In this document: piece after piece, positions 1 through 64,000 of the stretch
How positions within the stretch are numbered: the stretch's first letter is position 1
Layout of the letters: every line of letters starts with the position of its first letter
Origin: Balneolaceae bacterium
Lineage (GTDB): Bacteria > Bacteroidota > Rhodothermia > Balneolales > Balneolaceae
Length of the DNA stretch: 64,000 bases
Assembly: GCA_041656135.1 (NCBI GenBank)
Contig: JBBAEC010000004.1
Coordinates: 53,460-117,459 of the forward strand
Direction: 5' to 3'
Notes under the pieces: model-generated
Told to the model about the DNA's origin: nothing
The model's input: only the letters and a program-made list of their open reading frames with translations
Database searches by the model: none
Program-made: the position numbers and the translations under genes

Positions 1-936
1 TTATTATATAATCGCCGTGGTTTTGCAAGTTATTTGCAGTGTGGAGATTGTGGACATATTCCTCAAAGTCCAGAATGCTCGGTAAGTTTAACCTATCACA
101 GACGAAAAAACATCCTTCTATGTCATTATTCCGGATATTCTAGGCGTGCAGATACGCAATGTGAGCAGTGTGGTTCAAATAATCTAATTACACAAGGTTC
201 CGGTACTCAAAAAGTTGAAGAAGAATTAGCAGATTTATTCCCCGAAGCAAATATCATTCGTTTCGATAGAGATTCTACTTCCCGCAAAGGGGCGCATGAA
301 AAAATACTGACTGCATTTGGTAATGGCGAAGCAGACATTATGGTGGGAACACAACTGGTTGCGAAAGGGCTCGACTTCCCCAATGTAACCGTAGTGGGAG
401 TTATTGATGCTGATACTGAATTAGCATTCCCATCCTTTCAGTCTACCGAACGTATGTACCAATTATTAAGCCAAGTAGCAGGCCGCTCGGGGAGAGGTGG
501 AAAGCTAGGCAAGGTTTATATTCAAACTAGAAGTCCTGAAAACTCTGCCATACAGTTTGCAAAACGGCACGACCATGAAGGTTTTTCTAAAGAAGAAATG
601 GGATTTCGGAAGCCCTTAAATTATCCGCCATACTCGCGGTTAATACAGTTTGTATTGAAAGGGAGAACGGAAAATGAAGTCAGTAATTCGGCACATTTGC
701 TCACCGATGTGGTACGCAGAGTGGTACCAGATTTGGATGTTTTGGGCCCATCACCATCGGCTATAGCTTGGGTAAATAGGAATTATTTTTGGGAAGTGAT
801 GGTAAAAATCAGTCCTGAAAAAGGAGATGGTTACATCGAAAAGCTTTTAGATAAGGTGATGGAAGTGTATAGATATGAGACTTCAATAAGCGAGAACAAA
901 GTTCGAATTAATATAAATGTAGATTCGATTAGGTAA
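1..936 (+). CDS. priA: primosomal replication protein N' (PriA helicase), C-terminal part; 5' end outside window
   Basis: Frame 1 is open from base 1 (LLYNRRGFASYLQCGDCG...). It has a Cys-rich zinc-finger region (CGDCG ... CEQCG). Helicase C-terminal motifs follow (GTQKVEEEL, MVGTQLVAKGLDFPNVT, QVAGRSGRG), all typical of PriA. Confidence 0.9.
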   Translation, partial: LLYNRRGFASYLQCGDCGHIPQSPECSVSLTYHRRKNILLCHYSGYSRRADTQCEQCGSNNLITQGSGTQKVEEELADLFPEANIIRFDRDSTSRKGAHEKILTAFGNGEADIMVGTQLVAKGLDFPNVTVVGVIDADTELAFPSFQSTERMYQLLSQVAGRSGRGGKLGKVYIQTRSPENSAIQFAKRHDHEGFSKEEMGFRKPLNYPPYSRLIQFVLKGRTENEVSNSAHLLTDVVRRVVPDLDVLGPSPSAIAWVNRNYFWEVMVKISPEKGDGYIEKLLDKVMEVYRYETSISENKVRININVDSIR

Positions 937-965
937 GTTTTAGTAGCTGGCTAGTTGGTTCCAAT

Positions 966-1475
966 TTAGAACTCTTTCCCGAATGAAAGACCAAAGTATA
1001 ACTTCATATTTGACAATAAATCCATATTTCTGGAATAGGGAGTGAAGCTAACCTTAAAGAATTGCCCTGTTTTTGCATCTAAAAATTTTGTACCAATAGA
1101 AGATGTGAAGTAGATGTCTGCATCATCACCAAATAAAACCAAAGTAGTCCCCAAGCCAGCTTCTAATTTTATAGTCTTATTTAATTTTAGATGACGGTTG
1201 ATTAGAACTGGTATTGTAACAAGGGGGTTGGAATGCCTTTGGTTTATATGATTATCTACTGGTCCATACGAAGCTCCTAAGCGTAAATATAAATTTTTTC
1301 TTAGTGCCTGTTCAATATTAATAGAATAGAGGAATCCATTGCCTAACAATTCAAAATATACCGAGTTTTTAGCGAATGCAACATCCTTAGCCCCACTTGT
1401 TTTCACATGCTGAGCATAAGTAAGGGTACTTGTTAGAAGTAGAATCGATATTAAGAGTGGAAAAATTTTAATCAT
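966..1475 (-). CDS. small secreted protein, probable outer-membrane beta-barrel (paralog A)
   Basis: The ATG at 1475 gives a classic signal peptide, MIKIFPLLISILLLTSTLTYAQ. The ORF-track start at 1496 only adds MYGGVHT. The mature part has an alternating beta-strand-like pattern and a C-terminal ...GLSFGKEF with terminal Phe. Paralog of 1653..2159. Confidence 0.6.
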   Translation of the reverse strand: MIKIFPLLISILLLTSTLTYAQHVKTSGAKDVAFAKNSVYFELLGNGFLYSINIEQALRKNLYLRLGASYGPVDNHINQRHSNPLVTIPVLINRHLKLNKTIKLEAGLGTTLVLFGDDADIYFTSSIGTKFLDAKTGQFFKVSFTPYSRNMDLLSNMKLYFGLSFGKEF

Positions 1476-1652
1476 AGTATGAACCCCGCCATACATAATG
1501 CGAAGTGTGTTATTCTATTTCACAATTAAACATACTAGTTAAACTTATATAGAATATCAATCTAGGTGCTCCAATAAGCGAGTCTGTGGTTTGAACTAAT
1601 ATAGATGAGGATTCGATTAGGTAGGATTAGCAGCAGGTAAGTTGGCTCCTAA

Positions 1653-2159
1653 TTAGAACTCTTTCCCGAATGAAATGCCATAGCCTACTCTCAGGTTTAA
1701 ATGTAATTCTTTGTTTTTAGAGTAGGGGGTTAAGCTAAACTTAATGAAATGCCCTGTATTTGGATTTAAAGATTTTAAACCAATAGAAGATGTGTAGTAT
1801 ATATTTGAATCTTCACCTAAAAGAACGAGAGTAGTTCCCAGACCAGCTTCGAGAAATGCTTTTCTGCTTAACTTTAGATGGTAGTTGATTAAAATTGGAA
1901 GTGTAATGTGGCGGTCGACAAACGTATTTCTGCGACCTATTCCTGGTCCATACGCAGCTCCAAGGCGTAACGAAGAATTTTTGAAAAATGATCTTTCATA
2001 ATTAATTGAATAAAGAAAACCATTACCTAGCAATTCCAAATAGATAGCGTTTTTATTGGAAACAACTGCCGCACCCTTATCTGAATGCACAGGCTGAGCA
2101 TAATTAAGGGTACTTGTTAGAAGTAGAATCGATATTAAGAGTGGAAAAATTTTAATCAT
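1653..2159 (-). CDS. small secreted protein, probable outer-membrane beta-barrel (paralog B)
   Basis: The signal peptide MIKIFPLLISILLLTSTLNYAQ is identical to paralog A except for one residue. The shared core is LELLGNGFLYSIN...LRLGA.YGP...EAGLGTTLVL. The C-terminus is ...GISFGKEF. Confidence 0.6.
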   Translation of the reverse strand: MIKIFPLLISILLLTSTLNYAQPVHSDKGAAVVSNKNAIYLELLGNGFLYSINYERSFFKNSSLRLGAAYGPGIGRRNTFVDRHITLPILINYHLKLSRKAFLEAGLGTTLVLLGEDSNIYYTSSIGLKSLNPNTGHFIKFSLTPYSKNKELHLNLRVGYGISFGKEF

Positions 2160-2310
2160 GTTGTGAGCCTAACATAAATAAATAGAAAGAGTGTGAGTCT
2201 ATTTCACAATGAAACATACTAAATAAAAAACACTGAATATTTTTATTCGCTTGCAATAAACATATTAAAGTATGTATTTACACCTATAAGTTTTAACGAG
2301 GTTTAAATAT

Positions 2311-4233
2311 ATGGGTGAGGAAAGGGTAAAATTAGCCGAAAGCGATGAGCAGATGCAGAACTTTATGAAGTATGTGCTCAAAGATTTACGTGCGCTAAAA
2401 AGAATGTTAGATGAAGAGTGGTTTGAAACAGATACCATTCGGATTGGAGCCGAGCAAGAGCTTTGTTTGATTGATAATAATGCCAAGCCACTTAATATAG
2501 CGATGCAAGCTATGGATGCTCTAGGGCAGGGAAACTATACTACCGAACTAGCACAGTTTAATCTTGAAATTAACTTAGAGCCCTTAGAATTTACTGGAAA
2601 CTGCCTTTCTACCATGGAATATAATTTGCAAACCGAGGTGGAATACGTGCGCAAAACTATTCAAGGTTTAGGGGGTGATATTCTGCTAACTGGAATTTTG
2701 CCTACCATTCGAAAGTCGGATGTAGATATTGAAAATCTCACGCCCTTACCTCGTTACCAAGCTTTATGCGATGCAATTGATAAACAACGAGGTAAGGAAT
2801 ACGAGCTAAGAATTCAGGGAATGGACGAGCTTCGGATGAAATTTGATACTCCATTACTTGAAGGATGTAATACAGGATTTCAAGTTCATTTACAGGTTAA
2901 ACCGAAAGAATTCGTTAGTAAATACAATATTGCCCAAGCTGTAACTGCTCCCGTTTTGGCAAGCGCTGTGAATTCACCCATTTTATTTGGGAAAAGACTT
3001 TGGGCAGAAACTAGAATCGCCTTATTTCATCAATCGGTTGATACTAGATCGGTAGGTGAGCATTTAAGAGACAGTAGCCCTCGAGTAACTTTTGGCAACG
3101 CTTGGTTGAAGAATAGTATTCTGGATATTTATAAAGAGGATATTTCTAGATACAGAGTAATGCTCAGTTCCGATATAATTGAAAACGTGGAAGAGCTGAT
3201 GGAGAAGGGAATTCCACCCGAATTGATGGCACTAAAAGTACACAATGGAACAGTGTATAGATGGAATAGACCTTGTTACGGAGTAGCAGGTGGCGTTCCA
3301 CATTTGAGAATTGAGAATAGGGTGCTGCCATCGGGGCCAACTGTAGTAGATGAAATGGCGAATACCGCGTTTTGGTTGGGTTTACTAAATGGCTTTGAAG
3401 ATGAATATGCCGACATCACCAAAGTGCTCGATTTTGATGATGCAAAGTTGAACTTTTTTGCTGCATCAAAGCTTGGTTTAGACACTAATTTTGTTTGGGC
3501 AAATGATCGAAAAGTTTCAGCCAAAGACCTCATCTCTGACGAGTTGTTACCCATTGCCAAGCATGGCTTAGAAAAAGCGGGAGTTATAAAATCTGATATT
3601 GATACCTATTTAGATGTTATTAAAGATCGAGTAGAATCATCTAAAACAGGCTCTTATTGGGTGGTTAAATCTTATAGTAATTTGATTAAACATTCAAATC
3701 GTGAACAAACACTTTCTACCATCACTAAGGCAATGGTTAATAATCAAAAGAAAGGAGAGCCCGTTCATAAATGGGGCTTTGCTAGACTTGAGGATGTTGA
3801 CCATTGGAAGCCAAGCAGTTTATTGGTAGAAGAGTTTATGACTACAGATTTATTTACGGCTCGTAAAAATGATCTTACTGAGTTTGCTGCCAATTTAATG
3901 GACTGGCGTCGTATTAAATATGTACCTGTAGAAGACGACCAGAAGCATTTGGTAGGCTTGATTTCTATGCGAATGATTATGAGAGAATATTCTAAAATCA
4001 TACACGAAGAGACTAATACAGGGCATACTATTGGCGATATTATGATATCAAATCCTATAACCATTCACCCAGAGGCATCTATTATTGAGGCTATGACTAT
4101 AATGCAAGAACAAATGATTGGGTGTTTACCTGTGGTAAAAAATAGTAGGCTAGTTGGAGTTATTACAGAAGAGAATTTTATGGATATTAGCCGGCGCTTG
4201 TTAAAAACATTAGCTAATGATAAAGGCGGTTAA
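2311..4233 (+). CDS. glutamate-cysteine ligase family 2 (carboxylate-amine ligase)-like domain fused to a C-terminal CBS pair
   Basis: The N-terminal ~450 aa carry GCS2/YbdK-like motifs (IGAEQELCLID, GFQVHLQV, HLRIENRVLP). The C-terminal ~130 aa contain two CBS repeats (...KHLVGLISMRMI... and ...SRLVGVITEENFMDI). Confidence 0.7.
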   Translation: MGEERVKLAESDEQMQNFMKYVLKDLRALKRMLDEEWFETDTIRIGAEQELCLIDNNAKPLNIAMQAMDALGQGNYTTELAQFNLEINLEPLEFTGNCLSTMEYNLQTEVEYVRKTIQGLGGDILLTGILPTIRKSDVDIENLTPLPRYQALCDAIDKQRGKEYELRIQGMDELRMKFDTPLLEGCNTGFQVHLQVKPKEFVSKYNIAQAVTAPVLASAVNSPILFGKRLWAETRIALFHQSVDTRSVGEHLRDSSPRVTFGNAWLKNSILDIYKEDISRYRVMLSSDIIENVEELMEKGIPPELMALKVHNGTVYRWNRPCYGVAGGVPHLRIENRVLPSGPTVVDEMANTAFWLGLLNGFEDEYADITKVLDFDDAKLNFFAASKLGLDTNFVWANDRKVSAKDLISDELLPIAKHGLEKAGVIKSDIDTYLDVIKDRVESSKTGSYWVVKSYSNLIKHSNREQTLSTITKAMVNNQKKGEPVHKWGFARLEDVDHWKPSSLLVEEFMTTDLFTARKNDLTEFAANLMDWRRIKYVPVEDDQKHLVGLISMRMIMREYSKIIHEETNTGHTIGDIMISNPITIHPEASIIEAMTIMQEQMIGCLPVVKNSRLVGVITEENFMDISRRLLKTLANDKGG

Positions 4234-4288
4234 CCCGAATTATTCATGAATAAAAAAATAAAAATCGATGAATAATCCAGGTTAGTAG

Positions 4289-5239
4289 ATGATATTTCCA
4301 GAAATTACTGAGGAAACGAAACGAGTTAAGGCACACTTATTAGGCGAAATTAAAGGCGCAAAGACAGGACCAATTATTATTGCAATGGGCGGGGCTCATG
4401 GAAACGAAGAAACGGGAGTTACTGTAATACAGCAGGTTCTTGAGATGCTCACACCTCTCGAAAAGGAAATTAAAGGGCGATTTATTGGTATAAAAGGGAA
4501 TATATCTGCACTTCAGAAAAAAGAGCGATTCATAAGTGAAGACATGAATCGTTTATGGAAGGCGTCCATTTTGGACAAAATCCGAAGAACACCCTATGAC
4601 CAACTAACTTCTCCCGACAGAGCAGAAATTAAAGATTTGTTGCAAATTTTAGATCCCATTGTACTTTCAGAAAATGGTGCCGAAGTTATTTTTATCGACT
4701 TGCACACTTTTTCGGGAGAGGGTGGAATGTTTTGTATAACTCCACGTAAAGAGCGTAACATTGAAGTGCTCAGCCCTTTGAATATTCCCTTAATTTTTGG
4801 AATTGAACAAGCCCTGCAAGGCACTTCCATGGAATATTTGAATGAAGCAGGCCATATAGGAATTGCATTTGAAACAGGAACACACGGTACCGAGCAGGCT
4901 GAGAAAAATGCGCTAGCAGGACTTTTGGTTTTACTTACAAGTGCTGGCCTCATTGCATCAACAGAAATACCTGGTTTTGATACATACTATGCGTATTTGA
5001 TGGCTAAGGTTGAGAACTTCCCTCATAAAGTAGAATATGTGTACAAGCATATTATTGAGGATGGGGATGAATTTGTAATGAAGTCTGATTTTAAAAACTT
5101 TGATATTATAAGAAAGGGAGACTTGTTAGCAGAAGATAAAAATGGGGAGATTCGTGCCTTAGTTGACGGTTATCTGCTTATGCCATTATATCAAAAACAG
5201 GGTAATGATGGATTTTTTATAATAAGAGCATGTAAATAG
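4289..5239 (+). CDS. succinylglutamate desuccinylase/aspartoacylase (AstE/AspA) family zinc deacylase
   Basis: GPIIIAMGGAHGNEETG (HxxE zinc motif), SEDMNRLW and FIDLHTFSG are family-typical. No signal peptide. Confidence 0.75.
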   Translation: MIFPEITEETKRVKAHLLGEIKGAKTGPIIIAMGGAHGNEETGVTVIQQVLEMLTPLEKEIKGRFIGIKGNISALQKKERFISEDMNRLWKASILDKIRRTPYDQLTSPDRAEIKDLLQILDPIVLSENGAEVIFIDLHTFSGEGGMFCITPRKERNIEVLSPLNIPLIFGIEQALQGTSMEYLNEAGHIGIAFETGTHGTEQAEKNALAGLLVLLTSAGLIASTEIPGFDTYYAYLMAKVENFPHKVEYVYKHIIEDGDEFVMKSDFKNFDIIRKGDLLAEDKNGEIRALVDGYLLMPLYQKQGNDGFFIIRACK

Positions 5240-5329
5240 CTAACTTTGCAACGAGAAATATTATCAAATTAGGGAAATTGATGCCAAGAGAGTTATTTTA
5301 GCTCTCTATAACTACGAAAATTTAAAAGT

Positions 5330-6079
5330 GTGAATAAGAATTTAAACGACTACCAATTTATAGACGGAACTCGGTTGTCTTCGGTAATCGAAGCCCTGAT
5401 ATTTGCTAGTGATGAGCCCATTGCTGCTGAAAAAATTGTTAAGATAATAGTAGATAACGAAGAGCAAATTGAGATATCTGAAGAGACCGTAGATTTGTTT
5501 GTGGATAAATTGAATGCCCGTTACGAAGAACAAACCCAGAGTTTTCATATCGAGAAGATGGGAGGGGGCTACACTTTTTTAACACACAAAAAGTATCATT
5601 ATTGGCTAAGTATATATCAGCATGAAAATGCTTATCGCAAGCTCTCGCAAGCAGCCATCGAAAGCTTAGCTATAGTGGCATACAGGCAACCTATAACCAA
5701 ACCCGAAGTAGATCAGATTAGGGGAGTAGATTCTGGTTATATCATCCGCCAGCTTATGGAGAAAGCACTTATTGAAGTTTCGGGGCGCGCAGATAGGCCA
5801 GGTAAACCTTTGTTATATAGAACCACGAAGCATTTTTTACGCCATTTTGGAATTAATTCAGTTAATGAATTGCCCAAACCAAGGGAAATTGAAGAGATAT
5901 TGAAAGATGATGACATGGCAGAGCATAGGCAGTTATTACTTGAGCAATCTATTATTATGGAAGAGGGTAAGGCTGAGCATGAAATCGCAAATAAAAACGA
6001 TCAAAATGCTATAGTTGATAAAGATATTTTCGAAGACTCTGAACCAGATATTGAAGAAGCTTCTAACGAGGAAGAATAA
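5330..6079 (+). CDS. scpB: segregation and condensation protein B
   Basis: GTG start. Motifs include VIEALIFASDEPI, GGGYTF, LSQAAIESLAIVAYRQPITKPEVDQIRGV and GRADRPGKPLLYRTT. An acidic C-terminal tail is present. Followed by rluB, as in many bacteria. Confidence 0.85.
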   Translation: MNKNLNDYQFIDGTRLSSVIEALIFASDEPIAAEKIVKIIVDNEEQIEISEETVDLFVDKLNARYEEQTQSFHIEKMGGGYTFLTHKKYHYWLSIYQHENAYRKLSQAAIESLAIVAYRQPITKPEVDQIRGVDSGYIIRQLMEKALIEVSGRADRPGKPLLYRTTKHFLRHFGINSVNELPKPREIEEILKDDDMAEHRQLLLEQSIIMEEGKAEHEIANKNDQNAIVDKDIFEDSEPDIEEASNEEE

Positions 6080-6127
6080 TTTATAACATTTTGTATTACA
6101 GCACATCGTTTTAGTTAACTTAGACGT

Positions 6128-7021
6128 ATGAAAAAAAATAGAAATAGACCGAATACCTCCAAAAGGAAACCCAAAGCCGAAGGTGGCCCAAAATCAGAAA
6201 TGAAAAAGGGCAAAAGAACACCGAATAAATTAAGTATAAAGATTGATAAGAACCCTCTTAAAACAGAGCGTGTTATTAAAGAATCGGATGAAATTAGACT
6301 TAACAAGTTTATTGCACATGCAGGATTATGTAGCCGAAGAGATGCAGACAAGTATATTGTTGATGGCAAAGTTAAAATAAATGGCAATACAGTAACCGAG
6401 TTAGGAGTATCTGTTCGCAGGTCTGACAAGGTTGAAGTTGATGGGCAAAGAGTAAGCCTAGAGCCCTTTGTATATTTATTGCTAAATAAGCCGCGCAATA
6501 CCATTACAACTACCGATGATGAGAAAGGTAGAAATACGGTGCTAGATGAGATTGAAGACGCTACAGGTGCTAGAGTTTATCCTGTAGGTAGGTTAGATAG
6601 AAACACAACAGGCCTGCTTATTTTAACAAATGATGGGGATTTAACTCACCGATTAACGCATCCTAGCTATAAAGTGCGAAAAACCTATGAGGTTGAGTCG
6701 GAGCGAGAACTAACAGACACCGAGTTAGCACAACTTGGAAAAGGTGTTGAGCTAGAAGATGGAATTGCAAAAGGGCATAACATTCAAAAGTACTCTGATG
6801 TATCAAAAACCATATTAATATCGGTGTATGAAGGCCGAAATCATTTGATACGTAGAATGGTGAAACATTTTGGGACAGAGGTAACTAAGCTTAAACGTGT
6901 TGAGTACGCAGGCTTAAATTTAAAAGATGTTAGAGTTGGCCGATGGCGTTTTCTACGACAGAATGAAGTAAATAGCCTGAGGAAACAAGTTAAATTAGAA
7001 CCTCTCGATTTTAAAAAATAG
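6128..7021 (+). CDS. rluB: 23S rRNA pseudouridine synthase, RluB/RsuA family, with Lys-rich N-terminal extension
   Basis: S4 domain (RLNKFIAHAGLCSRRDADKYI) and catalytic motif GRLDRNTTGLLILTNDG. A ~55-aa basic low-complexity N-terminus is present. Confidence 0.85.
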   Translation: MKKNRNRPNTSKRKPKAEGGPKSEMKKGKRTPNKLSIKIDKNPLKTERVIKESDEIRLNKFIAHAGLCSRRDADKYIVDGKVKINGNTVTELGVSVRRSDKVEVDGQRVSLEPFVYLLLNKPRNTITTTDDEKGRNTVLDEIEDATGARVYPVGRLDRNTTGLLILTNDGDLTHRLTHPSYKVRKTYEVESERELTDTELAQLGKGVELEDGIAKGHNIQKYSDVSKTILISVYEGRNHLIRRMVKHFGTEVTKLKRVEYAGLNLKDVRVGRWRFLRQNEVNSLRKQVKLEPLDFKK

Positions 7022-7023
7022 TA

Positions 7024-7905
7024 TTGATGGAGTTTGCAAATATTGCAGTAACTAGTGCAAAAGTAGATAATAAAGAAGGGTTAGCTATAAATTACGATTT
7101 ATATACCCCTATTAGTGGGGGCAATAAAGAGTTCCCTGTTATTATATTTTTGCATGGATTTAAAGGATTTAAAGATTGGGGCCCCTTCCCTGATGCGTGT
7201 GAAGAGCTTGCACGTGCTGGTTTTTGTGTGTTAGCTATAAATTTTTCACACAATGGTATTGGTGATGGCAAAACCGAGTATAAGCGTCTCGATTTATTCG
7301 AGGAAAATACACTTAGTTCAGATTTAGAGGATGTAAAAGCTGTAATAGATGCTTTGCAGGCAGAGAAAATTACCTCAGCACATGCATCACTTAATACGGA
7401 TGAAATGGGCATAATTGGGCATTCACGTGGTGGGCACACCGCTGTTGCAGCTGCCGTGGAATTTGAAGCTATTCACTGCATAGTAACATGGGCAGCAGTA
7501 GCTGATTATCTAAATCGAATTACTGATCGAGAAAAGAAAGATTGGGAAGAGAAGGGATACACCGAGTATCAGAACTCGCGCACTAATCAAATGATGAAAG
7601 TTAATAAGACTTTTTATGATGATTTATCGCAGAACGCTGATAAATTAATTGCCTTAAGAGTTGCTAAGTATTTGACTATTCCGTCGTTATTTATACATGG
7701 AAGAGAAGACGAGACTGTGCCTCAAACAGATGCTGAGCAACTGCATATTGCATGCACAGCAAAAGAGAATGAATTACGATTTATTGCTAATGCAGGGCAT
7801 ACATTTGGGGGAGCACATCCATTCGAGGATGATCATTTCCCAAAAGAGTTTGACGAACTACTCGACTATACTACAAGTTGGTTTAGGCAACACTTGCGAG
7901 GATAA
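7024..7905 (+). CDS. alpha/beta hydrolase (dienelactone hydrolase / S9-like esterase-peptidase fold)
   Basis: Nucleophile elbow GHSRGG, oxyanion-region IFLHGF, and late Asp/His (HGREDETV, NAGHTF). TTG at 7024 is immediately followed by ATG at 7027, and either could be the start. Confidence 0.75.
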   Translation: MMEFANIAVTSAKVDNKEGLAINYDLYTPISGGNKEFPVIIFLHGFKGFKDWGPFPDACEELARAGFCVLAINFSHNGIGDGKTEYKRLDLFEENTLSSDLEDVKAVIDALQAEKITSAHASLNTDEMGIIGHSRGGHTAVAAAVEFEAIHCIVTWAAVADYLNRITDREKKDWEEKGYTEYQNSRTNQMMKVNKTFYDDLSQNADKLIALRVAKYLTIPSLFIHGREDETVPQTDAEQLHIACTAKENELRFIANAGHTFGGAHPFEDDHFPKEFDELLDYTTSWFRQHLRG

Positions 7906-8016
7906 AAGGATATATATTAGGTGATATATTTTGGTAAAGAATACAATAATCCTTGATTTCCTCCTAAGTTTGTCTCACCTTACTCCACTTTAAAATTTTC
8001 ATAAAATAAAAGCAAA

Positions 8017-10500
8017 ATGAACTACAGATTTAAAAGTATAGGCAAGATGCTTGTGCTATCACTATTTGTTACTGCGTTTGTAGCTGGGTGTAAAACATCT
8101 AATACCGCTACAAAAGGTGGCGCAAGTGCTTCCTCAGCTATGAAATCTTCAGCCTCTTCTAAAGGAGGAATGAAAAAATACAGTGAGATTATTACTAAAG
8201 ACGCAACCACAGACGAAGGTCTTTTTGATGTCCATAAAGTAAATGAAGATTATTTCTTTGAGATCCCAAATGAAATGCTTAGCAGAGAAATGTTGCTTGT
8301 AACAAGAGTATCGGGTTCTGTTCAGAATATGAGTTTTGGTGGTGCAGGGCAAAAAGCTCGCGGCCAACAAGTGGTAAGATGGGAACGTAAAGGAAATAAG
8401 GTGTTATTACGTCACGTATCTTTCTCTAGCGTTGCCGATCCTGATGATCCAGTTTATAAATCGGTCAGAAATAATAATTTTGAGCCTGTTGTTTACAGTT
8501 TTAATATTGAAGCTCTTAATAATGATAGCTCTGCAGTAGTTATAAATGCGACAAAACTTTACACCACAGATGTTAACCTGTTAAGTGGTTTAAGTGATAG
8601 TCAGCGTAAAAATTTCCAAGTTCGCCGTTTAGACGAGAAGAGAAGTTTTGTTGAAAGGATAAGTAGTTATCCTGAAAACGTTGAAGTACGCCACGTATTA
8701 ACTTACGATGCTGGTAGCCCACCAGATAACAGAGAAACTGGTACAATTTCGATTGAAGTAAATCAGTCTATGATTTTATTACCTGCAGAACCAATGGTTT
8801 CTAGAAACTGGGATGCTAGAGTTGGCTATTTCTCAATTGGGCAATATGACTATAGCTCAGATCAGCATAAAGCTGCAACAAATCGTTTTATAACACGCTA
8901 CAAGTTAGTTCCAAAAGACAAAGCAGCCTATTTAAGAGGCGAGCTAGTTGAGCCAGAAGAGCAAATTGTATATTACTTAGACCCTGCAACTCCAAAAAAA
9001 TGGAGAAAATATTTAATTCAAGGTATTAATGACTGGCAAGCAGCTTTTGAAGAGGCAGGTTTTAAAAATGCAATTATAGGTAAAGAAGCGCCCACCCCAG
9101 AAGAAGACCCAGAGTTTTCGCCTGAAGATGTGCGCTATTCTGTGATGCGATATATCACCAATCCTATACAGAATGCACAAGGCCCGCATGTACACGATCC
9201 ACGTACAGGTCAAATTCTAGAAAGTGATATTTTGTGGTACCACAACATCCAGAATCTACTTAGGAACTGGTATTTTGTACAAACAGCTGCATCAAATCCA
9301 GATGCACGTCACGCACAAGTATCGGACGAAATTATGGGTGAAATGCTACGTTTTGTGATGGCTCACGAACTTGGTCACACTCTTGGCTTACCGCATAATA
9401 TGGGCTCAAGCGTAGGTTATACCATCGATCAGCTTAGAGATCCAGAGTTTACCTCTACGCACGGTACAGCTCCATCTATCATGGATTATGCGCGTTTTAA
9501 CTACATTGCGCAACCAGGTGATGGCGTAACTCATTTCTATCCACAAATTGGAGAGTATGACAAATGGGCTATTAAATGGGGTTACTCATGGTTGCCTGAT
9601 GTTGAGAAGCCAGATGATGAGAAAGAAATTTTGAACGAATGGATTTTAGACCATAGCGGTGATCAAGTTTATTGGTATGGATATGCTACCGGCGCTGATC
9701 CACGTTCGCAAACAGAAGATCTTGGCGATGATGCAATGAGAGCTAGCGAATTAGGTTTAGCTAATTTGCAAATCATCTCTGATAATTTGATAAGCTGGAT
9801 TGAGAAAGATGGTGAAAACTATAGCGATCTCAGCGAATTGTATAGCAATATACTAGGCCAGTGGGGAAGGTATATGGGGCATGTTACAACTAATGTGGGC
9901 GGCGTATATCAAACCTACAAAACCTACGAGCAGGAAGGAGATGTGTACGAGATTGTATCTAAGAAAGATCAGAAACGTGCAATGGACTTCCTCAATAAAC
10001 ATGCTTTTTATGTGCCAAGTTGGGCATATAATACAGAGATCTTAAACAAAATAAATCAGTCTACTGCCGTAGAAACCTTTAGAAGTGCTCAAGTAAGGGT
10101 ATTGAATAACTTACTAAGCCCTGCAAGACTGGCTCGACTGACTGATGCAGAAAGCCGTGCTAACAATGTTTATACACTTATAGAAATGATGGACGATGTG
10201 AGAAACGGAGTTTGGGCAGAAGCACGTGGTAAAAAGGATATAGATGTGCATAGACGTCACCTACAACGTGCCTATTTAGAAAGAATGGAATACTTATTAA
10301 CCGAAGAGCCAACATCAAGATTTGGTCCGTCTATTAATGTAAGCCAGTCAGACATTCGTCCAGTAGTTAGAACTGAGCTAGAAATTCTTAAAAAAGATAT
10401 AAATAGCGCATTGGGTGGCGGTGGCTTAAATCGCACTACTCGAGTTCACCTTCAGGATTCTAGAAGTAGAATTGATGAAATACTGGATGGTAAGAAGTAA
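8017..10500 (+). CDS. secreted zinc metalloprotease lipoprotein (HEXXH; large Bacteroidota-type DUF-rich metalloprotease)
   Basis: Lipoprotein signal (LFVTAFVAGCKT) and zinc motif VMAHELGHTLGLPHNMG. The 827-aa architecture is typical of the 'zinc-dependent metalloprotease' family common in FCB bacteria. Confidence 0.85.
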   Translation: MNYRFKSIGKMLVLSLFVTAFVAGCKTSNTATKGGASASSAMKSSASSKGGMKKYSEIITKDATTDEGLFDVHKVNEDYFFEIPNEMLSREMLLVTRVSGSVQNMSFGGAGQKARGQQVVRWERKGNKVLLRHVSFSSVADPDDPVYKSVRNNNFEPVVYSFNIEALNNDSSAVVINATKLYTTDVNLLSGLSDSQRKNFQVRRLDEKRSFVERISSYPENVEVRHVLTYDAGSPPDNRETGTISIEVNQSMILLPAEPMVSRNWDARVGYFSIGQYDYSSDQHKAATNRFITRYKLVPKDKAAYLRGELVEPEEQIVYYLDPATPKKWRKYLIQGINDWQAAFEEAGFKNAIIGKEAPTPEEDPEFSPEDVRYSVMRYITNPIQNAQGPHVHDPRTGQILESDILWYHNIQNLLRNWYFVQTAASNPDARHAQVSDEIMGEMLRFVMAHELGHTLGLPHNMGSSVGYTIDQLRDPEFTSTHGTAPSIMDYARFNYIAQPGDGVTHFYPQIGEYDKWAIKWGYSWLPDVEKPDDEKEILNEWILDHSGDQVYWYGYATGADPRSQTEDLGDDAMRASELGLANLQIISDNLISWIEKDGENYSDLSELYSNILGQWGRYMGHVTTNVGGVYQTYKTYEQEGDVYEIVSKKDQKRAMDFLNKHAFYVPSWAYNTEILNKINQSTAVETFRSAQVRVLNNLLSPARLARLTDAESRANNVYTLIEMMDDVRNGVWAEARGKKDIDVHRRHLQRAYLERMEYLLTEEPTSRFGPSINVSQSDIRPVVRTELEILKKDINSALGGGGLNRTTRVHLQDSRSRIDEILDGKK

Positions 10501-10525
10501 ATCTATTGATTAAATAAACTAGATT

Positions 10526-10557
10526 AAAAGGGTAGCCAATGTGCTACCCTTTTTTTT
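10526..10557 (+). terminator. rho-independent terminator after the metalloprotease gene
   Basis: Stem gggtagc (10530-10536) / gctaccc (10543-10549), 6-nt loop, then an 8-T run. Confidence 0.75.
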
Positions 10558-10614
10558 GGATAGTGATTTTTTTTGGGAACGGTACCTTTTTAGTCAGATT
10601 ATTAGATACTTAAT

Positions 10615-10947
10615 GGTACTACCCTCAAAAGTGTGTATAGAGGCTATTGGATTTAAGGGATTTGGCGAAATTAACTTCTAAGATTGTTGGCAAGTAGTGA
10701 ACTCTTAAAATAAATCTTGCCGAAATTTCGGTGGATTTGCAAGCATCCTTTGTAAAACAATCCAATCCACCGATGCCTATTTTCAATCTATTTATCCCGA
10801 GATAAATCTCGGGGCTATTTATAATCTAGAAATCAGATCTACTCGCCAATTAGGCCTAACCTAATGGGAAATGGTTTTAATAGCACTAAAACTTGCGAAG
10901 TGGAAGAAGAGGTGTGAAATGACATGTATAAATTTTACACACTTTTT
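10615..10947 (+). repeat. intergenic repeat family A, copy 1 (MITE-like, about 330 bp)
   Basis: Begins ggtactaccctcaaaagtgtgtatagaggctattgg and ends with the inverted tacacacttttt (10936-10947). Contains the hairpin tcggtggatt...aatccaccga and the palindrome cccgagataaatctcgggg (10796-10814). About 75% identical over ~200 bp to 12655-12845. Confidence 0.7.
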
Positions 10948-10958
10948 GGACAGTATCA

Positions 10959-11345
10959 GCTCTGAAAGAGCGCAATATATAAACATGGGGTGAAGCCCCA
11001 TGCATGGCATAACCCAAAACCCAAAGCCCTCGTATGGGTGAAATACTAGTTTGTTTACGAAAACTCACCTAAATCAATTTTGGTCAGGATTTTATGATAT
11101 GGATAAAATTTTAAACCTCACATAATTTACTGGTTTATCCAGTAGTAGCGGCCGTAGCGGGTATATTACGCCCCTCTAGGGCTTGGAATTGTCTAGTGAT
11201 TTATTCCACGAGGGGCTTCACCACCTCGCTATTGTATATCGCCCTTTCAGGGCTGTGAAGAGTCCACCCTCTGAAATCAAATAAATCCCGATACTTCAGG
11301 AAAGACACAAAAAGTAAGACTTTAGATTTTGGATTCCAGAATTTG
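10959..11345. repeat. mosaic of short degenerate repeats (families D and B)
   Basis: cagctctgaaagagcgcaatatata (10959-) and its inverted relative tatatcgccctttcagggctg (about 11235-11256) also resemble 50514-50545. Family B is ccctctgaaatcaaataaatcccgatacttcaggaaagacac (11267-) and recurs at 34693 (+) and 12638-12652 (-). Confidence 0.6.
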
Positions 11346-11439
11346 AGTCGAGAATGCGACTATTTCTTGTGTCCTAATGTTAACATCTTAATTTTGATCT
11401 CCCTCCAAAGGGAAAAATTTCTAACATTGCCCAGCATTA

Positions 11440-12333
11440 CTACAAAATAATATCAGACTCTGAAAAATTGAAAGTTGCGTATCTAATGCTGTTTACTGCC
11501 TCAGTCATTACATCAAAATCTAGGGTTTCTATGGTGTCGGTAGGTTGGTGATAGTGTGGATTTCTGCCTTTACCGCTGCCAATAATCATAGCAGCAGGAT
11601 AGTTAAATTTCCAGTAGTTACGATGGTCTGATGGACCGTTGTTCCTGTAATCATCGGCAAAGGAGATACGCCGAGAGTTCATAGGAGAGCCCTGCCTCAA
11701 CAAGGTGGAAACTTTTTTATTAAAATCGTCATGCTTTTTTATGCCCGACACAAAGAGATAATATTTATCATCTTCCGTTTTTTCATCCAGCATTCCATAA
11801 TATCCAATCATCTCTAAAGCAATCATTCCAATAACCTCAGTGTTATTTTGGTTGACTGATTTGGCATGGATATAACTACCCATCATTTTAGTCTTAAAAA
11901 ATGGAGGTTCTTCCAAACAAAAGGCCACTAAATCGATGCCATAAGGGATATATGCATTATAAGTAGAAAGTAACCGCGCCAATTCTAGAATAGCAGCTAC
12001 TGAGCTAGCATTGTCATCTGCGCCAGGAATGTCTCTAAAAACATCGTAATGTGCCCCAACTATGAATCGCTTTTTCTTTTCAGGCTGGAATGAAGCGATG
12101 ATATTTTCATAGACGTTACCTTTTGCTTTCCAAGCCTGGCGAGAAACAGATAAATCTGTCTGTCTAAATTCCTTTTCAATGTAGTCGGCCGCTATCTGTA
12201 AGCTCTCAATGTTTTTATAATTCCGATATGGGCGAATGGAGGTGAGGAATTCCACATCGTTATAGAGTCGGTTTTTATTAGCTGGCATTAGGCTTTGTTT
12301 TTTAATAATCAAAGTAACAAATTCAACTTTCAT
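11440..12333 (-). CDS. M28 family zinc aminopeptidase
   Basis: Motifs are VGAHYDV, GADDNASSVAAILELAR, CLEEPP and HYHQPTD. An alternative ATG start at 12288 (MPANKNRLY) is possible. Confidence 0.85.
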   Translation of the reverse strand: MKVEFVTLIIKKQSLMPANKNRLYNDVEFLTSIRPYRNYKNIESLQIAADYIEKEFRQTDLSVSRQAWKAKGNVYENIIASFQPEKKKRFIVGAHYDVFRDIPGADDNASSVAAILELARLLSTYNAYIPYGIDLVAFCLEEPPFFKTKMMGSYIHAKSVNQNNTEVIGMIALEMIGYYGMLDEKTEDDKYYLFVSGIKKHDDFNKKVSTLLRQGSPMNSRRISFADDYRNNGPSDHRNYWKFNYPAAMIIGSGKGRNPHYHQPTDTIETLDFDVMTEAVNSIRYATFNFSESDIIL

Positions 12334-12654
12334 TCTCTTAAAATTGTAGGACTCTTTAAATATTTAAAATTGAGGAGGGTGCTGCAGGTGTTATTAAGCC
12401 GCTTAATTTTAGTTTGTGTTCAACATCATATTAAGACTCATATCCTTAAAAGTGACGATATAAGTATATTAACATCAATCAACATAAAACTATTCTAATA
12501 AAAAGATAATTGGAAGCCGGAGCTTCCGGGACTGCATCACGAAGCTGGAACCTGCCTTTGCTGGCAGGCTTCGTGACGAGGACAAAGTAAATCCAAATTG
12601 GGTCAATCCTGATTCCGAGTATTATTGGGGAACAGATTTGATTTCAGAGGGGTA

Positions 12655-13081
12655 ATGTCATAAATAGTGTGTATAGAGGCTATGGGTAGCAAACAGAATT
12701 CCAAAGATGTGTTTCTAAAATAAATCCTGCTGAAATTTCGGTGGATTTGAATGCATCTTTTATAAAACAAGCCTACCCACCGATGTCTTTATTTAACCTG
12801 TTTACCCCGAGATAAATCTCGGGGCCATGTTTATTTTGAAAAAGCAACTTAACTCATTAAATAGACCCAATTTCATAGTGATAGATTTTGTTAAAATGAT
12901 GCTTGCGCTAAATATTGATCGCATTGCATAGATTCCTTTTCCTCGTTAGGAACGTCCCGTTCGTAATGTATGCCAGAACCACTGGTTCCTACACGTCATA
13001 ATGAATTCATGAGTATAGTTAACAACTCAGATTACATCATGTGAATAAAAATAACTCATACACACTTTTAGGGATACTACC
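12655..13081 (+). repeat. intergenic repeat family A, copy 2 (about 425 bp, carries an inserted family C module)
   Basis: Begins aaatagtgtgtatagaggctatggg (12662-) and ends with the inverted atacacacttttagggatactacc (13058-13081). It has the same internal hairpins as copy 1, including ccccgagataaatctcgggg at 12805-12824. The family C module is at 12941-12992. Confidence 0.7.
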
Positions 13082-13151
13082 TTCAGAGGAAGGCCCCTCT
13101 ACAGCGCACTATGTGCTCATAATCTTAGGAGTTTATAAAATCTCTTCCAAC

Positions 13152-13183
13152 AAAAAAAAGGGCTTCTCAAAAATGAGAAGCCC
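13152..13183 (-). terminator. rho-independent terminator of the amidohydrolase operon
   Basis: On the minus strand: gggcttctca / tgagaagccc 10-bp stem, 4-nt loop, followed by an 8-U run (plus-strand A-run 13152-13159). Confidence 0.8.
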
Positions 13184-13213
13184 TTTTATAATTTAGAAAC
13201 GAAGCGTTTGGTA

Positions 13214-14521
13214 CTAGCCGTCCGTTTTTACTGTATTTTTCTGTGTACCAGGTACACGATGTAAGAATTCGTCATATAATTCTGTCTGGCGGCTAGTCAT
13301 AGGAACTAGGTAGCCATCAATAAACACATTTATAATTTGTGTTGAAGTTTCGAATGGATCGCCAGTGGCAACGAAGATATTCGCTTTTTTACCCACTTCT
13401 ATTGATCCAATTGAACTGCCAACACCCATTATTTCTGCGGCGTTAATAGTTACAGCTTTCAGCGCCTCTTCGCGTCCCATTCCATAAGCGGCAGCAAAGC
13501 CAGCATGGTAAGGGAGGTTTCTAGAATTTTCGGTATCGCTTGTTCTAAGAGCAACTTTAATACCTGCTTTTTGCATAACGCTTGGGTTTTTATAGGCAGC
13601 GTCGTAAGCATCCGATTGACGAGTTGGAAGAGATTGAACCGGGCCAGCAATAACTGAAATTCCAGCTTTTGCAATTTTATCGGCAACACGCCATCCTTCG
13701 GCAACTCCAGTAAATACTACTTTTTCGTACCCTCTTTCTTCAATCCACTCTAATGCGCTAACAATATCTTTGGCAGTGTTTACCTCTATATAAAGTAGCA
13801 TCTCACCATTTACAACTTTTGCTAAAGCTTCCATTTCTGGATAATAGCGTGTGTCTGGTGAATTTTGGATTTTAGCATAAATTTCAGCTTTATCCCAAGC
13901 GTCATTTACTGTTTTAAGAGCGGTTTCACGAGCTTTTTTAGCTTGCTCTTCGGTCTGTCTCCATCTGCGCTGCGCTGAAGGGAAGTTCATAACTACGCCT
14001 TTTGAGCCTGCATACATTTGATCTGGGGTATAACCGAACAAATTTATAGTTGCTGCTGTACCTGGTAAAACACCACCTTCGGGCATAGTTAGCGTTGTAG
14101 TAACGCCACTTACTCGGGTAACAGGAATAGCTACAGAATTTGGGTTTACAGCAGATAATGCCTGCATGTGAGGAGTGATGTCACCGAATTCACGGAAATC
14201 TTTAGACTCAGCAATACTGCCTATTTCTTGTAAACCAAGCTTAGTGCCAGAGTCGATCATGCCAGGGTAGACTTCTCTGCCTTTATAATCGAAAACCTCA
14301 GCGTCGGCTGGAATCCTCACATTAGCCCCTACGGCTTCAATAATACCATTATTTATAATAACGGTACCATTTTCGATAATACCATTTGTGACGGTATAAA
14401 TTTTTGCATTGGTAAGCGCAAATTTCCCACCTCTTGCTTTATTTGCATCGTTGTTTTGGGCAACAGCAAAAATAGGAGCGAGAGTGAATACAAATACGAG
14501 TAATTTTATAAGTTTATTCAT
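13214..14521 (-). CDS. secreted amidohydrolase-fold protein, HxH metal motif replaced (PGMIDSGTKLG)
   Basis: Signal peptide MNKLIKLLVFVFTLAPIFAVAQ. The amidohydrolase N-terminal strand pattern (I.NG.I..VG ... YPGMID) is present, but DSGTK (14240-14254) sits where D-x-H-x-H is expected. Confidence 0.8.
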   Translation of the reverse strand: MNKLIKLLVFVFTLAPIFAVAQNNDANKARGGKFALTNAKIYTVTNGIIENGTVIINNGIIEAVGANVRIPADAEVFDYKGREVYPGMIDSGTKLGLQEIGSIAESKDFREFGDITPHMQALSAVNPNSVAIPVTRVSGVTTTLTMPEGGVLPGTAATINLFGYTPDQMYAGSKGVVMNFPSAQRRWRQTEEQAKKARETALKTVNDAWDKAEIYAKIQNSPDTRYYPEMEALAKVVNGEMLLYIEVNTAKDIVSALEWIEERGYEKVVFTGVAEGWRVADKIAKAGISVIAGPVQSLPTRQSDAYDAAYKNPSVMQKAGIKVALRTSDTENSRNLPYHAGFAAAYGMGREEALKAVTINAAEIMGVGSSIGSIEVGKKANIFVATGDPFETSTQIINVFIDGYLVPMTSRQTELYDEFLHRVPGTQKNTVKTDG

Positions 14522-14528
14522 GTCGTTC

Positions 14529-15908
14529 CTAATTATTGTTTAATAAATCGTTAAGGTAAACAAGGTCGGCATCGTCCATGCATTTATGTTGATCTTCGCG
14601 ATTGAATATTTGAACAACCTCAATAGAAGATTCTGGATCAATAAAGATGCGTTGATCTTTGGCATCCGTATCTATATCAAAATATTTTACTCCGTCAATA
14701 AAAGTTCTTTGCGGAATAGCATAGGTTGAAAGCGGATGTTTATCAAAAATAACGAAGTCAGCATCTTTTCCTTGTTCCAAAGATCCAACACGGTGGTCAA
14801 TACCAAGTTGTTTGGCTGGATTTAGAGTAACTAATGCAAGAGCCTCATCATCAGATAGGTCGCCATATTTTTGTGTTTTGGCTGCCTCGTGAAAAAGATG
14901 TCTTATTAACTCTCCATCATCTGAGTTGATTGAAGTGGTAACGCCATTTTTGGTTAAAATAGCAGCGTTGTATGCTGTTGAGTAGTATACTTCTAATTTG
15001 TAAGCCCACCAATCAGCAAATACGGAAGCCATAGCACCAAAAGCAGCAAGCTCAGGCGCAACTTTATAAGCTTCGTTTGCATGCTGGAATGTTAGCTTTT
15101 TAATACCAAAATCGGTAAACACTTTCATCAGCATATAAATCTCGTCAGCACGGTAAGAGTGAGAATGCACTAAAATTTTACCGTCAAGAATATCTACTAA
15201 TGTCTCCATTCTAAGGTCATATTCTGGTGCAACTTTTCTTTTGTTTTTGTCGGCACGATAATCAGCCCATGCTTTTTTATAAACTAAAGCATCAGAAAAG
15301 GCATTACGAAGCATAGCCTCTACGCCCATTCTACTTTGAGGCTGAATGCCACGAGCACGTCCACCTCGAGTTGGATTTTCGCCCAAGGCAAACTTGATAG
15401 TTCTTGGAGCGCCTTCAAAACGGAGATCATCAGGATTAGTACTTCCCCACCGCAGTTTGAGGGTTTCGTTTCGGCCACCAATTACGTTTGCAGACCCGTG
15501 CATTAAATTAATGGCAGTTACGCCACCAGCAACAGCTCTGTAAATAGAAATATCGAGTGGATTAACCACATCTTCCATGGTTACTTCGGCAGTAACTTGG
15601 CTAGTACCCTCATTTATAGATGTACCTGCAATGTGTGAGTGTGCATCGATAATACCAGGTAGAACAAACTGGCCTGACGCATCTACCACTTCAACACCAT
15701 TTGGTGCCTTTAGGTTTTTACCGATTTTGGAGATTTTCCCATCCTTTACTAAAAGGTCGGTGTTTTCCATTGTGCCTTGCGATATAGTAAGCAAGGTGCC
15801 ATTTTTAATAAGCACATCGCCTTTCTTTACTTGAGCTTGTGCAACGGTAGCCCCAAGAAGTAATAAGGCGGTTAAAAAGATTGTTTTATACATATTGAAT
15901 TGTTTCAT
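14529..15908 (-). CDS. secreted amidohydrolase (metal-dependent hydrolase, canonical HxH)
   Basis: The ATG at 15908 (MKQFNMYKTIFLTALLLLGATVAQAQ) lies 1 nt after the upstream stop; the ORF-track start at 15989 would overlap the upstream gene. The canonical motif LPGIIDAHSHIAG has His codons at 15639-15641 and 15633-15635. Confidence 0.85.
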   Translation of the reverse strand: MKQFNMYKTIFLTALLLLGATVAQAQVKKGDVLIKNGTLLTISQGTMENTDLLVKDGKISKIGKNLKAPNGVEVVDASGQFVLPGIIDAHSHIAGTSINEGTSQVTAEVTMEDVVNPLDISIYRAVAGGVTAINLMHGSANVIGGRNETLKLRWGSTNPDDLRFEGAPRTIKFALGENPTRGGRARGIQPQSRMGVEAMLRNAFSDALVYKKAWADYRADKNKRKVAPEYDLRMETLVDILDGKILVHSHSYRADEIYMLMKVFTDFGIKKLTFQHANEAYKVAPELAAFGAMASVFADWWAYKLEVYYSTAYNAAILTKNGVTTSINSDDGELIRHLFHEAAKTQKYGDLSDDEALALVTLNPAKQLGIDHRVGSLEQGKDADFVIFDKHPLSTYAIPQRTFIDGVKYFDIDTDAKDQRIFIDPESSIEVVQIFNREDQHKCMDDADLVYLNDLLNNN

Positions 15909-15909
15909 C

Positions 15910-17583
15910 TTATTTGCCCTCATCTTTAGTTGCTGTAAAAGGGAATGAGATGCTAAATGCTGCAATTGAAGCTTCTGCATCATATTCATTACCAGTTACG
16001 GTTCCAACAACTACAATTTCTACCGATTGTCCACCGGCGTCAAAGGAGAAGTCGAAGCTCAGGCTTCCGTCCACAAACGTTAAATTTTTCATGTCCGCAT
16101 CTGGGCCACCTCGCATACCAGATATTGTACCTGCTAGCGCGCCACTTTCCTCTCTAATAATCATTGTACCAGTTTGTACACCTTCTGGAGAAGTAACCGT
16201 ATAGGTCCAGTTTCCAATAACAGCTTGGCTACCTTCGGCAGAAGAAGATTTCTTTTCTTTTTTATCGTATTCGTGCTTATCGCCATCTACAAACACATAC
16301 TTGATAAACGATTCTTTATCAAAGATAGGGCCAGTTGAAATAACTGCATTAGCAAGTTTCCCAGCGTCTAGTGTGCCAGTTATATGGTCGATTTTTAATA
16401 ATTCAGCAGCATTTATAGTGAGAGCAGCAAGTGTAGCATCTTCACTTAAACCATGTTCGATAAGGGTAATAAGGTTATCTTTAACCTTGCCACCAGTTGT
16501 TCCCATGGTAGATAAGCCAAACTTAATACCAGCATTTTGCATTACAACAGGCTGAGTAACATATTTTTTGTAGAACTCCATTCTGCGTTCTTCTAAATGT
16601 TTAACCTCATCAGTTTTATCTTTTTCTTTAGCTGCTTTTGGTTCTTTAGGTAGATCTAGCGACAAAAATACTTTTGTACCCGTTTCTTTAATAAAAGGAG
16701 CTAAATCCCATCCTTCTTTCAAGTTACCGAGCGTAAGTGCGAAGCCAAGTTCTTTTTGTAAACGGATTGCACGCTGTGCTTCAAGTAAAGAGGATGCATT
16801 ATAGAATACTGGTTTATCGCTGCTTACAACAGGGTAAAATGCTTCTAAAGTACGATCGCGAGTTGGGCGTTGCATACCTGCCGCATTACTTGCGTACATG
16901 GTAGAATGTTGTTTAGAATTAACTGCATTACGGAAGAGATTCCTCCACTTTGCCATTATACCTAGCGTATTACCTGGATATGCACCTGGTGCACCAACAA
17001 ACTGTGTGTACATAGAAACATCGTTGTACATCACTAAATCATCACGGTTTTCGGCATCAATTAAAGTGATTAGGGCACCTGAGCCCGGTAGCATTCGGCC
17101 ATAAGGCACCGTATGAGAAATGGTAAAACCATTTTGTCTCATATCACTTATACTATTTTCAGACACACTAATTTGCTCAATAACATGATTTTCAGGCGTT
17201 ATACCTGCATAATCGTTAGGCGGGTCTGGCGTAAATAAATTATCAGGGCGTGGTAAAGACTTTGGTTGAACTGCACCTGTGTAAGACATGCCGTCTATAA
17301 ATCCAGGATACACAAATAGGTCAGTGCCGTCTATCACTTCTGCATTAGATGGGATGGAAACGTTTGTGCCCACCGAGCTTATTAGCCCGTTATTAAATAT
17401 AATAGTGGCACCTTCCAAAACTTTACCCGGGGCTTGTACAATAGTTGCATTGGTAATTGCATAAGTACGGGTTGCAGGAGACTTCCCAGTTGGATCGCTT
17501 TGAGCTTGAATAGCCACAGCGAAAACTAACAACGGGAGAAGTAGAAACAGACGAAAAGAGATTTTCCGTAGTTGTAGCTTCAT
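15910..17583 (-). CDS. secreted amidohydrolase-related protein, HxH motif lost, with extra C-terminal beta-rich domain
   Basis: Signal peptide ...LLVFAVAIQAQ. YPGFIDGMSYTG (17281-17295) occupies the HxH position. An extra ~100-aa C-terminal segment is present (GNWTYTVTSPEG...FSISFPFTATKDEGK). Confidence 0.75.
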   Translation of the reverse strand: MKLQLRKISFRLFLLLPLLVFAVAIQAQSDPTGKSPATRTYAITNATIVQAPGKVLEGATIIFNNGLISSVGTNVSIPSNAEVIDGTDLFVYPGFIDGMSYTGAVQPKSLPRPDNLFTPDPPNDYAGITPENHVIEQISVSENSISDMRQNGFTISHTVPYGRMLPGSGALITLIDAENRDDLVMYNDVSMYTQFVGAPGAYPGNTLGIMAKWRNLFRNAVNSKQHSTMYASNAAGMQRPTRDRTLEAFYPVVSSDKPVFYNASSLLEAQRAIRLQKELGFALTLGNLKEGWDLAPFIKETGTKVFLSLDLPKEPKAAKEKDKTDEVKHLEERRMEFYKKYVTQPVVMQNAGIKFGLSTMGTTGGKVKDNLITLIEHGLSEDATLAALTINAAELLKIDHITGTLDAGKLANAVISTGPIFDKESFIKYVFVDGDKHEYDKKEKKSSSAEGSQAVIGNWTYTVTSPEGVQTGTMIIREESGALAGTISGMRGGPDADMKNLTFVDGSLSFDFSFDAGGQSVEIVVVGTVTGNEYDAEASIAAFSISFPFTATKDEGK

Positions 17584-17710
17584 TTTGTATGTATTGAAGG
17601 GTTAAATTATTAGCTGTCAATATATATTATAGAAGTTGATTGCGCTAATATTAAAGTGTGGAATTAAGTAAAAAAGTGTTGTAACTATACCACTTAGGCA
17701 AAAGTACGGT

Positions 17711-18016
17711 CTAAATCTCTTTATTGTAAGTTGCTAATACGTAGGAATTGGCAACAGAGCCCTCAAAGTATTTATTTCGAATTAGTTTGTATTCAGGGTT
17801 AGAAAAGAACGTCTCCATTGCCAAACGATCAGGGAAACTGATAGAAAAGATGCGGTTTATTGATTTATCGGCATCAGCCAACAACACCTCAGACACTTTA
17901 AAATCTGAAGTAAAATATCCTCCATAGGTAGCCAAAATAGGTTTCATTGCTTTCCTGTACTTGGCATACATCACTTCATCGGTTATATGTAAGGCAACTA
18001 GGCGTTCGTAAGGCAT
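17711..18016 (-). CDS. DUF1330 family protein
   Basis: 101 aa. The pattern ...YGGYF...FSISFPDRLAMETFFSNPEYKLIRNKYFEGSV resembles the DUF1330 consensus (EFpS.e.a..wy.SpeY). Confidence 0.65.
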   Translation of the reverse strand: MPYERLVALHITDEVMYAKYRKAMKPILATYGGYFTSDFKVSEVLLADADKSINRIFSISFPDRLAMETFFSNPEYKLIRNKYFEGSVANSYVLATYNKEI

Positions 18017-18304
18017 TATTTAATTTTTTAAAAATTTAGATAACCATTGTATTTAAAAAGGTAGCTCAGAATATTTTATGGAATATGCCGAATAAATAAA
18101 AGTTGGGGTGCTTATAAATACAATTAGGAGGAATCTTTGTTATTTTGCCCGTAATTAAAAGGACAAAAAAGCCTAAACAGGCACTTAAAGGCATTATTGA
18201 AGGTTTTAACCACTTTTCTTTAGGGGTGAAACAGTTGTGAACCGTCTATTACTTTACTAGTGCGTGTATAAATTTTAAAAAGAACTAGATACAATAGTAT
18301 ATAA

Positions 18305-19057
18305 ATGAATATAAATATATTTGAAAATTCTGAATTGGGAAGCCAATTTGTAGCAGAACAGATTCAAGCACTGATCAAGAAAAAAACTAAACTTACCGAA
18401 GAGGTGATACTTGGCTTAGCAACTGGTAGTACGCCAAAAGAATTGTACAAAAAGCTAGTTAGTATGTACAAAGCGGGTGAAATCAGTTTTGAGCAAGTTA
18501 TTACCTTTAATCTTGACGAATACCACCCCATGTCGCACGATAGCGAGCATAGCTATCACCACTTTATGAATCAGATCTTTTTTGATGCTGTAGATATTAA
18601 GGCTGAAAATACATGGATACCTAGTGGAGAAGTAGAGAAAGCACAGATTGAATCACATTGCAGAGAGTATGAGCAACAGATAGTAGATGTAGGTGGAATA
18701 GATCTTCAGTTATTAGGCATTGGAACGAATGGGCATATTGGTTTTAATGAGCCTGGTTCTACAATCGATTCTGTTACCCGTTATGTTGAATTGGATGAAC
18801 AAACAAGAATAGATGCAGCTGCTGCCTTTGGTGGAATTGATAATGTACCAAGAAATGCTATATCTATGGGTATAGATACCATCCTAAAAGCAAAAGAAAT
18901 TGTACTAATGGCGTGGGGAAGTGGTAAAGCAGAAATTATTAGAGACTGTCTATTTGGAGAAATTACCGCAGTTAAACCTGCTACATTTTTGCAAAAGCAC
19001 CCAAATGTACACATTGTATTAGATCGCGAAGCTGCGGCCTTAATTGATGTAGATTAA
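18305..19057 (+). CDS. nagB: glucosamine-6-phosphate deaminase
   Basis: LGLATGSTP, FNLDEY and LLGIGTNGHIGFNEPGS are diagnostic NagB motifs. Confidence 0.9.
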   Translation: MNINIFENSELGSQFVAEQIQALIKKKTKLTEEVILGLATGSTPKELYKKLVSMYKAGEISFEQVITFNLDEYHPMSHDSEHSYHHFMNQIFFDAVDIKAENTWIPSGEVEKAQIESHCREYEQQIVDVGGIDLQLLGIGTNGHIGFNEPGSTIDSVTRYVELDEQTRIDAAAAFGGIDNVPRNAISMGIDTILKAKEIVLMAWGSGKAEIIRDCLFGEITAVKPATFLQKHPNVHIVLDREAAALIDVD

Positions 19058-19107
19058 AAATGATTATAAAAATCCCCAATAATACCCCAACACAAAACAA
19101 AGGAGTT

Positions 19108-19977
19108 ATGATGAAAAAAATACTAACATTAATGGTAGCTGCATTTCTAGTGATGCCAAGCGTGCTTTTTGCACAGCCAGAAATACCTGTAGAGCAATGG
19201 AAAAATAGAACTATTTTGTTGATTGGGGCACATCCTGATGATGATGGTGGCTCGCACGGTACCATGGCTACCTTACAAGCGAATGGTAATCAAGTATATG
19301 TATTGCTACTAACAACTGGTAACGTGGGCACAAGCGATCCAACCATGACTAGAGATCGCCTTTCTCAAATTCGTCGCCAAGAAGAAGTTGACGCATTAAA
19401 AGAACTAGGAATACCAGAAGAAAATTACATTAACCTTGGGTATACCGATGGAATGCTTGAGTTTGCTGATCGCGAAGAAGTTGTAAAGCAAATTGTGTAT
19501 TGGATTAGAAAATTGAAACCTGAAACATTAATGAGTTTTGATCCTGGTTATGGTTACCAACAATGGCACAAAGCTGATCACAGAGCTGCTGCATACCTAG
19601 CTGTAGATGCTGCGCGTGCTGCTGAATGGAGATTAATTTTTCCAAGCCAAATTATAAATGAAGGCTTAGAGCAGCACAGTGTTACTGACTATTTATTTTA
19701 TAGCACAACAGGTGATGGTAAAAACACAGCAGTTGATATTTCTAAATTTGCAGAAAATAAAGTACGGTCATTAACAAAATATGTGAGCCAGTTTACTTCA
19801 GGCTTTAGTGACTATAGAGGTCCAAAGTTAAGTGACCTACCAGGAAATGAAGGTAAAGAGTTCGAAGATCGTATGCGTAAGCGTATTTTCGAAAGAGATA
19901 CTATAGATGGTAAGCCAGTTGAGCGATTCCGTTATTACAAAGGCGCACCTGATGGAGCCGGATCAAGAAGGAATTAA
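19108..19977 (+). CDS. secreted PIG-L/LmbE family de-N-acetylase (copy 1)
   Basis: The ATG at 19108 is preceded by aaggag (19100-19105). Signal peptide MMKKILTLMVAAFLVMPSVLFAQ. Motifs are IGAHPDDD and HKADHRAA. The ORF-track start at 19060 is less likely. Confidence 0.8.
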   Translation: MMKKILTLMVAAFLVMPSVLFAQPEIPVEQWKNRTILLIGAHPDDDGGSHGTMATLQANGNQVYVLLLTTGNVGTSDPTMTRDRLSQIRRQEEVDALKELGIPEENYINLGYTDGMLEFADREEVVKQIVYWIRKLKPETLMSFDPGYGYQQWHKADHRAAAYLAVDAARAAEWRLIFPSQIINEGLEQHSVTDYLFYSTTGDGKNTAVDISKFAENKVRSLTKYVSQFTSGFSDYRGPKLSDLPGNEGKEFEDRMRKRIFERDTIDGKPVERFRYYKGAPDGAGSRRN

Positions 19978-20007
19978 TTTCATCTTCATTTTATAGGAGT
20001 AATAAAA

Positions 20008-20038
20008 GCAGTAAGTTGTATAGCTTACTGCTTTTTTT
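20008..20038 (+). terminator. rho-independent terminator after PIG-L copy 1
   Basis: Stem gcagtaag (20008-20015) / cttactgc (20024-20031), then a 7-T run. Confidence 0.75.
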
Positions 20039-20188
20039 AATTTAGGTACATTATTTAACTTAAAATAAATGCTTATTTAGCATAAAATGCCTTAATTAGC
20101 GAGCTTTGGAACACATCCTGATTGTATTAACCGGAACAGATAAATTAAGGTAAGAATAACATTTTAATAGGAACGGAATTATAACGGT

Positions 20189-20821
20189 ATGCTACTTTTC
20201 GCATATCTTGGGGATAATAAGGATAGTGACGCACCTATTAAAGAATTAGAGTGTGTGGCAAAGATACGCGCTGGTGACGAACAAGCTTTTGAAGAGCTTT
20301 TTTTTGAGTACTACAATCAGTTAAGTAAATTTGCGAATACTATTACAAAATCGAGAGAGTATGCTAGAGATACGGTACAAGACGTATTTCTAAAAATTTG
20401 GCGGAATCGTGCAAATTTTGAAATCCGTGTTTCTATCAAAGTGTATTTATACCAAGCTGTACGCAACCAAGCCCTAAACCTTCTAGAGAAGCAAAAAACA
20501 AGGCAACGTCTTGTTGAAAATATACAACACGAAAGGGGAGTGTATGAGTCTTATAGTAATGAAGGTCATAATGCTGATGATACAAAGGTAAATGATTCTA
20601 ATACTTCAGAAGCAGCTTTAATACGAAGAGTGTGGGAGCTAGTAGAGCAAATGCCAGAACGCCGTCGCTTAGTATTTGAACTACATCGAAAGCATGGTTT
20701 AAGCTATAAAGAAATTGCTAAGGTATTAGAAATAGCCCCAAAAACTGTAGAGAACCATGTGGGGCAAGCTCTTCAATTTATTAGAGACCATATTGATATT
20801 AAAAAATATGATAATTCTTAG
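20189..20821 (+). CDS. ECF-type RNA polymerase sigma-70 factor
   Basis: Region 2 (DTVQDVFLKIWRN) and region 4 HTH (LSYKEIAKVLEIAPKTVENHV). Followed directly by a FecR gene. Confidence 0.85.
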   Translation: MLLFAYLGDNKDSDAPIKELECVAKIRAGDEQAFEELFFEYYNQLSKFANTITKSREYARDTVQDVFLKIWRNRANFEIRVSIKVYLYQAVRNQALNLLEKQKTRQRLVENIQHERGVYESYSNEGHNADDTKVNDSNTSEAALIRRVWELVEQMPERRRLVFELHRKHGLSYKEIAKVLEIAPKTVENHVGQALQFIRDHIDIKKYDNS

Positions 20822-20887
20822 GGGTAGAGCGGTTTTCATCTGTCTAACAATAAACTAGGAATCTCAAAACATCTCAAAATAACCGAA

Positions 20888-21949
20888 TTGAATACGAAAC
20901 TTCTGGTCAAATACTTGGCCAATGAGTGTAATAACGAAGAAATTAAAGCCATACGCGCTTGGCTCTCAGAAGACTCTGAGAACGAGAAAACTATGCGCGA
21001 CATTGAGAGAATTTGGGAAGTTTCTGCAAAAAAAGACGCCGCGGATGAGAAATTTAATACCGAGTTGGATTGGGCAGTGCTACAACATCGAATTGAAGAT
21101 AAAAACCTAATAAGTAGTACTCGTACAATCGGACGTGACACAATCCTTTCTCTAAACTCTAGCTGGGCTGTTGCTGCGCGTGTTGCTGCAATATTTATAT
21201 TAGCCGCTTTAGTTGGTACCTACACCTACAAAACTTTTTATATACAACCAGCTGTAGAAAGCGAGAATATTTTTAGAGAAATAACCATGGCAAAAGGTCA
21301 GCGTGGTGGGGTAACTCTTTCTGACGGAACTAAGGTATATTTAAATTCAGACAGTAAAATTTCTATACCAAATGTATTTGCCAACGATTTGCGTGAAGTA
21401 CATTTAGAGGGCGAGGCTTATTTTGATGTGGCTAAAAATCCAAATCGTCCATTTATTATTAAGGTAGATGGTGCTGTGGTGCAAGTTTTAGGAACGTCAT
21501 TTACAGTACGGAGCTATGCCGGCGAAGGTGCAGTACAAACGGTTGTAGAAGAAGGTGTGGTTTCGTTTAGGGCAGAAGGTAAGACATTAAATGAAGGCGT
21601 TATTTTAACAAAAGGGAAGTTGGGCCGACTCAATTTAGCCAGTAAGGAAATTGTTAAAGAAACGGTAGATGATTTAGAATTGTATTTAAGCTGGAAGGAA
21701 GGCTACTTAAAGTTTAATGAAGCAACGATGAAAGAAGTAGCGCGGCAACTAGAGCGCAAATATGACATAGAGGTTTCGTTTGCTACAAAAGAAATTGCTG
21801 ATTTACGTTTAACAGCCGAGCTAAAAAGCCGGTCTATTAATAGCGTACTACAAACAATATCAATATCACTAGGGCTGCAATACAAGCTCGATAACGATAA
21901 AGTTAAGTTCAGCAATCTAAAAGAAGGTAATCATAACAACTATGAGTAA
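20888..21949 (+). CDS. FecR family anti-sigma factor / transmembrane sensor
   Basis: TTG start. The N-terminus LLVKYLANECNNEEIKAIRAWLSEDSEN is typical, with a single TM segment (AARVAAIFILAALVG). FecR periplasmic motifs are present (LSDGTKVYLNSDS, GEAYFDV, V.VLGTSF). Confidence 0.85.
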   Translation: MNTKLLVKYLANECNNEEIKAIRAWLSEDSENEKTMRDIERIWEVSAKKDAADEKFNTELDWAVLQHRIEDKNLISSTRTIGRDTILSLNSSWAVAARVAAIFILAALVGTYTYKTFYIQPAVESENIFREITMAKGQRGGVTLSDGTKVYLNSDSKISIPNVFANDLREVHLEGEAYFDVAKNPNRPFIIKVDGAVVQVLGTSFTVRSYAGEGAVQTVVEEGVVSFRAEGKTLNEGVILTKGKLGRLNLASKEIVKETVDDLELYLSWKEGYLKFNEATMKEVARQLERKYDIEVSFATKEIADLRLTAELKSRSINSVLQTISISLGLQYKLDNDKVKFSNLKEGNHNNYE

Positions 21950-22037
21950 ACGTAGATTTACTTCAAATTTTGGAAGCGCTTTTATACTAAAAGAGCTTAT
22001 AAAAATACTAAATAATAACTAGTTATAGAGGACACGC

Positions 22038-25000
22038 ATGAGAACAAAAGTTACCAATATGATACGGACGGCTGTGTGTTTTTTCTTGGTGGGGGCTTTA
22101 ACACTCCACCTTGGGGAAGCATCAAGTGCTAATGCACAGCTAATAACATCCTTATCTAATAAGTTACAAACCAAATATTACTCTGTTGAGTTATACACCA
22201 ATAGTATTCCTGAGCTACAGAGTGTTATTACGGTTAAAAAGAAAGATGCACTTCTTAGTGAAGTGATTAAGGATATTGCTCAAAAATCTAACTTAGGTTA
22301 TGCGATAAACTCTGAAATGGAGATTCTTAACAAGCGTATAAATGTAGACCTCAAAGATATCTCTACAGGAGATGCTCTACAATACGTGCTACTAGGAACT
22401 GGTTATGAAGCAGCTATCTCCAATACTAGAGAGCTATTGCTACTAAAAACACCTGCTGCTGAAAAACAAATTGAAGCAGTTCAAAAGAAATTAACAGGAC
22501 TTGTACAAGACGCTTCTACAGGGGAAAGTATTCCTGCTGTAAACGTATTTGTAAAAGGTACAAACATTGGAACAAGTACTGATAATAATGGTAACTTTGA
22601 ACTTACTGTGCCAGACGATGCGGAGATCTTAGTATTCCGTTTTGTAGGTTACAAGTTGTTAGAAGTGCCTATTGTTAGTGGCCAAAACTATTATGAAGTA
22701 AATTTAGTAGAAGATCTAGTGTTCTTTGAAGATTTAGTAGTTGTAGGGTACGGTACTCAGCAACGTTCTGAAGTAACTGGATCTGTAACTTCAATTAGAA
22801 CAGAAGAAATTCAAAACGTTCCAGTTTCAAGTTTTGAGAATGCACTTCAAGGTAGAATGGCTGGTGTAAACGTAGCTGAGTCTACTGGTGAGCCAGGTTC
22901 ATCGCCACAAATTCTTATCCGTGGTACTGGTTCTATTTCTGCAGGTAACGATCCATTATATGTTATAGATGGTGTTCCTGTTGCAAAAGCTTCAAGCTTG
23001 CAGCCAAGTATTAGCACACAAAGAGCTTCTTTCCAAGCGCCAAGAGCTAACCCTATGTCTACGCTAAACCCTAACGATATTGAGTCTATTGAAGTTCTTA
23101 AAGATGCTTCTTCAGCTGCAATTTATGGTTCTAGAGGTTCTAACGGTGTTATTTTAGTAACTACCAAAAAAGGACAAGCTGGTAAAACTAAAGTCAATTT
23201 TAGTGGTTACGGTGGTGTTTCTACTGTGTTTAATAAACCAGACATAATGAACGCTGAAGAGTTGATTGCTTACACCAAAGATTCGCGTAACAATACTTAT
23301 GAGCAAGATATTGCTGATGGTAAAGTACCAGCGAACCCTAATTATAACCCTAACACGAACGCAGGTCGCCCAGCTGTTGGTGATCCTGGTTATAGTGCAA
23401 ACTACTTGATTCCAGAATCAATGGTTAACTGGGATGGTACCGATACTGATTGGTTAGATCTTATATTTAGTAATGCAACTATGCAGAACTATGATTTAAG
23501 TGTTTCTGGTGGTAATGATGTATCTACTTACTATTTCTCTACAGGTTACTTAAGCCAAGAGGGTGTTTTAGATGGTTCTGAATTTGACCGTTACACAGTA
23601 AAGTTAAACTTAACACACAAGTTAAGTGACATGATTGAATTAGGCACTTCTATCAACACTGCACTTACTCAGCATGATAGATTACCAGCAAACTCACCTT
23701 ACTTTGGTACACCTCCAGGTATTGTTTACTCAGCTTTGGTGCATTCCCCAACTGTTAAGCCATACAATGCAGATGGAACATTTAACCAAACAGACAACCA
23801 ATCACATCTAGGCGGTGCTACTACCTCTGCAAGTAACCCATTAGCAATAATGAACTACATTGAAGAAGAGTTTAACCAAACTAGAATATTTGGTAATACG
23901 TACGGTCAGTTGAACATAAATGAAAATTTAAGTTTCAAAACCTTAGTTGGTTATAATATTGACAACTCTGACCAGTCTTTTTATAGTGGAACAAAGTTTT
24001 TATACCGCGACCAAACTACATCTAACCCGTTTGCACAAAGTGGTGCCGGTAAGAGCTTTAACTGGTTATGGGAAAATACAGTAAACTATTCAAAAACTTT
24101 CAATAACGATCACTCTGTAAATGCTGTTGTAGGTTATTCAGCACAAAAGCAGACAGATCAAATGAATGTTATTTATGCTAGAGGCTTCACAGATGATCAG
24201 ATTAAAACCGTAAATGGTGGTATTATTTCTGGTGGTGACGACCTAAAAGAAGAGTGGAGTATTGCTTCTGCACTTGCAAGAGTTAACTATGCATACAAGA
24301 GCAAGTATCTATTTACTGGTACTATCCGTTCAGATAGATCTTCACGTTTTGGTGCAGATGATCAAACAGGTATTTTCCCATCATTCTCGGTTGGCTGGAG
24401 ATTAACTGAAGAGTCATTTATGCCAGGTAGAGATGTATTTAATGAACTTAAATTACGTGCAAGTTATGGTGTAACTGGTAACTTTGAGATTCCAAACTAC
24501 GGCTCGATTGGTCTGTTAGGAACAGCAAACTACCCATTTGGGAATAGCGTGAACATTGGAGTTGGACCAACAACATTAGCAAACCCAAATCTAACATGGG
24601 AAACAACCTATCAGCTAGATCTTGGTGTTGACTATGCCATGTTAAATGACCGTATTTATGGTTCATTCGACTATTACCAAACAACTACAAAAGATTTACT
24701 TCTATTTGTAAACGTACCTGCCTCAACTGGATACTCTACAGCACTAACCAATATTGGTGAGGTAGAAAATAATGGAGTTGAGTTCTCCATCACTACAAGA
24801 AACCTAGTTGGTAACTTCCAATGGGCTACAGACTTTAATATTGCTAAAAACAGTAATAAAGTCACAAAGCTAGGCCCTGAAGGTGATCCAATCTTGAGTG
24901 CTGGTGCTGCAGGCAACCGCCATATTACAATGATAGGCGAAGAGATTGGTAGTTACTACGGATATCAAGTTGCAGGTATTTACCAAAACCAAGCAGAAAT

Positions 25001-25649
25001 TGACGCTGATAATGCAGCTGCACCTGGCGGTAGATATGACTTATTAGCTCCAAACCCACGCCCAGGTGATTTTAGATTTAAAGACGTTGATGGCGATGGT
25101 AAAATTGATGCAAATGATAGAACAGTTATTGGTAGCTACCACCCTGATTTCACCTATGGTATTACTAACCGCTTTAATTACAAAAACTTTGATATGAGCG
25201 TGTTTATTCAAGGTGTTCAAGGCCGTGATGTGATGAACTTAACTAGCCGTCACATGCTTAATGGAGAGGCTAACTTTAACTCTTACTCAGCAGTTAAAGA
25301 TCGTTGGATGTCAGAGTCTAACCCAGGTAACGGTGAGCACCCAAGAGCAGATCGTAACTCTGCATCACACGGAAATAACAATAGAGAGTCATCTTATCAG
25401 GTTGAAGATGGTAGTTATTTGAAAATCAAAAATGTGACTTTAGGCTATACATTGCCACAAGATAAGTTTGGCAAATATGTTAGCAGAGCTCGTATATATG
25501 TATCAGGATCTAACTTAGCAATGTTTACAAAATACATTGGCTTTAACCCAGAAGTTAGTTTACAAACAAACAGCTTAACCCCTGGTGAAGATTATGGTGC
25601 ATATCCATTATCTAGAACTATCCAGGTTGGTATAGACCTCGCATTTTAA
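22038..25649 (+). CDS. susC: SusC/RagA family TonB-dependent outer-membrane transporter with N-terminal STN signalling extension
   Basis: STN-like segment (INVDLKDISTGDALQYVLLGTGYEAAI). Carboxypeptidase-regulatory-like domain (GLVQDASTGESIPAVNVFVKGT...TDNNGNFEL). TonB box region (DLVVVGYGTQ) and plug (GRMAGV). The 1203-aa barrel ends ...IDLAF. Confidence 0.9.
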   Translation: MRTKVTNMIRTAVCFFLVGALTLHLGEASSANAQLITSLSNKLQTKYYSVELYTNSIPELQSVITVKKKDALLSEVIKDIAQKSNLGYAINSEMEILNKRINVDLKDISTGDALQYVLLGTGYEAAISNTRELLLLKTPAAEKQIEAVQKKLTGLVQDASTGESIPAVNVFVKGTNIGTSTDNNGNFELTVPDDAEILVFRFVGYKLLEVPIVSGQNYYEVNLVEDLVFFEDLVVVGYGTQQRSEVTGSVTSIRTEEIQNVPVSSFENALQGRMAGVNVAESTGEPGSSPQILIRGTGSISAGNDPLYVIDGVPVAKASSLQPSISTQRASFQAPRANPMSTLNPNDIESIEVLKDASSAAIYGSRGSNGVILVTTKKGQAGKTKVNFSGYGGVSTVFNKPDIMNAEELIAYTKDSRNNTYEQDIADGKVPANPNYNPNTNAGRPAVGDPGYSANYLIPESMVNWDGTDTDWLDLIFSNATMQNYDLSVSGGNDVSTYYFSTGYLSQEGVLDGSEFDRYTVKLNLTHKLSDMIELGTSINTALTQHDRLPANSPYFGTPPGIVYSALVHSPTVKPYNADGTFNQTDNQSHLGGATTSASNPLAIMNYIEEEFNQTRIFGNTYGQLNINENLSFKTLVGYNIDNSDQSFYSGTKFLYRDQTTSNPFAQSGAGKSFNWLWENTVNYSKTFNNDHSVNAVVGYSAQKQTDQMNVIYARGFTDDQIKTVNGGIISGGDDLKEEWSIASALARVNYAYKSKYLFTGTIRSDRSSRFGADDQTGIFPSFSVGWRLTEESFMPGRDVFNELKLRASYGVTGNFEIPNYGSIGLLGTANYPFGNSVNIGVGPTTLANPNLTWETTYQLDLGVDYAMLNDRIYGSFDYYQTTTKDLLLFVNVPASTGYSTALTNIGEVENNGVEFSITTRNLVGNFQWATDFNIAKNSNKVTKLGPEGDPILSAGAAGNRHITMIGEEIGSYYGYQVAGIYQNQAEIDADNAAAPGGRYDLLAPNPRPGDFRFKDVDGDGKIDANDRTVIGSYHPDFTYGITNRFNYKNFDMSVFIQGVQGRDVMNLTSRHMLNGEANFNSYSAVKDRWMSESNPGNGEHPRADRNSASHGNNNRESSYQVEDGSYLKIKNVTLGYTLPQDKFGKYVSRARIYVSGSNLAMFTKYIGFNPEVSLQTNSLTPGEDYGAYPLSRTIQVGIDLAF

Positions 25650-25672
25650 TAAGAACTTATAAACGGATAATA

Positions 25673-27085
25673 ATGATGAAAAAACGATTATTAATATTAC
25701 TTATTCCCATGCTGGTTCTATCCTGCGGGGAAGATTTTACGCTACTGAGTCCTATTTCTGAAAGAAATACGGAAAGTTTCTATAAGACTTCAACCGATTT
25801 TGAAGCCGCTATTGTAGGTGCTTATGACGCCCTACAAAGTAACGGTACATTCGGTGTGAATTATATTCTACTTATGGAAATGCGAGCCGATAACGGCCAA
25901 AACGCAGGTGGAGCTACAGGGTTAGCTGCATCACTACAACAGATTGATGATTTTAAAGAAATCCCAACTGCTGGTGAATTCAAAACTACTTGGGCAGAAA
26001 CCTATAAAGGGATTTCTCGCACTAACTCTATTCTATCAAGAATAGATGATATTACCTTTCCAAATGAAAATTTAAAGAAGCAAATAAAGGGTGAAGCTCT
26101 CTTTATTAGATCTTTATTATACTATCACTTATCAGTGATATTTGGAAACGTAACAGAGCAATTTGAAGAGGTAGCATCTTTAAATTTTGAAATCAACCAA
26201 GTGCCAGCAAGTACAATATTTGCTCGTATTGCTTCAGACTTAACAGAAGCTGAAGGGTTACTGCCAGCAACTACCAACAATGGTAGAATTACAAGTGGTG
26301 CCGCGGCAGCCTTGTTAGGTAGAGTATATTTGCAAGATGGTAAGAAAGCAGAAGCAGTAGCTCCTCTTCAAAGAGTAGTTGATTCTGCTAAATATGAATT
26401 AGTAGACGATTACAAAAATATTTGGGGAGTAGATAACAAACTAAATAAAGAGTCTATCTTCGAAATTCAGTATAAATCTGGAAGCAGCGAAGGAAGTTCA
26501 TATACCGACATGTACACACCAAATGGTAAAGGTGGTGGCGTTGGTGGTGGAGTTTCTCCGGTAAGCCCTACTACTGATGTAAGAGGTTTATTTGATGCTG
26601 CAGCATTACTTGGCGACGAAAGAGCCGCTGGTACTATTGCAATATCTGTAGATACTACAGCAACACCTAACGATACTACCTTTTACGTGGGTAAATTTGA
26701 TAGTAAACCTACTAGCGCTTTTGATGCAGATAATAACTGGATTGAAATTCGTTATGCGGAAGTTCTACTAAACTTGGCTGAAGCATTAGGCGAAGGCATT
26801 CCTGCGTATAATCTCATTAATGAAGTTAGAGATCGTGCTGGTTTACTTCCTATTTCAGCAGTTACTCCAGGTACTTTTGAAGAAAAATTACTTAATGAGC
26901 GACGCTTAGAATTTGCTTTCGAAAACAAGCGTTGGGCAGATCTATTACGCTTTGGCAAGGCTAAAGAAGTAATGGCAACGCACCTGAATATTACACAGGC
27001 AGAAGTTAAATTGTTATTCCCTATTCCACAGGGTGAAATTGATGTGTCTCCAGATAAAATGACACAAAATTCTGAACATAATTAA
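25673..27085 (+). CDS. susD: SusD/RagB family nutrient-binding lipoprotein
   Basis: Lipobox LVLSCG. SusD-typical segments are AYDALQ, RAxxYYxL-like FIRSLLYYHL, ERRLEFAFENKRWADLLRFG and LFPIPQGEI. Immediately downstream of susC. Confidence 0.85.
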   Translation: MMKKRLLILLIPMLVLSCGEDFTLLSPISERNTESFYKTSTDFEAAIVGAYDALQSNGTFGVNYILLMEMRADNGQNAGGATGLAASLQQIDDFKEIPTAGEFKTTWAETYKGISRTNSILSRIDDITFPNENLKKQIKGEALFIRSLLYYHLSVIFGNVTEQFEEVASLNFEINQVPASTIFARIASDLTEAEGLLPATTNNGRITSGAAAALLGRVYLQDGKKAEAVAPLQRVVDSAKYELVDDYKNIWGVDNKLNKESIFEIQYKSGSSEGSSYTDMYTPNGKGGGVGGGVSPVSPTTDVRGLFDAAALLGDERAAGTIAISVDTTATPNDTTFYVGKFDSKPTSAFDADNNWIEIRYAEVLLNLAEALGEGIPAYNLINEVRDRAGLLPISAVTPGTFEEKLLNERRLEFAFENKRWADLLRFGKAKEVMATHLNITQAEVKLLFPIPQGEIDVSPDKMTQNSEHN

Positions 27086-27117
27086 GATATAGTAGTAGTA
27101 GTAGCTCTATCTCTCTT

Positions 27118-27144
27118 GCTGGGGCGGCCTGACGGCTGCCCAGC
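27118..27144 (+). promoter_or_regulatory. GC-rich stem-loop between susD and PIG-L copy 2 (possible mRNA processing/stability or partial terminator element)
   Basis: gctggggcggcc tgac ggctgcccagc forms about 11 bp with one bulge and a 4-nt loop. It is not followed by a T-run. It is preceded by an (agt)n microsatellite at about 27091-27105. Confidence 0.35.
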
Positions 27145-27184
27145 TATTTAAACAAACCAAAAACAAGATTAAAGATTTAGTAAA

Positions 27185-28090
27185 ATGAAAAAATATTCAA
27201 TTGCACTATTAATGATGTTTTGCATTGCCACGATGTCGGTAATTGCTCAAAACAAAACTACTGATGACGATAGAATCAGGGTTATAGCTATATTTGCACA
27301 CCCTGATGACGGTGATGCTAAAATGGGTGGAACTGCTGCACTTTTAGCTGAATTAGGCTATGCAGTAAAGTTTGTTGCTATCACCAATGGCGATGCTGGT
27401 CACCAATCAGAAGGTGGTGGCGCTCTTGCTAAAAGAAGACGTGCAGAAGCTCAAGAAGCTGCTCGTAGACTAGGTATTGATGAGTACAAGGTTCTAGACA
27501 ATCATGATGGCGAACTATTGCCAGAACTACACATCCGCCAACAAGTTATCCGTGAAATTAGAACTTGGAATGCTGATATAGTATTAGGTTTACGTCCTAA
27601 CGATTACCACCCTGATCACAGATATGCTGGCGTATTAGTACAAGATGCCGCTTACTTAGTGGTAGTACCAAATGTTACCCCAGATACTCCACCTCTTACA
27701 AAAAACCCAGTATTCCTTTATATGGAAGATGGTTTCCAAAAGCCAAATCCGTTTAGCCCAGATATTGTAGTAGGTATTGATAAAGTAATTGATAAAAAAA
27801 TTGATGGCCTAGATGCTCACGAATCACAAATGTATGAGTGGTTACCATGGGTTAGTGGTAGATTAGACCAAGTTCCAAAAGACAAAAAGCTTAGAAAAGA
27901 AATGGTTAAAAGAGGTTACGTAGAAAGAGGTACCCTTTCACCAGAGAAGAAAAAAGCTTTAGAAAAATGGTATGGCAAAGCTGAAGGCTCTAAGTTTAAA
28001 TATGCAGAATCTTTCGAGATTTGCGAATATGGCAAGCAACCTACAGAAGCAGAAATTCGCGAATTATTCCCAATGTTCAGTAAAAAATAA
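27185..28090 (+). CDS. secreted PIG-L/LmbE family de-N-acetylase (copy 2)
   Basis: Signal peptide MKKYSIALLMMFCIATMSVIAQ. Motifs are IFAHPDDGD and DYHPDHRYAG. Confidence 0.8.
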   Translation: MKKYSIALLMMFCIATMSVIAQNKTTDDDRIRVIAIFAHPDDGDAKMGGTAALLAELGYAVKFVAITNGDAGHQSEGGGALAKRRRAEAQEAARRLGIDEYKVLDNHDGELLPELHIRQQVIREIRTWNADIVLGLRPNDYHPDHRYAGVLVQDAAYLVVVPNVTPDTPPLTKNPVFLYMEDGFQKPNPFSPDIVVGIDKVIDKKIDGLDAHESQMYEWLPWVSGRLDQVPKDKKLRKEMVKRGYVERGTLSPEKKKALEKWYGKAEGSKFKYAESFEICEYGKQPTEAEIRELFPMFSKK

Positions 28091-28136
28091 TTCACAGAAG
28101 CTGTGAATAAACCATTCATTATTTAAAAATAATTTC

Positions 28137-29390
28137 ATGAAACGGAACTATTTCATTGTTGGCCTAATATTACTGGTTTTCTTTGTTATTTCATTTTTGA
28201 CCAATATATTAGGCGCCCTTAACCCAGCAGTAACAAAAAGTTTTGCCCTTTCTAACACCATGGTTAGCTTTCTTCCACTTGCATTTTTTATTGCATACGG
28301 GGTAATGTCTATACCAGCAGGTTTTATGGTAGAAAAATGGGGCGGAAAAAGAATGATGGTACTAGCATTTATGCTAGCTTTTGTTGGTGCAATGTTATTT
28401 GTTCTGTTTCCAAGCTTCAATGTATTCCTCATCTCACTATTTACAATTGGTGCAGGAATGGCTGCACTACAAGTTGTGATAAACCCTCTTCTAAGAGTTT
28501 CTGGTGGGGAAGCAAACTTTGCTTTTAACTCAGTTGTAGCTCAACTCATATTTGGTTTAGCTTCTTTTCTAAGTCCACTCATGTTTTCATATTTAGCAAT
28601 AAATATTGAGCAGGGCAACGTAGATAAACCATTTATTGGCTTGATGACAGGCCTTGTGCCAGAGTCTATGCCTTGGTTGTCTGTTTACTGGGTGTTTGCT
28701 TTAATAGTTCTAATAATGGTTGTTGTAATTGCTGTAACTAAATTTCCTGCAATTACTCTACAAGACGACGAAAAAGCTGGATCTAAAGCTAGTTATCTAG
28801 AGCTATTTAAAAACAAATATGTAATTCTCTACTTCCTTGGCATCTTTGCCTATGTAGGAACTGAGCAAGGCATCTCCTTTTGGATGTCTGGTTTTTTAAG
28901 TGAATATCATGGAATTGACCCAAGTAGTGCAGGTGCAAAAGCAGTTGCTAATTTCTGGGGATTAATGACTGTTGGTGCCGTATTTGGGCTAATAGCCATG
29001 AAGCTATTTGACAGTAAGAAAGTGTTAAGATGGTTTACCCTAGCCTCAATGGTTTCGGTTTTAGCAGGACTATTTGGCGGAGCAGGAGTAGCAATTTGGG
29101 CGTTTTCAATTTCTGGATTCTTCCTTTCAGTAATGTATCCTTCAATTGTATCACTAGGCTTAAATTCGGTTGAAAAACATCATGGTTCTTTCGCAGGAAT
29201 TCTAATGACTGGTATTGCGGGTGGTGCTGTGGTTCAGCTTCTAATAGGTGGGCTAAGCGATATCTTCACTCTAAAAATTGGAATGATGTTCATCTTTGTG
29301 ACTTTAGGATATATCCTGAGTATTAGTTTCTGGGCAAAACCATTAATTAGCAATAAAACGATAGACTTCGGCAAAAAATCTGAAGCCTGA
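28137..29390 (+). CDS. MFS sugar permease, FucP/GluP (glucose-galactose/fucose:H+ symporter) family
   Basis: 12-TM profile. The N-terminus FFVISFLTNILGALNPAVTKSFALSNTMVSFLPLAFFIAYGVMSIPAG matches the FucP-family signature pattern. Confidence 0.8.
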   Translation: MKRNYFIVGLILLVFFVISFLTNILGALNPAVTKSFALSNTMVSFLPLAFFIAYGVMSIPAGFMVEKWGGKRMMVLAFMLAFVGAMLFVLFPSFNVFLISLFTIGAGMAALQVVINPLLRVSGGEANFAFNSVVAQLIFGLASFLSPLMFSYLAINIEQGNVDKPFIGLMTGLVPESMPWLSVYWVFALIVLIMVVVIAVTKFPAITLQDDEKAGSKASYLELFKNKYVILYFLGIFAYVGTEQGISFWMSGFLSEYHGIDPSSAGAKAVANFWGLMTVGAVFGLIAMKLFDSKKVLRWFTLASMVSVLAGLFGGAGVAIWAFSISGFFLSVMYPSIVSLGLNSVEKHHGSFAGILMTGIAGGAVVQLLIGGLSDIFTLKIGMMFIFVTLGYILSISFWAKPLISNKTIDFGKKSEA

Positions 29391-29425
29391 GAAATTTAAA
29401 ATTGATAGACGGTTAAACTAAGTAA

Positions 29426-30286
29426 TTGAAAAAAAGAAATCTTATAGGTATAGATTTAGGCGCAACGAATGTGAGAGTTGCGAGAGTTCTAAACCAAGAA
29501 ATCGAATCAATTTCATCGCAACCCATCATTCAGAATGAAGACCATACCAAGCTTTTAAAACAAATTATTAGCTTGATAGAAAAGGAAATAACACCAGAGG
29601 TTTCTGCTATTGGAGTGGGTGTACCCAGTGTGGTAGATGTTGAGAAAGGGATAGTGTACGATGTGCAAAATATCCCTTCTTGGAAAATGGTACCACTAAA
29701 GGACATCTTAGAAGAGCGATTTAACGTTCCCGTTTATATAAACAACGACGCTAATTGTTTTGCCCTTGGCGAGAAATATTTTGGTAAAGCCCAGAACTAC
29801 AACTCTGTAGTAGGGCTTATTATTGGAACCGGATTTGGTTCAGGCTTAATTATGAATGGGAAATTATTTTCTGGGGCTAACTGTGGCGCTGGGGAAGTAG
29901 GAATGTTGCCCTATAAAGATTCCATCTTTGAACATTACTGTTCAGGTCAGTTTTTTGAAATCCATAAAAATACTGACGGTTTAACCGCATATAGTAAAGC
30001 CCTAGAAGGTGATAAAGAAGCTCTTGAAATGTACAAGGAGTTCGGTACCCACGTAGGCAACGGTATAAAAGCGGTAATGTATGCTTTTGATCCCGAAATA
30101 ATAGTATTAGGTGGCAGTGCAAGTAAAGCTCTTGCTTTATTTGAGCCACAAATGCGTGAGGCAATGTCTGATTTTGCCTACACACAATCATTAGAGAAAG
30201 TTAAAATAAGTGTCTCAGAGCTAGACCAAGTGGCCATTTTAGGTGCTGCAGCTCTTGCTCTAGACCAACAAATTCCAACTAAATAG
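29426..30286 (+). CDS. ROK family sugar kinase (no HTH domain; candidate GlcN/GlcNAc/glucose kinase)
   Basis: TTG start. ATP-binding motif GIDLGATNVRVA, plus NDANCFALGE and GAGEVGML. At 286 aa it lacks a repressor N-domain. The CxCGxxGC zinc motif is not evident. Confidence 0.8.
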   Translation: MKKRNLIGIDLGATNVRVARVLNQEIESISSQPIIQNEDHTKLLKQIISLIEKEITPEVSAIGVGVPSVVDVEKGIVYDVQNIPSWKMVPLKDILEERFNVPVYINNDANCFALGEKYFGKAQNYNSVVGLIIGTGFGSGLIMNGKLFSGANCGAGEVGMLPYKDSIFEHYCSGQFFEIHKNTDGLTAYSKALEGDKEALEMYKEFGTHVGNGIKAVMYAFDPEIIVLGGSASKALALFEPQMREAMSDFAYTQSLEKVKISVSELDQVAILGAAALALDQQIPTK

Positions 30287-30296
30287 GAAATATGTA

Positions 30297-32984
30297 ATGT
30301 ATAAACACATCGCACAACGCATGAAACTTAGTTTGTTAGTCGTTGGATTATTAGGAATACTGATTGGCTGCGGAAATAGTGGAACTAGCACTTTAGTTCC
30401 CATTACGGTAGAAAATAATACACCGGGTACCCCACAAGTTTTTGGTATTCCAATACCGAAAGGTGAATTATTCTCTCCAGATCATGTACGCGTATTATCT
30501 TCAAGCGGCAAAGAAATTCCTTCACAAATTACAAAAGTAAGTACCTGGGCACCTGCCGATAATAGCCTTAAATGGATTTGGGTATTTTTCTTTACCGAAG
30601 AAGGAACCGACTATAAAGTTGAGTACGGTAATTCAATAACTAATGGCCGTAATTACGATCAAGTTCTTACCGTTCGTAATAACCAAAGAGAAACAGGTGA
30701 AGTTGAAGTTGATACCGGACCTCTTAGGTTTATGGTTAAGAAAGGTGAAGGTGGTGGCTTTTTTAATGCCCCAGCTGGTAGTGGCTTTTTAGATAAAGTA
30801 GAACTAGATATTGATGGCAATGGTTTTGATGAATCAGATGTTATTGCAACAGGTGAGCCTGGCCGTAGTTCATTTTTAGATTTGCTAGATGATGCGGGTT
30901 TAGATCGCTCTAAAGCTGTTGTTACTCGTACACTAAAAGAGCTTGGAAGTGGCCCTTTACATGCAATTATTAGAGTAGAAGGCGATTATCATTATAACAG
31001 AAAAGACAATAATTCTGCGCCTTTTGTAACTAGAATTCATGCTTATGCAGGCAAAAGTTTTATTAAAGTACAGCATACCTTTGTTTATACTGGAGAGCCA
31101 GATCATCATAAAAAACAAGATGGCGAGTACGCTGTTATTGCCACTAAAAATGGCAAGTTAATTGATGAAAGTGTACTATCTAAAGACCCAGGTTTTACAA
31201 AACCTAATGATAGAATTGCTGCTTTAGGACTCTCTTTAAATTATAACATGGCTAAAGAAAAGACTATTACCACAGCTTATTATGATGGTAAATGGTGGAA
31301 TGAAGATGGCAGTAAAGTTGTGCAGTCACCATTAAAAGGTAATGCTTCGGTACTACAAACAGGGCCAAATCCATCACAAATACCACCGTTAGCAAATTCA
31401 TCGCCTGATGAGAGATTAGACGGAGTGTTTACATCTACTGTATCGGTTGGCGGTAGCAAAGATATTAATGCAGAACGTGCGCCAGGTTGGTTAGATATAT
31501 CTGACAATAAATGGGGCGTAACTGTTGGTTTTAAGAGTTTCTTCGAAGAATATCCTAAAGAAATTAAAGTAGATGACGAAGCTAATAAGCTTACTGCTTA
31601 CATCTGGACTCCTTCAGTAGAGCCATTGAGCTTTGCTAAAAAGGATAACAAGAATGATAGTGGAATGATTGCGAATTTTGCGCAAGGAGTAGCTAAAACA
31701 ACTGAGATGGTATTTAGTTTCCATAAGAAAAGCACTAACGAGCAGATTGAAAAAACAGCTCTGAGCTTTATGAAAGCGCCTGTTACTCATGCCGAGCCAG
31801 AATGGTATACTAAAAGTGAAGCATTTGGTAAAATGATGGCACGTACAGATAAATATGCTACTTACGAGCGTGGATTAGACTACAAATTTAAGTGGATGAA
31901 GTTTAACCAAAGTTGGGAGCCTTGGTATGGTATGCTTAATTATGGCGATAATTTAACGTATTACTATAATTATAACTGGTCTCAGTGGACGAACAACGAG
32001 CCTGGTAACGATTACATGTGGTGGTTACAGTACATTAGAACTGGTAATCCTAAATTTCACAGAATGGCACAAGCAGCTAGTATGCACACTATGGATGTTG
32101 ATAATATCCATTGGCCGAAAGATTACCACTACATTGGTGGTGAAAACGAATCTATTTTAGCTTTCCAAGCAGAAGAACTTCCAAAAGGTTCACCTTATGT
32201 TGGTATGGGACGTCGCCATGCAGACCAACACTTTACATCGTTGCTTAGCGCACACGTTTGGGTACCAGGTTGGATTAGCTCATACTACATAGATGCTAAC
32301 CACAGAGGCTTAGAAGTAGCTAAAGAAACAGGTGATTATTACGTTCGAAGAGTATTTGGCGATCATGGTTTACGTGGGCGTAGATTATACTTGTCCGTTT
32401 GGAACCTTGCTGAAATTTATGACGCAACCAAATTGCCTAAGTATGGCGATGAGTTAAAAGAACGTGTTGACCTAATGCTCGAGCTTCAAAATCACCCAGA
32501 TCAAGGCGGTGAAGTTGTGATAAACCGCTATGGCTACTCTCAAGTATATGTGGCTAATGGATTAAGAAAATATTACCAGCTTACTGGTGATGAAAATATT
32601 AAAACAGCAGTAGTAGATAACGCTCGCCGTTTAAGAGATAATCCTGGTCTTGATCATCAGATGGAATCATACTTATCATCTATTAGTAGTATGGTACTTG
32701 GTTACGAATATTCTGGCGAAAAAAGCTTACTTGACGAAGCTGTTAAAAGAGCAAAATATCTTAAGACTGATAAATTAGCTCAAGAATTTGATTCCTATGA
32801 GAACCAAAGAATTCTAGCGGATGCTCTAGAAGAAGCGAGTAATTTCCCAGGTGATCCGGGTGCACGTCGCCCACCAATTTGGCAAATAACAAATGGCTTA
32901 AGAGTATTTGGATGGACCAGCATCTATAACGTACCTTACCTAGAATACTGGATGAACGAAGCAAACTATCCAGCTGATAAATAA
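30297..32984 (+). CDS. large lipoprotein of unknown family; candidate glycan-active enzyme of the PUL
   Basis: Lipobox LLGILIGCGNSG (Cys25); the start could also be the ATG at 30321. The 895-aa ORF runs uninterrupted. The C-terminal half is aromatic/His-rich (WEPWYGMLNYGDNLTYYYNYNWSQWTNNEPGNDYMWWLQYIRTGNPKFH; GMGRRHADQHFTSLLSAHVWVPGW). I recognise no named catalytic motif. Confidence 0.8.
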   Translation: MYKHIAQRMKLSLLVVGLLGILIGCGNSGTSTLVPITVENNTPGTPQVFGIPIPKGELFSPDHVRVLSSSGKEIPSQITKVSTWAPADNSLKWIWVFFFTEEGTDYKVEYGNSITNGRNYDQVLTVRNNQRETGEVEVDTGPLRFMVKKGEGGGFFNAPAGSGFLDKVELDIDGNGFDESDVIATGEPGRSSFLDLLDDAGLDRSKAVVTRTLKELGSGPLHAIIRVEGDYHYNRKDNNSAPFVTRIHAYAGKSFIKVQHTFVYTGEPDHHKKQDGEYAVIATKNGKLIDESVLSKDPGFTKPNDRIAALGLSLNYNMAKEKTITTAYYDGKWWNEDGSKVVQSPLKGNASVLQTGPNPSQIPPLANSSPDERLDGVFTSTVSVGGSKDINAERAPGWLDISDNKWGVTVGFKSFFEEYPKEIKVDDEANKLTAYIWTPSVEPLSFAKKDNKNDSGMIANFAQGVAKTTEMVFSFHKKSTNEQIEKTALSFMKAPVTHAEPEWYTKSEAFGKMMARTDKYATYERGLDYKFKWMKFNQSWEPWYGMLNYGDNLTYYYNYNWSQWTNNEPGNDYMWWLQYIRTGNPKFHRMAQAASMHTMDVDNIHWPKDYHYIGGENESILAFQAEELPKGSPYVGMGRRHADQHFTSLLSAHVWVPGWISSYYIDANHRGLEVAKETGDYYVRRVFGDHGLRGRRLYLSVWNLAEIYDATKLPKYGDELKERVDLMLELQNHPDQGGEVVINRYGYSQVYVANGLRKYYQLTGDENIKTAVVDNARRLRDNPGLDHQMESYLSSISSMVLGYEYSGEKSLLDEAVKRAKYLKTDKLAQEFDSYENQRILADALEEASNFPGDPGARRPPIWQITNGLRVFGWTSIYNVPYLEYWMNEANYPADK

Positions 32985-33002
32985 TTAATAAGAAATAAAT
33001 GT

Positions 33003-34469
33003 ATGCTACCTTTTAGAGGACGCTTAGGCTTTTTTGCAGGACTAATAGTATTTATAATAATGTTATTCATTCCTGCGCCTGAGGGCCTTTCTGATGCAGC
33101 ATGGAAAACAGCTGCGGTTACAATATTAATGGGAATTTGGTGGATCACAGAAGCCATTCCTATTGCTGTAACAGCGCTTGTTCCCATTATTTTATTTCCA
33201 ACTTTAGGTGTTTTTAGTATAGGTGCTGCAACTGCGCCCTATGCTAATCCACTTATTTTTCTATTCTTGGGTGGTTTTGTTATAGCCATAGCCATGGAGA
33301 AATGGAACCTCCATAAACGGATTGCAATTAGCATTGTAAGTTTTGTAGGTATAAAACCCTCCTCCATTATCATAGGGTTTATGATAGCCGCTGCATTTCT
33401 AAGCATGTGGGTTAGTAACACTGCTACCGCTATTATGATGCTACCAATAGCTATGTCTATTCTCGATCTAATTGAAAGAGAAGAAGGTGAAAGCAAAATT
33501 AATTTCGAAATAGTACTCATTCTAAGTATTGCTTACGCTTGTAATATTGGAGGGATGGGGACTCTTATAGGGACACCACCAAACGCTTTACTTGCTGGTT
33601 TTGTACTAGAAAACTATGGAATCGAAATTTCATTTTTTGACTGGATGAAAGTTGGTGTACCTATTGTTCTAGTTTCATTACCACTGATGTACATTTTGCT
33701 TACTAAAGTTGTATATCCAATTAAACTGAAAGTTTTACCAGGTGGCGAAGATCTTATAAGAAATCAACTTAAAGAATTAGGTAAAATATCAAACCAAGAA
33801 AAAAAGGTAGCGTTTGTATTTATCTCAGCTGCGCTGATGTGGATATTTAGACCACTTATAGCAGACCTAATACCAGGGCTTTCAGACGCAGGTATTGCTA
33901 TTGGCGCAGCAGCATTATTCTTTATGATTCCAGCCGATAAGATTGATAATTCGGCTTTACTAGTATGGTCTGATACTGTAAAACTACCATGGGGTGTTCT
34001 CTTATTATTTGGTGGAGGCTTAAGCATGGCATCTGCTATTAGTGGCACAGGCTTAGCCAGTTGGATTGGCACTGGAATTGGAGCTTTAAATACCTGGCCA
34101 ATCTTACTCATTATTGTAATTGTTATTACACTTATTGTCTTTTTAACTGAAATGACAAGTAATACTGCTTCAACCGCTGCATTCTTGCCTATATTGGCTT
34201 CTGTAGCAATTGGTTTAGGCGAGAATCCTTTATTATTTGCAATCCCCGTAGTATTTGGTGCAAGCTGCGCATTTATGCTACCTGTGGCAACACCGCCCAA
34301 TGCTATTGTGTACGGAAGTGGAAAGATTACGATACCTGAAATGTCGAAAGCTGGTCTATGGCTAAACCTTACGTTCATTTTAGTACTAACTGTAGCCTCA
34401 TACACCATCATTAGTTGGGTATTCGGTATAGAACTCGGCGTACTACCAGATTGGGCACTTAAAAATTAG
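33003..34469 (+). CDS. DASS/SLC13 family sodium-coupled anion (di/tricarboxylate or sulfate) symporter
   Basis: Polytopic membrane protein with the two hairpin SNT motifs (WVSNTATAIMMLPI and TSNTASTAAFLPI) and PPNA repeats (GTPPNAL, ATPPNAIV). Confidence 0.85.
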   Translation: MLPFRGRLGFFAGLIVFIIMLFIPAPEGLSDAAWKTAAVTILMGIWWITEAIPIAVTALVPIILFPTLGVFSIGAATAPYANPLIFLFLGGFVIAIAMEKWNLHKRIAISIVSFVGIKPSSIIIGFMIAAAFLSMWVSNTATAIMMLPIAMSILDLIEREEGESKINFEIVLILSIAYACNIGGMGTLIGTPPNALLAGFVLENYGIEISFFDWMKVGVPIVLVSLPLMYILLTKVVYPIKLKVLPGGEDLIRNQLKELGKISNQEKKVAFVFISAALMWIFRPLIADLIPGLSDAGIAIGAAALFFMIPADKIDNSALLVWSDTVKLPWGVLLLFGGGLSMASAISGTGLASWIGTGIGALNTWPILLIIVIVITLIVFLTEMTSNTASTAAFLPILASVAIGLGENPLLFAIPVVFGASCAFMLPVATPPNAIVYGSGKITIPEMSKAGLWLNLTFILVLTVASYTIISWVFGIELGVLPDWALKN

Positions 34470-34547
34470 CTTTGAGCTTTGAGGGCTGAGATGTTGTCAA
34501 TTCTGAATTAACTTGACCATTAGTTCAAATTATTCGTCTGTCCATTT

Positions 34548-34770
34548 ATATCGGGGTAAACAGATTAAGAATATGTATCGGTGGGCAGGATTTTTTTATA
34601 AATAATGTATTTAAATCCACCGAAATTACGGCTAAATTTATTTTAGGAACCCCAAAACAATCAATTTCTGAAATTGTGAGTTCGTAAGCCCTCCCTCTGA
34701 AATCAAACAAATCCCAATACTTCGGGAAAGACACAAGTAGTAAGACACGAGAAACTAATAATTTTCTTAA
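34548..34770. repeat. intergenic repeats: family A copy 3 (minus orientation, truncated) followed by family B copy (+)
   Basis: The reverse complement of 34548-34690 aligns to the family A core (aaaataaat..gccg.aatttcggtggattt ... cccaccgat ... ctgtttaccccga). 34693-34750, ccctctgaaatcaaacaaatcccaatacttcgggaaagacac, matches 11267-11320. Confidence 0.65.
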
Positions 34771-34812
34771 AACTCATTCTAGAATCTTAAATCTTATATC
34801 TTAAGTCTAGTT

Positions 34813-35559
34813 TTATTCCTTGAGTAGTGGATTAATAAGCCTAAAACTTTCCACACCCACATTAAACAGTAAATCCAAAACAGAACAATTCGGTTCAAAT
34901 CCTGGGTAGGCTTGCCTATAGGTGGGATGTTCTTTTAATGCCTGCTCAGCCTTAGAGCTTTGGCGCTGATAATTTTTAGATTGATGCTCTAAATACAGCG
35001 TTTCATAACCCAAATTCTTTAAACACTCGTCAGGGAAAGTGCTATATCCCTCTACATTACTAGCCAACTCAAATTGGATATCAATTTCTAAATAGGTCAA
35101 TATCCGCTTGAAAAAATAAAGATTGAAATCGAGTAATGTTTCAAACTCATACGCCATTTCAATATCGTGGCGAATCTCATCCGCGTAATAATCGAAGTAA
35201 GTGGCATCATTGTAGTTATAAGCCAAAGTATTCCAAAAAAGTTTAAACCATCGTTGGGTTGAATCTAAACGAACATCTTTGGTAGCTTTTTTACGATCTT
35301 CACTTAGAATAGGTAGGTTTAGCCATTGCGTACCATCCTCAGCACGAACCTCAATTCGGTGCGTTCTGCCCTTGCGCGACCATTTCTCAACATCAAGCAA
35401 TATAACTCGATCTGCTTTAAGCATTGAAACAAGGTCAAATAAATTGGGGGCGAATTGTGGGGTTATAAGTGCTAAAGCCAATACAGAATTATATAGAATA
35501 AGGGTTGGAATTAATTCATAACTGTAACTTAACAAAATACATAATTCAAAATTCAGCAA
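34813..35559 (-). CDS. WbqC-like family protein
   Basis: LITPQFAPNLFDLVSMLKADRVILLDVEKWSRKGRTHRIEVR...QWLNLPI matches the WbqC-like pattern (QP.y.PW.gYF.li...D.fv.lD.vq...). The true start is probably the internal TTG at 35481 (MALALITPQ). Confidence 0.65.
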   Translation of the reverse strand: MLNFELCILLSYSYELIPTLILYNSVLALALITPQFAPNLFDLVSMLKADRVILLDVEKWSRKGRTHRIEVRAEDGTQWLNLPILSEDRKKATKDVRLDSTQRWFKLFWNTLAYNYNDATYFDYYADEIRHDIEMAYEFETLLDFNLYFFKRILTYLEIDIQFELASNVEGYSTFPDECLKNLGYETLYLEHQSKNYQRQSSKAEQALKEHPTYRQAYPGFEPNCSVLDLLFNVGVESFRLINPLLKE

Positions 35560-35614
35560 TTAAAATTTCTTATATTTCCCTCTTAGTTAATTTGCAACCA
35601 CATAAAGAATAAAC

Positions 35615-37096
35615 ATGAGCGTTCGCGTACGTTTTGCTCCTTCTCCCACAGGATTTTTACACATTGGCGGTCTCCGCACAGCCCTTTATAATTATTTATT
35701 TGCCAGACACCATGGTGGTACTTTCATACTTCGTATAGAAGATACCGACCAAAGTAGATACGTAGAGGCAGCTGAACAAGATATTATCGACTCGCTAGAA
35801 TGGGCGGGTATGACCATAGATGAAGGTCCAAATAAGCCTGGTAAAGTAGGCCCATATCGCCAAAGTGAGCGTAAAGGAATGTACCTAGATTATGCTAAAA
35901 TGCTAGTTGAAAGCGATAATGCTTATTACGCATTCGACACGCCAGAAGAAATTGACGAAATGCGGGAGCGATTAAAAGCATCTGGAAATCCTTCTCCAAG
36001 CTATGATTCAATCACCCGACAGTCTATGAAAAACAGCCTAACTCTACCTAAAGAGGAGACCGAACGCAGACTTAAAGCAGGTGATGATTATGTGATTCGA
36101 TTAAAAGTACCCCGCAGAGAAACGGTTAGATTTGAAGATATTATTAGAGGGGTGGTTTCCTTCGAAACAGCAGGCTTAGACGATCAAGTACTGATGAAAT
36201 CAGACGGGATGCCAACCTACCACCTTGCAAACGTAGTGGATGACCATACCATGGAAATAACGCATGTAATTAGAGGGGAAGAGTGGTTGAGCTCTACGCC
36301 CAAGCATTTGCTACTCTATAAAGCTTTTGGTTGGGAGCCGCCAGTAATGGCGCATTTGCCGCTAATAATGTCGCCAAGTGGGGGGAAACTATCTAAACGA
36401 AAAGCAGAAAGTGAAGGAATTCCAATAAACACCAAAGATTATATTACTGGTAATTATGAGCCAGAGGCATTAATTAACTTTTTGGCGTATTTAGGTTGGA
36501 GTCCTGGTGATGATTCAGAAATTCATAGCATTGAAGAAATGTGTAAGCTCTTTACACTGGAGCGAGTGAGCAAAGGTGGGGCAGTGTTCAATTATAAAAA
36601 GTTGATGTGGTACAACGAGCATTACATCCGTGCAATGTCTACTGAGGAGTTATTGCCAAGAGTGAAAGCATCAGCCAAAGCTACTGGTTTAGATATTAAA
36701 AGTGATGAATACCTTTCAAAAGTAATTGAGCTTGTACACGAACGAGTTTCAAAAATTGACGAATTCGTAAGCATGGGAAGTTTCTTTTTTGAAGCACCAA
36801 AAAAATACGATGAAAATGCGGTTAAGAAATGGAAAGAAGATAGTGCACCATTACTGAATGCATTTAAAGCGAAAGTCGAAAATTTCACAGAAACTGAATT
36901 TATAGCTGCAACGCTTAAATCTGCCTTAGAAGAAACGGTAGCTGAGCACGAAGTTGGCTTTGGTAAGTTGATGATGCCGCTTAGAATTGCAGTTACAGGG
37001 CAAGGTTTTGGGCCTGATTTGTTTGCCTCATTAGAAATGATTGGCAAAGAGGAAGTCTTCTCAAGAATTGACATAGCAATAAATAAATTAGGGTAA
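35615..37096 (+). CDS. gltX: glutamate--tRNA ligase
   Basis: RFAPSPTGFLHIGGLRTALYN (HIGH motif), KLSKR (KMSKS motif) and the class I GluRS layout. Confidence 0.95.
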   Translation: MSVRVRFAPSPTGFLHIGGLRTALYNYLFARHHGGTFILRIEDTDQSRYVEAAEQDIIDSLEWAGMTIDEGPNKPGKVGPYRQSERKGMYLDYAKMLVESDNAYYAFDTPEEIDEMRERLKASGNPSPSYDSITRQSMKNSLTLPKEETERRLKAGDDYVIRLKVPRRETVRFEDIIRGVVSFETAGLDDQVLMKSDGMPTYHLANVVDDHTMEITHVIRGEEWLSSTPKHLLLYKAFGWEPPVMAHLPLIMSPSGGKLSKRKAESEGIPINTKDYITGNYEPEALINFLAYLGWSPGDDSEIHSIEEMCKLFTLERVSKGGAVFNYKKLMWYNEHYIRAMSTEELLPRVKASAKATGLDIKSDEYLSKVIELVHERVSKIDEFVSMGSFFFEAPKKYDENAVKKWKEDSAPLLNAFKAKVENFTETEFIAATLKSALEETVAEHEVGFGKLMMPLRIAVTGQGFGPDLFASLEMIGKEEVFSRIDIAINKLG

Positions 37097-37101
37097 TAGA
37101 T

Positions 37102-38514
37102 ATGATAAGATCAGTACTTAATGCAAAAAGAGCATTAGCTGTAATCGGGACAATTTTAATTTTTGGGGTGAGTTGTTCAACAACAGAAGTTGCCCAACAA
37201 CCAGTTAAAGAACCATCAAAGAAAAGTAGTTCAGAGATAGAAGGTCTCGCAGAAATAATCGAAACATCACCAACCTTCTCTAAAACTATTACTGGTTTCA
37301 CACTTTACGATCCTGTTACAGATTCCATGCTTTACGGTGTTAATGAAGATAAATATATGACGCCAGCATCAAATACAAAGATTTTTACATACTATGCCGG
37401 CTTAAATGCATTAGGTAGTCATATACCTGCACTTAATTATGTGGTTCGTGGCGATTCCCTCATATTTTGGGGAACAGGAGATCCATCCTTTTTGCATCCT
37501 GATGACTTTGGTACCACCGATGTGTACGATTTCTTGAATGAATTTGAAGGTAATATCTACTTTTCGGATAGTAACTTTGACGATGATGTTTTAGGACCAG
37601 GTTGGGCTTGGAGTGATTATGACGCTTACTATTCCGCAGAAAAAAGTCCATTTCCTATATATGGTAATTATGCGCGTTTTACTATAGAGCGTATTGAGCA
37701 AGTACGTGTTGCTGAAGTAAATGGTGAGTATGTGGTGAACCCAAAAATTCTAGGTAAATTCGTAGAAAATGATGGCGTTAACGAAGACGGACGTTTATCA
37801 ATTTCTCGCGATAGAGTAGGAAATAATTTCGAATACTCCTTCAAATCAGACACTGTTCGTTACCAAACGGATAAGCCATTCCACTATACTCCAGAGCTTA
37901 TTGTTGAACTGCTGGCGGATACCTTGAATAGAGAAGTGGGCTATCTTGCGGATTATAAAATGCCAGAAGACCGCCAAACTATGTATGGTATGAGAGCCGA
38001 CAGCCTGTACAAAAGAATGATGTTGCCTAGCGATAATAATTTAGCAGAGCAAATCATGATGATGATTTCAGGAACAATTGGTGACGAATTAAATGTGCGA
38101 AAAGGTATTAATTATGTGGTTGAGAATTATTTAACTGACCTACCAGATTCCCCAAATTGGAGAGATGGTTCAGGGTTGTCACGTTACAATTTATTCACGC
38201 CACGCACCGTAGCAGCGCTACTAAAAAAGCTGGATGAAAAAGTAGATAACGATGAATTGCTTTTCGATACATTCCCTCAAGGTGGGGTTCAAGGCACTAT
38301 CCGTAATTTATACAGTGCTCGTGATGGTGGTCCAGCCTATGTTTTTGCCAAAACTGGAACTCTTAGTAATAGCCATTGTTTAAGCGGTTATGTTATCACT
38401 GACACAGGCAGAAAGTTAATATTCAGCTTTATGAATAATAACTACGTTATTCCGACCAGAGAAGTACAAAGCCAAATGGAAGAAGTACTTTGGTATATCC
38501 ATACCAACTTCTAG
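37102..38514 (+). CDS. dacB: D-alanyl-D-alanine carboxypeptidase/endopeptidase, PBP4 (peptidase S13) family
   Basis: SxxK (PASNTKIF), SxN (PSDNNLAEQ) and KTG (FAKTGTLS) boxes with PBP4-like spacing. N-terminal signal/lipoprotein-like sequence (ILIFGVSCS). Confidence 0.8.
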   Translation: MIRSVLNAKRALAVIGTILIFGVSCSTTEVAQQPVKEPSKKSSSEIEGLAEIIETSPTFSKTITGFTLYDPVTDSMLYGVNEDKYMTPASNTKIFTYYAGLNALGSHIPALNYVVRGDSLIFWGTGDPSFLHPDDFGTTDVYDFLNEFEGNIYFSDSNFDDDVLGPGWAWSDYDAYYSAEKSPFPIYGNYARFTIERIEQVRVAEVNGEYVVNPKILGKFVENDGVNEDGRLSISRDRVGNNFEYSFKSDTVRYQTDKPFHYTPELIVELLADTLNREVGYLADYKMPEDRQTMYGMRADSLYKRMMLPSDNNLAEQIMMMISGTIGDELNVRKGINYVVENYLTDLPDSPNWRDGSGLSRYNLFTPRTVAALLKKLDEKVDNDELLFDTFPQGGVQGTIRNLYSARDGGPAYVFAKTGTLSNSHCLSGYVITDTGRKLIFSFMNNNYVIPTREVQSQMEEVLWYIHTNF

Positions 38515-39013
38515 CTTATTTTTATTTTTTCTTCTGAGTTTCCAATCAAAACCAGCGGCCCTGATGCCACATCAGTTGTGGTAACTTCATGAATGTGGAA
38601 GTGGGCGTTGGTGTGGAGATCGTAAATTCCATTTGAGGATTCTGTTAAGATACGCCTGTAGATGTTAGGTAATTCGTTGACGGATTTTCCCTTTAACGGG
38701 TAACCTGTTTCAAGTAAATGCCAGCTGTCTCTACTTTGTCCTTTCGAGCGAAGTATTGTTCGCGAAGCAAACAAGCGTAGTCGAGAAATCTAAGAGGTGT
38801 TTATTGGGCTCATAGACTTTGTTCATGTTACAGAGATTTCACTTCGTGGGAATCGCTCCGCTCGGTGATCCACTTCGGTCGAAATGAAATGTAGGTGAGT
38901 AATATTTCGTTTCCGAATCCCGTACTGTTAACCCAGAATCTCAAGAAGGTTCTGCTTCATAAAGCCTGAAACTGTCAACGAATCACCTAGCATCTACAGC
39001 TACCTCTTAGGTT

Positions 39014-39635
39014 TTAGAATTTATACTGTAATCCAGTTTTTCCAACTTCATAAGTTGTCGTTTTAAAGCCAAGGTTTACACCTAGAGGTTGGAATGTTAA
39101 CGAAAATGGACCTTTCGGAATCAATCCTAAATATAAACCAAAAGAAAAGAACACATCTTCCAGTTCAAATTGTTTTGAAGCATAGTTTTCGAAATAGCCT
39201 AAACTCTCATGCCCTTTATATCTGTTATATAAAACACCCGTACTACCACCCAAGCTAAGTTGAGTATTGTCTTTCAAATTAAAAGAATGGAAAACTTTAT
39301 TTACTGATAATTTTAACTGGTTGAAAGAGTCAAAATATCTATAACCAATTGGTTGTGAATGTGGATTATTAAAGGCTTCGATGTCATTGCCAAAAGAAAA
39401 AGACATCCCGATTGAAAAGCTTTTCCTTGAAAATCCAAAACGGATACCATATACAAGAAATTGATCATGGTCTTAGAGATCTAGATCATCTATTCTGTTT
39501 GAACTAGGAAGAAAAAAAGCAGCATCAAACAGGAATCCCGTTTGAATATACCAAGCATTTTCAGAGGTGATTTTCTCGCTTTGCCCAAAAACAAAGTGGG
39601 GGACGATTAACAGGCAGAAGATTAAAAGAAAACAT
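39014..39635 (-). pseudogene. disrupted small outer-membrane beta-barrel-like gene
   Basis: The intact 3' ORF 39014-39406 ends ...GKTGLQYKF. Upstream in the same frame the reading continues (..FLLIFCLLIVPHFVFGQSEKITSENAWYIQTGF...) but is broken by an in-frame TAA at 39473-39475. The only ATG (39635) is one base out of frame within the T-runs atgttttctttt. Confidence 0.5.
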
Positions 39636-39843
39636 GTATAATATTTGTATATTTCTGCTCCAATTCCTTATGATTTTGAATTTTAATTCAAACCTACTTT
39701 CTCATATTATAATCATTCTTCCATATCTAGCGCAAGCGTCCGCTTGTGCGGTCAAATTAATTCAACATTTTGAACCACGAATTCGAAGGAATACACTGAT
39801 GGCTCAGATTTTTGATATTGTTAGGCAAATTCTTCCAACCATT

Positions 39844-39892
39844 GGAACCAGAGGTTCTAGAAAGCATTACGAACGGGGCGTTCGTAACGAGG
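39844..39892. repeat. intergenic repeat family C copy (inverted relative to 12941-12992)
   Basis: ggaaccagaggttctagaaagcattacgaacggggcgttcgtaacgagg is the reverse complement, with a few mismatches, of cctcgttaggaacgtcccgttcgtaatgtatgccagaaccactggttcc at 12941-12989. Confidence 0.7.
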
Positions 39893-40140
39893 TGAAATAA
39901 TTACAGATATTTTTATTGAAGTGAAAGTGCCTAGAAATTCGCAATTCCAACAACGGCTAAAGCTGGTGGCATTTCAGGATGAGCTATACTGTAGATTGTG
40001 AGTATGAATTAAGATATCTATTAACAATTAAACAAATCAATGTTCACTGCTCATTGATAACTGTTCATTGTTAATTGGTCACTGAAAACTTAATTCCAGA
40101 TTCCTTAATCCCTCAATCACTATTAACCAATAACTAAATA

Positions 40141-41625
40141 TCACTCTGTCTCAAGTTCTAAATCTAAGTCCTCTTCTGTAACAGGAACTTCGTCTAAAGT
40201 TCTGATTTTAATATTGAAAGCCGCGTAAAATATTGACATGAATGGGCTTATATAATTAAAGAATGCGTAGGGGAGATAAGTCAAAGTATCTACGCCTAAA
40301 ACACCAGCATGGTAAGCCCCACAGGTATTCCATGGTACTAAAACGGAAGTGACTGTTCCCGAATCTTCTAAAGTACGGCTCAGGTTTTCTGGGGCAAGAT
40401 TTTTCTCTTTAAATGTTTCACGGTACATACGCCCAGGTACTACAATTGCCAAATATTGATCGGAGGCTGTGATGTTAAAGAACACACAGGTACCAACTGT
40501 TGCAGCAACTAAAGAGCCTGTAGTATTTACTAATGAAATCACTGCTTCAGCAATACGCTTTAGCATTCCACTAGTTTCCATCACCCCGCCAAAAATCATT
40601 GCGGAGAGGATGAGCCACACCGTCCCTAGCATGCCAAACATCCCGCTAGAGCTCAGTAAATCATCTACTATAGCATTGCCCGTCTCAATGCTGATACTGC
40701 CGTACATGGCAAGCATAACGCCTACATATTTTGACTCAGCAGAGGATTCTGAATAACCAGAAACTTGATGAACAATATCAGGTTGAAATATTAGTGCAAA
40801 CAGTCCACCTAATAATGCACCGACAGAGATAGCAGGTATTGCAGGTACTTTTTTAACGATTAGTGCAATTACAACAATCGGAACTATAAATAACCAGCCA
40901 TTTATATTGAATTGGCTAGAGATGGCATTTAATATTTCTTGAGTACTTACAGGCTGTGCTTCACCACCGTTAAAAAAGCCTAAAATGAGAAACAAAATTA
41001 AAGTGATGCTTATAGAAGGGACCGTAGTGTACGCCATGTATTTTATGTGCGTAAATAAATCGGTGCCAGCCATTGCAGGGGCTAAGTTTGTAGTATCAGA
41101 AAGTGGCGACATTTTATCACCAAAATAAGCGCCTGAAATAATTGCCCCAGCAACCATACCTGTCGAAATTCCCAAAGCCGTTCCAATACCAATTAGTGCA
41201 ATACCTACCGTTGCTGAAGTGGTCCAAGAAGAACCTGTTGCAACCGATACAACCGCACACACCACGCAAGCAGCCACTAAGAAAATAGTAGGGTTCAAAA
41301 TTAACAGCCCATAATAAATCATAGCAGGTACAATTCCGCTTAAAAGCCAAGTACCTGCAAGCGAGCCAATAAGTAGTAAAATAATCATAGAGGCCATTGC
41401 AGAACTAATACTTTTAACAATGCCCGTTCTAATTTCAGGCCATTTAAAACCAAATTTATATGCCACTATAGAAGCTATGCCAGCAGAGAGCATCAATATA
41501 ATTTGATTTGAACCATCGAGGGCGGCATCGCCAAAAACTCGAACGTTAATAAAAAGCGCAACAATAAGAAAAATAATAGGAATGAAGGCCTGGAAGAGAG
41601 TGGGCTTGGCGTATTTATAAGTCAT
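40141..41625 (-). CDS. nhaC: Na+/H+ antiporter, NhaC family
   Basis: A ~12-TM protein of 494 aa with the family-typical MSPLSDTTNLAP segment and a duplicated-domain layout. Confidence 0.8.
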   Translation of the reverse strand: MTYKYAKPTLFQAFIPIIFLIVALFINVRVFGDAALDGSNQIILMLSAGIASIVAYKFGFKWPEIRTGIVKSISSAMASMIILLLIGSLAGTWLLSGIVPAMIYYGLLILNPTIFLVAACVVCAVVSVATGSSWTTSATVGIALIGIGTALGISTGMVAGAIISGAYFGDKMSPLSDTTNLAPAMAGTDLFTHIKYMAYTTVPSISITLILFLILGFFNGGEAQPVSTQEILNAISSQFNINGWLFIVPIVVIALIVKKVPAIPAISVGALLGGLFALIFQPDIVHQVSGYSESSAESKYVGVMLAMYGSISIETGNAIVDDLLSSSGMFGMLGTVWLILSAMIFGGVMETSGMLKRIAEAVISLVNTTGSLVAATVGTCVFFNITASDQYLAIVVPGRMYRETFKEKNLAPENLSRTLEDSGTVTSVLVPWNTCGAYHAGVLGVDTLTYLPYAFFNYISPFMSIFYAAFNIKIRTLDEVPVTEEDLDLELETE

Positions 41626-41731
41626 CTGATATACTTAGTTCGGTTTTTTAACTGTTTAAGATAGTAATTAAATAGTAAGGCATCTATTTAATGAAAAGAT
41701 TACAAAAGTTGTGCGAAAAATTGAAAAAAAT

Positions 41732-42496
41732 CTAAAGTTGGAAGGATTGCTCCTCTATTACTATGGTAGAATTTGGCTCATATCTACGTTCTACATATTC
41801 AATATTTCCCGAATTATGAATAAGAAGAAGTGTTGAACAACGTGTACCATAATTTTTTGTGTTTATAAATATGGATGAAATAGCCCTCTCCATTTCTTTT
41901 GTAAGACCTGTTTCTGGCAGCTCAGTTTCTTGAGCTTTGGTTTCATTCATTAAGATATCAAACAAAGAGTTTTTGTCAATAGCATTTTGTTCGATACTCT
42001 TAGTGAGCCCGGATTTTGCTATTTCAAGCTTTGGCCATGGCGTATTTAAAAGTGCATTACTCACTCCATGAATCCCAGGCGTAATGGTTGTTGTTAAATT
42101 TGAGTAATTAGAATAATGAAGGATGTCCTCTTTATCTCCTATTAAAAGATTAAACCCATTATATAAATGGGCATTATTTTGAATTGAGGAAAGATATTGG
42201 CTCGCTGATTGATTCGATTTCAAAAAATTTAAAGCCAAATCTCCACGTGAAGGTGGGTTCTCCTTTAAGTCTGTTAGGTCTCTATAATTTGTGAGCGCTG
42301 CCCAACGCCCATTCTTATTCACCCCCATCCAAGTACCTCCAGCTTCAAGATCTTTGCCAGCTAAAACATCAGGGTGACCTTCTTCTACCCAAAATTGAGC
42401 TTTTCGAGTAGATCGGCCATAAAACTCATCTCTATTAGCTAGTAATATAAGTGCATAGCTAGGATGTTTTTTGTAGGCGAAGGTAATAAGGCACAT
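41732..42496 (-). CDS. NRDE family protein (DUF833/TANGO2-like)
   Basis: N-terminal MCLITFAYKKHPSYALILLANRDEFYGR carries the eponymous NRDE motif and N-terminal Cys. Confidence 0.85.
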   Translation of the reverse strand: MCLITFAYKKHPSYALILLANRDEFYGRSTRKAQFWVEEGHPDVLAGKDLEAGGTWMGVNKNGRWAALTNYRDLTDLKENPPSRGDLALNFLKSNQSASQYLSSIQNNAHLYNGFNLLIGDKEDILHYSNYSNLTTTITPGIHGVSNALLNTPWPKLEIAKSGLTKSIEQNAIDKNSLFDILMNETKAQETELPETGLTKEMERAISSIFINTKNYGTRCSTLLLIHNSGNIEYVERRYEPNSTIVIEEQSFQL

Positions 42497-42582
42497 AGAA
42501 TTATTTTTACAGATTGTTTTAAAAATCCCTTTAATCTAAGCATATTCATGCAACCATTTTTAGATTTACCGTACACGGTACT

Positions 42583-45174
42583 ATGTTATTTTCAAACGAG
42601 CAACGCTTTAGGGATATTCTGCTATTAAGCCTAGGTTTTATTGGGGTAGTATGGTTTTTTACCGACTTCCAAAAACACTGGGTGCCTTCAACCATATCTA
42701 TTAATATGGCAGATGAAGAAATTGTTAATATCGCCGATTCCATTTTTAAAAGCTGGGATTATGCACCAATAAATAAGCCATTGAATGTATATCTAGCTAA
42801 TAAAGAGGTAGGTATGGATTCTCTTCAACGTAAATATGGCAGCACAGTTCTTATAAATAAAATTAATGAACAGCGCTTACAAAAATCCCGACAACTCCCA
42901 TATTATATCAATGTTGTAACCCCATATTTTGAAGGAGATAGGAGTGAAGAGGCTGTCAGGTTTGAATTGTCAGAAAATGGAGAGCTAGTAAATTTTTCTA
43001 TTTCATCGGAAGAAATTAATGCCCAAACACCATTCAATCGAGAACTGTTATTAGATGCCTTTCAAAATAATGCAAGTCAATCTTTAGGCCCAGAAACCGA
43101 AGACTCTCTAATTGCTGGAGTTTTAGACTTTCAGCATAACCGCGAAAATGCGGTGGAGTTTCAAAATATGAGGGCGTTATTGTTGCGCATTACGGACGGG
43201 AAGAGATTCACTTTTAGAGGCTATATGAACACTGATATTATATGGAAAAATGCACAATTCTATATTGATCAAAGTTACTGGAAAGATTTTGAATTTAAAC
43301 AAGACACTCTAATTATAGATGATAAAGAAGATTTTAAACTAGCACGAGTATTTTTAACATCTAAAGACAGTGTATTTGGCATATATCCTAAGCTAGAAAT
43401 TGAGTTGCTACCAGGAGGTAGTTTGCGCAAAATGAAAGCTAGCTATTTTGAGATGCCAAAAGTAGTAAAGAGCGATTTAGGAGAAGAACTACATGAGCTA
43501 GTAGTACAAATTTCGATACTCATTTTTGGGATTTGGTTACTCATTATATTTTATTTGAGAATTAAAGCCCGTGCTATAGATACCAGCCCAGCCTTAGTAG
43601 TGGCCGTGTTAGCAGGCTTTTTGGTTCCCGCTTTATTAGCATTAAAAATGTTAAACAGCATCAGTATTAGTATTGATGGGAGTATTACCAATCAAGTATT
43701 TGGGTTGGGCGTACTAGGGGCGTTGAGTTCGGTTGGCTTTTTCTTACTTACTGCAGTTAGTGATTCTATAACAAGGCAATATTGGCCTGAAAAGTTAAAA
43801 ACTTGGGATTTAGTGCGCCAAGGTATAATTAAAAATAAACCAGTAGGCTGGGCTATATTACGTGGGCTAGCTATTGGCGGGGTGATGGTAGGGGTATTCC
43901 TCATGATTCTTAAACTTACACCTAACGCCTATTTACAGAGTAGGGTAGAATTTGTGAGTAGAGAGTATTTGTATGGCGCATTAGCAAATCAACTCGTTTC
44001 TCTAGCTATTAGTGTTCTTGTTGTAGTTCCAACTTTTCTCATATTAGTAAACCAAGTATATGGCATGTGGCAAAAAAAATGGGCTATACCCATACTTTCT
44101 GGCCTTATTACCATGCTGCTCAATATTATTGTGATTGATGTATCGCCGATTGAGATAAGTCTTTTTATCAGCTTTATTCTTGGTTTTATACTAGGCTTGT
44201 TTTATCTCAAATTTGATTTTGTAACGCTTGCTTTGGCATATTATATGTTCTTAAATATTATAAGTGCCGTTACAGGATGGGCAATTTCTGGCTCCCCAGA
44301 TTTAAACGCTTTCTATGTGTTTATTGGAACTACAGTGAGTTTGCTCGGTTTTGGAATTTATTTCATTATTAAAGGGAATGATAAAAATGAGCTGCCAGAT
44401 TATATACCCGTTTATTTAGAAAAATTAGCTGAAGAACAGCGTTTTGAACAGGAACTTGATATTGCTAGGCTTGTTCAGCATGCATTTCTACCTAATATAA
44501 CACCCGAAATTTCTGGTTTTGATACGGCAGTTTTTTGTGATCCTGCAATGGAAGCTGGGGGAGATTATTATGATATCATCCGCATTGATGAGTATAAAGC
44601 AAGTGTAGCTATTGGTGATGTAAGTGGGAAGGGAATTAGAGCCGCCTTTTATATGACCTTTATAAAGGGTGTGATACATAGCCTGAGCAATATTTTGCTT
44701 TCACCTAAGAAACTGCTAACCCAAGCAAATAGGCTATTTAATAATAATGCTACACGCGGAACTTTTATCACCATGATTTATGGTGTTCTTGATTCCCAAA
44801 ATAATACATTCACTTATGTGAGAGCTGGGCATAATCCTTTAATGCATAAGAAAGCAAATGGGGAGATAAAATGGCTTCAACCAAAAGGGCTAGCATTAGG
44901 AATGGCGGGAGAGGATATATTCAGTAAAGAGTGCGAGGAAGTTACCCTACAGCTCGAAAAAGGGGACGTTTTAGTACTTTACACAGATGGCGTTACCGAG
45001 GCACAAAATAGAAATGGTGAGTTTTATGGCGAAGAGAGGCTCTATCAAACACTCAAAAATGAAAAGTCAAAAATGTCATCAGAACTTCTTAACTTGATTG
45101 TTAACGATGTACGAGCCTTTTATGGGGAAACTACCCAATACGATGACATGACTTTGGTCGTTATAAAGGTTTAA
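42583..45174 (+). CDS. membrane-anchored PP2C/SpoIIE family serine phosphatase with large multi-TM N-terminal sensor region
   Basis: The C-terminal ~240 aa have PP2C/SpoIIE motifs (GGDYYDI, IGDVSGKGIRAA, LYTDGVTEA, DDMTLVVIKV). They are preceded by an extracytoplasmic ~280-aa region and about 9-10 TM helices. Confidence 0.8.
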   Translation: MLFSNEQRFRDILLLSLGFIGVVWFFTDFQKHWVPSTISINMADEEIVNIADSIFKSWDYAPINKPLNVYLANKEVGMDSLQRKYGSTVLINKINEQRLQKSRQLPYYINVVTPYFEGDRSEEAVRFELSENGELVNFSISSEEINAQTPFNRELLLDAFQNNASQSLGPETEDSLIAGVLDFQHNRENAVEFQNMRALLLRITDGKRFTFRGYMNTDIIWKNAQFYIDQSYWKDFEFKQDTLIIDDKEDFKLARVFLTSKDSVFGIYPKLEIELLPGGSLRKMKASYFEMPKVVKSDLGEELHELVVQISILIFGIWLLIIFYLRIKARAIDTSPALVVAVLAGFLVPALLALKMLNSISISIDGSITNQVFGLGVLGALSSVGFFLLTAVSDSITRQYWPEKLKTWDLVRQGIIKNKPVGWAILRGLAIGGVMVGVFLMILKLTPNAYLQSRVEFVSREYLYGALANQLVSLAISVLVVVPTFLILVNQVYGMWQKKWAIPILSGLITMLLNIIVIDVSPIEISLFISFILGFILGLFYLKFDFVTLALAYYMFLNIISAVTGWAISGSPDLNAFYVFIGTTVSLLGFGIYFIIKGNDKNELPDYIPVYLEKLAEEQRFEQELDIARLVQHAFLPNITPEISGFDTAVFCDPAMEAGGDYYDIIRIDEYKASVAIGDVSGKGIRAAFYMTFIKGVIHSLSNILLSPKKLLTQANRLFNNNATRGTFITMIYGVLDSQNNTFTYVRAGHNPLMHKKANGEIKWLQPKGLALGMAGEDIFSKECEEVTLQLEKGDVLVLYTDGVTEAQNRNGEFYGEERLYQTLKNEKSKMSSELLNLIVNDVRAFYGETTQYDDMTLVVIKV

Positions 45175-45199
45175 ATCACAATATTTTCTAAACTCGATA

Positions 45200-45787
45200 A
45201 TGCATTTTATTAAAAAGACAGGCATACAACTATTATTATTAATTCTATTAGCAAGTACTGCAAGTTGTGCCCAAGAGACCAAATCAAACGCCACAAACTT
45301 AGATGCTAAAGAAGAGGAAAGCGTAGAAAGTGAAGCCGTTAATGATCCATCAGGAATAGAATGGGTTTCTTTAGCAGAGGCACAAACGCAAGTGAAAGAA
45401 AGCAATAAAATGGTACTCATATTTGGCTATGCTGATTGGTGCCCATATTGTATGCAAATGCGAAAAGAAACTTATACCAACGAAAATGTACGTGAACGAC
45501 TCTATAAGTATTTTATACCCGTACAACTTGACGCAGAATCAGAAGAGGAATTGGTGTTTAACGGCGAGACATTCAAATCGTGGGAATTTGCCCAATTTGT
45601 GCAGCTAGCTTCTTTTCCAACGCATTATTTTATAAATAAAGACGGTGAAATTATTGGTGCACAACCTGGGTTTTTACCATCAGATGTGTTTGGGCCTTTA
45701 TTAAGCTATATTGGGACAGAGAAATTCGGTGAAATTGGTTTCGAAGAATATCTAAAAGAAACCGAGAACGTTGTTATTGAGCAATAA
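45200..45787 (+). CDS. secreted thioredoxin-fold protein (CxxC)
   Basis: Signal/lipoprotein-like N-terminus (LLLLILLASTASCAQ) and thioredoxin motif GYADWCPYCMQM. The stop overlaps the next start (TAATG at 45785-45789). Confidence 0.7.
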   Translation: MHFIKKTGIQLLLLILLASTASCAQETKSNATNLDAKEEESVESEAVNDPSGIEWVSLAEAQTQVKESNKMVLIFGYADWCPYCMQMRKETYTNENVRERLYKYFIPVQLDAESEEELVFNGETFKSWEFAQFVQLASFPTHYFINKDGEIIGAQPGFLPSDVFGPLLSYIGTEKFGEIGFEEYLKETENVVIEQ

Positions 45788-46446
45788 TGAGTATAAGTCA
45801 ATCTGTTGAAGATTATTTAAAAGCCATTTATGTATTAGAAGAGGAAGGAGGGCGAGCAACCACCACAAATATTGCTGAAGCTCTATCGGTGTCGTCTGCT
45901 TCTGTTACCAATATGCTAAAACGATTGGCCGTCCTAAAATTAATTACCCACAAATCATATCGTGGTGCTGAACTCACTGATGCAGGCAAAAAAATTGCAC
46001 TCGAGATCATTCGGCATCACCGCTTGCTAGAACTTTATTTAAAGGAAATGCTAGGATATTCGTGGGATGAAGTGCACGACGAGGCAGAGAATTTAGAGCA
46101 TCATATTTCTGAACAGTTTGGTGATACTATTGCAGAACTCTTGAATCACCCAACACACGATCCCCATGGCGATCCCATCCCAACCAAAGATGGTATTGTG
46201 CCAGAAATGGCATCTCTTGCAATTACAGATGCCGAACTAAACAAAGATTACCTGATTGGTAGAGTGAAAGATCAAGACCCCGAACTATTGCGCTACCTGG
46301 AAAAAACGGGAATTATACCCGGCGTAAAGCTACAAGTTCTTGAAATTGGTCCCTTCGATGGCCCAATTAAAATTACTCTCGAAGGTAAAGAAGTTACTAT
46401 TGGTAATACCGTTGCAAAAGGGGTTTATTTATTAGAAGGGAAGTAA
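45787..46446 (+). CDS. mntR: DtxR/MntR family metal-dependent transcriptional repressor
   Basis: Winged HTH (VEDYLKAIYVLEEEGGRATTTNIAEALSVSSASVTNMLKRL), metal-binding/dimerisation region (HHRLLELYL...EVHDEAENLEHH) and a C-terminal FeoA/SH3-like domain. Confidence 0.85.
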   Translation: MSISQSVEDYLKAIYVLEEEGGRATTTNIAEALSVSSASVTNMLKRLAVLKLITHKSYRGAELTDAGKKIALEIIRHHRLLELYLKEMLGYSWDEVHDEAENLEHHISEQFGDTIAELLNHPTHDPHGDPIPTKDGIVPEMASLAITDAELNKDYLIGRVKDQDPELLRYLEKTGIIPGVKLQVLEIGPFDGPIKITLEGKEVTIGNTVAKGVYLLEGK

Positions 46447-46483
46447 AATCTGGGCTTATATTTTTGAATTATCATAATGCAAT

Positions 46484-46516
46484 AAAAAAAGGCGACTCCA
46501 ATGGAATCGCCTTTTT
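46484..46516. terminator. bidirectional rho-independent terminator between convergent genes
   Basis: A-run 46484-46490, hairpin ggcgactcca / tggaatcgcc (one mismatch), then a T-run 46512-46516. Confidence 0.6.
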
Positions 46517-46544
46517 ATTAGATAGAAAAAATAGTCAAACGGTT

Positions 46545-47630
46545 CTACTCAACCCAGTCCGCTGTAAAAACATTGGTATCTCTGGTTCCACCGTTATGAC
46601 GGTTAGATGAGAAAACAAGCTTTTTACCATCATGAGAGAACATTGGGAAGGAGTCGAAAGTATCATCAAAAGTAACTTGCTCTAATCCTGTACCGTCTGG
46701 GTTTATCATAAATAAGTTAAATGGAAATCCTCTTTCGGTATGGTGATTTGAGGAGAAAATAATCTTCTTGCCAGAAGGATGGAAAAATGGCGCCCAATTT
46801 GCATTTCCTAAGTTTGTAATTTGACGCATATTAGTACCATCTACATTCACTAAAAATAGCTCCATGTTAGTTGGTTCAACCAAACCTTGAGCTAGAAGAT
46901 CTTTGTACTTTTTAATCTCTTCGTCAGTTTTAGGGCGTGAAGCACGGAACAATAATTGCTTGCCATCTGGTGAGAAAAAAGCACCGCCATCGTAGCCTAG
47001 TTCATTTGTAACTTGGAATACGTTTGAGCCATCAATATCCATAGTATAAAGCTCTAAATCGCCAGAACGATTGGAAGTGAATACAATCTTATCACCTTGT
47101 GGAGATACGGTTGCTTCTGCATCGTAACTACGTGAATTTGTAAGAGTGTCTATAATTTCACCATTTTTATTAGCTCTATAAATATCGTAAGTATCATAAA
47201 TTGGCCAAACGTAAGCACTCCCTGGTTCACGTTCAGGCGCTTCAGGACAACTTATATCTTCCATATGAGTTGATCCATAAACAATAGTTTCATCTGGCAG
47301 AAAGTAAGCACAGGTAGTACGACCTAGGTTAGTGCTTATAATTGGTGGTTTTGAACTTGGTGTTTTTGGAGTGGTTGCATCCATATAAAATATTTGATCG
47401 CATCCATTTCCCCATTCTCTATTATTAGATTGAAATACGAGTTTCTTGTTGTCATAACTCCAATAGGCTTCTGCGTTGTCAGCACCAAAAGTCATCTGTT
47501 TTAAATTTCGTAAATGAACTTCTTGTTCATACTTCAGTGTGTCGGCTTCAGGGTTATAAGCGACTTCTTTTTTAGGTGTGCCGCAGCTTATAAATAGTAT
47601 AGCAGCGAATACAGGAACTAAAAACTTCAT
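46545..47630 (-). CDS. TolB-like periplasmic beta-propeller lipoprotein (PD40/WD40-like repeats)
   Basis: The ATG at 47630 gives MKFLVPVFAAILFISCG (lipobox). PD40 repeats recur (SPQGDKIVFTSNRSGDLELY, SPDGKQLLFRASR, HPSGKKIIFSSN, SHDGKKLVFSSNR). Confidence 0.75.
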   Translation of the reverse strand: MKFLVPVFAAILFISCGTPKKEVAYNPEADTLKYEQEVHLRNLKQMTFGADNAEAYWSYDNKKLVFQSNNREWGNGCDQIFYMDATTPKTPSSKPPIISTNLGRTTCAYFLPDETIVYGSTHMEDISCPEAPEREPGSAYVWPIYDTYDIYRANKNGEIIDTLTNSRSYDAEATVSPQGDKIVFTSNRSGDLELYTMDIDGSNVFQVTNELGYDGGAFFSPDGKQLLFRASRPKTDEEIKKYKDLLAQGLVEPTNMELFLVNVDGTNMRQITNLGNANWAPFFHPSGKKIIFSSNHHTERGFPFNLFMINPDGTGLEQVTFDDTFDSFPMFSHDGKKLVFSSNRHNGGTRDTNVFTADWVE

Positions 47631-47822
47631 AAATCTCCAATGTATTAAATTAATTTTACGACTAGCTACCAAATTATTGTGTTTATGTGAAGAAAATATG
47701 AAGGAGACAATTTAGCTCAGGATGGATAGAATTTGAATCTATTTTGAGAAGTATTAGAGAATGGAACTTATGGAGCTAGTTAGGCTTCAAATATTAAACG
47801 TAAATGAAACTAAACAAAGATT

Positions 47823-48254
47823 ATGAAAACGAGATTAATTTTAAGCCTTGTATTAGCAGGAGGGTTATTTCTTGCCTCTTGCAGCAACAAAACAAAAACG
47901 GAAAGTCAAAAATTAGGTGACCAAGTATCTAAAACTTTTGAATCTGCCAAAAGCGACATGCAAGAAACTAGAGAGGAGTTTGTAGCAGAGACTCAACAAA
48001 AGTTTAGCGAGTTTAATGTGAAAATAGACCAGTTAGAAAGTGATATAAAGAGCCAATCGAAGAAAGTAAGTAAAGAAACTCAAAAACAGATCGATGCTCT
48101 AAAAATGAAGCGAGACGAACTCAAGAAGGAATTAGATGAGTTAAATGAATCGAGCAAATCTAATTGGGAACAGTTAAAAACAGGCTTTGCGGACAAACTG
48201 GAAAATGCTAAAAAAGAGTACAACGAAATTCTCGAAAAACTCAAAACAGAGTAG
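47823..48254 (+). CDS. small helical/coiled-coil lipoprotein, unknown function
   Basis: Lipobox LFLASCSNK. The remainder is Lys/Glu/Gln-rich with heptad-like periodicity. Confidence 0.6.
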   Translation: MKTRLILSLVLAGGLFLASCSNKTKTESQKLGDQVSKTFESAKSDMQETREEFVAETQQKFSEFNVKIDQLESDIKSQSKKVSKETQKQIDALKMKRDELKKELDELNESSKSNWEQLKTGFADKLENAKKEYNEILEKLKTE

Positions 48255-48339
48255 AAGAATTGAGATTTATGGCATAAGATGTAAGAAAATTAGATGACTC
48301 ATTGGTAAAAATTACATTCGAAATTCCTGCCCCACCGCT

Positions 48340-49839
48340 TTACCTTTCTCTACCTGTAGATAATAATTCAAGTGCTTGGGTTAATATATCTTTACCAAAA
48401 TGGAAGAAGCGTTCTTGATTTCCCATCCCCAAATATCGAAGAACCTGCCTAAGCTCTGTAAGTAACACAGGGGGACGGGTAACTAAAGAATCTTGTGCAA
48501 TTATATAATCCCAATCAAGAGGTTTTTGGAATTTGACTCCAGCTTGACGCATCACTTCGCGATACACATTTGCCATTAACCCATACGCAATAGTTGTTGG
48601 ATGTAGCCCATCTAAGCTAAAAATCCCACCTTTGTAGATTTTGCCAGTATCTTTATGGGCGCGAATAAAATCAGTTGTGAGTGTAACTTCGCCCTGTTCA
48701 TTTACTAAATGTTCGGTAGCTGGATTTCGTTTTAGTGCGGCAGCAAAGTCGGCAGGATAGCTCCGCAAAATTTCACCACCTAAACGACGATGTGCCATAG
48801 CGGCTACATTCTTAGCCATTGGAACTACAAACCAACCATATTCCTTAGCAATTTTACGAATTATTGAATTGTAGGCATCAACAGCTAAATCAACTTGAAT
48901 AGCTTCGTCTTTTGTTAAATGGGGATGTTTATCAGGATTAAAATCGGCATCCCAAATCCAAAAACGAGTGTAATAATCGAAATAACCAAGGCTTTTACTA
49001 GAGATGCTTGAATTTACGCCCCTACAAACGGGGGGAATGGTTGGGTAGGGAATGGTGGGTACAAAAACACGTTTTGCATTTAGTTTAGATACGCGTTCAG
49101 CCATATCCCTATATTCTTGTTCAAAATGCTCAGGCCTGTAAATTGAATACTTTCTATCGGCAGTGAAGCCTGTTAAATCCTCTGGCTCAGACCAAGTAAA
49201 TCTTAAATTTACAACGGCACCAAGCCCATTATTATGCCCTAAACAAACTATTAAATTTTCGATACCACCATCTTTGCTTAAAATCTCAGCATTTTTAAGT
49301 TGAGTGTTTTCAGCACATTTGTTACCTAGAGTTGGATTTAGTACAAGCCTTGCGGTAGTATATTTTGCATGCACGGGTAACATTCCAAATACTGAAAGCT
49401 TGTCTTTATTATTTTGAATGTATTCACGGCTATTTTTAGCGTTTACAATCCAGGAATCGTTAATAGCAAAACCCCAAATAGATTGATTATGAAAAGGAGT
49501 GGCCTGATCTATAGCTAAACTTTTCATTCCTCCTTCCCAATATTTTTTAATTCGCTTTAAAGTTTTAAAGGTAGAAGAAGCAACTCCCATATACTCATTC
49601 CATTCGATTTCTGGGCCAAACTCGTCAGATAGTCCACGCAGAAGAACCTCTAGGTTTAGAGGAATACCTGCCTGTGCAGTAAAACGAGGTTGGTCGAATG
49701 CAGGCTCAGGGTCGAAGCAGCGCGTAATAAAAGCTGGGAAACTAAGATCTGTTCTATAAATACCACCATTGCTAAAACCTTGCGAAAGACTATCGCCTAT
49801 AACAACTAATTTATGTTTAGCTTCTTTTGTTTTAAACAT
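48340..49839 (-). CDS. SGNH/GDSL-type hydrolase domain protein, unknown substrate
   Basis: N-terminal block I VVIGDSLSQGFSNGG is present. Later blocks are plausible (LGHNNG, and near the C-terminus DGLHPT resembling block V DxxH). No signal peptide is seen. At 499 aa it is unusually large. Confidence 0.6.
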   Translation of the reverse strand: MFKTKEAKHKLVVIGDSLSQGFSNGGIYRTDLSFPAFITRCFDPEPAFDQPRFTAQAGIPLNLEVLLRGLSDEFGPEIEWNEYMGVASSTFKTLKRIKKYWEGGMKSLAIDQATPFHNQSIWGFAINDSWIVNAKNSREYIQNNKDKLSVFGMLPVHAKYTTARLVLNPTLGNKCAENTQLKNAEILSKDGGIENLIVCLGHNNGLGAVVNLRFTWSEPEDLTGFTADRKYSIYRPEHFEQEYRDMAERVSKLNAKRVFVPTIPYPTIPPVCRGVNSSISSKSLGYFDYYTRFWIWDADFNPDKHPHLTKDEAIQVDLAVDAYNSIIRKIAKEYGWFVVPMAKNVAAMAHRRLGGEILRSYPADFAAALKRNPATEHLVNEQGEVTLTTDFIRAHKDTGKIYKGGIFSLDGLHPTTIAYGLMANVYREVMRQAGVKFQKPLDWDYIIAQDSLVTRPPVLLTELRQVLRYLGMGNQERFFHFGKDILTQALELLSTGRER

Positions 49840-50036
49840 GGCAAAAATTTTGTGCTAATAATATAAATATAATGGTGATTCAGTTTGGAATTATGATGCT
49901 GAAAGTTGTTGAATATTCTAGTAAATCACTAAAGCAGAGATAACAAAATTAATGTAATTTGGGAATAGTATTTTATTACTGAATTAATACAAAACTATAC
50001 TCTCAAAGATTGAGAATTAAACCAGTTATTAGCGCT

Positions 50037-50405
50037 ATGAGTTCATCTGATCCCAAAAACCGTCTGCAGCAATTCCGAGAAAAAAGAGCCATTATGAACG
50101 ATAAAGTGATGGATTTAGATCACCTTGGAGTGAAGCGTTTCTTTAATATGGATACGAATACCTATAGAGACGGAGCGCTAGATACTAAAACTAAAGAGCT
50201 GTTAGGTTTGGTTGCTTCATCGGTATTGCGCTGCAACGATTGCATCGATTATCATTTAGAACAATGCGCCAAAGTTGGATATACCAAAGATGAGATTATA
50301 GATGCTATGAATGTGGCCTTAATTGTAGGCGGCAGTATTGTAATACCCCATCTTCGCCACGCCGTAGAAACCCTAGAATTCTTAGAAGAAGAAGGCAGTT
50401 TGTAG
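50037..50405 (+). CDS. carboxymuconolactone decarboxylase/AhpD-like family protein
   Basis: ELLGLVASSVLRCNDCIDYHLEQ carries the AhpD-like CxxC..H motif. The ATG at 50037 is preferred over the TTG at 50010. Confidence 0.75.
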   Translation: MSSSDPKNRLQQFREKRAIMNDKVMDLDHLGVKRFFNMDTNTYRDGALDTKTKELLGLVASSVLRCNDCIDYHLEQCAKVGYTKDEIIDAMNVALIVGGSIVIPHLRHAVETLEFLEEEGSL

Positions 50406-50420
50406 GGGGCGTGATGCATA

Positions 50421-50600
50421 GCTATTAATATGTCGCCGCGCTGCGGCTGAATGGATATCCTATTCATAGATTATGCAGGTTAAAGGCATGGATTTGAATA
50501 GTATAAGCGGTCTATTCAGCTCTGGAGGAGCGACATATTAATAGCAAAATTAATCCCTACCTAAAATCCTAAGCTCCAGCGGAGCGACACCAAATATAGG
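50421..50600. repeat. family D inverted repeat pair plus a third partial copy
   Basis: gctattaatatgtcgc (50421-50436) and gcgacatattaatagc (50530-50545) are perfect 16-nt inverted arms. They sit within longer imperfect arms (…ctgcggctgaat / attcagctctgg…). A partial copy, aagctccagcggagcgacaccaaatatagg, lies at 50571-50600. Related to 10959-10985. Confidence 0.75.
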
Positions 50601-50753
50601 TATTGGTAAGGATAGCTGTCGTAGGTATACCGGTTTTGGCTAAAGCCAAGAGAGTGGGTGGGCAAGTGTGAACGGGCTAAAACCCGTACCTATTGAGGTA
50701 TTCGATATTGATAATTATATCCATATCCATATCAGCATTACTATGAATTCATC

Positions 50754-53159
50754 CTACTTCAACGTTACAATGGTGCAGCCAGCACCGCCGCGGTCTTCGT
50801 TGGCTAGTTTGATGTTTTTCACATCCTTGCGTTCATTTAGATAGCTATGAATTTGATCTTTCAGGATGCCATCTCCCAAACCATGGATTATTTCAACTTG
50901 TTGCAAACCATGAAACAGTGCTCGGTCTATATAATGTGTTACCTCATTGATGGCTTTCTCGGTGCGGAAACCACGTAGATCAATAGAGGGCTTCATAGCT
51001 TCTTTTAGAGAAGAATCTTGGTCGAGCACTACTCTTGAGCGTAATTTTTCCTTCTTTTTGTTTTGAATATGAACTTTAACCAGGTTTTTGTACTTGGTTT
51101 TAAGGCGCAATCCATCGGCTTGAACAACTGCCTGACTTCCTTTCAGTTCCACTAATTCACCCGTAGTGTTACCATCTAAAAAGCGAACGAAATCGCCTAT
51201 TTTTGGTGGCTTTGTATTTTTTAAAGAGCGAGCATCTCGTTTATCTTTAATTTTACTAAGTGAGGAATCAATAGAAGCTTTTTCCTTTTCAATTCCAGAA
51301 CGGATTTCTTTAATCTGCTCTTTGTCGTACAACTGCTGTTCAGCAATTTGCTCAACCGCTTGTTCAATGCGTTTATTAGCAGTGTCCATTATTGCTTTAG
51401 CTTCAATAAGTGCTTTCTGCTTAATCTTTTCCTTCTCATTATTTAAGGCGTCTAGTTGACTCAAATACCTATTTCTATCTGATTCAGCCTTGGCTTGCAA
51501 TCCTTCAAACTTCTGTTTTAACTCGTTGGCTTGTTGTGTTTTATTTTCAAGTTCTGTGATAAGCGATTCCATTTTGTTTTTCGCCTCGCCTAATAATTGT
51601 CTTGAACGTGCTAATACCTGTTTTTTAATGTTCATACGCTCGGCAATTTCAAAAGCGTAGCTACTACCTGGTATTCCTTTCTTAAATCTATATGTAGGGG
51701 AGAGGCTCGTTTGATCGAACTCCATGGAGCCGTTCACCGCAAGCGGATGTTCGTGTGCAAATACCTTGAGCGAGCCATGGTGAGTGGTTACAATTACCTT
51801 GCTTGGGCGCTCTAATAGGTATTCAATAAAAGCCTGGAAAAGTGCTCCACCTTCTTCAGGATCGGTTCCTGCCGCAGCTTCATCTATAAGAATAAGCGAA
51901 TTATCTTCAAAATTATCTATGGTTTCTTGCATCCATTGCAACCGAGATGAAAAGGTACTAAGATCATCCTCAATAGATTGGTCATCACCTAAATCTACAA
52001 AAACGCCATTAAAAACTGGCATTTCAGAAGTTGGGTCGGCAGGAATTGCGTAGCCAGATTGTAGCATCAACGTCAAAATGCCCACCGTTTTCATAGCCAC
52101 TGATTTACCACCCGCATTAGGGCCGGTAATCATAAGGCATTGCTCTTCTGGACTAAGATCCAGAAATAGAGGAACAATCTCTGCTCTATCAGCCTTTGGG
52201 AGCAGTTGATTTTTTAGTAATAAATTGGTGTTGAATGCTTTTTTAAGCTTTAAGCTCTGATTGGTTGATATAATTGGCATATCAGCATCCAGTTTTATGG
52301 AAACTTTTGCTTTAGCAACAATCAGATCGATCTTTGCAAGACTCTCTAAATTTTGGCTGATAAATGAACTGTTGGAGCGAATGTGGTTGGTTAACTCGCG
52401 TAGGATTCGTTCAATTTCTTGTCGCTCTTCTGCTTCAAATTGGCGGATTTCATTGTTAAGATGCAGAGCTTCTACAGGTTCTAAATAAACGGTTTGGCCA
52501 GTGGAGGAGACATCATGTATAAAACCTTGAATCTTCCGTTTATATTCAGCCAATACAGGAATTACCATTCGTCCGTTACGGATAGTAGCGCCTTCTTCCG
52601 AAGCCATTCCATCTTTAACAGCGGTACGCATTAAGCGGTTGATGGTAGTTCGTAATTCGTTCTTTTTACCATTAAGTTTTGAACGAATGGAGCGTAGTTT
52701 TGGGCTGGCATCATCTCTTAACTCACCATTTTCTGTAACAACAGCGCTAATATATTTTTCTAAATCCTTTAGAGGAATGAGTTCCTCGGCAATGGATGAA
52801 AGCTGAGGAGAATCTTCAGAAAGTGGACGAAAGAAGCTTTTTACGAATCGAGCTGTTTTAATCAGACGTTGGATATCAACAAATGCGGGCAACGGAATCA
52901 AACTTCCAACCGCTTTTGATTGCCTGAGATATGGACGTACATCTGGCAACTCTACCATGGGAAATGGTTCTGGATCGCGCAAAATGCGCATCATTTCATC
53001 AGTTTCTGCAAGTAACCTAAGTACCGTAGTGTGATGGCTGGTAGGATAAAGTTCGTTGATTAATTCTTGAGTACGTACCGATTGCGTTAATTTGTGCGTT
53101 GCATGCCGCAATTGTTCGTAGCCAAGTTTTTCTAATAAGGTATTTGGGTAAAGCTTCAT
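50754..53159 (-). CDS. mutS2: endonuclease MutS2 (MutS domain + C-terminal Smr)
   Basis: Walker A ITGPNAGGKSVAMKTVG, DE box LILIDEAAAGTDP, a long coiled-coil linker, and a C-terminal Smr domain (IDLRGFRTEKA...VEIIHGLGDGILK). Confidence 0.9.
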   Translation of the reverse strand: MKLYPNTLLEKLGYEQLRHATHKLTQSVRTQELINELYPTSHHTTVLRLLAETDEMMRILRDPEPFPMVELPDVRPYLRQSKAVGSLIPLPAFVDIQRLIKTARFVKSFFRPLSEDSPQLSSIAEELIPLKDLEKYISAVVTENGELRDDASPKLRSIRSKLNGKKNELRTTINRLMRTAVKDGMASEEGATIRNGRMVIPVLAEYKRKIQGFIHDVSSTGQTVYLEPVEALHLNNEIRQFEAEERQEIERILRELTNHIRSNSSFISQNLESLAKIDLIVAKAKVSIKLDADMPIISTNQSLKLKKAFNTNLLLKNQLLPKADRAEIVPLFLDLSPEEQCLMITGPNAGGKSVAMKTVGILTLMLQSGYAIPADPTSEMPVFNGVFVDLGDDQSIEDDLSTFSSRLQWMQETIDNFEDNSLILIDEAAAGTDPEEGGALFQAFIEYLLERPSKVIVTTHHGSLKVFAHEHPLAVNGSMEFDQTSLSPTYRFKKGIPGSSYAFEIAERMNIKKQVLARSRQLLGEAKNKMESLITELENKTQQANELKQKFEGLQAKAESDRNRYLSQLDALNNEKEKIKQKALIEAKAIMDTANKRIEQAVEQIAEQQLYDKEQIKEIRSGIEKEKASIDSSLSKIKDKRDARSLKNTKPPKIGDFVRFLDGNTTGELVELKGSQAVVQADGLRLKTKYKNLVKVHIQNKKKEKLRSRVVLDQDSSLKEAMKPSIDLRGFRTEKAINEVTHYIDRALFHGLQQVEIIHGLGDGILKDQIHSYLNERKDVKNIKLANEDRGGAGCTIVTLK

Positions 53160-53221
53160 CAGTAAATTTAAAAATTTTGCCTTAGGTTAAGCACTCAAAG
53201 ATAACTCTAAAAAAGAACGCT

Positions 53222-54001
53222 ATGAAACTTCCTATTTATCAGGTTGATGCCTTTTCTAAGAATGTATTTGGTGGGAACCCAGCCGCTGTTTGTCCTTTGG
53301 GGGAATGGTTACCAAGTGAGCTGATGCAAAAACTAGCGATGGAAAATAATCTATCAGAAACGGCATTTATTGTGCCAGAAAAAGATGGTTATGGATTGCG
53401 GTGGTTTACCCCAACTACGGAGGTAGATCTTTGTGGGCATGCAACTTTAGCCACAGCACATGTGCTTTTTGAGCATTTAGCGTATCCCAAAAAAGAAATT
53501 AATTTCTATACTAAAAGTGGAAAGTTGGTGGTGCAAAAGGAGGGAGATCGGTTGATGATGGATTTCCCAGCAGATAAAATGGAAAAGGTGGTAGCACCGC
53601 CCATTTTGTTGCAAAGTATAGGAGTAAAAGAAGGGGATGTGTATCGATCAGATGATTATATGGTGGTGTTGCAGGACGAAGAGCAAGTGGCGAGTTTAGA
53701 GCCGAATTTCAGCATGCTAGCCGAAGTGGATGCGCGGGGAGTGATTGTAACTGCTCCTGGAAAATCGGTAAATTTTGTATCTCGGTTTTTTGCGCCACAA
53801 TCTGGCATTAATGAAGATCCTGTCACAGGCTCGGCTCACACAAAATTAGTTCCCTATTGGGCTCAACGCTTAGGGAAAAATGAATTAGAAGCGCGACAAA
53901 TTTCGAAAAGAGGAGGAGATTTAAGCTGTAGACTAAAAGGAGATCGCGTAGAAATATTAGGTCATGCTGCCACCTATTTGACAGGGGAAATTGAGTTTTA
54001 A
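53222..54001 (+). CDS. PhzF family isomerase-like protein
   Basis: MKLPIYQVDAFSKNVFGGNPAAVC, NLSETAF, FTP..EVDLCGHATLA and EDPVTGSAH are PhzF-family signatures. Confidence 0.85.
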   Translation: MKLPIYQVDAFSKNVFGGNPAAVCPLGEWLPSELMQKLAMENNLSETAFIVPEKDGYGLRWFTPTTEVDLCGHATLATAHVLFEHLAYPKKEINFYTKSGKLVVQKEGDRLMMDFPADKMEKVVAPPILLQSIGVKEGDVYRSDDYMVVLQDEEQVASLEPNFSMLAEVDARGVIVTAPGKSVNFVSRFFAPQSGINEDPVTGSAHTKLVPYWAQRLGKNELEARQISKRGGDLSCRLKGDRVEILGHAATYLTGEIEF

Positions 54002-54099
54002 TCGGAATTAGGCTTTTAAAATACATCACTACAAAAGCATCGATATTTTTAAAAACTGGTGTGGTTGTGACATAAAGTGGGAATGGATACTTTCATACT

Positions 54100-55240
54100 A
54101 TGAAAATTGGATACATAACAAAGGAATCGCCGCATAATGTAAGGGTTTATTCGGGCACTCACTTCAATATGCTTCAAGCCTTGCAAAAACAATTTGATGA
54201 TGTTGCTGTATTAGGGTCTATTGATCATCCATATAAAAATATTGCAAAACTTAAGGGACGTGCATTAAGAATTCTTGATAAAAGGATATATAAATATCAA
54301 TATAATGTGGGGCTTGCCAAGAGGATGGCTGCAATTCTAGATAAAAGGATTGAGACAGCTAAACCAGATGTGTTGTTGGGGTCGTTGGTGAGTCCGGAAG
54401 TTGCATTTCTAAAAAGTAAATTACCCTTATTTCTTACAACAGATGCCACCTTCCCTTTATTGAATGATGTTTATGCTAGTCATTCGAACCTTAGTAAAAT
54501 CAGTATTAAAAACGCTACGCAATTAGAGAGGATGGCTTTTGAAAAAGCTACTAAACTTATTTTGCCACTGAAATGGTTAGCTGATTCAGCTATGAGCGAA
54601 TATGGAATATCAAGTTGTAAAATTGCGGTTGTGCCTTATGGCTCCAATTTAGATTTCCATGCGTCAGAAGCTGAAATAAGCGAGATGATTACAAGGTGTA
54701 TTTCAGGCGCAAAGCTTAAGCTGCTTTTTGTAGGGGTGCGGTGGGAAGAAAAGGGCGGACCTTTTGCTGTTGAAGTGCTGAAGAAAATACTTTCAAAGGG
54801 AGTAGAAGCAGAGTTGCTTGTAATTGGTTGTAGCCCAGAAGTTCCAAATAAACTTGATGAAGTAAAAATATTAGGTTTCCTAGATAAAGAGAATGAACTA
54901 GGGTTAAGTATTTTAAAGAAAAGTTATGAAGAGGCTAGTTTTTTTCTGTTACCTACAAAAGCAGAATGTATAGGAATGTCTTTTATCGAAGCTGCCTCAT
55001 ATGGATTACCTGCAATTGGTACTAATGTAGGGGGAGTTCCTGAAGCGGTAATTCATGAAAAAACTGGCTACATCTGCGAGGAAACGAGTACCCCTGAAGA
55101 AAATTGCGGAATGGGTGGTACATACTTGGAATGACTCAAATAAATATTCTGAGTTATCTCATAATGCCTATTCAAGATTTATAAATACCTTGAACTGGGA
55201 TAGTTGGGGTGAAAGAGTAAAAGAAATAATTGATGCATAG
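54100..55240 (+). pseudogene. family 4 glycosyltransferase, reading frame broken near the 3' end by a 1-nt shift
   Basis: GT4 C-terminal motifs are present (FLLPTKAECIGMSFIEAASYGLPAIGTNVGGVPEAVIHEKTGYI). Frame 1 stops at 55134. The expected C-terminus (..IAEWVVHTWNDSNKYSELSHNAYSRFINTLNWDSWGERVKEII) continues in the +1 frame to 55240. The shift maps to the A-run gaagAAAAtt at 55100-55103. Confidence 0.7.
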
Positions 55241-55247
55241 GATTGAA

Positions 55248-55284
55248 TAAAAAAAGAAGCCACTTATCGGGTGGCTTCTTTTGT
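55248..55284. terminator. bidirectional rho-independent terminator
   Basis: A-run, then aagaagccac (55254-55263) / gtggcttctt (55271-55280) 10-bp stem with a 7-nt loop, then T-rich sequence. It lies between the convergent GT4 and ftsZ genes. Confidence 0.75.
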
Positions 55285-55418
55285 TGTTAGCAATCTATAG
55301 CCTATCTGTAAAAAACAGACAATGAGCTATAATCCAGTAAAATCAATGTACTATTCCATTGGAGACGCCTTTTTGTGGTGTCTCGTAATTACCAACGCTA
55401 AAAATTACGCAAAAAGGA

Positions 55419-56762
55419 TTAATCCATAATTTTGCGTAAAAATGCTGGCTGATCAGAGTCGTCTTTCTTTATGCGTTCTGATCGAGCTTGAAAAGGCGCA
55501 ATATTATCTTTTGGCGCTTGTCTTTCTTCTGCATCATAGGCGCTTTCACCAAAATCATTTGGTTCTTCACGGTGTGCAATGTCTTCATTTTTAGCTGCAA
55601 GATCGCGACGTAAATAAGAAGGAGTGTCTAGTCTTTTTAGGTTTCCTTCACCTTTATAATAATCGCTTGTTGTGCGATGTATATGGGTGGGAATGTCGTC
55701 ACTCTTTTTAGTTTGTGCACGAGCTACATTTTCTGCAGCAGTTTTTAAAGGAGCATTAGGGGCTACTTTTACAGTAGTGCGATCTTCGGTTAGCTCAAAG
55801 CCAGTTGCAATAACTGTAACTCTAATTTCTTCACCAAAAGTTTCTTCTAATACTGTTCCTAATATAATTTCTGCATTATCGCCCGCTTCCTGCTGAACAA
55901 TACTTGTTGCAGTAGTAGTTTCACGCATTCCAAGATTAGAGCCTGCAGAAATATTAACAAGTACGCTTCTTGCGCCACGGATGCTAACGCCATCAAGTAA
56001 AGGGGAATTGATTGCTGCACGAGCGGCCATTTCTGCACGGTCTGGCCCTGATGCAGTAGCAGAGCCCATAATTGCAGCACCGCCATCGGTCATGGTAGTT
56101 CTAACATCTGCAAAGTCAAGGTTAATTAGACCTGGCATTAGAATTAGATCGCTTATACCACGTGTTGCGTTGTAAAGCACTTCGTTGGCAAGAGCAAATG
56201 CTTCTACTAACGATGTGTTTTCGTCGGCAATATCGAGCAACCGCTCATTTGGAATAACGATGACTGTATCACAATTCTTTTTAAGCTCTGTAATACCTTC
56301 AAGTGCATAACGTTTACGAATTTTACCTTCGCATTCGAACGGAGTGGTGATTATACCAACTGTTAAAATTCCTTTTCGTTTTGCCATGCCTGCAACAACG
56401 GGGGCACCACCAGTTCCGGTTCCTCCACCCATACCAGCAGTCACAAAAATCATGTCGGCAGTTTCAATTGCCTCTTCAATTTCATGTCTGTTTTCTTCAA
56501 TAGCCTCACGACCAACTTCTGGTCTTGCGCCTGCACCCAATCCATTGGTAAGAGTAGTTCCTACCTGAATTTTGATGTTTGCCTTGCTATTTTTTAAAGC
56601 TTGGGCATCGGTATTAAGTGCGATATACTCTACACTGTCGAGACCCATATTAATCATATTATTGATAGCGTTTCCGCCACCTCCACCAACGCCAACTACT
56701 TTAATCTTAGCGTTTTCTTGGCTTTGTTCGTCAAAAATGAAACGAGTATTATGGTTAGCCAT
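55419..56762 (-). CDS. ftsZ: cell division GTPase FtsZ
   Basis: Tubulin signature GGGTGTGGAPVVA, NTDAQAL, and the conserved C-terminal peptide DQPAFLRKIMD after a long linker. Confidence 0.97.
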   Translation of the reverse strand: MANHNTRFIFDEQSQENAKIKVVGVGGGGGNAINNMINMGLDSVEYIALNTDAQALKNSKANIKIQVGTTLTNGLGAGARPEVGREAIEENRHEIEEAIETADMIFVTAGMGGGTGTGGAPVVAGMAKRKGILTVGIITTPFECEGKIRKRYALEGITELKKNCDTVIVIPNERLLDIADENTSLVEAFALANEVLYNATRGISDLILMPGLINLDFADVRTTMTDGGAAIMGSATASGPDRAEMAARAAINSPLLDGVSIRGARSVLVNISAGSNLGMRETTTATSIVQQEAGDNAEIILGTVLEETFGEEIRVTVIATGFELTEDRTTVKVAPNAPLKTAAENVARAQTKKSDDIPTHIHRTTSDYYKGEGNLKRLDTPSYLRRDLAAKNEDIAHREEPNDFGESAYDAEERQAPKDNIAPFQARSERIKKDDSDQPAFLRKIMD

Positions 56763-56824
56763 GATAACTCCTGTTTATGTTTATTTTACTGAATTATTGT
56801 TTATTTGTATTCGATTGCTAATTG

Positions 56825-58084
56825 CTAAAGTTCTTTAAACCAGTCTTTCATACGGGCAGTGATGTTTTTCATCACCTGCTCCATATCTTTCCCACCTTTA
56901 GAAGGTTTTGCTAAACTGTTTTTGCCATCAATTGTGCTTGTTTTTAAAGCATGCACTACCAAACCTACGCTTGTAGCGTAAATTGGGCTATTAACTTCCT
57001 CAACTAAGCCACCTGTTAGCCCAAGTGGGACACCGACTTTGGCATCCATGCCTAATATTTCGTTAGCTAATGGGCAAATATTCTTAATAAGTGCGCCACC
57101 GCCAGTTATAACTACGCCCGCACTTAGCGAGTCTGAGTAGCCACTGCGTTTAATCTCTATTCCTACTATTTCAAGGATCTCTTCCATTCTAGCTTGGATG
57201 ATTTTTGCAAGAATGCTTCGTGTAATTTCTTTAGGTGGCCTGCCAGCAATACCTGGAACGGTAATTACCTCATCATCATCAATCATGTCGGCATAGCTTT
57301 CGCCATTCTTCATTTTTAGCAACTCTGCTTGATCGTCGAGCACGCTAAGTCCTAAGCGGATATCGTCGGTTACTTTTTGGCCCGCAATGGCAATTACTGC
57401 TGTATGCCTAATTGTGTTGTCTTGAAAAATAGCAACATCTGTGGTGCCACCACCAATATCTACAAGAACGACACCTGCTTCTTTTTCTTCTTCATCTAAT
57501 ACTGAGTAAGAAGAAGCTAATGGCTCTAGAATAATGTCGGTTACTTCATAGCCGGCGCGTTGTACACAGCGGTATATATTTTTAGTAGCTGATACCAAAC
57601 CGGTAATAATGTGTACCTCAGCCTCCATACGCATGCCACTCATTCCAACAGGATCACTAATTCCATCTTGGCCATCTACCACAAACTCTTGTGGTATAAC
57701 GTGTAGAATCTGCTGGTCGGTTGGTAACATGATGCGTTGGCAGTCTTCAAGAAGGCGCTCAACGTCGCGGGCAGTGATTTCGTTATCACGATTGTTGATT
57801 GTAATAACACCTTTGCTTCGCATACTGCGGATATGATCGCCTGCTACGCCAACATTTACGGAGTTAACCTTGATACCAGAAGCAAGCTCTGCTTGGCCGA
57901 TGGCATCTTTTATGGCGTTTACTGTTTTGTCGATATTTACAACAACGCCACGGTTAAGCCCATCGCTAGCTGACTTACCCACTCCTAGAATGTTAATACG
58001 ATTGTGCTTTATTGAGGCGACAATTGCGCAAATCTTTGTAGTTCCAATGTCTAGACCTACCATTATGTTTTCTTGTTCTGACAT
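56825..58084 (-). CDS. ftsA: cell division protein FtsA
   Basis: Actin-fold motifs VGLDIGTTKICAIV, VLVDIGGGTTDVAIF and VITGGGALI. Lies between ftsQ and ftsZ. Confidence 0.95.
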   Translation of the reverse strand: MSEQENIMVGLDIGTTKICAIVASIKHNRINILGVGKSASDGLNRGVVVNIDKTVNAIKDAIGQAELASGIKVNSVNVGVAGDHIRSMRSKGVITINNRDNEITARDVERLLEDCQRIMLPTDQQILHVIPQEFVVDGQDGISDPVGMSGMRMEAEVHIITGLVSATKNIYRCVQRAGYEVTDIILEPLASSYSVLDEEEKEAGVVLVDIGGGTTDVAIFQDNTIRHTAVIAIAGQKVTDDIRLGLSVLDDQAELLKMKNGESYADMIDDDEVITVPGIAGRPPKEITRSILAKIIQARMEEILEIVGIEIKRSGYSDSLSAGVVITGGGALIKNICPLANEILGMDAKVGVPLGLTGGLVEEVNSPIYATSVGLVVHALKTSTIDGKNSLAKPSKGGKDMEQVMKNITARMKDWFKEL

Positions 58085-58149
58085 GTCAGTACCGGTATAT
58101 TTTATTGATTGCTAAATGGGTTCTCTTAACAGGCGATATGTGCGTTAAA

Positions 58150-58896
58150 TTAACTTTCACGAGTTACCACCTGGTTTAAAAATCTTAAATCTACTTGCTG
58201 GATTTTATTAATTCCTTTAACACGAACTATTTCGGCATAAAATGTTTCCCAGTTTTCAAATTTTATATCAAAATCATTCTCTCCAAAAACCAGTTTAACG
58301 CCATTTTCTTGGCTTAATGCTATTACGCCTTCTTCGCCATTGTATGCCACTTCACTAATAGTTGCCCAACCAAATTGGTTAGTACGTGCTGAGACTAATA
58401 GGTCTCTAATTTGAATAAACTCTGTATTATTAAGTGTGTCTTTGGTAGCTGTTGCATTAAAGCCGTACACCAAAGGTACGTTTCGAATCTTTCCGTTTAC
58501 GATGGGGAGTCGGACTCCCTCTTCATCTACATACACCCTATTATCTGCTTGCACTAACATTGCCAAAGGTTCACGCTCTGTAATGGAGATATTTAGATTA
58601 CCGTTTGGCTCTATATAAGGTGTGGCTATTTTAACATAGGGCAATGCTTCTATACGCTGTCTAATTGCCTGTACATCTATGCTGTCCGGGCTAATTCCAA
58701 ATGGAACAACTGCAGCCGCTTCTAGCTGTTCAGTCTCGGTAAAATAATTACCTGAGAATTGAACATGTTCAACAGTCACATTTTTATTCCAATAAATAGC
58801 AGCAAGCATAGCAAGACCACTAGCCATCAAAATGGCTGTTATAATAGGAAGCTGACTTCTATTAGTAGATTTGATATGTGAAGTATTCTCACTCAC
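58150..58896 (-). CDS. ftsQ: cell division protein FtsQ (POTRA domain)
   Basis: Single N-terminal TM segment (LPIITAILMASGLAMLAAIYW) and POTRA-like V..V.F.GN. Positioned murC-ftsQ-ftsA, with a 1-nt overlap with murC. Confidence 0.8.
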   Translation of the reverse strand: MSENTSHIKSTNRSQLPIITAILMASGLAMLAAIYWNKNVTVEHVQFSGNYFTETEQLEAAAVVPFGISPDSIDVQAIRQRIEALPYVKIATPYIEPNGNLNISITEREPLAMLVQADNRVYVDEEGVRLPIVNGKIRNVPLVYGFNATATKDTLNNTEFIQIRDLLVSARTNQFGWATISEVAYNGEEGVIALSQENGVKLVFGENDFDIKFENWETFYAEIVRVKGINKIQQVDLRFLNQVVTRES

Positions 58897-60329
58897 TATC
58901 TATCAGTACTTGGTTTAAAGGTTCCAGATTTCAATTCATTTACAAAAGCATCACCAAACTTGTAGATATCACCAGCACCCATGGTTATAATTATATCACC
59001 GGGTTTAGAAATTTTCTTCAGTTCTTCGGTTACGTTTTCTTTGTTTTCGATGTAAATCACTTTCTTATGCCCGTATTGCTCAGCGGTATCGGCAATGAGC
59101 TTACCAGTAACACCTTCTATGGGCGCTTCGCGAGATGGATATATATCAGTAATAATTAGCACTTCTGCATCAAAGAAGGAAAGACCAAATTCTTTATATA
59201 GATCTTGAGTTCTAGAATATAAATGTGGTTGAAAAACTGCGACTAAACGCCGATCTGGCCAGCCTTTATTAGCTGCATCTAATGTGGCTTGTACTTCTGT
59301 GGGGTGATGTGCGTAGTCATCAATAACTAAAATGTCATGTTCATCAGCTTTAAGTTGAAAACGACGGAAAACACCATCAAAACGTTCTAGGCCTTTCTTA
59401 ATCAACTTAAAATCGATGTTTAACTCGATACCAGTAGCAACAGCTGCCAATGCATTATTCACATTGTGTTTACCTGGCGAGTTTAATGTTATTACGCCTA
59501 GTTTCTCACCATTATTGGTAACACCAAAAGTACTCGTAAACTGATTTGATTGCAGGTCTACCGCTCTAACTTGTGCTTGTGGGGTTAAACCGTAAGTAAT
59601 AATGCGTTTTTCTAGCCTAGGAAGAATGCTTCGCACGTTTGGATCATCTAAGCAAACAATTACAGCGCCATAAAAAGGCACTTTGTTCGCATAATCGACA
59701 AAAGCATTTTTCACATCATCTAAATCGTCATAAATATCTAAATGTTCGGCTTCAATATTTGTGATAATAGCTATAGAAGGGGAAAGGCGTAAAAAAGTAC
59801 GATCAAATTCGTCTGCTTCAACAATTATCAAATCGCCTTTACCAACTACAGCATTGGTTTTATCAAAACTGTGTACTCTTCCACCAACAATAATGGTAGG
59901 GTCGTAATGTCCATCTTGTGCAACATGGCCAACCATAGTTGTTGTTGTTGTTTTGCCATGAGTACCAGCTACACCAATACCGAACTTCATTTTCATGAGC
60001 TCAGCAAGCATTTCTGCTCTTTTAATAGTTGGTATGCGTTTTTCAAGTGCAGCTTTAGTTTCTGGATTATCAGTTGCTTTTACAGCACTTGTGTACACAA
60101 CAACATCTGCGCCTTCAATATTTTTTGTTGAATGACCTATATAAATAGTGGCGCCAAGCTTTTCTAATCGATCGGTTGTTTCACTTTGTGCACCGTCAGA
60201 CCCCGTTATTTTATAACCGCGTTGGATTAGTATCTCTGCCATTCCGCTCATACCAATTCCTCCAATTCCCACCATGTGAATATGGCGAGTGCGACCAAAA
60301 ACGGGTTGTGTTTCTATTCTGTGATCCAT
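58896..60329 (-). CDS. murC: UDP-N-acetylmuramate--L-alanine ligase
   Basis: HMVGIGGIGMSGMAEIL, GVAGTHGKTTTT and the Mur ligase middle/C domains. Confidence 0.95.
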   Translation of the reverse strand: MDHRIETQPVFGRTRHIHMVGIGGIGMSGMAEILIQRGYKITGSDGAQSETTDRLEKLGATIYIGHSTKNIEGADVVVYTSAVKATDNPETKAALEKRIPTIKRAEMLAELMKMKFGIGVAGTHGKTTTTTMVGHVAQDGHYDPTIIVGGRVHSFDKTNAVVGKGDLIIVEADEFDRTFLRLSPSIAIITNIEAEHLDIYDDLDDVKNAFVDYANKVPFYGAVIVCLDDPNVRSILPRLEKRIITYGLTPQAQVRAVDLQSNQFTSTFGVTNNGEKLGVITLNSPGKHNVNNALAAVATGIELNIDFKLIKKGLERFDGVFRRFQLKADEHDILVIDDYAHHPTEVQATLDAANKGWPDRRLVAVFQPHLYSRTQDLYKEFGLSFFDAEVLIITDIYPSREAPIEGVTGKLIADTAEQYGHKKVIYIENKENVTEELKKISKPGDIIITMGAGDIYKFGDAFVNELKSGTFKPSTDR

Positions 60330-61435
60330 TAGTTCAATCTAGATTTTGCTAGTTCAATAATTTCTGTTGCAATCTGGTTCGCGGCATCAGGTTTAGCTAA
60401 TTTTAGTGCTGCAGCGCTCATTGCGGCCAATCTTTTATGATCGTGAACCAGCGTATGTATAATGCTTGGTAACGATTTGAGTGCAAGTGCGTCTTCTAAT
60501 AATATGGTTGCACCAGCATCTGCCATGGCTCTTGCATTTTGTGTTTGGTGGTCGCCTGCTACATTAGGCGATGGAATAAGCACACTTGGCTTTCCTACTA
60601 ACATGAGTTCAGAACAAGAGCTAGCACCTGCCCGGCTAATAACCAAATCTGCCGCTGCATAAGCTTCAGGCATTTTTTCTATATAAGGTACAAGCCTAAC
60701 ATTGGGGTATGAGGTCAAATTGATTTCTGTTGTAAGCCTGTCGTAGTATTGAGTTCCACATTGCCATAAAAGCTGAACACTAGTGAGGCCAAATAAATTG
60801 GCTTTTATAGCCTGATTTATAGATTTAGCACCGAGGCTGCCGCCCAATACTAAAAGCACTGGCTTTGTACTATCAAACTGAAATGCTTTTAAACCAATTT
60901 CTTTATCAACTTTTGTGAGTGAAGCTCGCGTGGGGTTACCCGCTTCAATAACTTCCTTGTTAGGGAAATAAGCTTCAGCCTCTTTAAATGCAGTAAATAT
61001 TTTAGACGCATACTTTGCTAGCATACGGTTTGTAACACCAGGAAAGCTATTTTGTTCTTGAATAACTACTTTAATATCCATTTTAGAAGCGGCCCAGCCA
61101 ATAGGCCCTGCAACATAGCCACCACACGAAACCACAACTTGTGGCTTAAAGGAGTTAAGTATCTTAAGGCTTTGAAGAACACTAACAACCAATTTAATTG
61201 GGAATAGTAAATTCTTGAGAGTAAATCTGCGCTGGAAACCACTTATCCAGATATTTGAAATTTTAAAGCCTGCTTTTGGTACAGCTTCCCATTCCATGTG
61301 GTTTTTTGTGCCCACAAATAATATTTCAGCATCAGGATTTAATTCCTTTATGGCTGTGGCAATAGCAATAGCTGGATAGACATGTCCACCAGTACCACCT
61401 GCTGCAACTAATATTTTTAGTTTTGAATTACGCAT
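60329..61435 (-). CDS. murG: UDP-N-acetylglucosamine--N-acetylmuramyl-(pentapeptide) pyrophosphoryl-undecaprenol GlcNAc transferase
   Basis: AAGGTGGHVYPAIAIA, GGSLGA and DLVISRAGASS..E. Confidence 0.95.
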   Translation of the reverse strand: MRNSKLKILVAAGGTGGHVYPAIAIATAIKELNPDAEILFVGTKNHMEWEAVPKAGFKISNIWISGFQRRFTLKNLLFPIKLVVSVLQSLKILNSFKPQVVVSCGGYVAGPIGWAASKMDIKVVIQEQNSFPGVTNRMLAKYASKIFTAFKEAEAYFPNKEVIEAGNPTRASLTKVDKEIGLKAFQFDSTKPVLLVLGGSLGAKSINQAIKANLFGLTSVQLLWQCGTQYYDRLTTEINLTSYPNVRLVPYIEKMPEAYAAADLVISRAGASSCSELMLVGKPSVLIPSPNVAGDHQTQNARAMADAGATILLEDALALKSLPSIIHTLVHDHKRLAAMSAAALKLAKPDAANQIATEIIELAKSRLN

Positions 61436-62618
61436 AGAACATCGGCTTCCTATCCCGGTTATGTTTTGAAATATTGAGTAGGATTCCTACCATTAAACCA
61501 GTAAAAAGCATGCTGGTACCACCATAGCTTACAAAGGGCATAGGTAAACCTGTAACCGGTAGCAAACCACTTGCTACGCCTGCATTTACATATCCGAATA
61601 GAACAATGGTGAGTGTGCAACCCATTGCTAACAGAGCTCCTAATTCATCTTCAGCTCGTTTTGCGATTCTCACCACTCCACGAAATAAAATGAGTGTAAA
61701 AATAAAGATTAAGCTTAGGGCACCAAGTAAGCCGTATTCTTCGGCTATAATGGCAAAAATAAAATCATTATATGGAGCTGGTAAAAAATCACGTTGAGTG
61801 CTTTTTCCAATACCAACGCCTGTTAGTTCGCCTTTAGCAATAGCAATTTGGGCCTGCTGCGCTTGATAGCCCCTACCTTGCAGAATCTCTGTGCTTTCAA
61901 TGTCTTTAATTTGGCGAACATACTCAGTTATTCTACTTTGGCGCACTTCTGATAAGCTGAGAACTAATACACCACCTATAACAGCTAGCACAACTAAAGC
62001 ACTAAGCTGTGTTACACTAACCCTACCAATAAACATGATGATTAGGCAAACGGCCATTAAAATACTAGCACTACTGAAATCTTGAGTGGCAATTAGGCCA
62101 CATGTTACTACTACCCAAAGCATAATGGGGAGGAAGCTTTTCTTGAAGTCTTTTATATAATCTTGTTTTTCGGCTAGTAGAACACAAACGTGTATAACAA
62201 GTGCTACAGAGGCAAAAGTTGAGGGTTGGAAGGTAAATGAACCTATGTTTAACCAACGTTTAGCACCAAACTGAGCGGTTCCAAAAAGCATTACTGCAAT
62301 CAATAGTAACCAGCTTAACACCATTCCAATCCTACTGAATTTAGACAGTGTGTGATAATTTATTTTAGAAACAAGAAGCATCACTACAAAGGCAATACCT
62401 AGCTTTATAATATGATCGGTTACCAGCCTGAATGCGGTAGTAGATTTAGATTCTGCGAAGTAAGCAATTGAGGAGTACACAGCAAGAATCCCAAAAATCA
62501 TAAGAATAATAACCGACATAAGTAGAATGCGGTCGCTACCTTGAGTTTTGGTATCGATTTCTTCTGGGCTAGTGCCCAAAATATTCGAGAAGTTTCTATG
62601 TGGACTTGTGTGTAACAT
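61428..62618 (-). CDS. ftsW: peptidoglycan glycosyltransferase FtsW (SEDS family)
   Basis: A 10-TM SEDS protein with the conserved FQPSTFA-like segment, DFIFAIIAEEYG and PFVSYGGTS. An 8-nt overlap with murG. Confidence 0.9.
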   Translation of the reverse strand: MLHTSPHRNFSNILGTSPEEIDTKTQGSDRILLMSVIILMIFGILAVYSSIAYFAESKSTTAFRLVTDHIIKLGIAFVVMLLVSKINYHTLSKFSRIGMVLSWLLLIAVMLFGTAQFGAKRWLNIGSFTFQPSTFASVALVIHVCVLLAEKQDYIKDFKKSFLPIMLWVVVTCGLIATQDFSSASILMAVCLIIMFIGRVSVTQLSALVVLAVIGGVLVLSLSEVRQSRITEYVRQIKDIESTEILQGRGYQAQQAQIAIAKGELTGVGIGKSTQRDFLPAPYNDFIFAIIAEEYGLLGALSLIFIFTLILFRGVVRIAKRAEDELGALLAMGCTLTIVLFGYVNAGVASGLLPVTGLPMPFVSYGGTSMLFTGLMVGILLNISKHNRDRKPMFYA

Positions 62619-62651
62619 TGAATTTATTTGTTGTTCAAACTCCTGTATTGT

Positions 62652-63998
62652 CTAAATTTTATTTACTTCGTCTTTAAAATCTCGGCCTCTATGCTCGTAA
62701 TCATCATACATATCGAATGATGCACAGGCTGGGCTTAGTAGTACTATTTCGCCACGTTTAGCTACTTTATTAGCTGCTTTTACGGCAGCCCACATACTTT
62801 CTGCGGCAATAAAATTTGGTACAATATCACCTAGTTGCTCTTTGATTTTGTCTTTAGACTCGCCAATAGCAATAATAGTGTGTACTTTTTCCTTTATCTG
62901 GTTAGCCAACTCGGTGTAATCATTTCCTTTATCTCGGCCACCAAGTATTAATGTCATTGGTTCGTTAAAACTGTCGAGCGCAAACCAAACAGCATTTACA
63001 TTCGTGGCTTTACTATCATTTATGTATTTCACACCATTTACAATGCGAACAATTTCTAGCCTATGTTCAACGCCTACAAAAGTTTTTAAACTCTCCCGAA
63101 TAGCCTCGTTCTTAATTTCAACGGCGCGGGCAGCAAGTGATGTTGCCATGCCGTTATATAGATTATGTCGTCCGTTAAGTCCTAAATCGTGTACAGGCAT
63201 CAGCGTTTCTTCCTTATTGTTAAATTTGAAGATGATATGGTCATTGCGTACAAAAGCACCTTCTTCAACCTCGTGGCTGTAAGAAAACGCCCATAATTTT
63301 GGTGAATTTGAATTCTTCTTAAGCTTATCAATATGATCTCGGATAATGGCATCGTCATAATTGTAGATAAGCCAATCGTTTTCATTTTGATTTTCTGATA
63401 TTCTAAATTTCGCGGCTGCATAAGCATCTAAACTGTTGTTATAACGATTCAAATGATCGGGCGAAATGTTTAGCAATAAACTGATAGTTGGCTTAAATGT
63501 TTTGATATGATCTAATTGAAATGAGCTCACTTCAAGTATAAAGTCACCTTTTTGATCGGCCACTTTTTCTGAGAAGGCAAAACCAATATTGCCAGCAAGG
63601 GAATAATTACGGTCGGCCTTTTTCCAAACGTCTGCAATCCATGAAGTAACGGTGGTTTTACCATTGCTACCAGTAATTGCAACAATGGTATTGGTTGTAA
63701 ACCAGCTAGCCACTTCAATTTCAGAGAAAACCTCTTTATTGTTCTTTAAATAATGCTGAACAATAGGTGCTTCTGTAGCAACGCCAGGACTTAAAACTGC
63801 AAATTCAGCAGAAAACGAGCGTTCTGTGTGACCTTTCTCTTCAAAATCTATATTAGCCTCAGCTAAGCGCATTTTTTGATGCTCAGCTATAGATCCAAAA
63901 TCGGAAACAAAGATATGGGCACCTTTTGCTTTTAGAAGTACTGCTACTGCAATACCACTTTTAGCTGCTCCAACTACGACGATATGTTTATTCACCAC
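62652..63998 (-). CDS. murD: UDP-N-acetylmuramoylalanine--D-glutamate ligase
   Basis: GTG start at 63998. Motifs are VVVGAAKSGIAV, ITGSNGKTT and the Mur ligase domains. The upstream dcw genes are outside the window. Confidence 0.93.
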   Translation of the reverse strand: MVNKHIVVVGAAKSGIAVAVLLKAKGAHIFVSDFGSIAEHQKMRLAEANIDFEEKGHTERSFSAEFAVLSPGVATEAPIVQHYLKNNKEVFSEIEVASWFTTNTIVAITGSNGKTTVTSWIADVWKKADRNYSLAGNIGFAFSEKVADQKGDFILEVSSFQLDHIKTFKPTISLLLNISPDHLNRYNNSLDAYAAAKFRISENQNENDWLIYNYDDAIIRDHIDKLKKNSNSPKLWAFSYSHEVEEGAFVRNDHIIFKFNNKEETLMPVHDLGLNGRHNLYNGMATSLAARAVEIKNEAIRESLKTFVGVEHRLEIVRIVNGVKYINDSKATNVNAVWFALDSFNEPMTLILGGRDKGNDYTELANQIKEKVHTIIAIGESKDKIKEQLGDIVPNFIAAESMWAAVKAANKVAKRGEIVLLSPACASFDMYDDYEHRGRDFKDEVNKI

Positions 63999-64000
63999 AT

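Follow-up and report, generated by a model that had tools for sequence, protein, structure and literature searches.

A SusC/D locus conserved across bacterial phyla that may target a small acidic amino-sugar conjugate

In a Balneolaceae bacterium we examined a SusC/D uptake and catabolic locus under sigma/anti-sigma control. Our leading explanation, drawn from gene content and given slightly less than an even chance, is that it targets a small acidic amino-sugar conjugate and not a neutral polymer. The gene cluster is real, and its conservation extends over several bacterial phyla. Literature searches turned up no paper on this type of locus, which appears uncharacterized.

Organization of the locus

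The window, the whole 64,000-nt stretch of contig JBBAEC010000004.1 that was analyzed, had been predicted to carry a ten-gene locus at positions 18305-32984. All ten open reading frames were found where they had been placed, on the + strand, and nine of the ten family assignments hold (nagB, two PIG-L, ECF sigma, FecR, SusC, SusD, MFS and ROK). The predicted boundary at 32984 overlooked an eleventh co-directional gene, encoding a DASS symporter, 18 bp downstream of the PcRGLX-like gene. The features are:

18305..19057, + strand: nagB, glucosamine-6-phosphate deaminase (TIGR00502, 265.6 bits against a cutoff of 236.9; PF01182)
19108..19977, + strand: PIG-L1, secreted LmbE/PIG-L (CE14-type) metallo-deacetylase or amidase (PF02585, 90.9 bits)
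20004..20035, + strand: intrinsic-terminator-like hairpin (14-bp stem, 4-nt loop, T-run) ending the nagB-PIG-L1 unit
20189..20821, + strand: ECF sigma factor (Sigma70_r2, Sigma70_r4_2, Sigma70_ECF)
20888..21949, + strand: FecR-type anti-sigma factor (PF04773 and PF16344; FecR and FecR_C)
22038..25649, + strand: SusC-like TonB-dependent transporter with an N-terminal signaling extension (Plug, beta-barrel, CarboxypepD_reg)
25673..27085, + strand: SusD-like lipoprotein (PF07980, PF14322; lipobox LSC, then GED)
27185..28090, + strand: PIG-L2, secreted LmbE/PIG-L metallo-deacetylase or amidase, a core member (PF02585, 91.2 bits)
28137..29390, + strand: MFS sugar permease (FucP/GluP/NagP-like), presumed GlcN importer (PF07690)
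29426..30286, + strand: ROK-family sugar kinase, presumed GlcN kinase (PF00480, 167.8 bits, residues 7-280 of 286)
30297..32984, + strand: PcRGLX-like three-domain enzyme, a lipoprotein, presumed conjugate-splitting step (PF19501, PF21345 and PF21346, above gathering scores)
33003..34469, + strand: DASS (INDY-type) Na+-coupled di/tricarboxylate symporter (PF00939, 272.7 bits; TIGR00785, 326.5 against a cutoff of 198.6)

The ten genes had been described as separated by short gaps. Most are (2-99 bp), but PIG-L1 and the ECF sigma gene lie 211 bp apart. A strong terminator-like hairpin (20004-20035) stands between nagB-PIG-L1 and the remaining genes, so the ten do not form a single operon. As originally noted, the locus encodes no GH Pfam domain (Pfam search) and no NagA (profile search), and neither is found anywhere in the window. 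The surrounding window is peptidase-rich, including an S13 D-Ala-D-Ala carboxypeptidase; these peptidase neighbors are not conserved outside the Balneolaceae.

Conservation across related loci

Eighty related loci were compared, from Balneolaceae, Salinibacteraceae, Chitinophagaceae, Sphingobacteriaceae, Cyclobacteriaceae, KSB1 and Caldithrix. A core of SusC/D, PIG-L, MFS, ROK and the PcRGLX-like gene recurs in rearranged gene orders across at least six families or phyla. Across phyla, strict co-conservation ties PIG-L, MFS and ROK to SusC/D, and SusC identity is 47-79%. Individually, PIG-L2 is encoded in 54 of the 80 loci, the MFS permease in 62 and the ROK kinase in 59; PIG-L1 takes the place of PIG-L2 in five (L004, L006, L007, L011 and L026). 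The nagB gene is again linked to the core, in independent gene orders, in L040, L044, L066, L030 and L031. No GH and no NagA is encoded in any of the 80 loci.

The SusC had been credited with an STN extension. The protein does carry some 100 extra aa at its N-terminus and, among the related loci, this extension occurs only alongside ECF/FecR, SusC orthologues being about 100 aa shorter exactly in those loci that lack the two regulators. The STN match itself is sub-threshold (18.3 vs 28.4 bits).

Other genes accompany the core in a few loci. A secreted TlpA/Redoxin thiol-disulfide oxidoreductase is encoded directly downstream in L047, L054, L055 and L059; TlpA-like genes abound in Bacteroidota, and their presence next to the core may be coincidental. 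A SolA-like N-methyl-amino-acid oxidase is found in L042 and L058, and L051 encodes an LctP (lactate-family) permease with a glycerate kinase.

Secreted PIG-L proteins and a proposed GlcN branch

Both PIG-L proteins carry SPI-type signal peptides, in agreement with the original prediction, placing de-N-acylation outside the cytoplasm. PIG-L1 (MMKKILTLMVAAFLVMPSVLFA/QP) has an HPDD motif and a variant HKADH motif, while PIG-L2 has HPDD and HPDH; the two are 26% identical. Among PDB entries, PIG-L1 is best matched by archaeal diacetylchitobiose deacetylases (3WL4 and 8BGN; E 1e-21), and PIG-L2 matches such enzymes as well (4e-17). PIG-L2 has BshB/BcZBP (2IXD) as its best PDB match and BshB1 as its best NCBIfam match, below cutoff (112.8 vs 182.5 bits). 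Overall both proteins are about equally similar to the archaeal enzymes and to BshB, and both fall well under the BshB equivalog cutoffs. Arg109 of BshB, a malate contact by docking, is Tyr in PIG-L2. Characterized members of the PIG-L family include the bacillithiol enzymes BshB, a GlcNAc-malate deacetylase, and Bca, an amidase (PMC4101496).

The NagB product has no signal peptide and is predicted to be cytoplasmic. The MFS permease scores below the cutoffs for gluP, fucP and NagP, and the ROK protein (286 aa) is without an HTH. For ROK kinases of Bacteroidales, phosphorylation of both GlcN and GlcNAc is reported, and the same work cites a B. thetaiotaomicron member that phosphorylates GlcN in vitro (PMC11300592). 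Because the PIG-Ls are secreted, PIG-L, MFS and ROK are co-conserved with SusC/D, nagB is relinked to the core and neither NagA nor GH is encoded in the 80 loci, a route from periplasmic GlcN through the MFS permease and the ROK kinase to NagB, as first proposed, is a reasonable reading of the sequences.

A periplasmic protein with a PL26 fold

The 895-aa product of the tenth gene had been taken for a lipoprotein of unknown family that supplies a missing glycan-cleaving step. It instead has the fold of the PL26 exo-rhamnogalacturonan lyases, a known PL family. Besides its three Pfam domains, it matches PcRGLX (PDB 5XQ3) by sequence (E 1e-17; 4e-26 with a profile), and PcRGLX is its only full-length Foldseek match (E 1e-23, TM 0.63). 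Identity to PcRGLX is only 16-17%. WYG..YGD, NxE, RTG and HT..VD motifs are common to the protein and PL26, but the protein lacks both the HTYDxxRHxWRYDVGG block and the Tyr-Glu found without exception in true PL26 relatives; an invariant Asp is kept in the loop where Tyr-Glu was lost. As the Tyr-Glu is missing, a lyase mechanism is not to be assumed. Most orthologues have plain signal peptides, and the protein is predicted to be periplasmic. No surface depolymerase or other endo-acting surface enzyme is encoded in the locus, which together with the periplasmic location suggests a substrate small enough for whole import.

Transporters for C4-dicarboxylates

The DASS protein carries two SNT motifs and its best PDB matches are NaDC3, NaDC1, NaCT and VcINDY. 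A DASS gene is present in 47 of the 80 loci and a DctA (SDF) gene instead in 11 others, so that 58 have one or the other. Genes of this kind found by ORF clustering mostly lie no more than 200 bp from a core gene (46 of 57). SDF genes from Pedobacter and Chitinophagaceae exceed the NCBI curated DctA cutoff (543 and 565 vs 513 bits). Most loci without DASS/SDF are cut off on the side where the transporter is expected; five (L042, L058, L051, L053 and L069) have adequate flanks and encode neither. Recruitment of two unrelated transporter families to the same core suggests a common substrate class, C4-dicarboxylates.

A proposed pathway and its alternatives

On these grounds we suggest that SusC/D would import an intact conjugate of GlcNAc or N-acyl-GlcN with an organic acid, its binding being signaled from the SusC N-terminal extension through FecR to the ECF sigma factor. 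Once in the periplasm, the GlcNAc-type residue would lose its N-acyl group, acetyl or larger (e.g. cysteinyl), to one or two zinc amidases of the PIG-L/LmbE family. The PL26-fold enzyme would then part GlcN from the carboxylate-bearing aglycone, either hydrolytically or through beta-elimination within the acid moiety. GlcN would enter by the MFS permease, be phosphorylated by the ROK kinase and be deaminated by NagB to fructose-6-P, NagA not being needed. The freed C4-dicarboxylate, of the malate/fumarate type, would enter via DASS, or via DctA in other lineages. What the analysis shows is which genes are present, where their products are predicted to lie, how the set is co-conserved, and the fold of the 895-aa protein with its lost PL26 motif; every enzymatic specificity here, like the substrate identity, is one we infer. 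The leading though unproven candidates are the bacillithiol family: Cys- or N-methyl-Cys-GlcN-alpha-1,2-L-malate, its disulfide, and GlcNAc-malate. Few bacterial thiols are reported to be as widespread as bacillithiol and N-methyl-bacillithiol, whose levels are about 0.2-2.6 nmol/mg dry weight (PMC6282198). The TlpA/Redoxin, SolA-like and LctP-glycerate kinase accessories of a few lineages also count in favor of such a conjugate. Against a conjugate stand the five adequately flanked loci without DASS/DctA, the lack of any cysteine transporter linked to the locus, and the PIG-Ls, which are no closer to BshB than to chitobiose deacetylases. Uptake by a TonB-dependent SusCD would also be unusual for a metabolite of 400-800 Da.

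The original prediction favored, by analogy to Thermococcus, a periplasmic route in which oligosaccharides of chitin or chitosan are deacetylated first. SusCD would take up the chitooligosaccharides, PIG-L would remove their acetyl groups in the manner of Thermococcus Dac, GlcN would be imported, phosphorylated and deaminated, and the PL26-fold protein would be a new exo-glucosaminidase, a hydrolase. Archaeal diacetylchitobiose deacetylases are the best solved relatives of PIG-L1, and MFS, ROK and NagB without NagA fit GlcN catabolism. (alpha/alpha)6 toroids are a common glycoside hydrolase fold, and loss of Tyr-Glu with the Asp kept could accompany a change to a hydrolytic mechanism. Still, a chitin-type pathway is probably not what is encoded and we regard it as unlikely. 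It leaves the recurrent dicarboxylate transporters unexplained, the 895-aa protein has one structural relative only, a uronate-acting lyase, and no GH18, GH19, GH20, GH46, GH2, GH35 or chitin-binding module occurs in the 80 loci or the window. The prediction had itself named a clear score of the 895-aa protein to a known GH/PL family acting on non-amino sugars as grounds for giving it up, and the PL26 fold weighs against it accordingly. With no surface enzyme to make oligomers and a periplasmic PL26-like protein, a small imported conjugate or oligomer is favored over chitin or another polymer. If the targets were instead oligosaccharides from an acidic glycan of GlcNAc and uronate, bacterial or algal and of heparosan-like, hyaluronan-like or teichuronic type, the PL26-fold protein would be a genuine exo-lyase at GlcN-(1,4)-uronate. 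A precedent is the heparin PUL of Bacteroides, in which a ROK kinase deals with the GlcN set free in the periplasm, and the motifs held in common with PL26 suggest that the active-site location is kept. The PL26 exo-lyase cuts at O4 of uronate, from the reducing end (PMC13501991). We judge this quite unlikely, as the PL26-invariant Tyr-Glu is missing, no endo-acting surface lyase is encoded, and no GH88/GH105 unsaturated-uronyl hydrolase, KduI/KduD/KdgK/KdgA or uronate isomerase is found in any of the 80 loci. Nor is transport of C6 keto-uronates known for DctA or INDY-type carriers.

Another GlcNAc cell-wall or glycoconjugate fragment (muropeptides, GlcNAc-Asn from N-glycoproteins, or succinylated PNAG) would yield D-lactate, aspartate or succinate as the acid. 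Aspartate and succinate are among the substrates that DctA-type carriers accept, L051 has its LctP permease, and peptidases including the S13 enzyme surround the locus. This is nonetheless very unlikely: the core has no linked MurQ, AmiD, NagZ, glycosylasparaginase or esterase, LctP occurs in only one to three loci, and the peptidases do not accompany the core beyond the Balneolaceae. An ordinary PL26 rhamnogalacturonan-I utilization locus has hardly any chance of being correct and was rejected. NCBI and UniRef do label the orthologues 'exo-rhamnogalacturonan lyase family protein' and the PcRGLX Pfam domains are above threshold, but the low identity and the absent Tyr-Glu and HTYDxxRHxWRYDVGG block argue against it. 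The conserved partners all concern amino sugars, and no rhamnose or galacturonate genes, GH28, GH105, GH106 or CE12 are found in the 80 loci.

The small acidic conjugate remains our preferred substrate class, and two known systems bear on it. The bacillithiol enzymes BshB1 and BcZBP are the best NCBIfam and PDB matches of PIG-L2, although Arg109 of BshB is not kept. PL26, represented by PcRGLX, is an exo-lyase acting beside a carboxylate; the 895-aa protein, though without Tyr-Glu, has its fold.

Gene content of the locus

The ten open reading frames originally predicted for the locus (18305-32984), all on the forward strand, were recovered with their coordinates unchanged. Pfam and NCBIfam models confirmed the families assigned to nagB, the two LmbE/PIG-L genes, the ECF sigma factor, FecR, SusC, SusD, the MFS permease, and the ROK protein. 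The grouping into a ten-gene locus held in part: the genes are all present, but a downstream symporter gene (DASS) had been overlooked and a terminator-like hairpin splits the region. The features discussed here are as follows.

19108-19977, +, PIG-L1, an LmbE/PIG-L family protein
20004-20035, +, very strong terminator-like hairpin (14-bp stem plus T-run) between the PIG-L1 and ECF sigma factor genes
27185-28090, +, PIG-L2, an LmbE/PIG-L family protein
30297-32984, +, predicted lipoprotein of 895 aa, PL26-like
33003-34469, +, DASS Na+-coupled anion symporter, 18 bp downstream of the PL26-like gene

The hairpin implies a separate transcription unit for nagB and PIG-L1, and thus at least two units in the region. 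A scan for sigma-70 promoters returned sites no more numerous than in shuffled sequence, and neither an Rfam family nor a tRNA gene was matched anywhere in the 64-kb window. The susC and susD genes are 23 bp apart, and the PIG-L (CE14-type), PL26-like, and ECF/FecR genes are linked to this pair.

NagB scored 265.6 bits to TIGR00502 (cutoff 236.9), the FecR protein has both FecR and FecR_C domains, and the MFS permease is FucP/GluP-like. The ROK domain covers residues 7-280 of a 286-aa protein, which therefore has no HTH; the kinase fell below the cutoffs of the NCBIfam glucokinase, allose-kinase, and NagK models. Translations and the upstream sequence agree with the start of PIG-L1 at 19108, where its signal peptide begins. 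Both PIG-L proteins are predicted to carry SPI-type signal peptides, as proposed earlier, SusD and the 895-aa protein are predicted to have a lipobox, and NagB and the ROK kinase have no predicted signal peptide. The N-terminal signaling extension of SusC is real, as the longer SusC proteins co-occur with ECF/FecR across orthologous loci (1173-1235 aa with these genes versus 1083-1097 aa without them). Its assignment as an STN domain did not stand, with a match of 18.3 bits against a threshold of 28.4.

Neither a glycoside hydrolase (GH) nor NagA is encoded in the locus, in agreement with the original prediction, or elsewhere in the 64-kb window. Upstream are three tandem amidohydrolase-superfamily genes (13214-17583, reverse strand) coding for 435, 486, and 557 aa, the last two open reading frames overlapping by about 80 nt. 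They were rejected as NagA, scoring 21-55 bits to TIGR00221 (cutoff 225.65), lying on the opposite strand, and not being conserved with the locus. With an M28 peptidase (11440-12333, reverse strand), a DUF4953 Met-zincin (8017-10500, forward strand), and an S9-like hydrolase (7024-7905, forward strand) nearby, this neighborhood is peptidase-rich. The forward-strand stretch 2311-5239 encodes a 640-aa protein with a GCS2-like (glutamate-cysteine-ligase family 2) region and tandem CBS domains and, after it, an AstE/aspartoacylase-like deacylase. On the reverse strand are a clear bacterial TANGO2 homologue (41732-42496, 255 bits), a 499-aa open reading frame with no Pfam or NCBIfam match (48340-49839), and the end of the dcw cell-division/cell-wall cluster with ftsZ, ftsA, ftsQ, murC, murG, ftsW, and murD (55419-63998). 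The GT4 gene at 54100-55134 was rejected as BshA (55 bits versus 273.7).

The 895-aa protein has the PcRGLX fold but not the PL26 Tyr-Glu pair

The 895-aa protein had been placed in no known family. This was incorrect, as it matches all three Pfam domains of PcRGLX-like proteins above their gathering scores: PF19501 (25.3 versus 22.1 bits), PF21345 (56.7 versus 23.5 bits), and PF21346 (37.3 versus 23.8 bits). The alignment to the toroid model is confined to positions 2-124 of 411, its first third. PcRGLX is the exo-rhamnogalacturonan lyase of Penicillium chrysogenum from CAZy family PL26 (PDB 5XQ3, 5XQG, 5XQJ, 5XQO), and the PDB sequence match to it has an E-value of 1e-17, or 4e-26 using the family profile. 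An AlphaFold model of the protein (pTM 0.82, mean pLDDT 74.7) had PcRGLX (5XQO, 5XQ3) as its sole full-length Foldseek match (E about 1e-23, TM 0.63, 16-17% identity); the other matches were partial, to beta-sandwiches or toroids. The three-domain architecture of PcRGLX (RIFT barrel, beta-sandwich, alpha/alpha toroid) is present.

The sequence deposited for the substrate complex 5XQO has Phe where the wild type has Tyr, within LEIT[Y/F]EDWEPGF at chain position 437, suggesting this Tyr is catalytic. The Tyr-Glu pair ('TYED'; Y81/E82 of the aligned fragment, Y437/E438 of the chain) is invariant in 16 PL26 relatives 43-74% identical to PcRGLX. Alignments with hhalign and MAFFT found the segment absent from the 895-aa family, which has instead a strongly conserved loop with no Tyr, D-S/G-G-M-x-x-N-F-A-Q-G-L-A-K-T-T-E. 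The PL26 block HTYDxxRHxWRYDVGG is also missing, and about 25 aa are inserted after DNIHWP. The motifs WYGxxxYGD, NxE, RTG, and HTxxVD are common to the family and PcRGLX. The position of the active site has probably been retained, but the site itself has been remodeled. Judged by its sequence, the 895-aa protein falls outside the canonical PL26 enzymes; it may be either a lyase or a hydrolase.

Orthologues are named "exo-rhamnogalacturonan lyase family protein" in NCBI and UniRef, a name that is very probably wrong for this clade. That the region is a canonical RG-I lyase locus was rejected given the missing Tyr-Glu pair and PL26-specific block and the lack of a pectin context: neither the window nor the 80 related loci described below encode GH28, GH105, or genes for rhamnose/galacturonate catabolism.

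The PIG-L proteins

PIG-L1 and PIG-L2 are paralogues with 26% identity. Both have an LmbE/PIG-L (CE14) domain and the zinc/catalytic motif, defined as HxDD plus H(x)DH (PMC4101496). In PIG-L2 the motifs are H39-P-D-D and H142-P-D-H; in PIG-L1 they are H42-P-D-D and a variant, H-K-A-D-H, that carries one inserted residue. The best family and PDB matches of PIG-L2 are BshB1 and BcZBP, while the best PDB matches of PIG-L1 are archaeal Dac enzymes. Against the NCBIfam BshB1/BshB2 equivalog cutoff of 182.5 bits, PIG-L2 scored 112.8 and PIG-L1 74.7. Comparison with solved structures does not discriminate, as archaeal Dac and BshB match about equally. Nor do the docked malate contacts of BshB, since the conserved Arg53 is generic to the family and the equivalent of Arg109 is Tyr in PIG-L2.

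The locus type is conserved across several phyla

A scan of one genome per GTDB species gave 242 stretches that code for relatives of the 895-aa protein, and the best 80 of the 242 loci (handles L004, L051, and so on) were examined with 10-kb flanks each. Genes were counted by tblastn with the window proteins and by clustering all locus open reading frames, and the counts are lower bounds as many contigs are truncated. The 80 loci include members of the window's own family, the Balneolaceae, with 71-81% identity. Other hosts are Salinibacter/Salinivenus, Sediminibacterium and other Chitinophagaceae, Pedobacter, Daejeonella, Cyclobacteriaceae, Fulvivirga, Saprospiraceae, Prolixibacteraceae, KSB1, and Caldithrix.

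Table. Number of the best 80 of 242 related loci encoding each gene (lower bounds)
MFS permease: at least 62
ROK kinase: at least 59
SusD: at least 55
PIG-L2: at least 54
SusC: at least 49
ECF/FecR: at least 40

The SusC/D-linked arrangement is kept in 49-55 of the 80 loci, and across all 80 there is no other conserved enzyme family or GH. This locus type without a hydrolase retains at least 50% identity across several phyla and across marine, hypersaline, freshwater, and soil habitats. Gene order varies by lineage, being ECF-MFS-ROK-PL26like-FecR-SusC-SusD-PIGL(833 aa)-DctA in Pedobacter. PIG-L1 takes the place of PIG-L2 in five Balneolaceae loci, and the two adjoin in one KSB1 locus. The nagB gene directly follows the PL26-like gene in three loci (L040, L044, L066). 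A 640-aa NagB-PIG-L fusion without a signal peptide adjoins the core in L031 (12776-14698) and lies upstream in L030, whereas the window nagB is separate and beside the secreted PIG-L1.

Six Pedobacter/Daejeonella loci (L046, L070, L072, L073, L077, L080) encode a secreted 833-aa protein instead of PIG-L2 (for example, L080 18583-21084). Its N-terminal PIG-L domain best matches the mycothiol-conjugate amidase Mca and is joined to a large uncharacterized C-terminal region. In Daejeonella L046, a PIG-L2 gene additionally lies between two PcRGLX-like paralogues. One further cluster of about 180-aa products ('Cluster 9') was judged spurious, being an antisense open reading frame inside the DASS gene with no Pfam match.

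Predicted C4-dicarboxylate transporters from two families

The window DASS is of the INDY type. It scored 326.5 bits to TIGR00785 (cutoff 198.6), has two SNT motifs, and best matches the carboxylate carriers NaDC3, NaDC1, NaCT, and VcINDY in the PDB. DASS is encoded in 47 of the 80 loci. An SDF-family gene replaces it in 11 loci of Pedobacter, Daejeonella, and Chitinophagaceae, and the SDF genes of L080 and L052 reached 543 and 565 bits against NF002461, the DctA model (curated cutoff 513). One or the other is found in 58 of the 80 loci when a tblastn match in L025 is included; by clustering of open reading frames the number is 57, and 46 of these genes are no more than 200 bp from a core gene. 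Most of the loci with neither are truncated on the relevant side. By family cutoff and carboxylate-binding motifs, the DASS and DctA genes are predicted to code for C4-dicarboxylate transporters. That two unrelated transporter families join the same core in at least six gene arrangements is hard to ascribe to chance and implies a C4-dicarboxylate as a periplasmic product of the pathway.

Rarer accessory genes were also found. In one Sediminibacterium locus, the PcRGLX-like gene is directly followed by genes for a lactate/glycolate permease of the LctP family and a MOFRL glycerate 2-kinase (L051 12662-15882). The Cyclobacteriaceae and Agaribacillus loci L042 (3299-6562) and L058 (equivalent region) carry three genes between SusD and PIG-L2. 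Their products are a DUF2911-TPR protein that is secreted, a protein with a Glyoxalase_3 domain, and a SolA-like N-methyl-amino-acid oxidase (233.7 bits, cutoff 257). Directly downstream of the PcRGLX-like gene in four Chitinophagaceae loci (L047, L054, L055, L059) is a gene for a secreted 417-aa TlpA/Redoxin thiol-disulfide oxidoreductase, and a gene of this type is also present in L051 (15995-17248) and L053. The LctP/kinase, SolA-like, and TlpA/Redoxin genes point in the same general direction as the acid branch. The TlpA/Redoxin neighbor could be relevant to a thiol/disulfide substrate, or it could be coincidental.

Proposed pathway and possible substrate

Most PL26-like orthologues are predicted to have plain SPI signal peptides, with a lipobox only in Balneolaceae and a few others, and the lipidated orthologues carry no acidic surface-export motif. 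The PL26-like protein is the sole candidate in the locus for a surface-exposed endo-acting enzyme, and it is predicted not to be at the surface. Together with the secreted PIG-L proteins, these signal peptides place all processing in the periplasm with no surface depolymerase, suggesting the SusC/D cargo is probably a small oligomer or conjugate taken up intact.

We propose, as the likeliest mechanism, that SusC/D import the substrate and that import would induce the locus via FecR and the ECF sigma factor. The PIG-L proteins would then de-N-acylate the substrate and the PL26-fold enzyme would part GlcN from a carboxylate-bearing aglycone. The GlcN may pass through the MFS permease to the ROK kinase and NagB, and the C4-dicarboxylate would be taken up via DASS or DctA. 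Phosphorylation of GlcN by Bacteroidales ROK kinases has been reported (PMC11300592). The original prediction was a periplasmic, deacetylate-first amino-sugar route, by analogy with the archaeal chitin pathway, through PIG-L, the MFS permease, the ROK kinase, and NagB. Strong co-conservation supports its GlcN half. A chitin-like substrate is not supported, as the locus has no chitinase or glucosaminidase and has a C4-dicarboxylate transporter.

To our knowledge, bacillithiol (Cys-GlcN-malate, with the precursor GlcNAc-malate) is the one well-known natural N-acyl-GlcN glycoside of a C4-dicarboxylate. The locus may be dedicated to TonB-dependent scavenging of bacillithiol or N-methyl-bacillithiol with a repurposed PL26-fold enzyme, a hypothesis of fairly low probability, although bacillithiol-type compounds are the leading candidate substrate. 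The imported form would probably be the disulfide of about 800 Da, which would explain the need for TonB-dependent uptake, or S-conjugates, in either case from dead cells. Secreted BshB/Bca-like PIG-L amidases would remove the (N-methyl)cysteinyl or acetyl group. The PL26-fold enzyme would act as a GlcN-malate lyase, yielding GlcN and fumarate, or as a hydrolase, yielding GlcN and malate. On chemical grounds, beta-elimination of a malate-C2 glycoside could give fumarate by polysaccharide-lyase logic, and it would sidestep the poor hydrolysability of 2-ammonium glycosides. Such a pathway would have a wide distribution, in Balneolota, Rhodothermota, Bacteroidota, KSB1, and Calditrichota.

Consistent with bacillithiol as the substrate, PIG-L2 best matches BshB1 and BcZBP, and the PIG-L superfamily includes the GlcNAc-malate deacetylase BshB and the Cys-GlcN amidase Bca (PMC4101496). 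Bacillithiol and N-methyl-bacillithiol are also reported to be very widely distributed, Bacteroidetes included (PMC6282198). However, both PIG-L proteins miss the BshB equivalog cutoffs and are equally like archaeal chitobiose deacetylases, Tyr occupies the Arg109 position of BshB in PIG-L2, the 895-aa protein is missing the presumed catalytic Tyr of PL26, and no cysteine carrier linked to the locus was found.

The region is an uncharacterized, phylogenetically broad, GH-less SusC/D locus with trans-envelope signaling, built on secreted CE14-type amidases, a divergent PL26-fold enzyme, and C4-dicarboxylate uptake. SusC/D loci are usually read as polysaccharide-degrading machines and are defined by their glycoside hydrolases. 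The combination of CE14-type amidases, a PL26-fold enzyme, and a C4 carrier implies another substrate class, a small amino-sugar/organic-acid conjugate, one that would go unnoticed or be wrongly labeled as pectin or chitin under current PUL annotation. If bacillithiol is the substrate, the pathway would be the first described catabolic route for this major thiol of bacteria and would give the PL26 fold a new activity. It would then open up a question so far unexplored, the recycling in nature of the most widespread low-molecular-weight bacterial thiol. Cultured strains suited to a direct test are Gracilimonas tropica DSM 19535, Gracilimonas halophila KCTC 52042, Daejeonella oryzae DSM 19973, Pedobacter caeni DSM 16990, and Salinibacter ruber.

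Comparison with known systems

We did not find this locus type in the literature on PL26/PcRGLX, CE14 PULs, bacillithiol catabolism, chitosan PULs, or LmbE with SusD. Like PcRGLX, the 895-aa protein combines a barrel at its N terminus with a beta-sandwich and an (alpha/alpha)6 toroid. Unlike PcRGLX, its gene context is amino-sugar and dicarboxylate metabolism with no pectin.

The chitin pathway of Thermococcus kodakarensis (deacetylase Dac, exo-glucosaminidase GlmA, GlcN kinase, GlmD) offers an analogy, as there an LmbE-family deacetylase precedes glycosidic cleavage and GlcN is phosphorylated directly and then deaminated, bypassing NagA, as may happen here. The likeness is limited to the principle of deacetylating first and passing GlcN to a kinase and then a deaminase. 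In the window locus, deacetylation is predicted to be extracytoplasmic, the candidate kinase belongs to the ROK family, the deaminase is of the NagB type, and neither the locus nor the 64-kb window encodes a chitinase or a GH35/GH2 glucosaminidase. Beyond these, the window locus has SusC/D, an ECF sigma factor with its anti-sigma factor, and a predicted C4-dicarboxylate transporter.

Like the ChiUL of Flavobacterium johnsoniae, the window locus has a SusC/D pair, an MFS inner-membrane sugar transporter, and NagB within the PUL (PMC5127042). ChiUL differs in encoding two GH18 chitinases, of which one is secreted, together with a periplasmic GH20 and a two-component regulator, none of them present in the window locus, and in relying on NagK and NagA encoded elsewhere in its genome (PMC5127042). 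Only the window locus has PIG-L proteins, a PL26-like gene, and a dicarboxylate carrier.

PIG-L2 has the same fold and HxDD and HPDH motifs as BshB and the bacillithiol-conjugate amidase Bca/BshB2 (PMC4101496), whose substrate, containing GlcN(Ac) joined to a C4-dicarboxylate, matches the two transport branches of the window locus. Those enzymes are cytoplasmic and serve biosynthesis or detoxification, whereas the window PIG-L proteins are predicted to be secreted and lie in a putative catabolic uptake locus. The ECF sigma factor, FecR anti-sigma factor, and N-terminally extended TonB-dependent transporter are like those of the Bacteroides PULs with trans-envelope signaling and of FecIRA. In its cargo and enzyme set, the window locus differs from both mucin O-glycan PULs and ferric citrate uptake.

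What the first reader, a model, noticed from the sequence alone, without database searches (positions are those of the whole stretch)
30297..32984. 895-aa lipoprotein of unrecognised family as candidate novel glycan depolymerase
Seen: an uninterrupted 895-codon ORF with lipobox LIGC (Cys25). It is the last gene of the PUL and lies 11 nt after the ROK kinase gene. The N-terminal half looks beta-rich. The C-terminal half (residues ~540-690, nt ~31914-32370) is very rich in Trp/Tyr/His. It has motif-like blocks: WEPWYGMLNYGDN, WSQWTNNEPGNDYMWWLQYIRTGNPKFH, HTMDVDNIHWP and GMGRRHADQHFTSLLSAHVWVPGW. I could not match any of these to a named catalytic signature.

Inference: the layout, a beta-sandwich-like N-region followed by an aromatic-rich helical region, is what many (alpha/alpha)-toroid glycoside hydrolases and polysaccharide lyases look like. 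I have a vague recollection that YetA-like / exo-lyase-type uncharacterised proteins show similar 'YGD...W.NNE...L.Y.RTG' blocks, but I cannot confirm this. It is the only plausible depolymerase in the locus.
Basis: inference. Interest (0 to 1): 0.65.

Follow-up and report, generated by a model that had tools for sequence, protein, structure and literature searches.

The report
Diverged PcRGLX-like enzyme, amino-sugar locus
The 895-residue lipoprotein is not an orphan: it is a very distant relative of a fungal pectin lyase, but its clade lacks that enzyme's key tyrosine and always sits in a gene cluster for taking up glucosamine plus a four-carbon diacid, so it probably cleaves a substrate nobody has identified yet.

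Summary
The ORF, lipobox and motifs are real. The family is recognised: all three Pfam PcRGLX domains score above cut-off, and the only full-length PDB match by sequence or fold is the PL26 exo-rhamnogalacturonan lyase PcRGLX (15-17% identity, TM 0.61-0.64).

It is unlikely to be a pectin lyase:
- The Tyr replaced by Phe in the PcRGLX substrate complex is invariant in 48/48 close PcRGLX relatives.
- In this clade that loop is 17 residues shorter and has no Tyr or His.
- The window holds no pectin genes.

The protein belongs to a tight orthologous clade found in Bacteroidota, Rhodothermota, KSB1 and Calditrichota. In 83 loci it co-occurs with SusC/SusD, an exported PIG-L deacetylase, an MFS sugar permease, a ROK kinase, and either a DASS or a DctA C4-dicarboxylate carrier. 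No other enzyme family is conserved.

Best reading: a periplasmic enzyme that acts after de-N-acylation and releases glucosamine plus a C4-dicarboxylate. The most specific candidate substrate is glucosaminyl-malate, the core of bacillithiol. This is inference only. I could not decide between hydrolase and lyase chemistry. It is a new variant of a known kind, of moderate to high interest.

The parts
18305..19057 (+). NagB, glucosamine-6-phosphate deaminase (cytoplasmic)
   Evidence: Pfam Glucosamine_iso 78 bits. NCBIfam TIGR00502 nagB 265.6 bits, above the 236.9 cut-off.
19060..19977 (+). PIG-L/LmbE-family de-N-acylase A, with a signal peptide
   Evidence: Pfam PIG-L 90.9 bits. N-terminus ...MMKKILTLMVAAFLVMPSVLFAQPE. 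Best NCBIfam hits are BshB1 and BshB2, both below cut-off. Followed by a 14-bp terminator-like hairpin at 20004-20035.
20189..20821 (+). ECF sigma factor
   Evidence: Pfam Sigma70_r2, r4_2 and ECF. Present in 41 of 83 related loci.
20888..21949 (+). FecR-type anti-sigma factor
   Evidence: Pfam FecR and FecR_C. Present in 45 of 83 loci.
22038..25649 (+). SusC-like TonB-dependent transporter with an N-terminal extension
   Evidence: Pfam CarbopepD_reg_2, Plug and TonB_dep_Rec_b-barrel. Present in 57 of 83 loci.
25673..27085 (+). SusD-like lipoprotein
   Evidence: Pfam SusD-like_3 and SusD_RagB. Present in 59 of 83 loci.
27185..28090 (+). PIG-L/LmbE-family de-N-acylase B, with a signal peptide
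   Evidence: Pfam PIG-L 91.2 bits. Signal peptide MKKYSIALLMMFCIATMSVIAQNK. Present in 57 of 83 loci. In the PDB it matches BshB-like 2ixd and the diacetylchitobiose deacetylases equally, at about 66 bits.
28137..29390 (+). MFS sugar permease (GluP/FucP/NagP-like)
   Evidence: Pfam MFS_1. NCBIfam gluP, fucP and NagP, all below cut-off. Present in 63 of 83 loci.
29426..30286 (+). ROK-family sugar kinase (cytoplasmic)
   Evidence: Pfam ROK 167.8 bits. Present in 61 of 83 loci.
30297..32984 (+). The finding: exported PcRGLX/YetA-like three-domain protein, 895 aa
   Evidence: Pfam PF19501, PF21345 and PF21346, all above gathering cut-off. PDB phmmer match to PcRGLX at 1e-17, profile match at 2.2e-26. 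AlphaFold pTM 0.83, Foldseek match to PcRGLX at TM 0.61-0.64.
30297..30371 (+). Signal peptide with lipobox LIGC (Cys25); alternative start Met9 at nt 30321
   Evidence: All 31 aligned homologues have a signal peptide, but only about 9 have a lipobox Cys.
30387..30626 (+). N-terminal RIFT-barrel-like domain (about residues 31-110)
   Evidence: Pfam PcRGLX_1st at residues 46-93. Strands 32-110 at pLDDT above 90.
30669..31736 (+). Central beta-sandwich domain (about residues 125-480)
   Evidence: Pfam PcRGLX_2nd. Beta strands in the model. R246, H260, Q354 and K421 are conserved across the superfamily.
31632..31688 (+). Short clade-specific loop (residues 446-464, SFAKKDNKNDSGMIANFAQG) in place of the Tyr-bearing TYED loop of PcRGLX
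   Evidence: The 5xqo substrate complex differs from the apo and product entries by Tyr437 to Phe. That Tyr is invariant in 48/48 PcRGLX-proper relatives. The target loop is 17 residues shorter and has no Tyr or His.
31794..32966 (+). C-terminal (alpha/alpha) toroid domain (about residues 500-890)
   Evidence: Pfam PcRGLX_3rd at residues 495-606. Helices 521-888 in the model.
31914..32117 (+). Superfamily core motifs: WYGxxxYGD (D551), WxNNE (E568), RTG (R581), HxxDxD (H597, D600, D602). Presumed catalytic or ligand-binding centre.
   Evidence: Aligned to PcRGLX residues 527-604. Conserved in 70-95% of 66 distant relatives.
33003..34469 (+). DASS-family Na+-coupled di/tricarboxylate symporter, the true last gene of the locus
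   Evidence: Pfam Na_sulph_symp 272.7 bits. NCBIfam dass 326.5 bits, above the 198.6 cut-off. Best PDB matches are NaDC3, NaDC1, NaCT and VcINDY. Present in 48 of 83 loci. Thirteen other loci carry an SDF-family carrier; the one scanned (L082) passes the DctA cut-off.

Best explanation
The gene encodes an exported enzyme, lipid-anchored in this organism and soluble in the periplasm in most relatives. It belongs to a distinct orthologous clade of the PcRGLX/YetA-like superfamily: RIFT barrel, beta-sandwich and (alpha/alpha) toroid.

It is the only bond-cleaving enzyme of a small locus conserved across phyla. The proposed pathway is:
1. SusC/SusD bring an N-acylated amino-sugar conjugate into the periplasm.
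2. Exported PIG-L amidohydrolase(s) remove the N-acyl group.
3. The PcRGLX-like enzyme splits the resulting glucosaminide into a free hexosamine and an acidic aglycone of C4-dicarboxylate type.
4. The MFS permease, ROK kinase and NagB take the sugar to fructose-6-phosphate.
5. The DASS carrier (DctA in other lineages) imports the acid.

Shown: family membership, export signals, the conserved gene set, and loss of the PL26 Tyr loop.

Inferred: the order of the steps, the nature of the two products, and the substrate. The best single substrate candidate is alpha-glucosaminyl-L-malate from bacillithiol or GlcNAc-malate. It could be cleaved by hydrolysis to malate or by beta-elimination to fumarate. 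I give that specific substrate about 0.2-0.25.
For: Family:
- Three Pfam PcRGLX domains score above cut-off.
- PcRGLX is the only PDB match, by sequence (1e-17; profile 2.2e-26) and by fold (TM 0.61-0.64, E about 1e-24).
- The acidic/His/Arg core is kept: D551, E568, R581, H597, D600, D602 and R670 are conserved in 70-95% of 66 distant relatives. D551, E568, R581, H597 and D602 are identical in the aligned PcRGLX stretch (residues 357-604), D600 is Glu there, and R670 lies outside it. This suggests a live active site.

Distinct clade:
- In a library clustered at 50% identity there are only three full-length representatives, at 37-50% identity. Below them similarity drops to about 30%.

Context, from 83 loci in Bacteroidota, Rhodothermota, KSB1 and Calditrichota:
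- MFS in 63, ROK in 61, SusC/SusD in 57-59.
- PIG-L type B in 57, plus 8 'big' and 11 type A.
- DASS in 48 or SDF in 13.
- All-against-all clustering of the other ORFs found no further family conserved across phyla.

Dicarboxylate link:
- The SDF carrier of a Pedobacter locus passes the NCBIfam DctA cut-off (542.6 against 513).
- The window DASS is closest to Na+/dicarboxylate carriers.
- Two unrelated C4-dicarboxylate carrier families therefore occupy the same cluster slot.

Compartments:
- The target and all PIG-L proteins have signal peptides. ROK and NagB have none visible at the N-terminus (inspection).
- No NagA was identified inside the locus (18305-34469); an amidohydrolase about 4 kb upstream on the minus strand (13214-14521) has a weak NagA_N hit. 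No GH18/GH20, GH88/GH105 or pectin genes were found among the window ORFs of 150 aa or more that were scanned.

Bacillithiol derivatives are reported as probably the most widespread bacterial thiols, with Bacteroidetes discussed in the paper (PMC6282198, listed). This fits the wide habitat range of the locus.
Against: - No biochemical data exist for any clade member, and no paper found describes cleavage of glucosaminyl-malate.
- The PIG-L partner does not single out GlcNAc-malate. It matches BshB-like 2ixd and the archaeal-type diacetylchitobiose deacetylases equally.
- BshB Arg109, proposed from docking to contact the substrate (PMC4101496), is Tyr in the window protein. Arg53 is kept, but it is generic to the family.
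- About a quarter of loci, including complete ones such as Flagellimonas, have no dicarboxylate carrier next to the cluster.
- SusC/SusD with ECF/anti-sigma control usually serves oligomeric glycans, not metabolites of about 400 Da.
- The AlphaFold model has low confidence in the most conserved loops (540-551, 565-568, 603-652), so I could not inspect a pocket.
- I could not decide between hydrolase and lyase chemistry.
Confidence: 0.5

Rival explanations
1. It is an exo-beta-D-glucosaminidase in a Thermococcus-type chitin route. Imported chito-oligosaccharides are deacetylated at the non-reducing end by the periplasmic PIG-L (a Dac analogue). The PcRGLX-like enzyme, acting as an analogue of GlmA or CsxA, then releases GlcN for MFS, ROK and NagB.
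For: - PIG-L B matches diacetylchitobiose deacetylases (8bgn, 3we7, 3wl4) as well as it matches BshB-like 2ixd.
- The locus lacks NagA but has NagB and a ROK kinase, as the deacetylate-first route requires.
- Only one glycosidic-bond enzyme is needed for a homopolymer.
- Some distant superfamily members are annotated as GH127-like hydrolases.
Against: - It does not explain a C4-dicarboxylate carrier, from either of two unrelated families, in 61 of 83 loci.
- No further gene family, chitinase-type or other, is conserved across phyla with the cluster. This was a clustering test, not a direct search for GH18, GH19 or GH20.
- No member of this fold family is known to be a glucosaminidase.
Confidence: 0.15
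2. It is a true exo-acting polysaccharide lyase on an acidic amino-sugar glycan, for example heparosan-like GlcNAc-alpha-1,4-GlcA, plant or fungal GIPC head groups (GlcN(Ac)-GlcA-inositol), or teichuronic acids. It would use beta-elimination at a uronate, as PcRGLX does.
For: - The only characterised relative is a lyase.
- Many invariant Arg, His and Tyr residues in the toroid (R640, R670, R695, R696, R744, H653, H669, H690, Y698, Y745) fit an anionic substrate.
- The amino-sugar catabolic genes fit a HexNAc-containing polymer.
Against: - The PL26 Tyr-bearing loop is absent.
- No GH88/GH105 unsaturated uronyl hydrolase or Kdu/Dhu genes for the unsaturated product were found.
- DctA and DASS carriers are not the usual importers of monocarboxylic sugar acids (established knowledge).
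Confidence: 0.12
3. It is what NCBI and UniRef call it: an exo-rhamnogalacturonan lyase (PL26) that degrades pectic RG-I.
For: The database names of homologues, the Pfam domain names, and PcRGLX as the best PDB match.
Against: - Identity is only 15-17%. HMMER aligns only residues 380-606 with any strength.
- The Tyr mutated in the substrate complex, invariant in 48/48 close PcRGLX relatives, has no counterpart.
- The window holds no pectin-related genes.
- The conserved partners are amino-sugar genes.
Confidence: 0.02
4. It is a non-catalytic periplasmic binding or scaffold protein that kept the fold but lost activity.
For: The PL26 Tyr is lost. The model has low confidence in the conserved loops.
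Against: - Within the clade there are about 150 invariant positions in 31 sequences down to 51% identity. They include a dense Asp/Glu/His/Arg cluster shared with the whole superfamily.
- The locus would then have no bond-cleaving enzyme at all.
Confidence: 0.03

Closest known systems
PcRGLX, exo-rhamnogalacturonan lyase of Penicillium chrysogenum (CAZy PL26; PDB 5xq3, 5xqg, 5xqj, 5xqo)
   Same: It has the same three-domain architecture and is the only full-length structural match (TM 0.61-0.64). It shares the core motifs WYGxLDYGD, WxNxE, RTG and HTxxVD at the start of the toroid.
   Different: Identity is 15-17%. The Tyr437-bearing TYED loop is replaced by a loop 17 residues shorter with no Tyr or His. 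PcRGLX is a fungal secreted pectinase, whereas this is a bacterial periplasmic protein in an amino-sugar locus. About 25 polar or aromatic residues are invariant in the clade and rare (under 10%) in distant relatives.
PcRGLX/YetA-like superfamily (Pfam PF19501, PF21345, PF21346), mostly uncharacterised
   Same: Member by Pfam gathering thresholds. About 2,100 representatives at 50% clustering match at E<=1e-3.
   Different: The target clade is sharply separated, with next relatives at about 30% identity. Other subfamilies differ in both context and annotation. The Omnitrophica subfamily sits in an EPS-biosynthesis cluster, gives weak GH127/GH88 Pfam co-hits, and some of its members are named 'GH127' by NCBI. 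I did not test B. subtilis YetA itself.
Thermococcus/Pyrococcus chitin route (Dac PIG-L deacetylase plus GlmA exo-beta-glucosaminidase plus GlcN kinase plus GlcN-6-P deaminase)
   Same: The logic is the same: deacetylate first, release GlcN, phosphorylate, deaminate, with no NagA. The PIG-L partner matches Dac structures.
   Different: GlmA (GH35-like) and bacterial CsxA (GH2) are unrelated folds (established knowledge). The archaeal route has no dicarboxylate carrier, and this one is periplasmic and fed by SusC/SusD.
Bacillithiol enzymes BshB and Bca (PIG-L family GlcNAc-malate deacetylase and bacillithiol-conjugate amidase)
   Same: The locus PIG-L proteins have BshB1 as their best NCBIfam model (112.8 and 74.7 bits). 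The substrate chemistry (GlcNAc or GlcN alpha-linked to L-malate) would yield exactly an amino sugar plus a C4-dicarboxylate.
   Different: Scores are far below the equivalog cut-offs (182.5 and 195.25). The locus enzymes are exported whereas BshB and Bca are cytoplasmic biosynthetic or detoxifying enzymes. BshB Arg109 is not conserved. No enzyme that cleaves the GlcN-malate glycosidic bond turned up in my literature searches.

Membership tests
PcRGLX/YetA-like superfamily (Pfam) | All three domain models (PF19501 RIFT barrel, PF21345 beta-sandwich, PF21346 alpha/alpha toroid) score above the gathering cut-off | tested here: met
   25.3 against 22.1, 56.7 against 23.5, and 37.3 against 23.8 bits. 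The matches cover only parts of the models.
PcRGLX/YetA-like superfamily (Pfam) | Three-domain fold superposable on PcRGLX | tested here: met
   AlphaFold pTM 0.83. Foldseek matches 5xqo, 5xqg and 5xq3 at TM 0.61-0.64, E about 1e-24. The next hits are partial, at TM 0.29 or less.
PcRGLX/YetA-like superfamily (Pfam) | Conserved core residues at the start of the toroid (YGD Asp, NxE Glu, RTG Arg, HxxDxD) | tested here: met
   D551, E568, R581, H597, D600 and D602 are invariant in the clade and present in 70-95% of 66 distant relatives. They are matched in PcRGLX, except that D600 is Glu there.
CAZy PL26 exo-rhamnogalacturonan lyase | Tyr of the (I/S)(T/S)YED loop. It is replaced by Phe in the substrate complex 5xqo, so I infer it is catalytic. 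| tested here: not met
   Tyr is present in 48/48 PcRGLX-proper relatives at 40-74% identity. The target loop, residues 446-464, is 17 residues shorter with no Tyr or His. The clade consensus is DSGMxxNFAQG. Caveat: the catalytic role is inferred from the mutant entry, because the primary paper was not available.
CAZy PL26 exo-rhamnogalacturonan lyase | Clear sequence similarity to the founding member over the catalytic module | tested here: inconclusive
   HMMER aligns residues 380-606 at 59-81 bits, and only weakly elsewhere. Structural identity is 15-17%. I could not run dbCAN or consult CAZy.
CAZy PL26 exo-rhamnogalacturonan lyase | [quoted passage not shown] | not testable with these tools
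   This needs an enzyme assay. The activity is described in PMC13501991.
CAZy PL26 exo-rhamnogalacturonan lyase | Pectin-degrading genomic context (supporting, not defining) | tested here: not met
   No pectin genes in the window ORFs of 150 aa or more that were scanned. No further gene family, pectin-related or other, is conserved across phyla in the 83 related loci.
Bacteroidota-type polysaccharide utilisation locus | Adjacent SusC and SusD pair, co-directional with the degradative enzyme and a regulator | tested here: met
   SusC at 22038-25649, SusD at 25673-27085, ECF sigma and FecR upstream. The arrangement recurs in 57-59 of 83 loci.
Bacterial lipoprotein (SPII) | Signal peptide ending in a lipobox with an invariant Cys | tested here: met
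   LIGC, with Cys25. This is not a clade feature: only about 9 of 31 homologues have a lipobox, and the others have SPI-type signal peptides.
GH127/GH88-type six-hairpin glycosidases | A match to PF07944 or PF07470 | tested here: not met
   The target shows no such hit at E<=1. Only distant Omnitrophica relatives show weak co-hits.
Known exo-beta-D-glucosaminidases (GH2 CsxA, GH35-like GlmA) | A GH2 or GH35 catalytic domain | tested here: not met
   The target hits no GH2 or GH35 Pfam family. Any glucosaminidase role would be analogous, not homologous.

The most novel reading that the evidence does not exclude
The locus is a scavenging system for bacillithiol-type metabolites (bacillithiol, its disulfide, GlcNAc-malate). 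Exported PIG-L amidases would strip the N-acyl group (acetyl or cysteinyl) to give alpha-glucosaminyl-L-malate. The PcRGLX-like enzyme would then be the first known glucosaminyl-malate-cleaving enzyme. A lyase fold might be reused here to eliminate fumarate from the malyl ether, which is the same C(O-glycosyl)-CH-COO- chemistry as uronate lyases. It could instead simply hydrolyse the bond to malate. Glucosamine would enter through the MFS permease, ROK kinase and NagB, and the diacid through DASS or DctA. This would be the first catabolic pathway for a major bacterial low-molecular-weight thiol, and a SusC/SusD system dedicated to a small metabolite.
Probability: 0.2. Interest if true: 0.85.

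Novelty: new variant of a known kind. Interest (0 to 1): 0.6.

Why it matters
PL26 and the PcRGLX/YetA-like superfamily rest on a single characterised enzyme, yet thousands of bacterial homologues inherit the name 'exo-rhamnogalacturonan lyase family protein'. This clade shows that the name is probably wrong for at least one widespread subfamily.

It also defines a compact locus of about eight genes, found in marine, hypersaline, freshwater and soil Bacteroidota and in three other phyla. The substrate is unknown but tightly constrained: an N-acylated glucosaminide that yields a C4-dicarboxylate.

Finding that substrate would add a new activity to a CAZy-related fold. If it proves to be the bacillithiol core, it would reveal how a major bacterial thiol is recycled in nature. 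The hypothesis can be tested directly with a few purified proteins and cultured strains such as Gracilimonas tropica DSM 19535, Daejeonella oryzae DSM 19973, Pedobacter caeni DSM 16990 and Salinibacter ruber.

Tried and rejected
- NCBIfam scan of the target gave no family.
- A literature search for 'PcRGLX' found no papers. The primary structure paper (Kunishige 2018) is not held. I therefore inferred the catalytic residue indirectly, from the Y-to-F difference between PDB entries and its conservation.
- Searches for a PUL with PIG-L and glucosamine, for bacillithiol catabolism and for a GlcN-malate lyase found nothing relevant.
- I tried to separate the bacillithiol route from the chitobiose route through the PIG-L partner. 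PDB scores are equal for BshB-like and Dac enzymes. BshB Arg53 is kept but generic, and Arg109 is not kept. The result is inconclusive.
- A metagenome scan with a distant relative (P0139), meant to show an outgroup context, returned a single fragment. I used a protein search plus contig look-up instead.
- The promoter scan found fewer sites than the shuffled controls. The terminator scan was barely above them, apart from the hairpin at 20004-20035.
- I looked for extra conserved genes hinting at the substrate. The only findings were lineage-restricted neighbours: a Redoxin/TlpA-like CxxC protein after the gene in six Sediminibacterium loci, and DUF2911-TPR in five loci. These are suggestive at most.
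- I did not analyse the pocket.
- The reading as a genuine pectin lyase was rejected (see rival explanations).

Full report
**Observation**

The ORF 30297..32984 (+) is real: 895 codons plus a stop.
- The lipobox LIGC places Cys at residue 25.
- The four motif blocks are at residues 540-552, 561-588, 597-607 and 636-659.
- W+Y+H makes up 21.9% of residues 540-690, against 8.2% in the rest of the protein.

Three details need correcting.
- The gap after the ROK gene is 10 nt.
- Met9 (nt 30321) is a plausible alternative start.
- The gene is not the last of the locus. A co-directional DASS transporter gene begins 18 nt downstream.

**Family**

The protein does not belong to an unrecognised family.
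- Pfam finds PcRGLX_1st (RIFT barrel), PcRGLX_2nd (beta-sandwich) and PcRGLX_3rd (alpha/alpha toroid), all above their gathering scores, though each match covers only part of the model.
- The only PDB sequence match is PcRGLX, the PL26 exo-rhamnogalacturonan lyase of Penicillium chrysogenum (1e-17, or 2.2e-26 with a clade profile).
- An AlphaFold model (pLDDT 77.8, pTM 0.83) matches PcRGLX over its full length (TM 0.61-0.64, 15-17% identity, E about 1e-24). No other structure matches beyond partial hits.
- NCBI and UniRef call homologues 'exo-rhamnogalacturonan lyase family protein'.

**Is it a PL26 lyase?**

Probably not.
- The PDB entry with bound substrate (5xqo) differs from the apo and product entries by one residue in the aligned region: Tyr437 to Phe in ...LEIT[Y/F]EDWEPGF.... 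This is the usual signature of a substrate-trapping mutation of a catalytic residue.
- That Tyr, in an (I/S)(T/S)YED motif, is invariant in all 48 PcRGLX-proper relatives (40-74% identity) that cover it.
- The loop varies greatly across the superfamily. In the target clade it is 17 residues shorter, strongly conserved (DSGMxxNFAQG) and contains no Tyr or His.
- The Asp/Glu/His/Arg core at the start of the toroid is kept across the superfamily (D551, E568, R581, H597, D600, D602, R670). The aligned PcRGLX stretch matches it at the first six positions, with Glu at D600. The protein therefore looks like an active enzyme with a changed mechanism or specificity.
- About 25 further polar or aromatic residues are invariant only in this clade, among them R696, Y698, R744, Y745, H787, E790 and R869.
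- I could not read the primary PcRGLX paper, so the catalytic role of Tyr437 is an inference.

**The clade**

- A search of 1.84 billion representatives at 50% clustering finds only three full-length representatives at 37-50% identity. Below them similarity drops to about 30%, in a large and mixed superfamily: 2,137 hits at E<=1e-3.
- One neighbouring subfamily, from Omnitrophica, gives weak GH127/GH88 Pfam co-hits. NCBI names some of its members GH127, and it sits in an exopolysaccharide-biosynthesis cluster.
- Function clearly varies within the superfamily.

**Genomic context**

The window locus runs from 18305 to 34469:
- NagB;
- exported PIG-L A, followed by a hairpin;
- ECF sigma factor and FecR anti-sigma factor;
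- SusC and SusD;
- exported PIG-L B;
- MFS permease;
- ROK kinase;
- the target;
- DASS carrier.

The flanks are housekeeping genes such as GluRS, a PBP4-type peptidase and the dcw cluster. There are no pectin or chitin genes.

I collected 83 related loci. They come from Balneolaceae, Salinibacter/Salinivenus, Rhodocaloribacter, Sediminibacterium, Pedobacter, Daejeonella, Fulvivirga, Cyclobacteriaceae, KSB1 and Caldithrix. Flagellimonas, looked up separately, has the same gene order. Within 10 kb of the PcRGLX-like gene these loci carry:

| Partner | Loci (of 83) |
|---|---|
| MFS permease | 63 |
| ROK kinase | 61 |
| SusC / SusD | 57 / 59 |
| PIG-L type B | 57 |
| PIG-L 'big' (832 aa) | 8 |
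| PIG-L type A | 11 |
| DASS carrier | 48 |
| SDF carrier | 13 |

- Many loci are cut off by contig ends, so these are lower bounds.
- Clustering of all remaining ORFs found no other family conserved across phyla. The target is therefore the only candidate bond-cleaving enzyme.
- The SDF carrier of a Pedobacter locus passes the NCBIfam cut-off for the C4-dicarboxylate transporter DctA.
- The window DASS is closest to the Na+/dicarboxylate carriers NaDC3, NaDC1, NaCT and VcINDY.
- Two unrelated C4-dicarboxylate carrier families occupy the same slot. This is the strongest clue that a diacid is a product alongside the amino sugar.

**Compartments and proposed pathway**

- The target has a signal peptide in all 31 aligned homologues, with a lipobox in only about 9.
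- All PIG-L proteins have signal peptides. ROK and NagB have none visible at the N-terminus (inspection).
- No NagA was identified inside the locus; an amidohydrolase about 4 kb upstream on the minus strand (13214-14521) has a weak NagA_N hit.

The most economical scheme is as follows.
1. SusC/SusD import the substrate.
2. It is de-N-acylated in the periplasm.
3. The PcRGLX-like enzyme cleaves it.
4. Glucosamine enters through the MFS permease and is processed by ROK and NagB.
5. The diacid enters through DASS or DctA.

Steps 1, 2, 4 and 5 are inferred from family assignments and localisation signals. Step 3 is inferred by elimination.

**Substrate**

- The one widespread natural compound I can name that yields exactly an amino sugar plus a C4-dicarboxylate is alpha-glucosaminyl-L-malate. 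It is the core of bacillithiol and of its precursor GlcNAc-malate.
- Bacillithiol derivatives are reported as probably the most widespread bacterial thiols, with Bacteroidetes discussed in the paper (PMC6282198).
- PIG-L enzymes include the GlcNAc-malate deacetylase BshB and the bacillithiol-conjugate amidase Bca (PMC4101496).
- The locus PIG-L proteins have BshB1 as their best NCBIfam model, but far below the cut-off.
- Chemically, the malyl ether C(O-glycosyl)-CH2-COO- mimics the C4-C5-C6 unit of a uronate. A lyase-derived fold could therefore eliminate fumarate. Loss of the PL26 Tyr, and the GH-like relatives, make simple hydrolysis to malate equally possible.

Against this reading:
- the PIG-L partner matches archaeal-type diacetylchitobiose deacetylases equally well;
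- BshB Arg109 is not conserved;
- some complete loci have no adjacent dicarboxylate carrier;
- SusC/SusD systems usually take oligomers;
- no literature supports the idea.

I give this specific substrate about 0.2-0.25. I give the general scheme, in which a glucosaminide is split into GlcN and a C4-diacid-type aglycone, about 0.5.

**Rivals**

| Reading | Probability | Main point |
|---|---|---|
| Exo-beta-glucosaminidase in a Thermococcus-like chitin route | about 0.15 | Leaves the diacid carrier unexplained |
| True exo-lyase on a HexNAc/uronate glycan | about 0.12 | No genes for unsaturated uronates, and no catalytic Tyr |
| Genuine RG lyase | about 0.02 | |
| Non-catalytic protein | about 0.03 | |

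**Verdict**

The fold, the YetA/exo-lyase link and the 'only depolymerase' point are right. 'Unrecognised family' and 'last gene' are wrong.
- This is a new variant of a known kind: a distinct, widespread and uncharacterised subfamily of the PcRGLX/YetA-like superfamily, with a conserved and unusual pathway context.
- The current database name is probably an over-annotation.
- Interest is 0.6. The decisive experiments are simple enzyme assays on a short list of compounds.

Noticed in passing
PDB entries 5xqo versus 5xq3, 5xqg and 5xqj (alignments): The substrate-bound PcRGLX entry differs from the others by Tyr437 to Phe (SEQRES numbering) in LEIT[Y/F]EDWEPGF. This Tyr is invariant in 48/48 close relatives, so it is probably the PL26 catalytic residue.
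   Followed up: yes
window 30321 (Met9 of the target): An in-frame ATG 24 nt downstream of the annotated start gives a textbook 17-residue lipoprotein signal peptide, MKLSLLVVGLLGILIGC. The true start may be here.
   Followed up: partly
window 20004-20035 (+): A 14-bp stem terminator-like hairpin followed by a T-run sits right after PIG-L A. It would split NagB and PIG-L A into a transcription unit separate from the ECF-to-DASS genes.
   Followed up: no
L050, L053, L055, L056, L057, L061 (for example L057:12662-13972): In six Sediminibacterium loci the gene after the PcRGLX-like gene encodes a signal-peptide Redoxin/TlpA-like protein with a CxxC motif (WCPNC). A periplasmic thiol-disulfide oxidoreductase would fit a disulfide-containing substrate, but this could simply be genus-level synteny.
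   Followed up: partly
L002:18804-21302 and the Pedobacter loci L072, L074, L075, L079, L082: In Sphingobacteriaceae the small PIG-L is replaced by an 832-residue exported protein. It has an N-terminal PIG-L domain (its best NCBIfam model is the mycothiol-conjugate amidase Mca, far below cut-off) and about 600 residues with no Pfam match.
   Followed up: partly
L002:6268-8943 and L002:10001-12691 (Daejeonella oryzae): There are two paralogues of the clade (48% and 51% identical to the target) in one locus, separated by a PIG-L gene.
   Followed up: partly
window 13214-17583 (-): Three tandem amidohydrolase-family genes (435, 486 and 557 aa). One has a NagA_N-like composite domain. The second and third ORFs overlap by about 80 nt. 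They lie just upstream of the locus on the opposite strand, and any link to it is unknown.
   Followed up: no
L041, L045, L058, L060, L077 (for example L060:3237-4406): A DUF2911 plus TPR protein with a signal peptide recurs near the cluster in Salinibacter/Salinivenus, Cyclobacteriaceae and Agaribacillus loci. Its function is unknown.
   Followed up: partly
window 41732-42496 (-) and 2311-4233 (+): A bacterial TANGO2-family protein (255 bits), and a 640-residue protein with a weak GCS2 (glutamate-cysteine ligase family 2) match plus CBS domains. Both are unrelated to the locus. The latter may bear on thiol metabolism in this organism.
   Followed up: no
L086:10001-13312 (groundwater metagenome, Omnitrophica-like): A 1,103-residue distant PcRGLX-like protein with a weak GH127 co-hit sits inside an exopolysaccharide-biosynthesis and exosortase cluster, between two polysaccharide deacetylase genes. 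This subfamily may process EPS.
   Followed up: no
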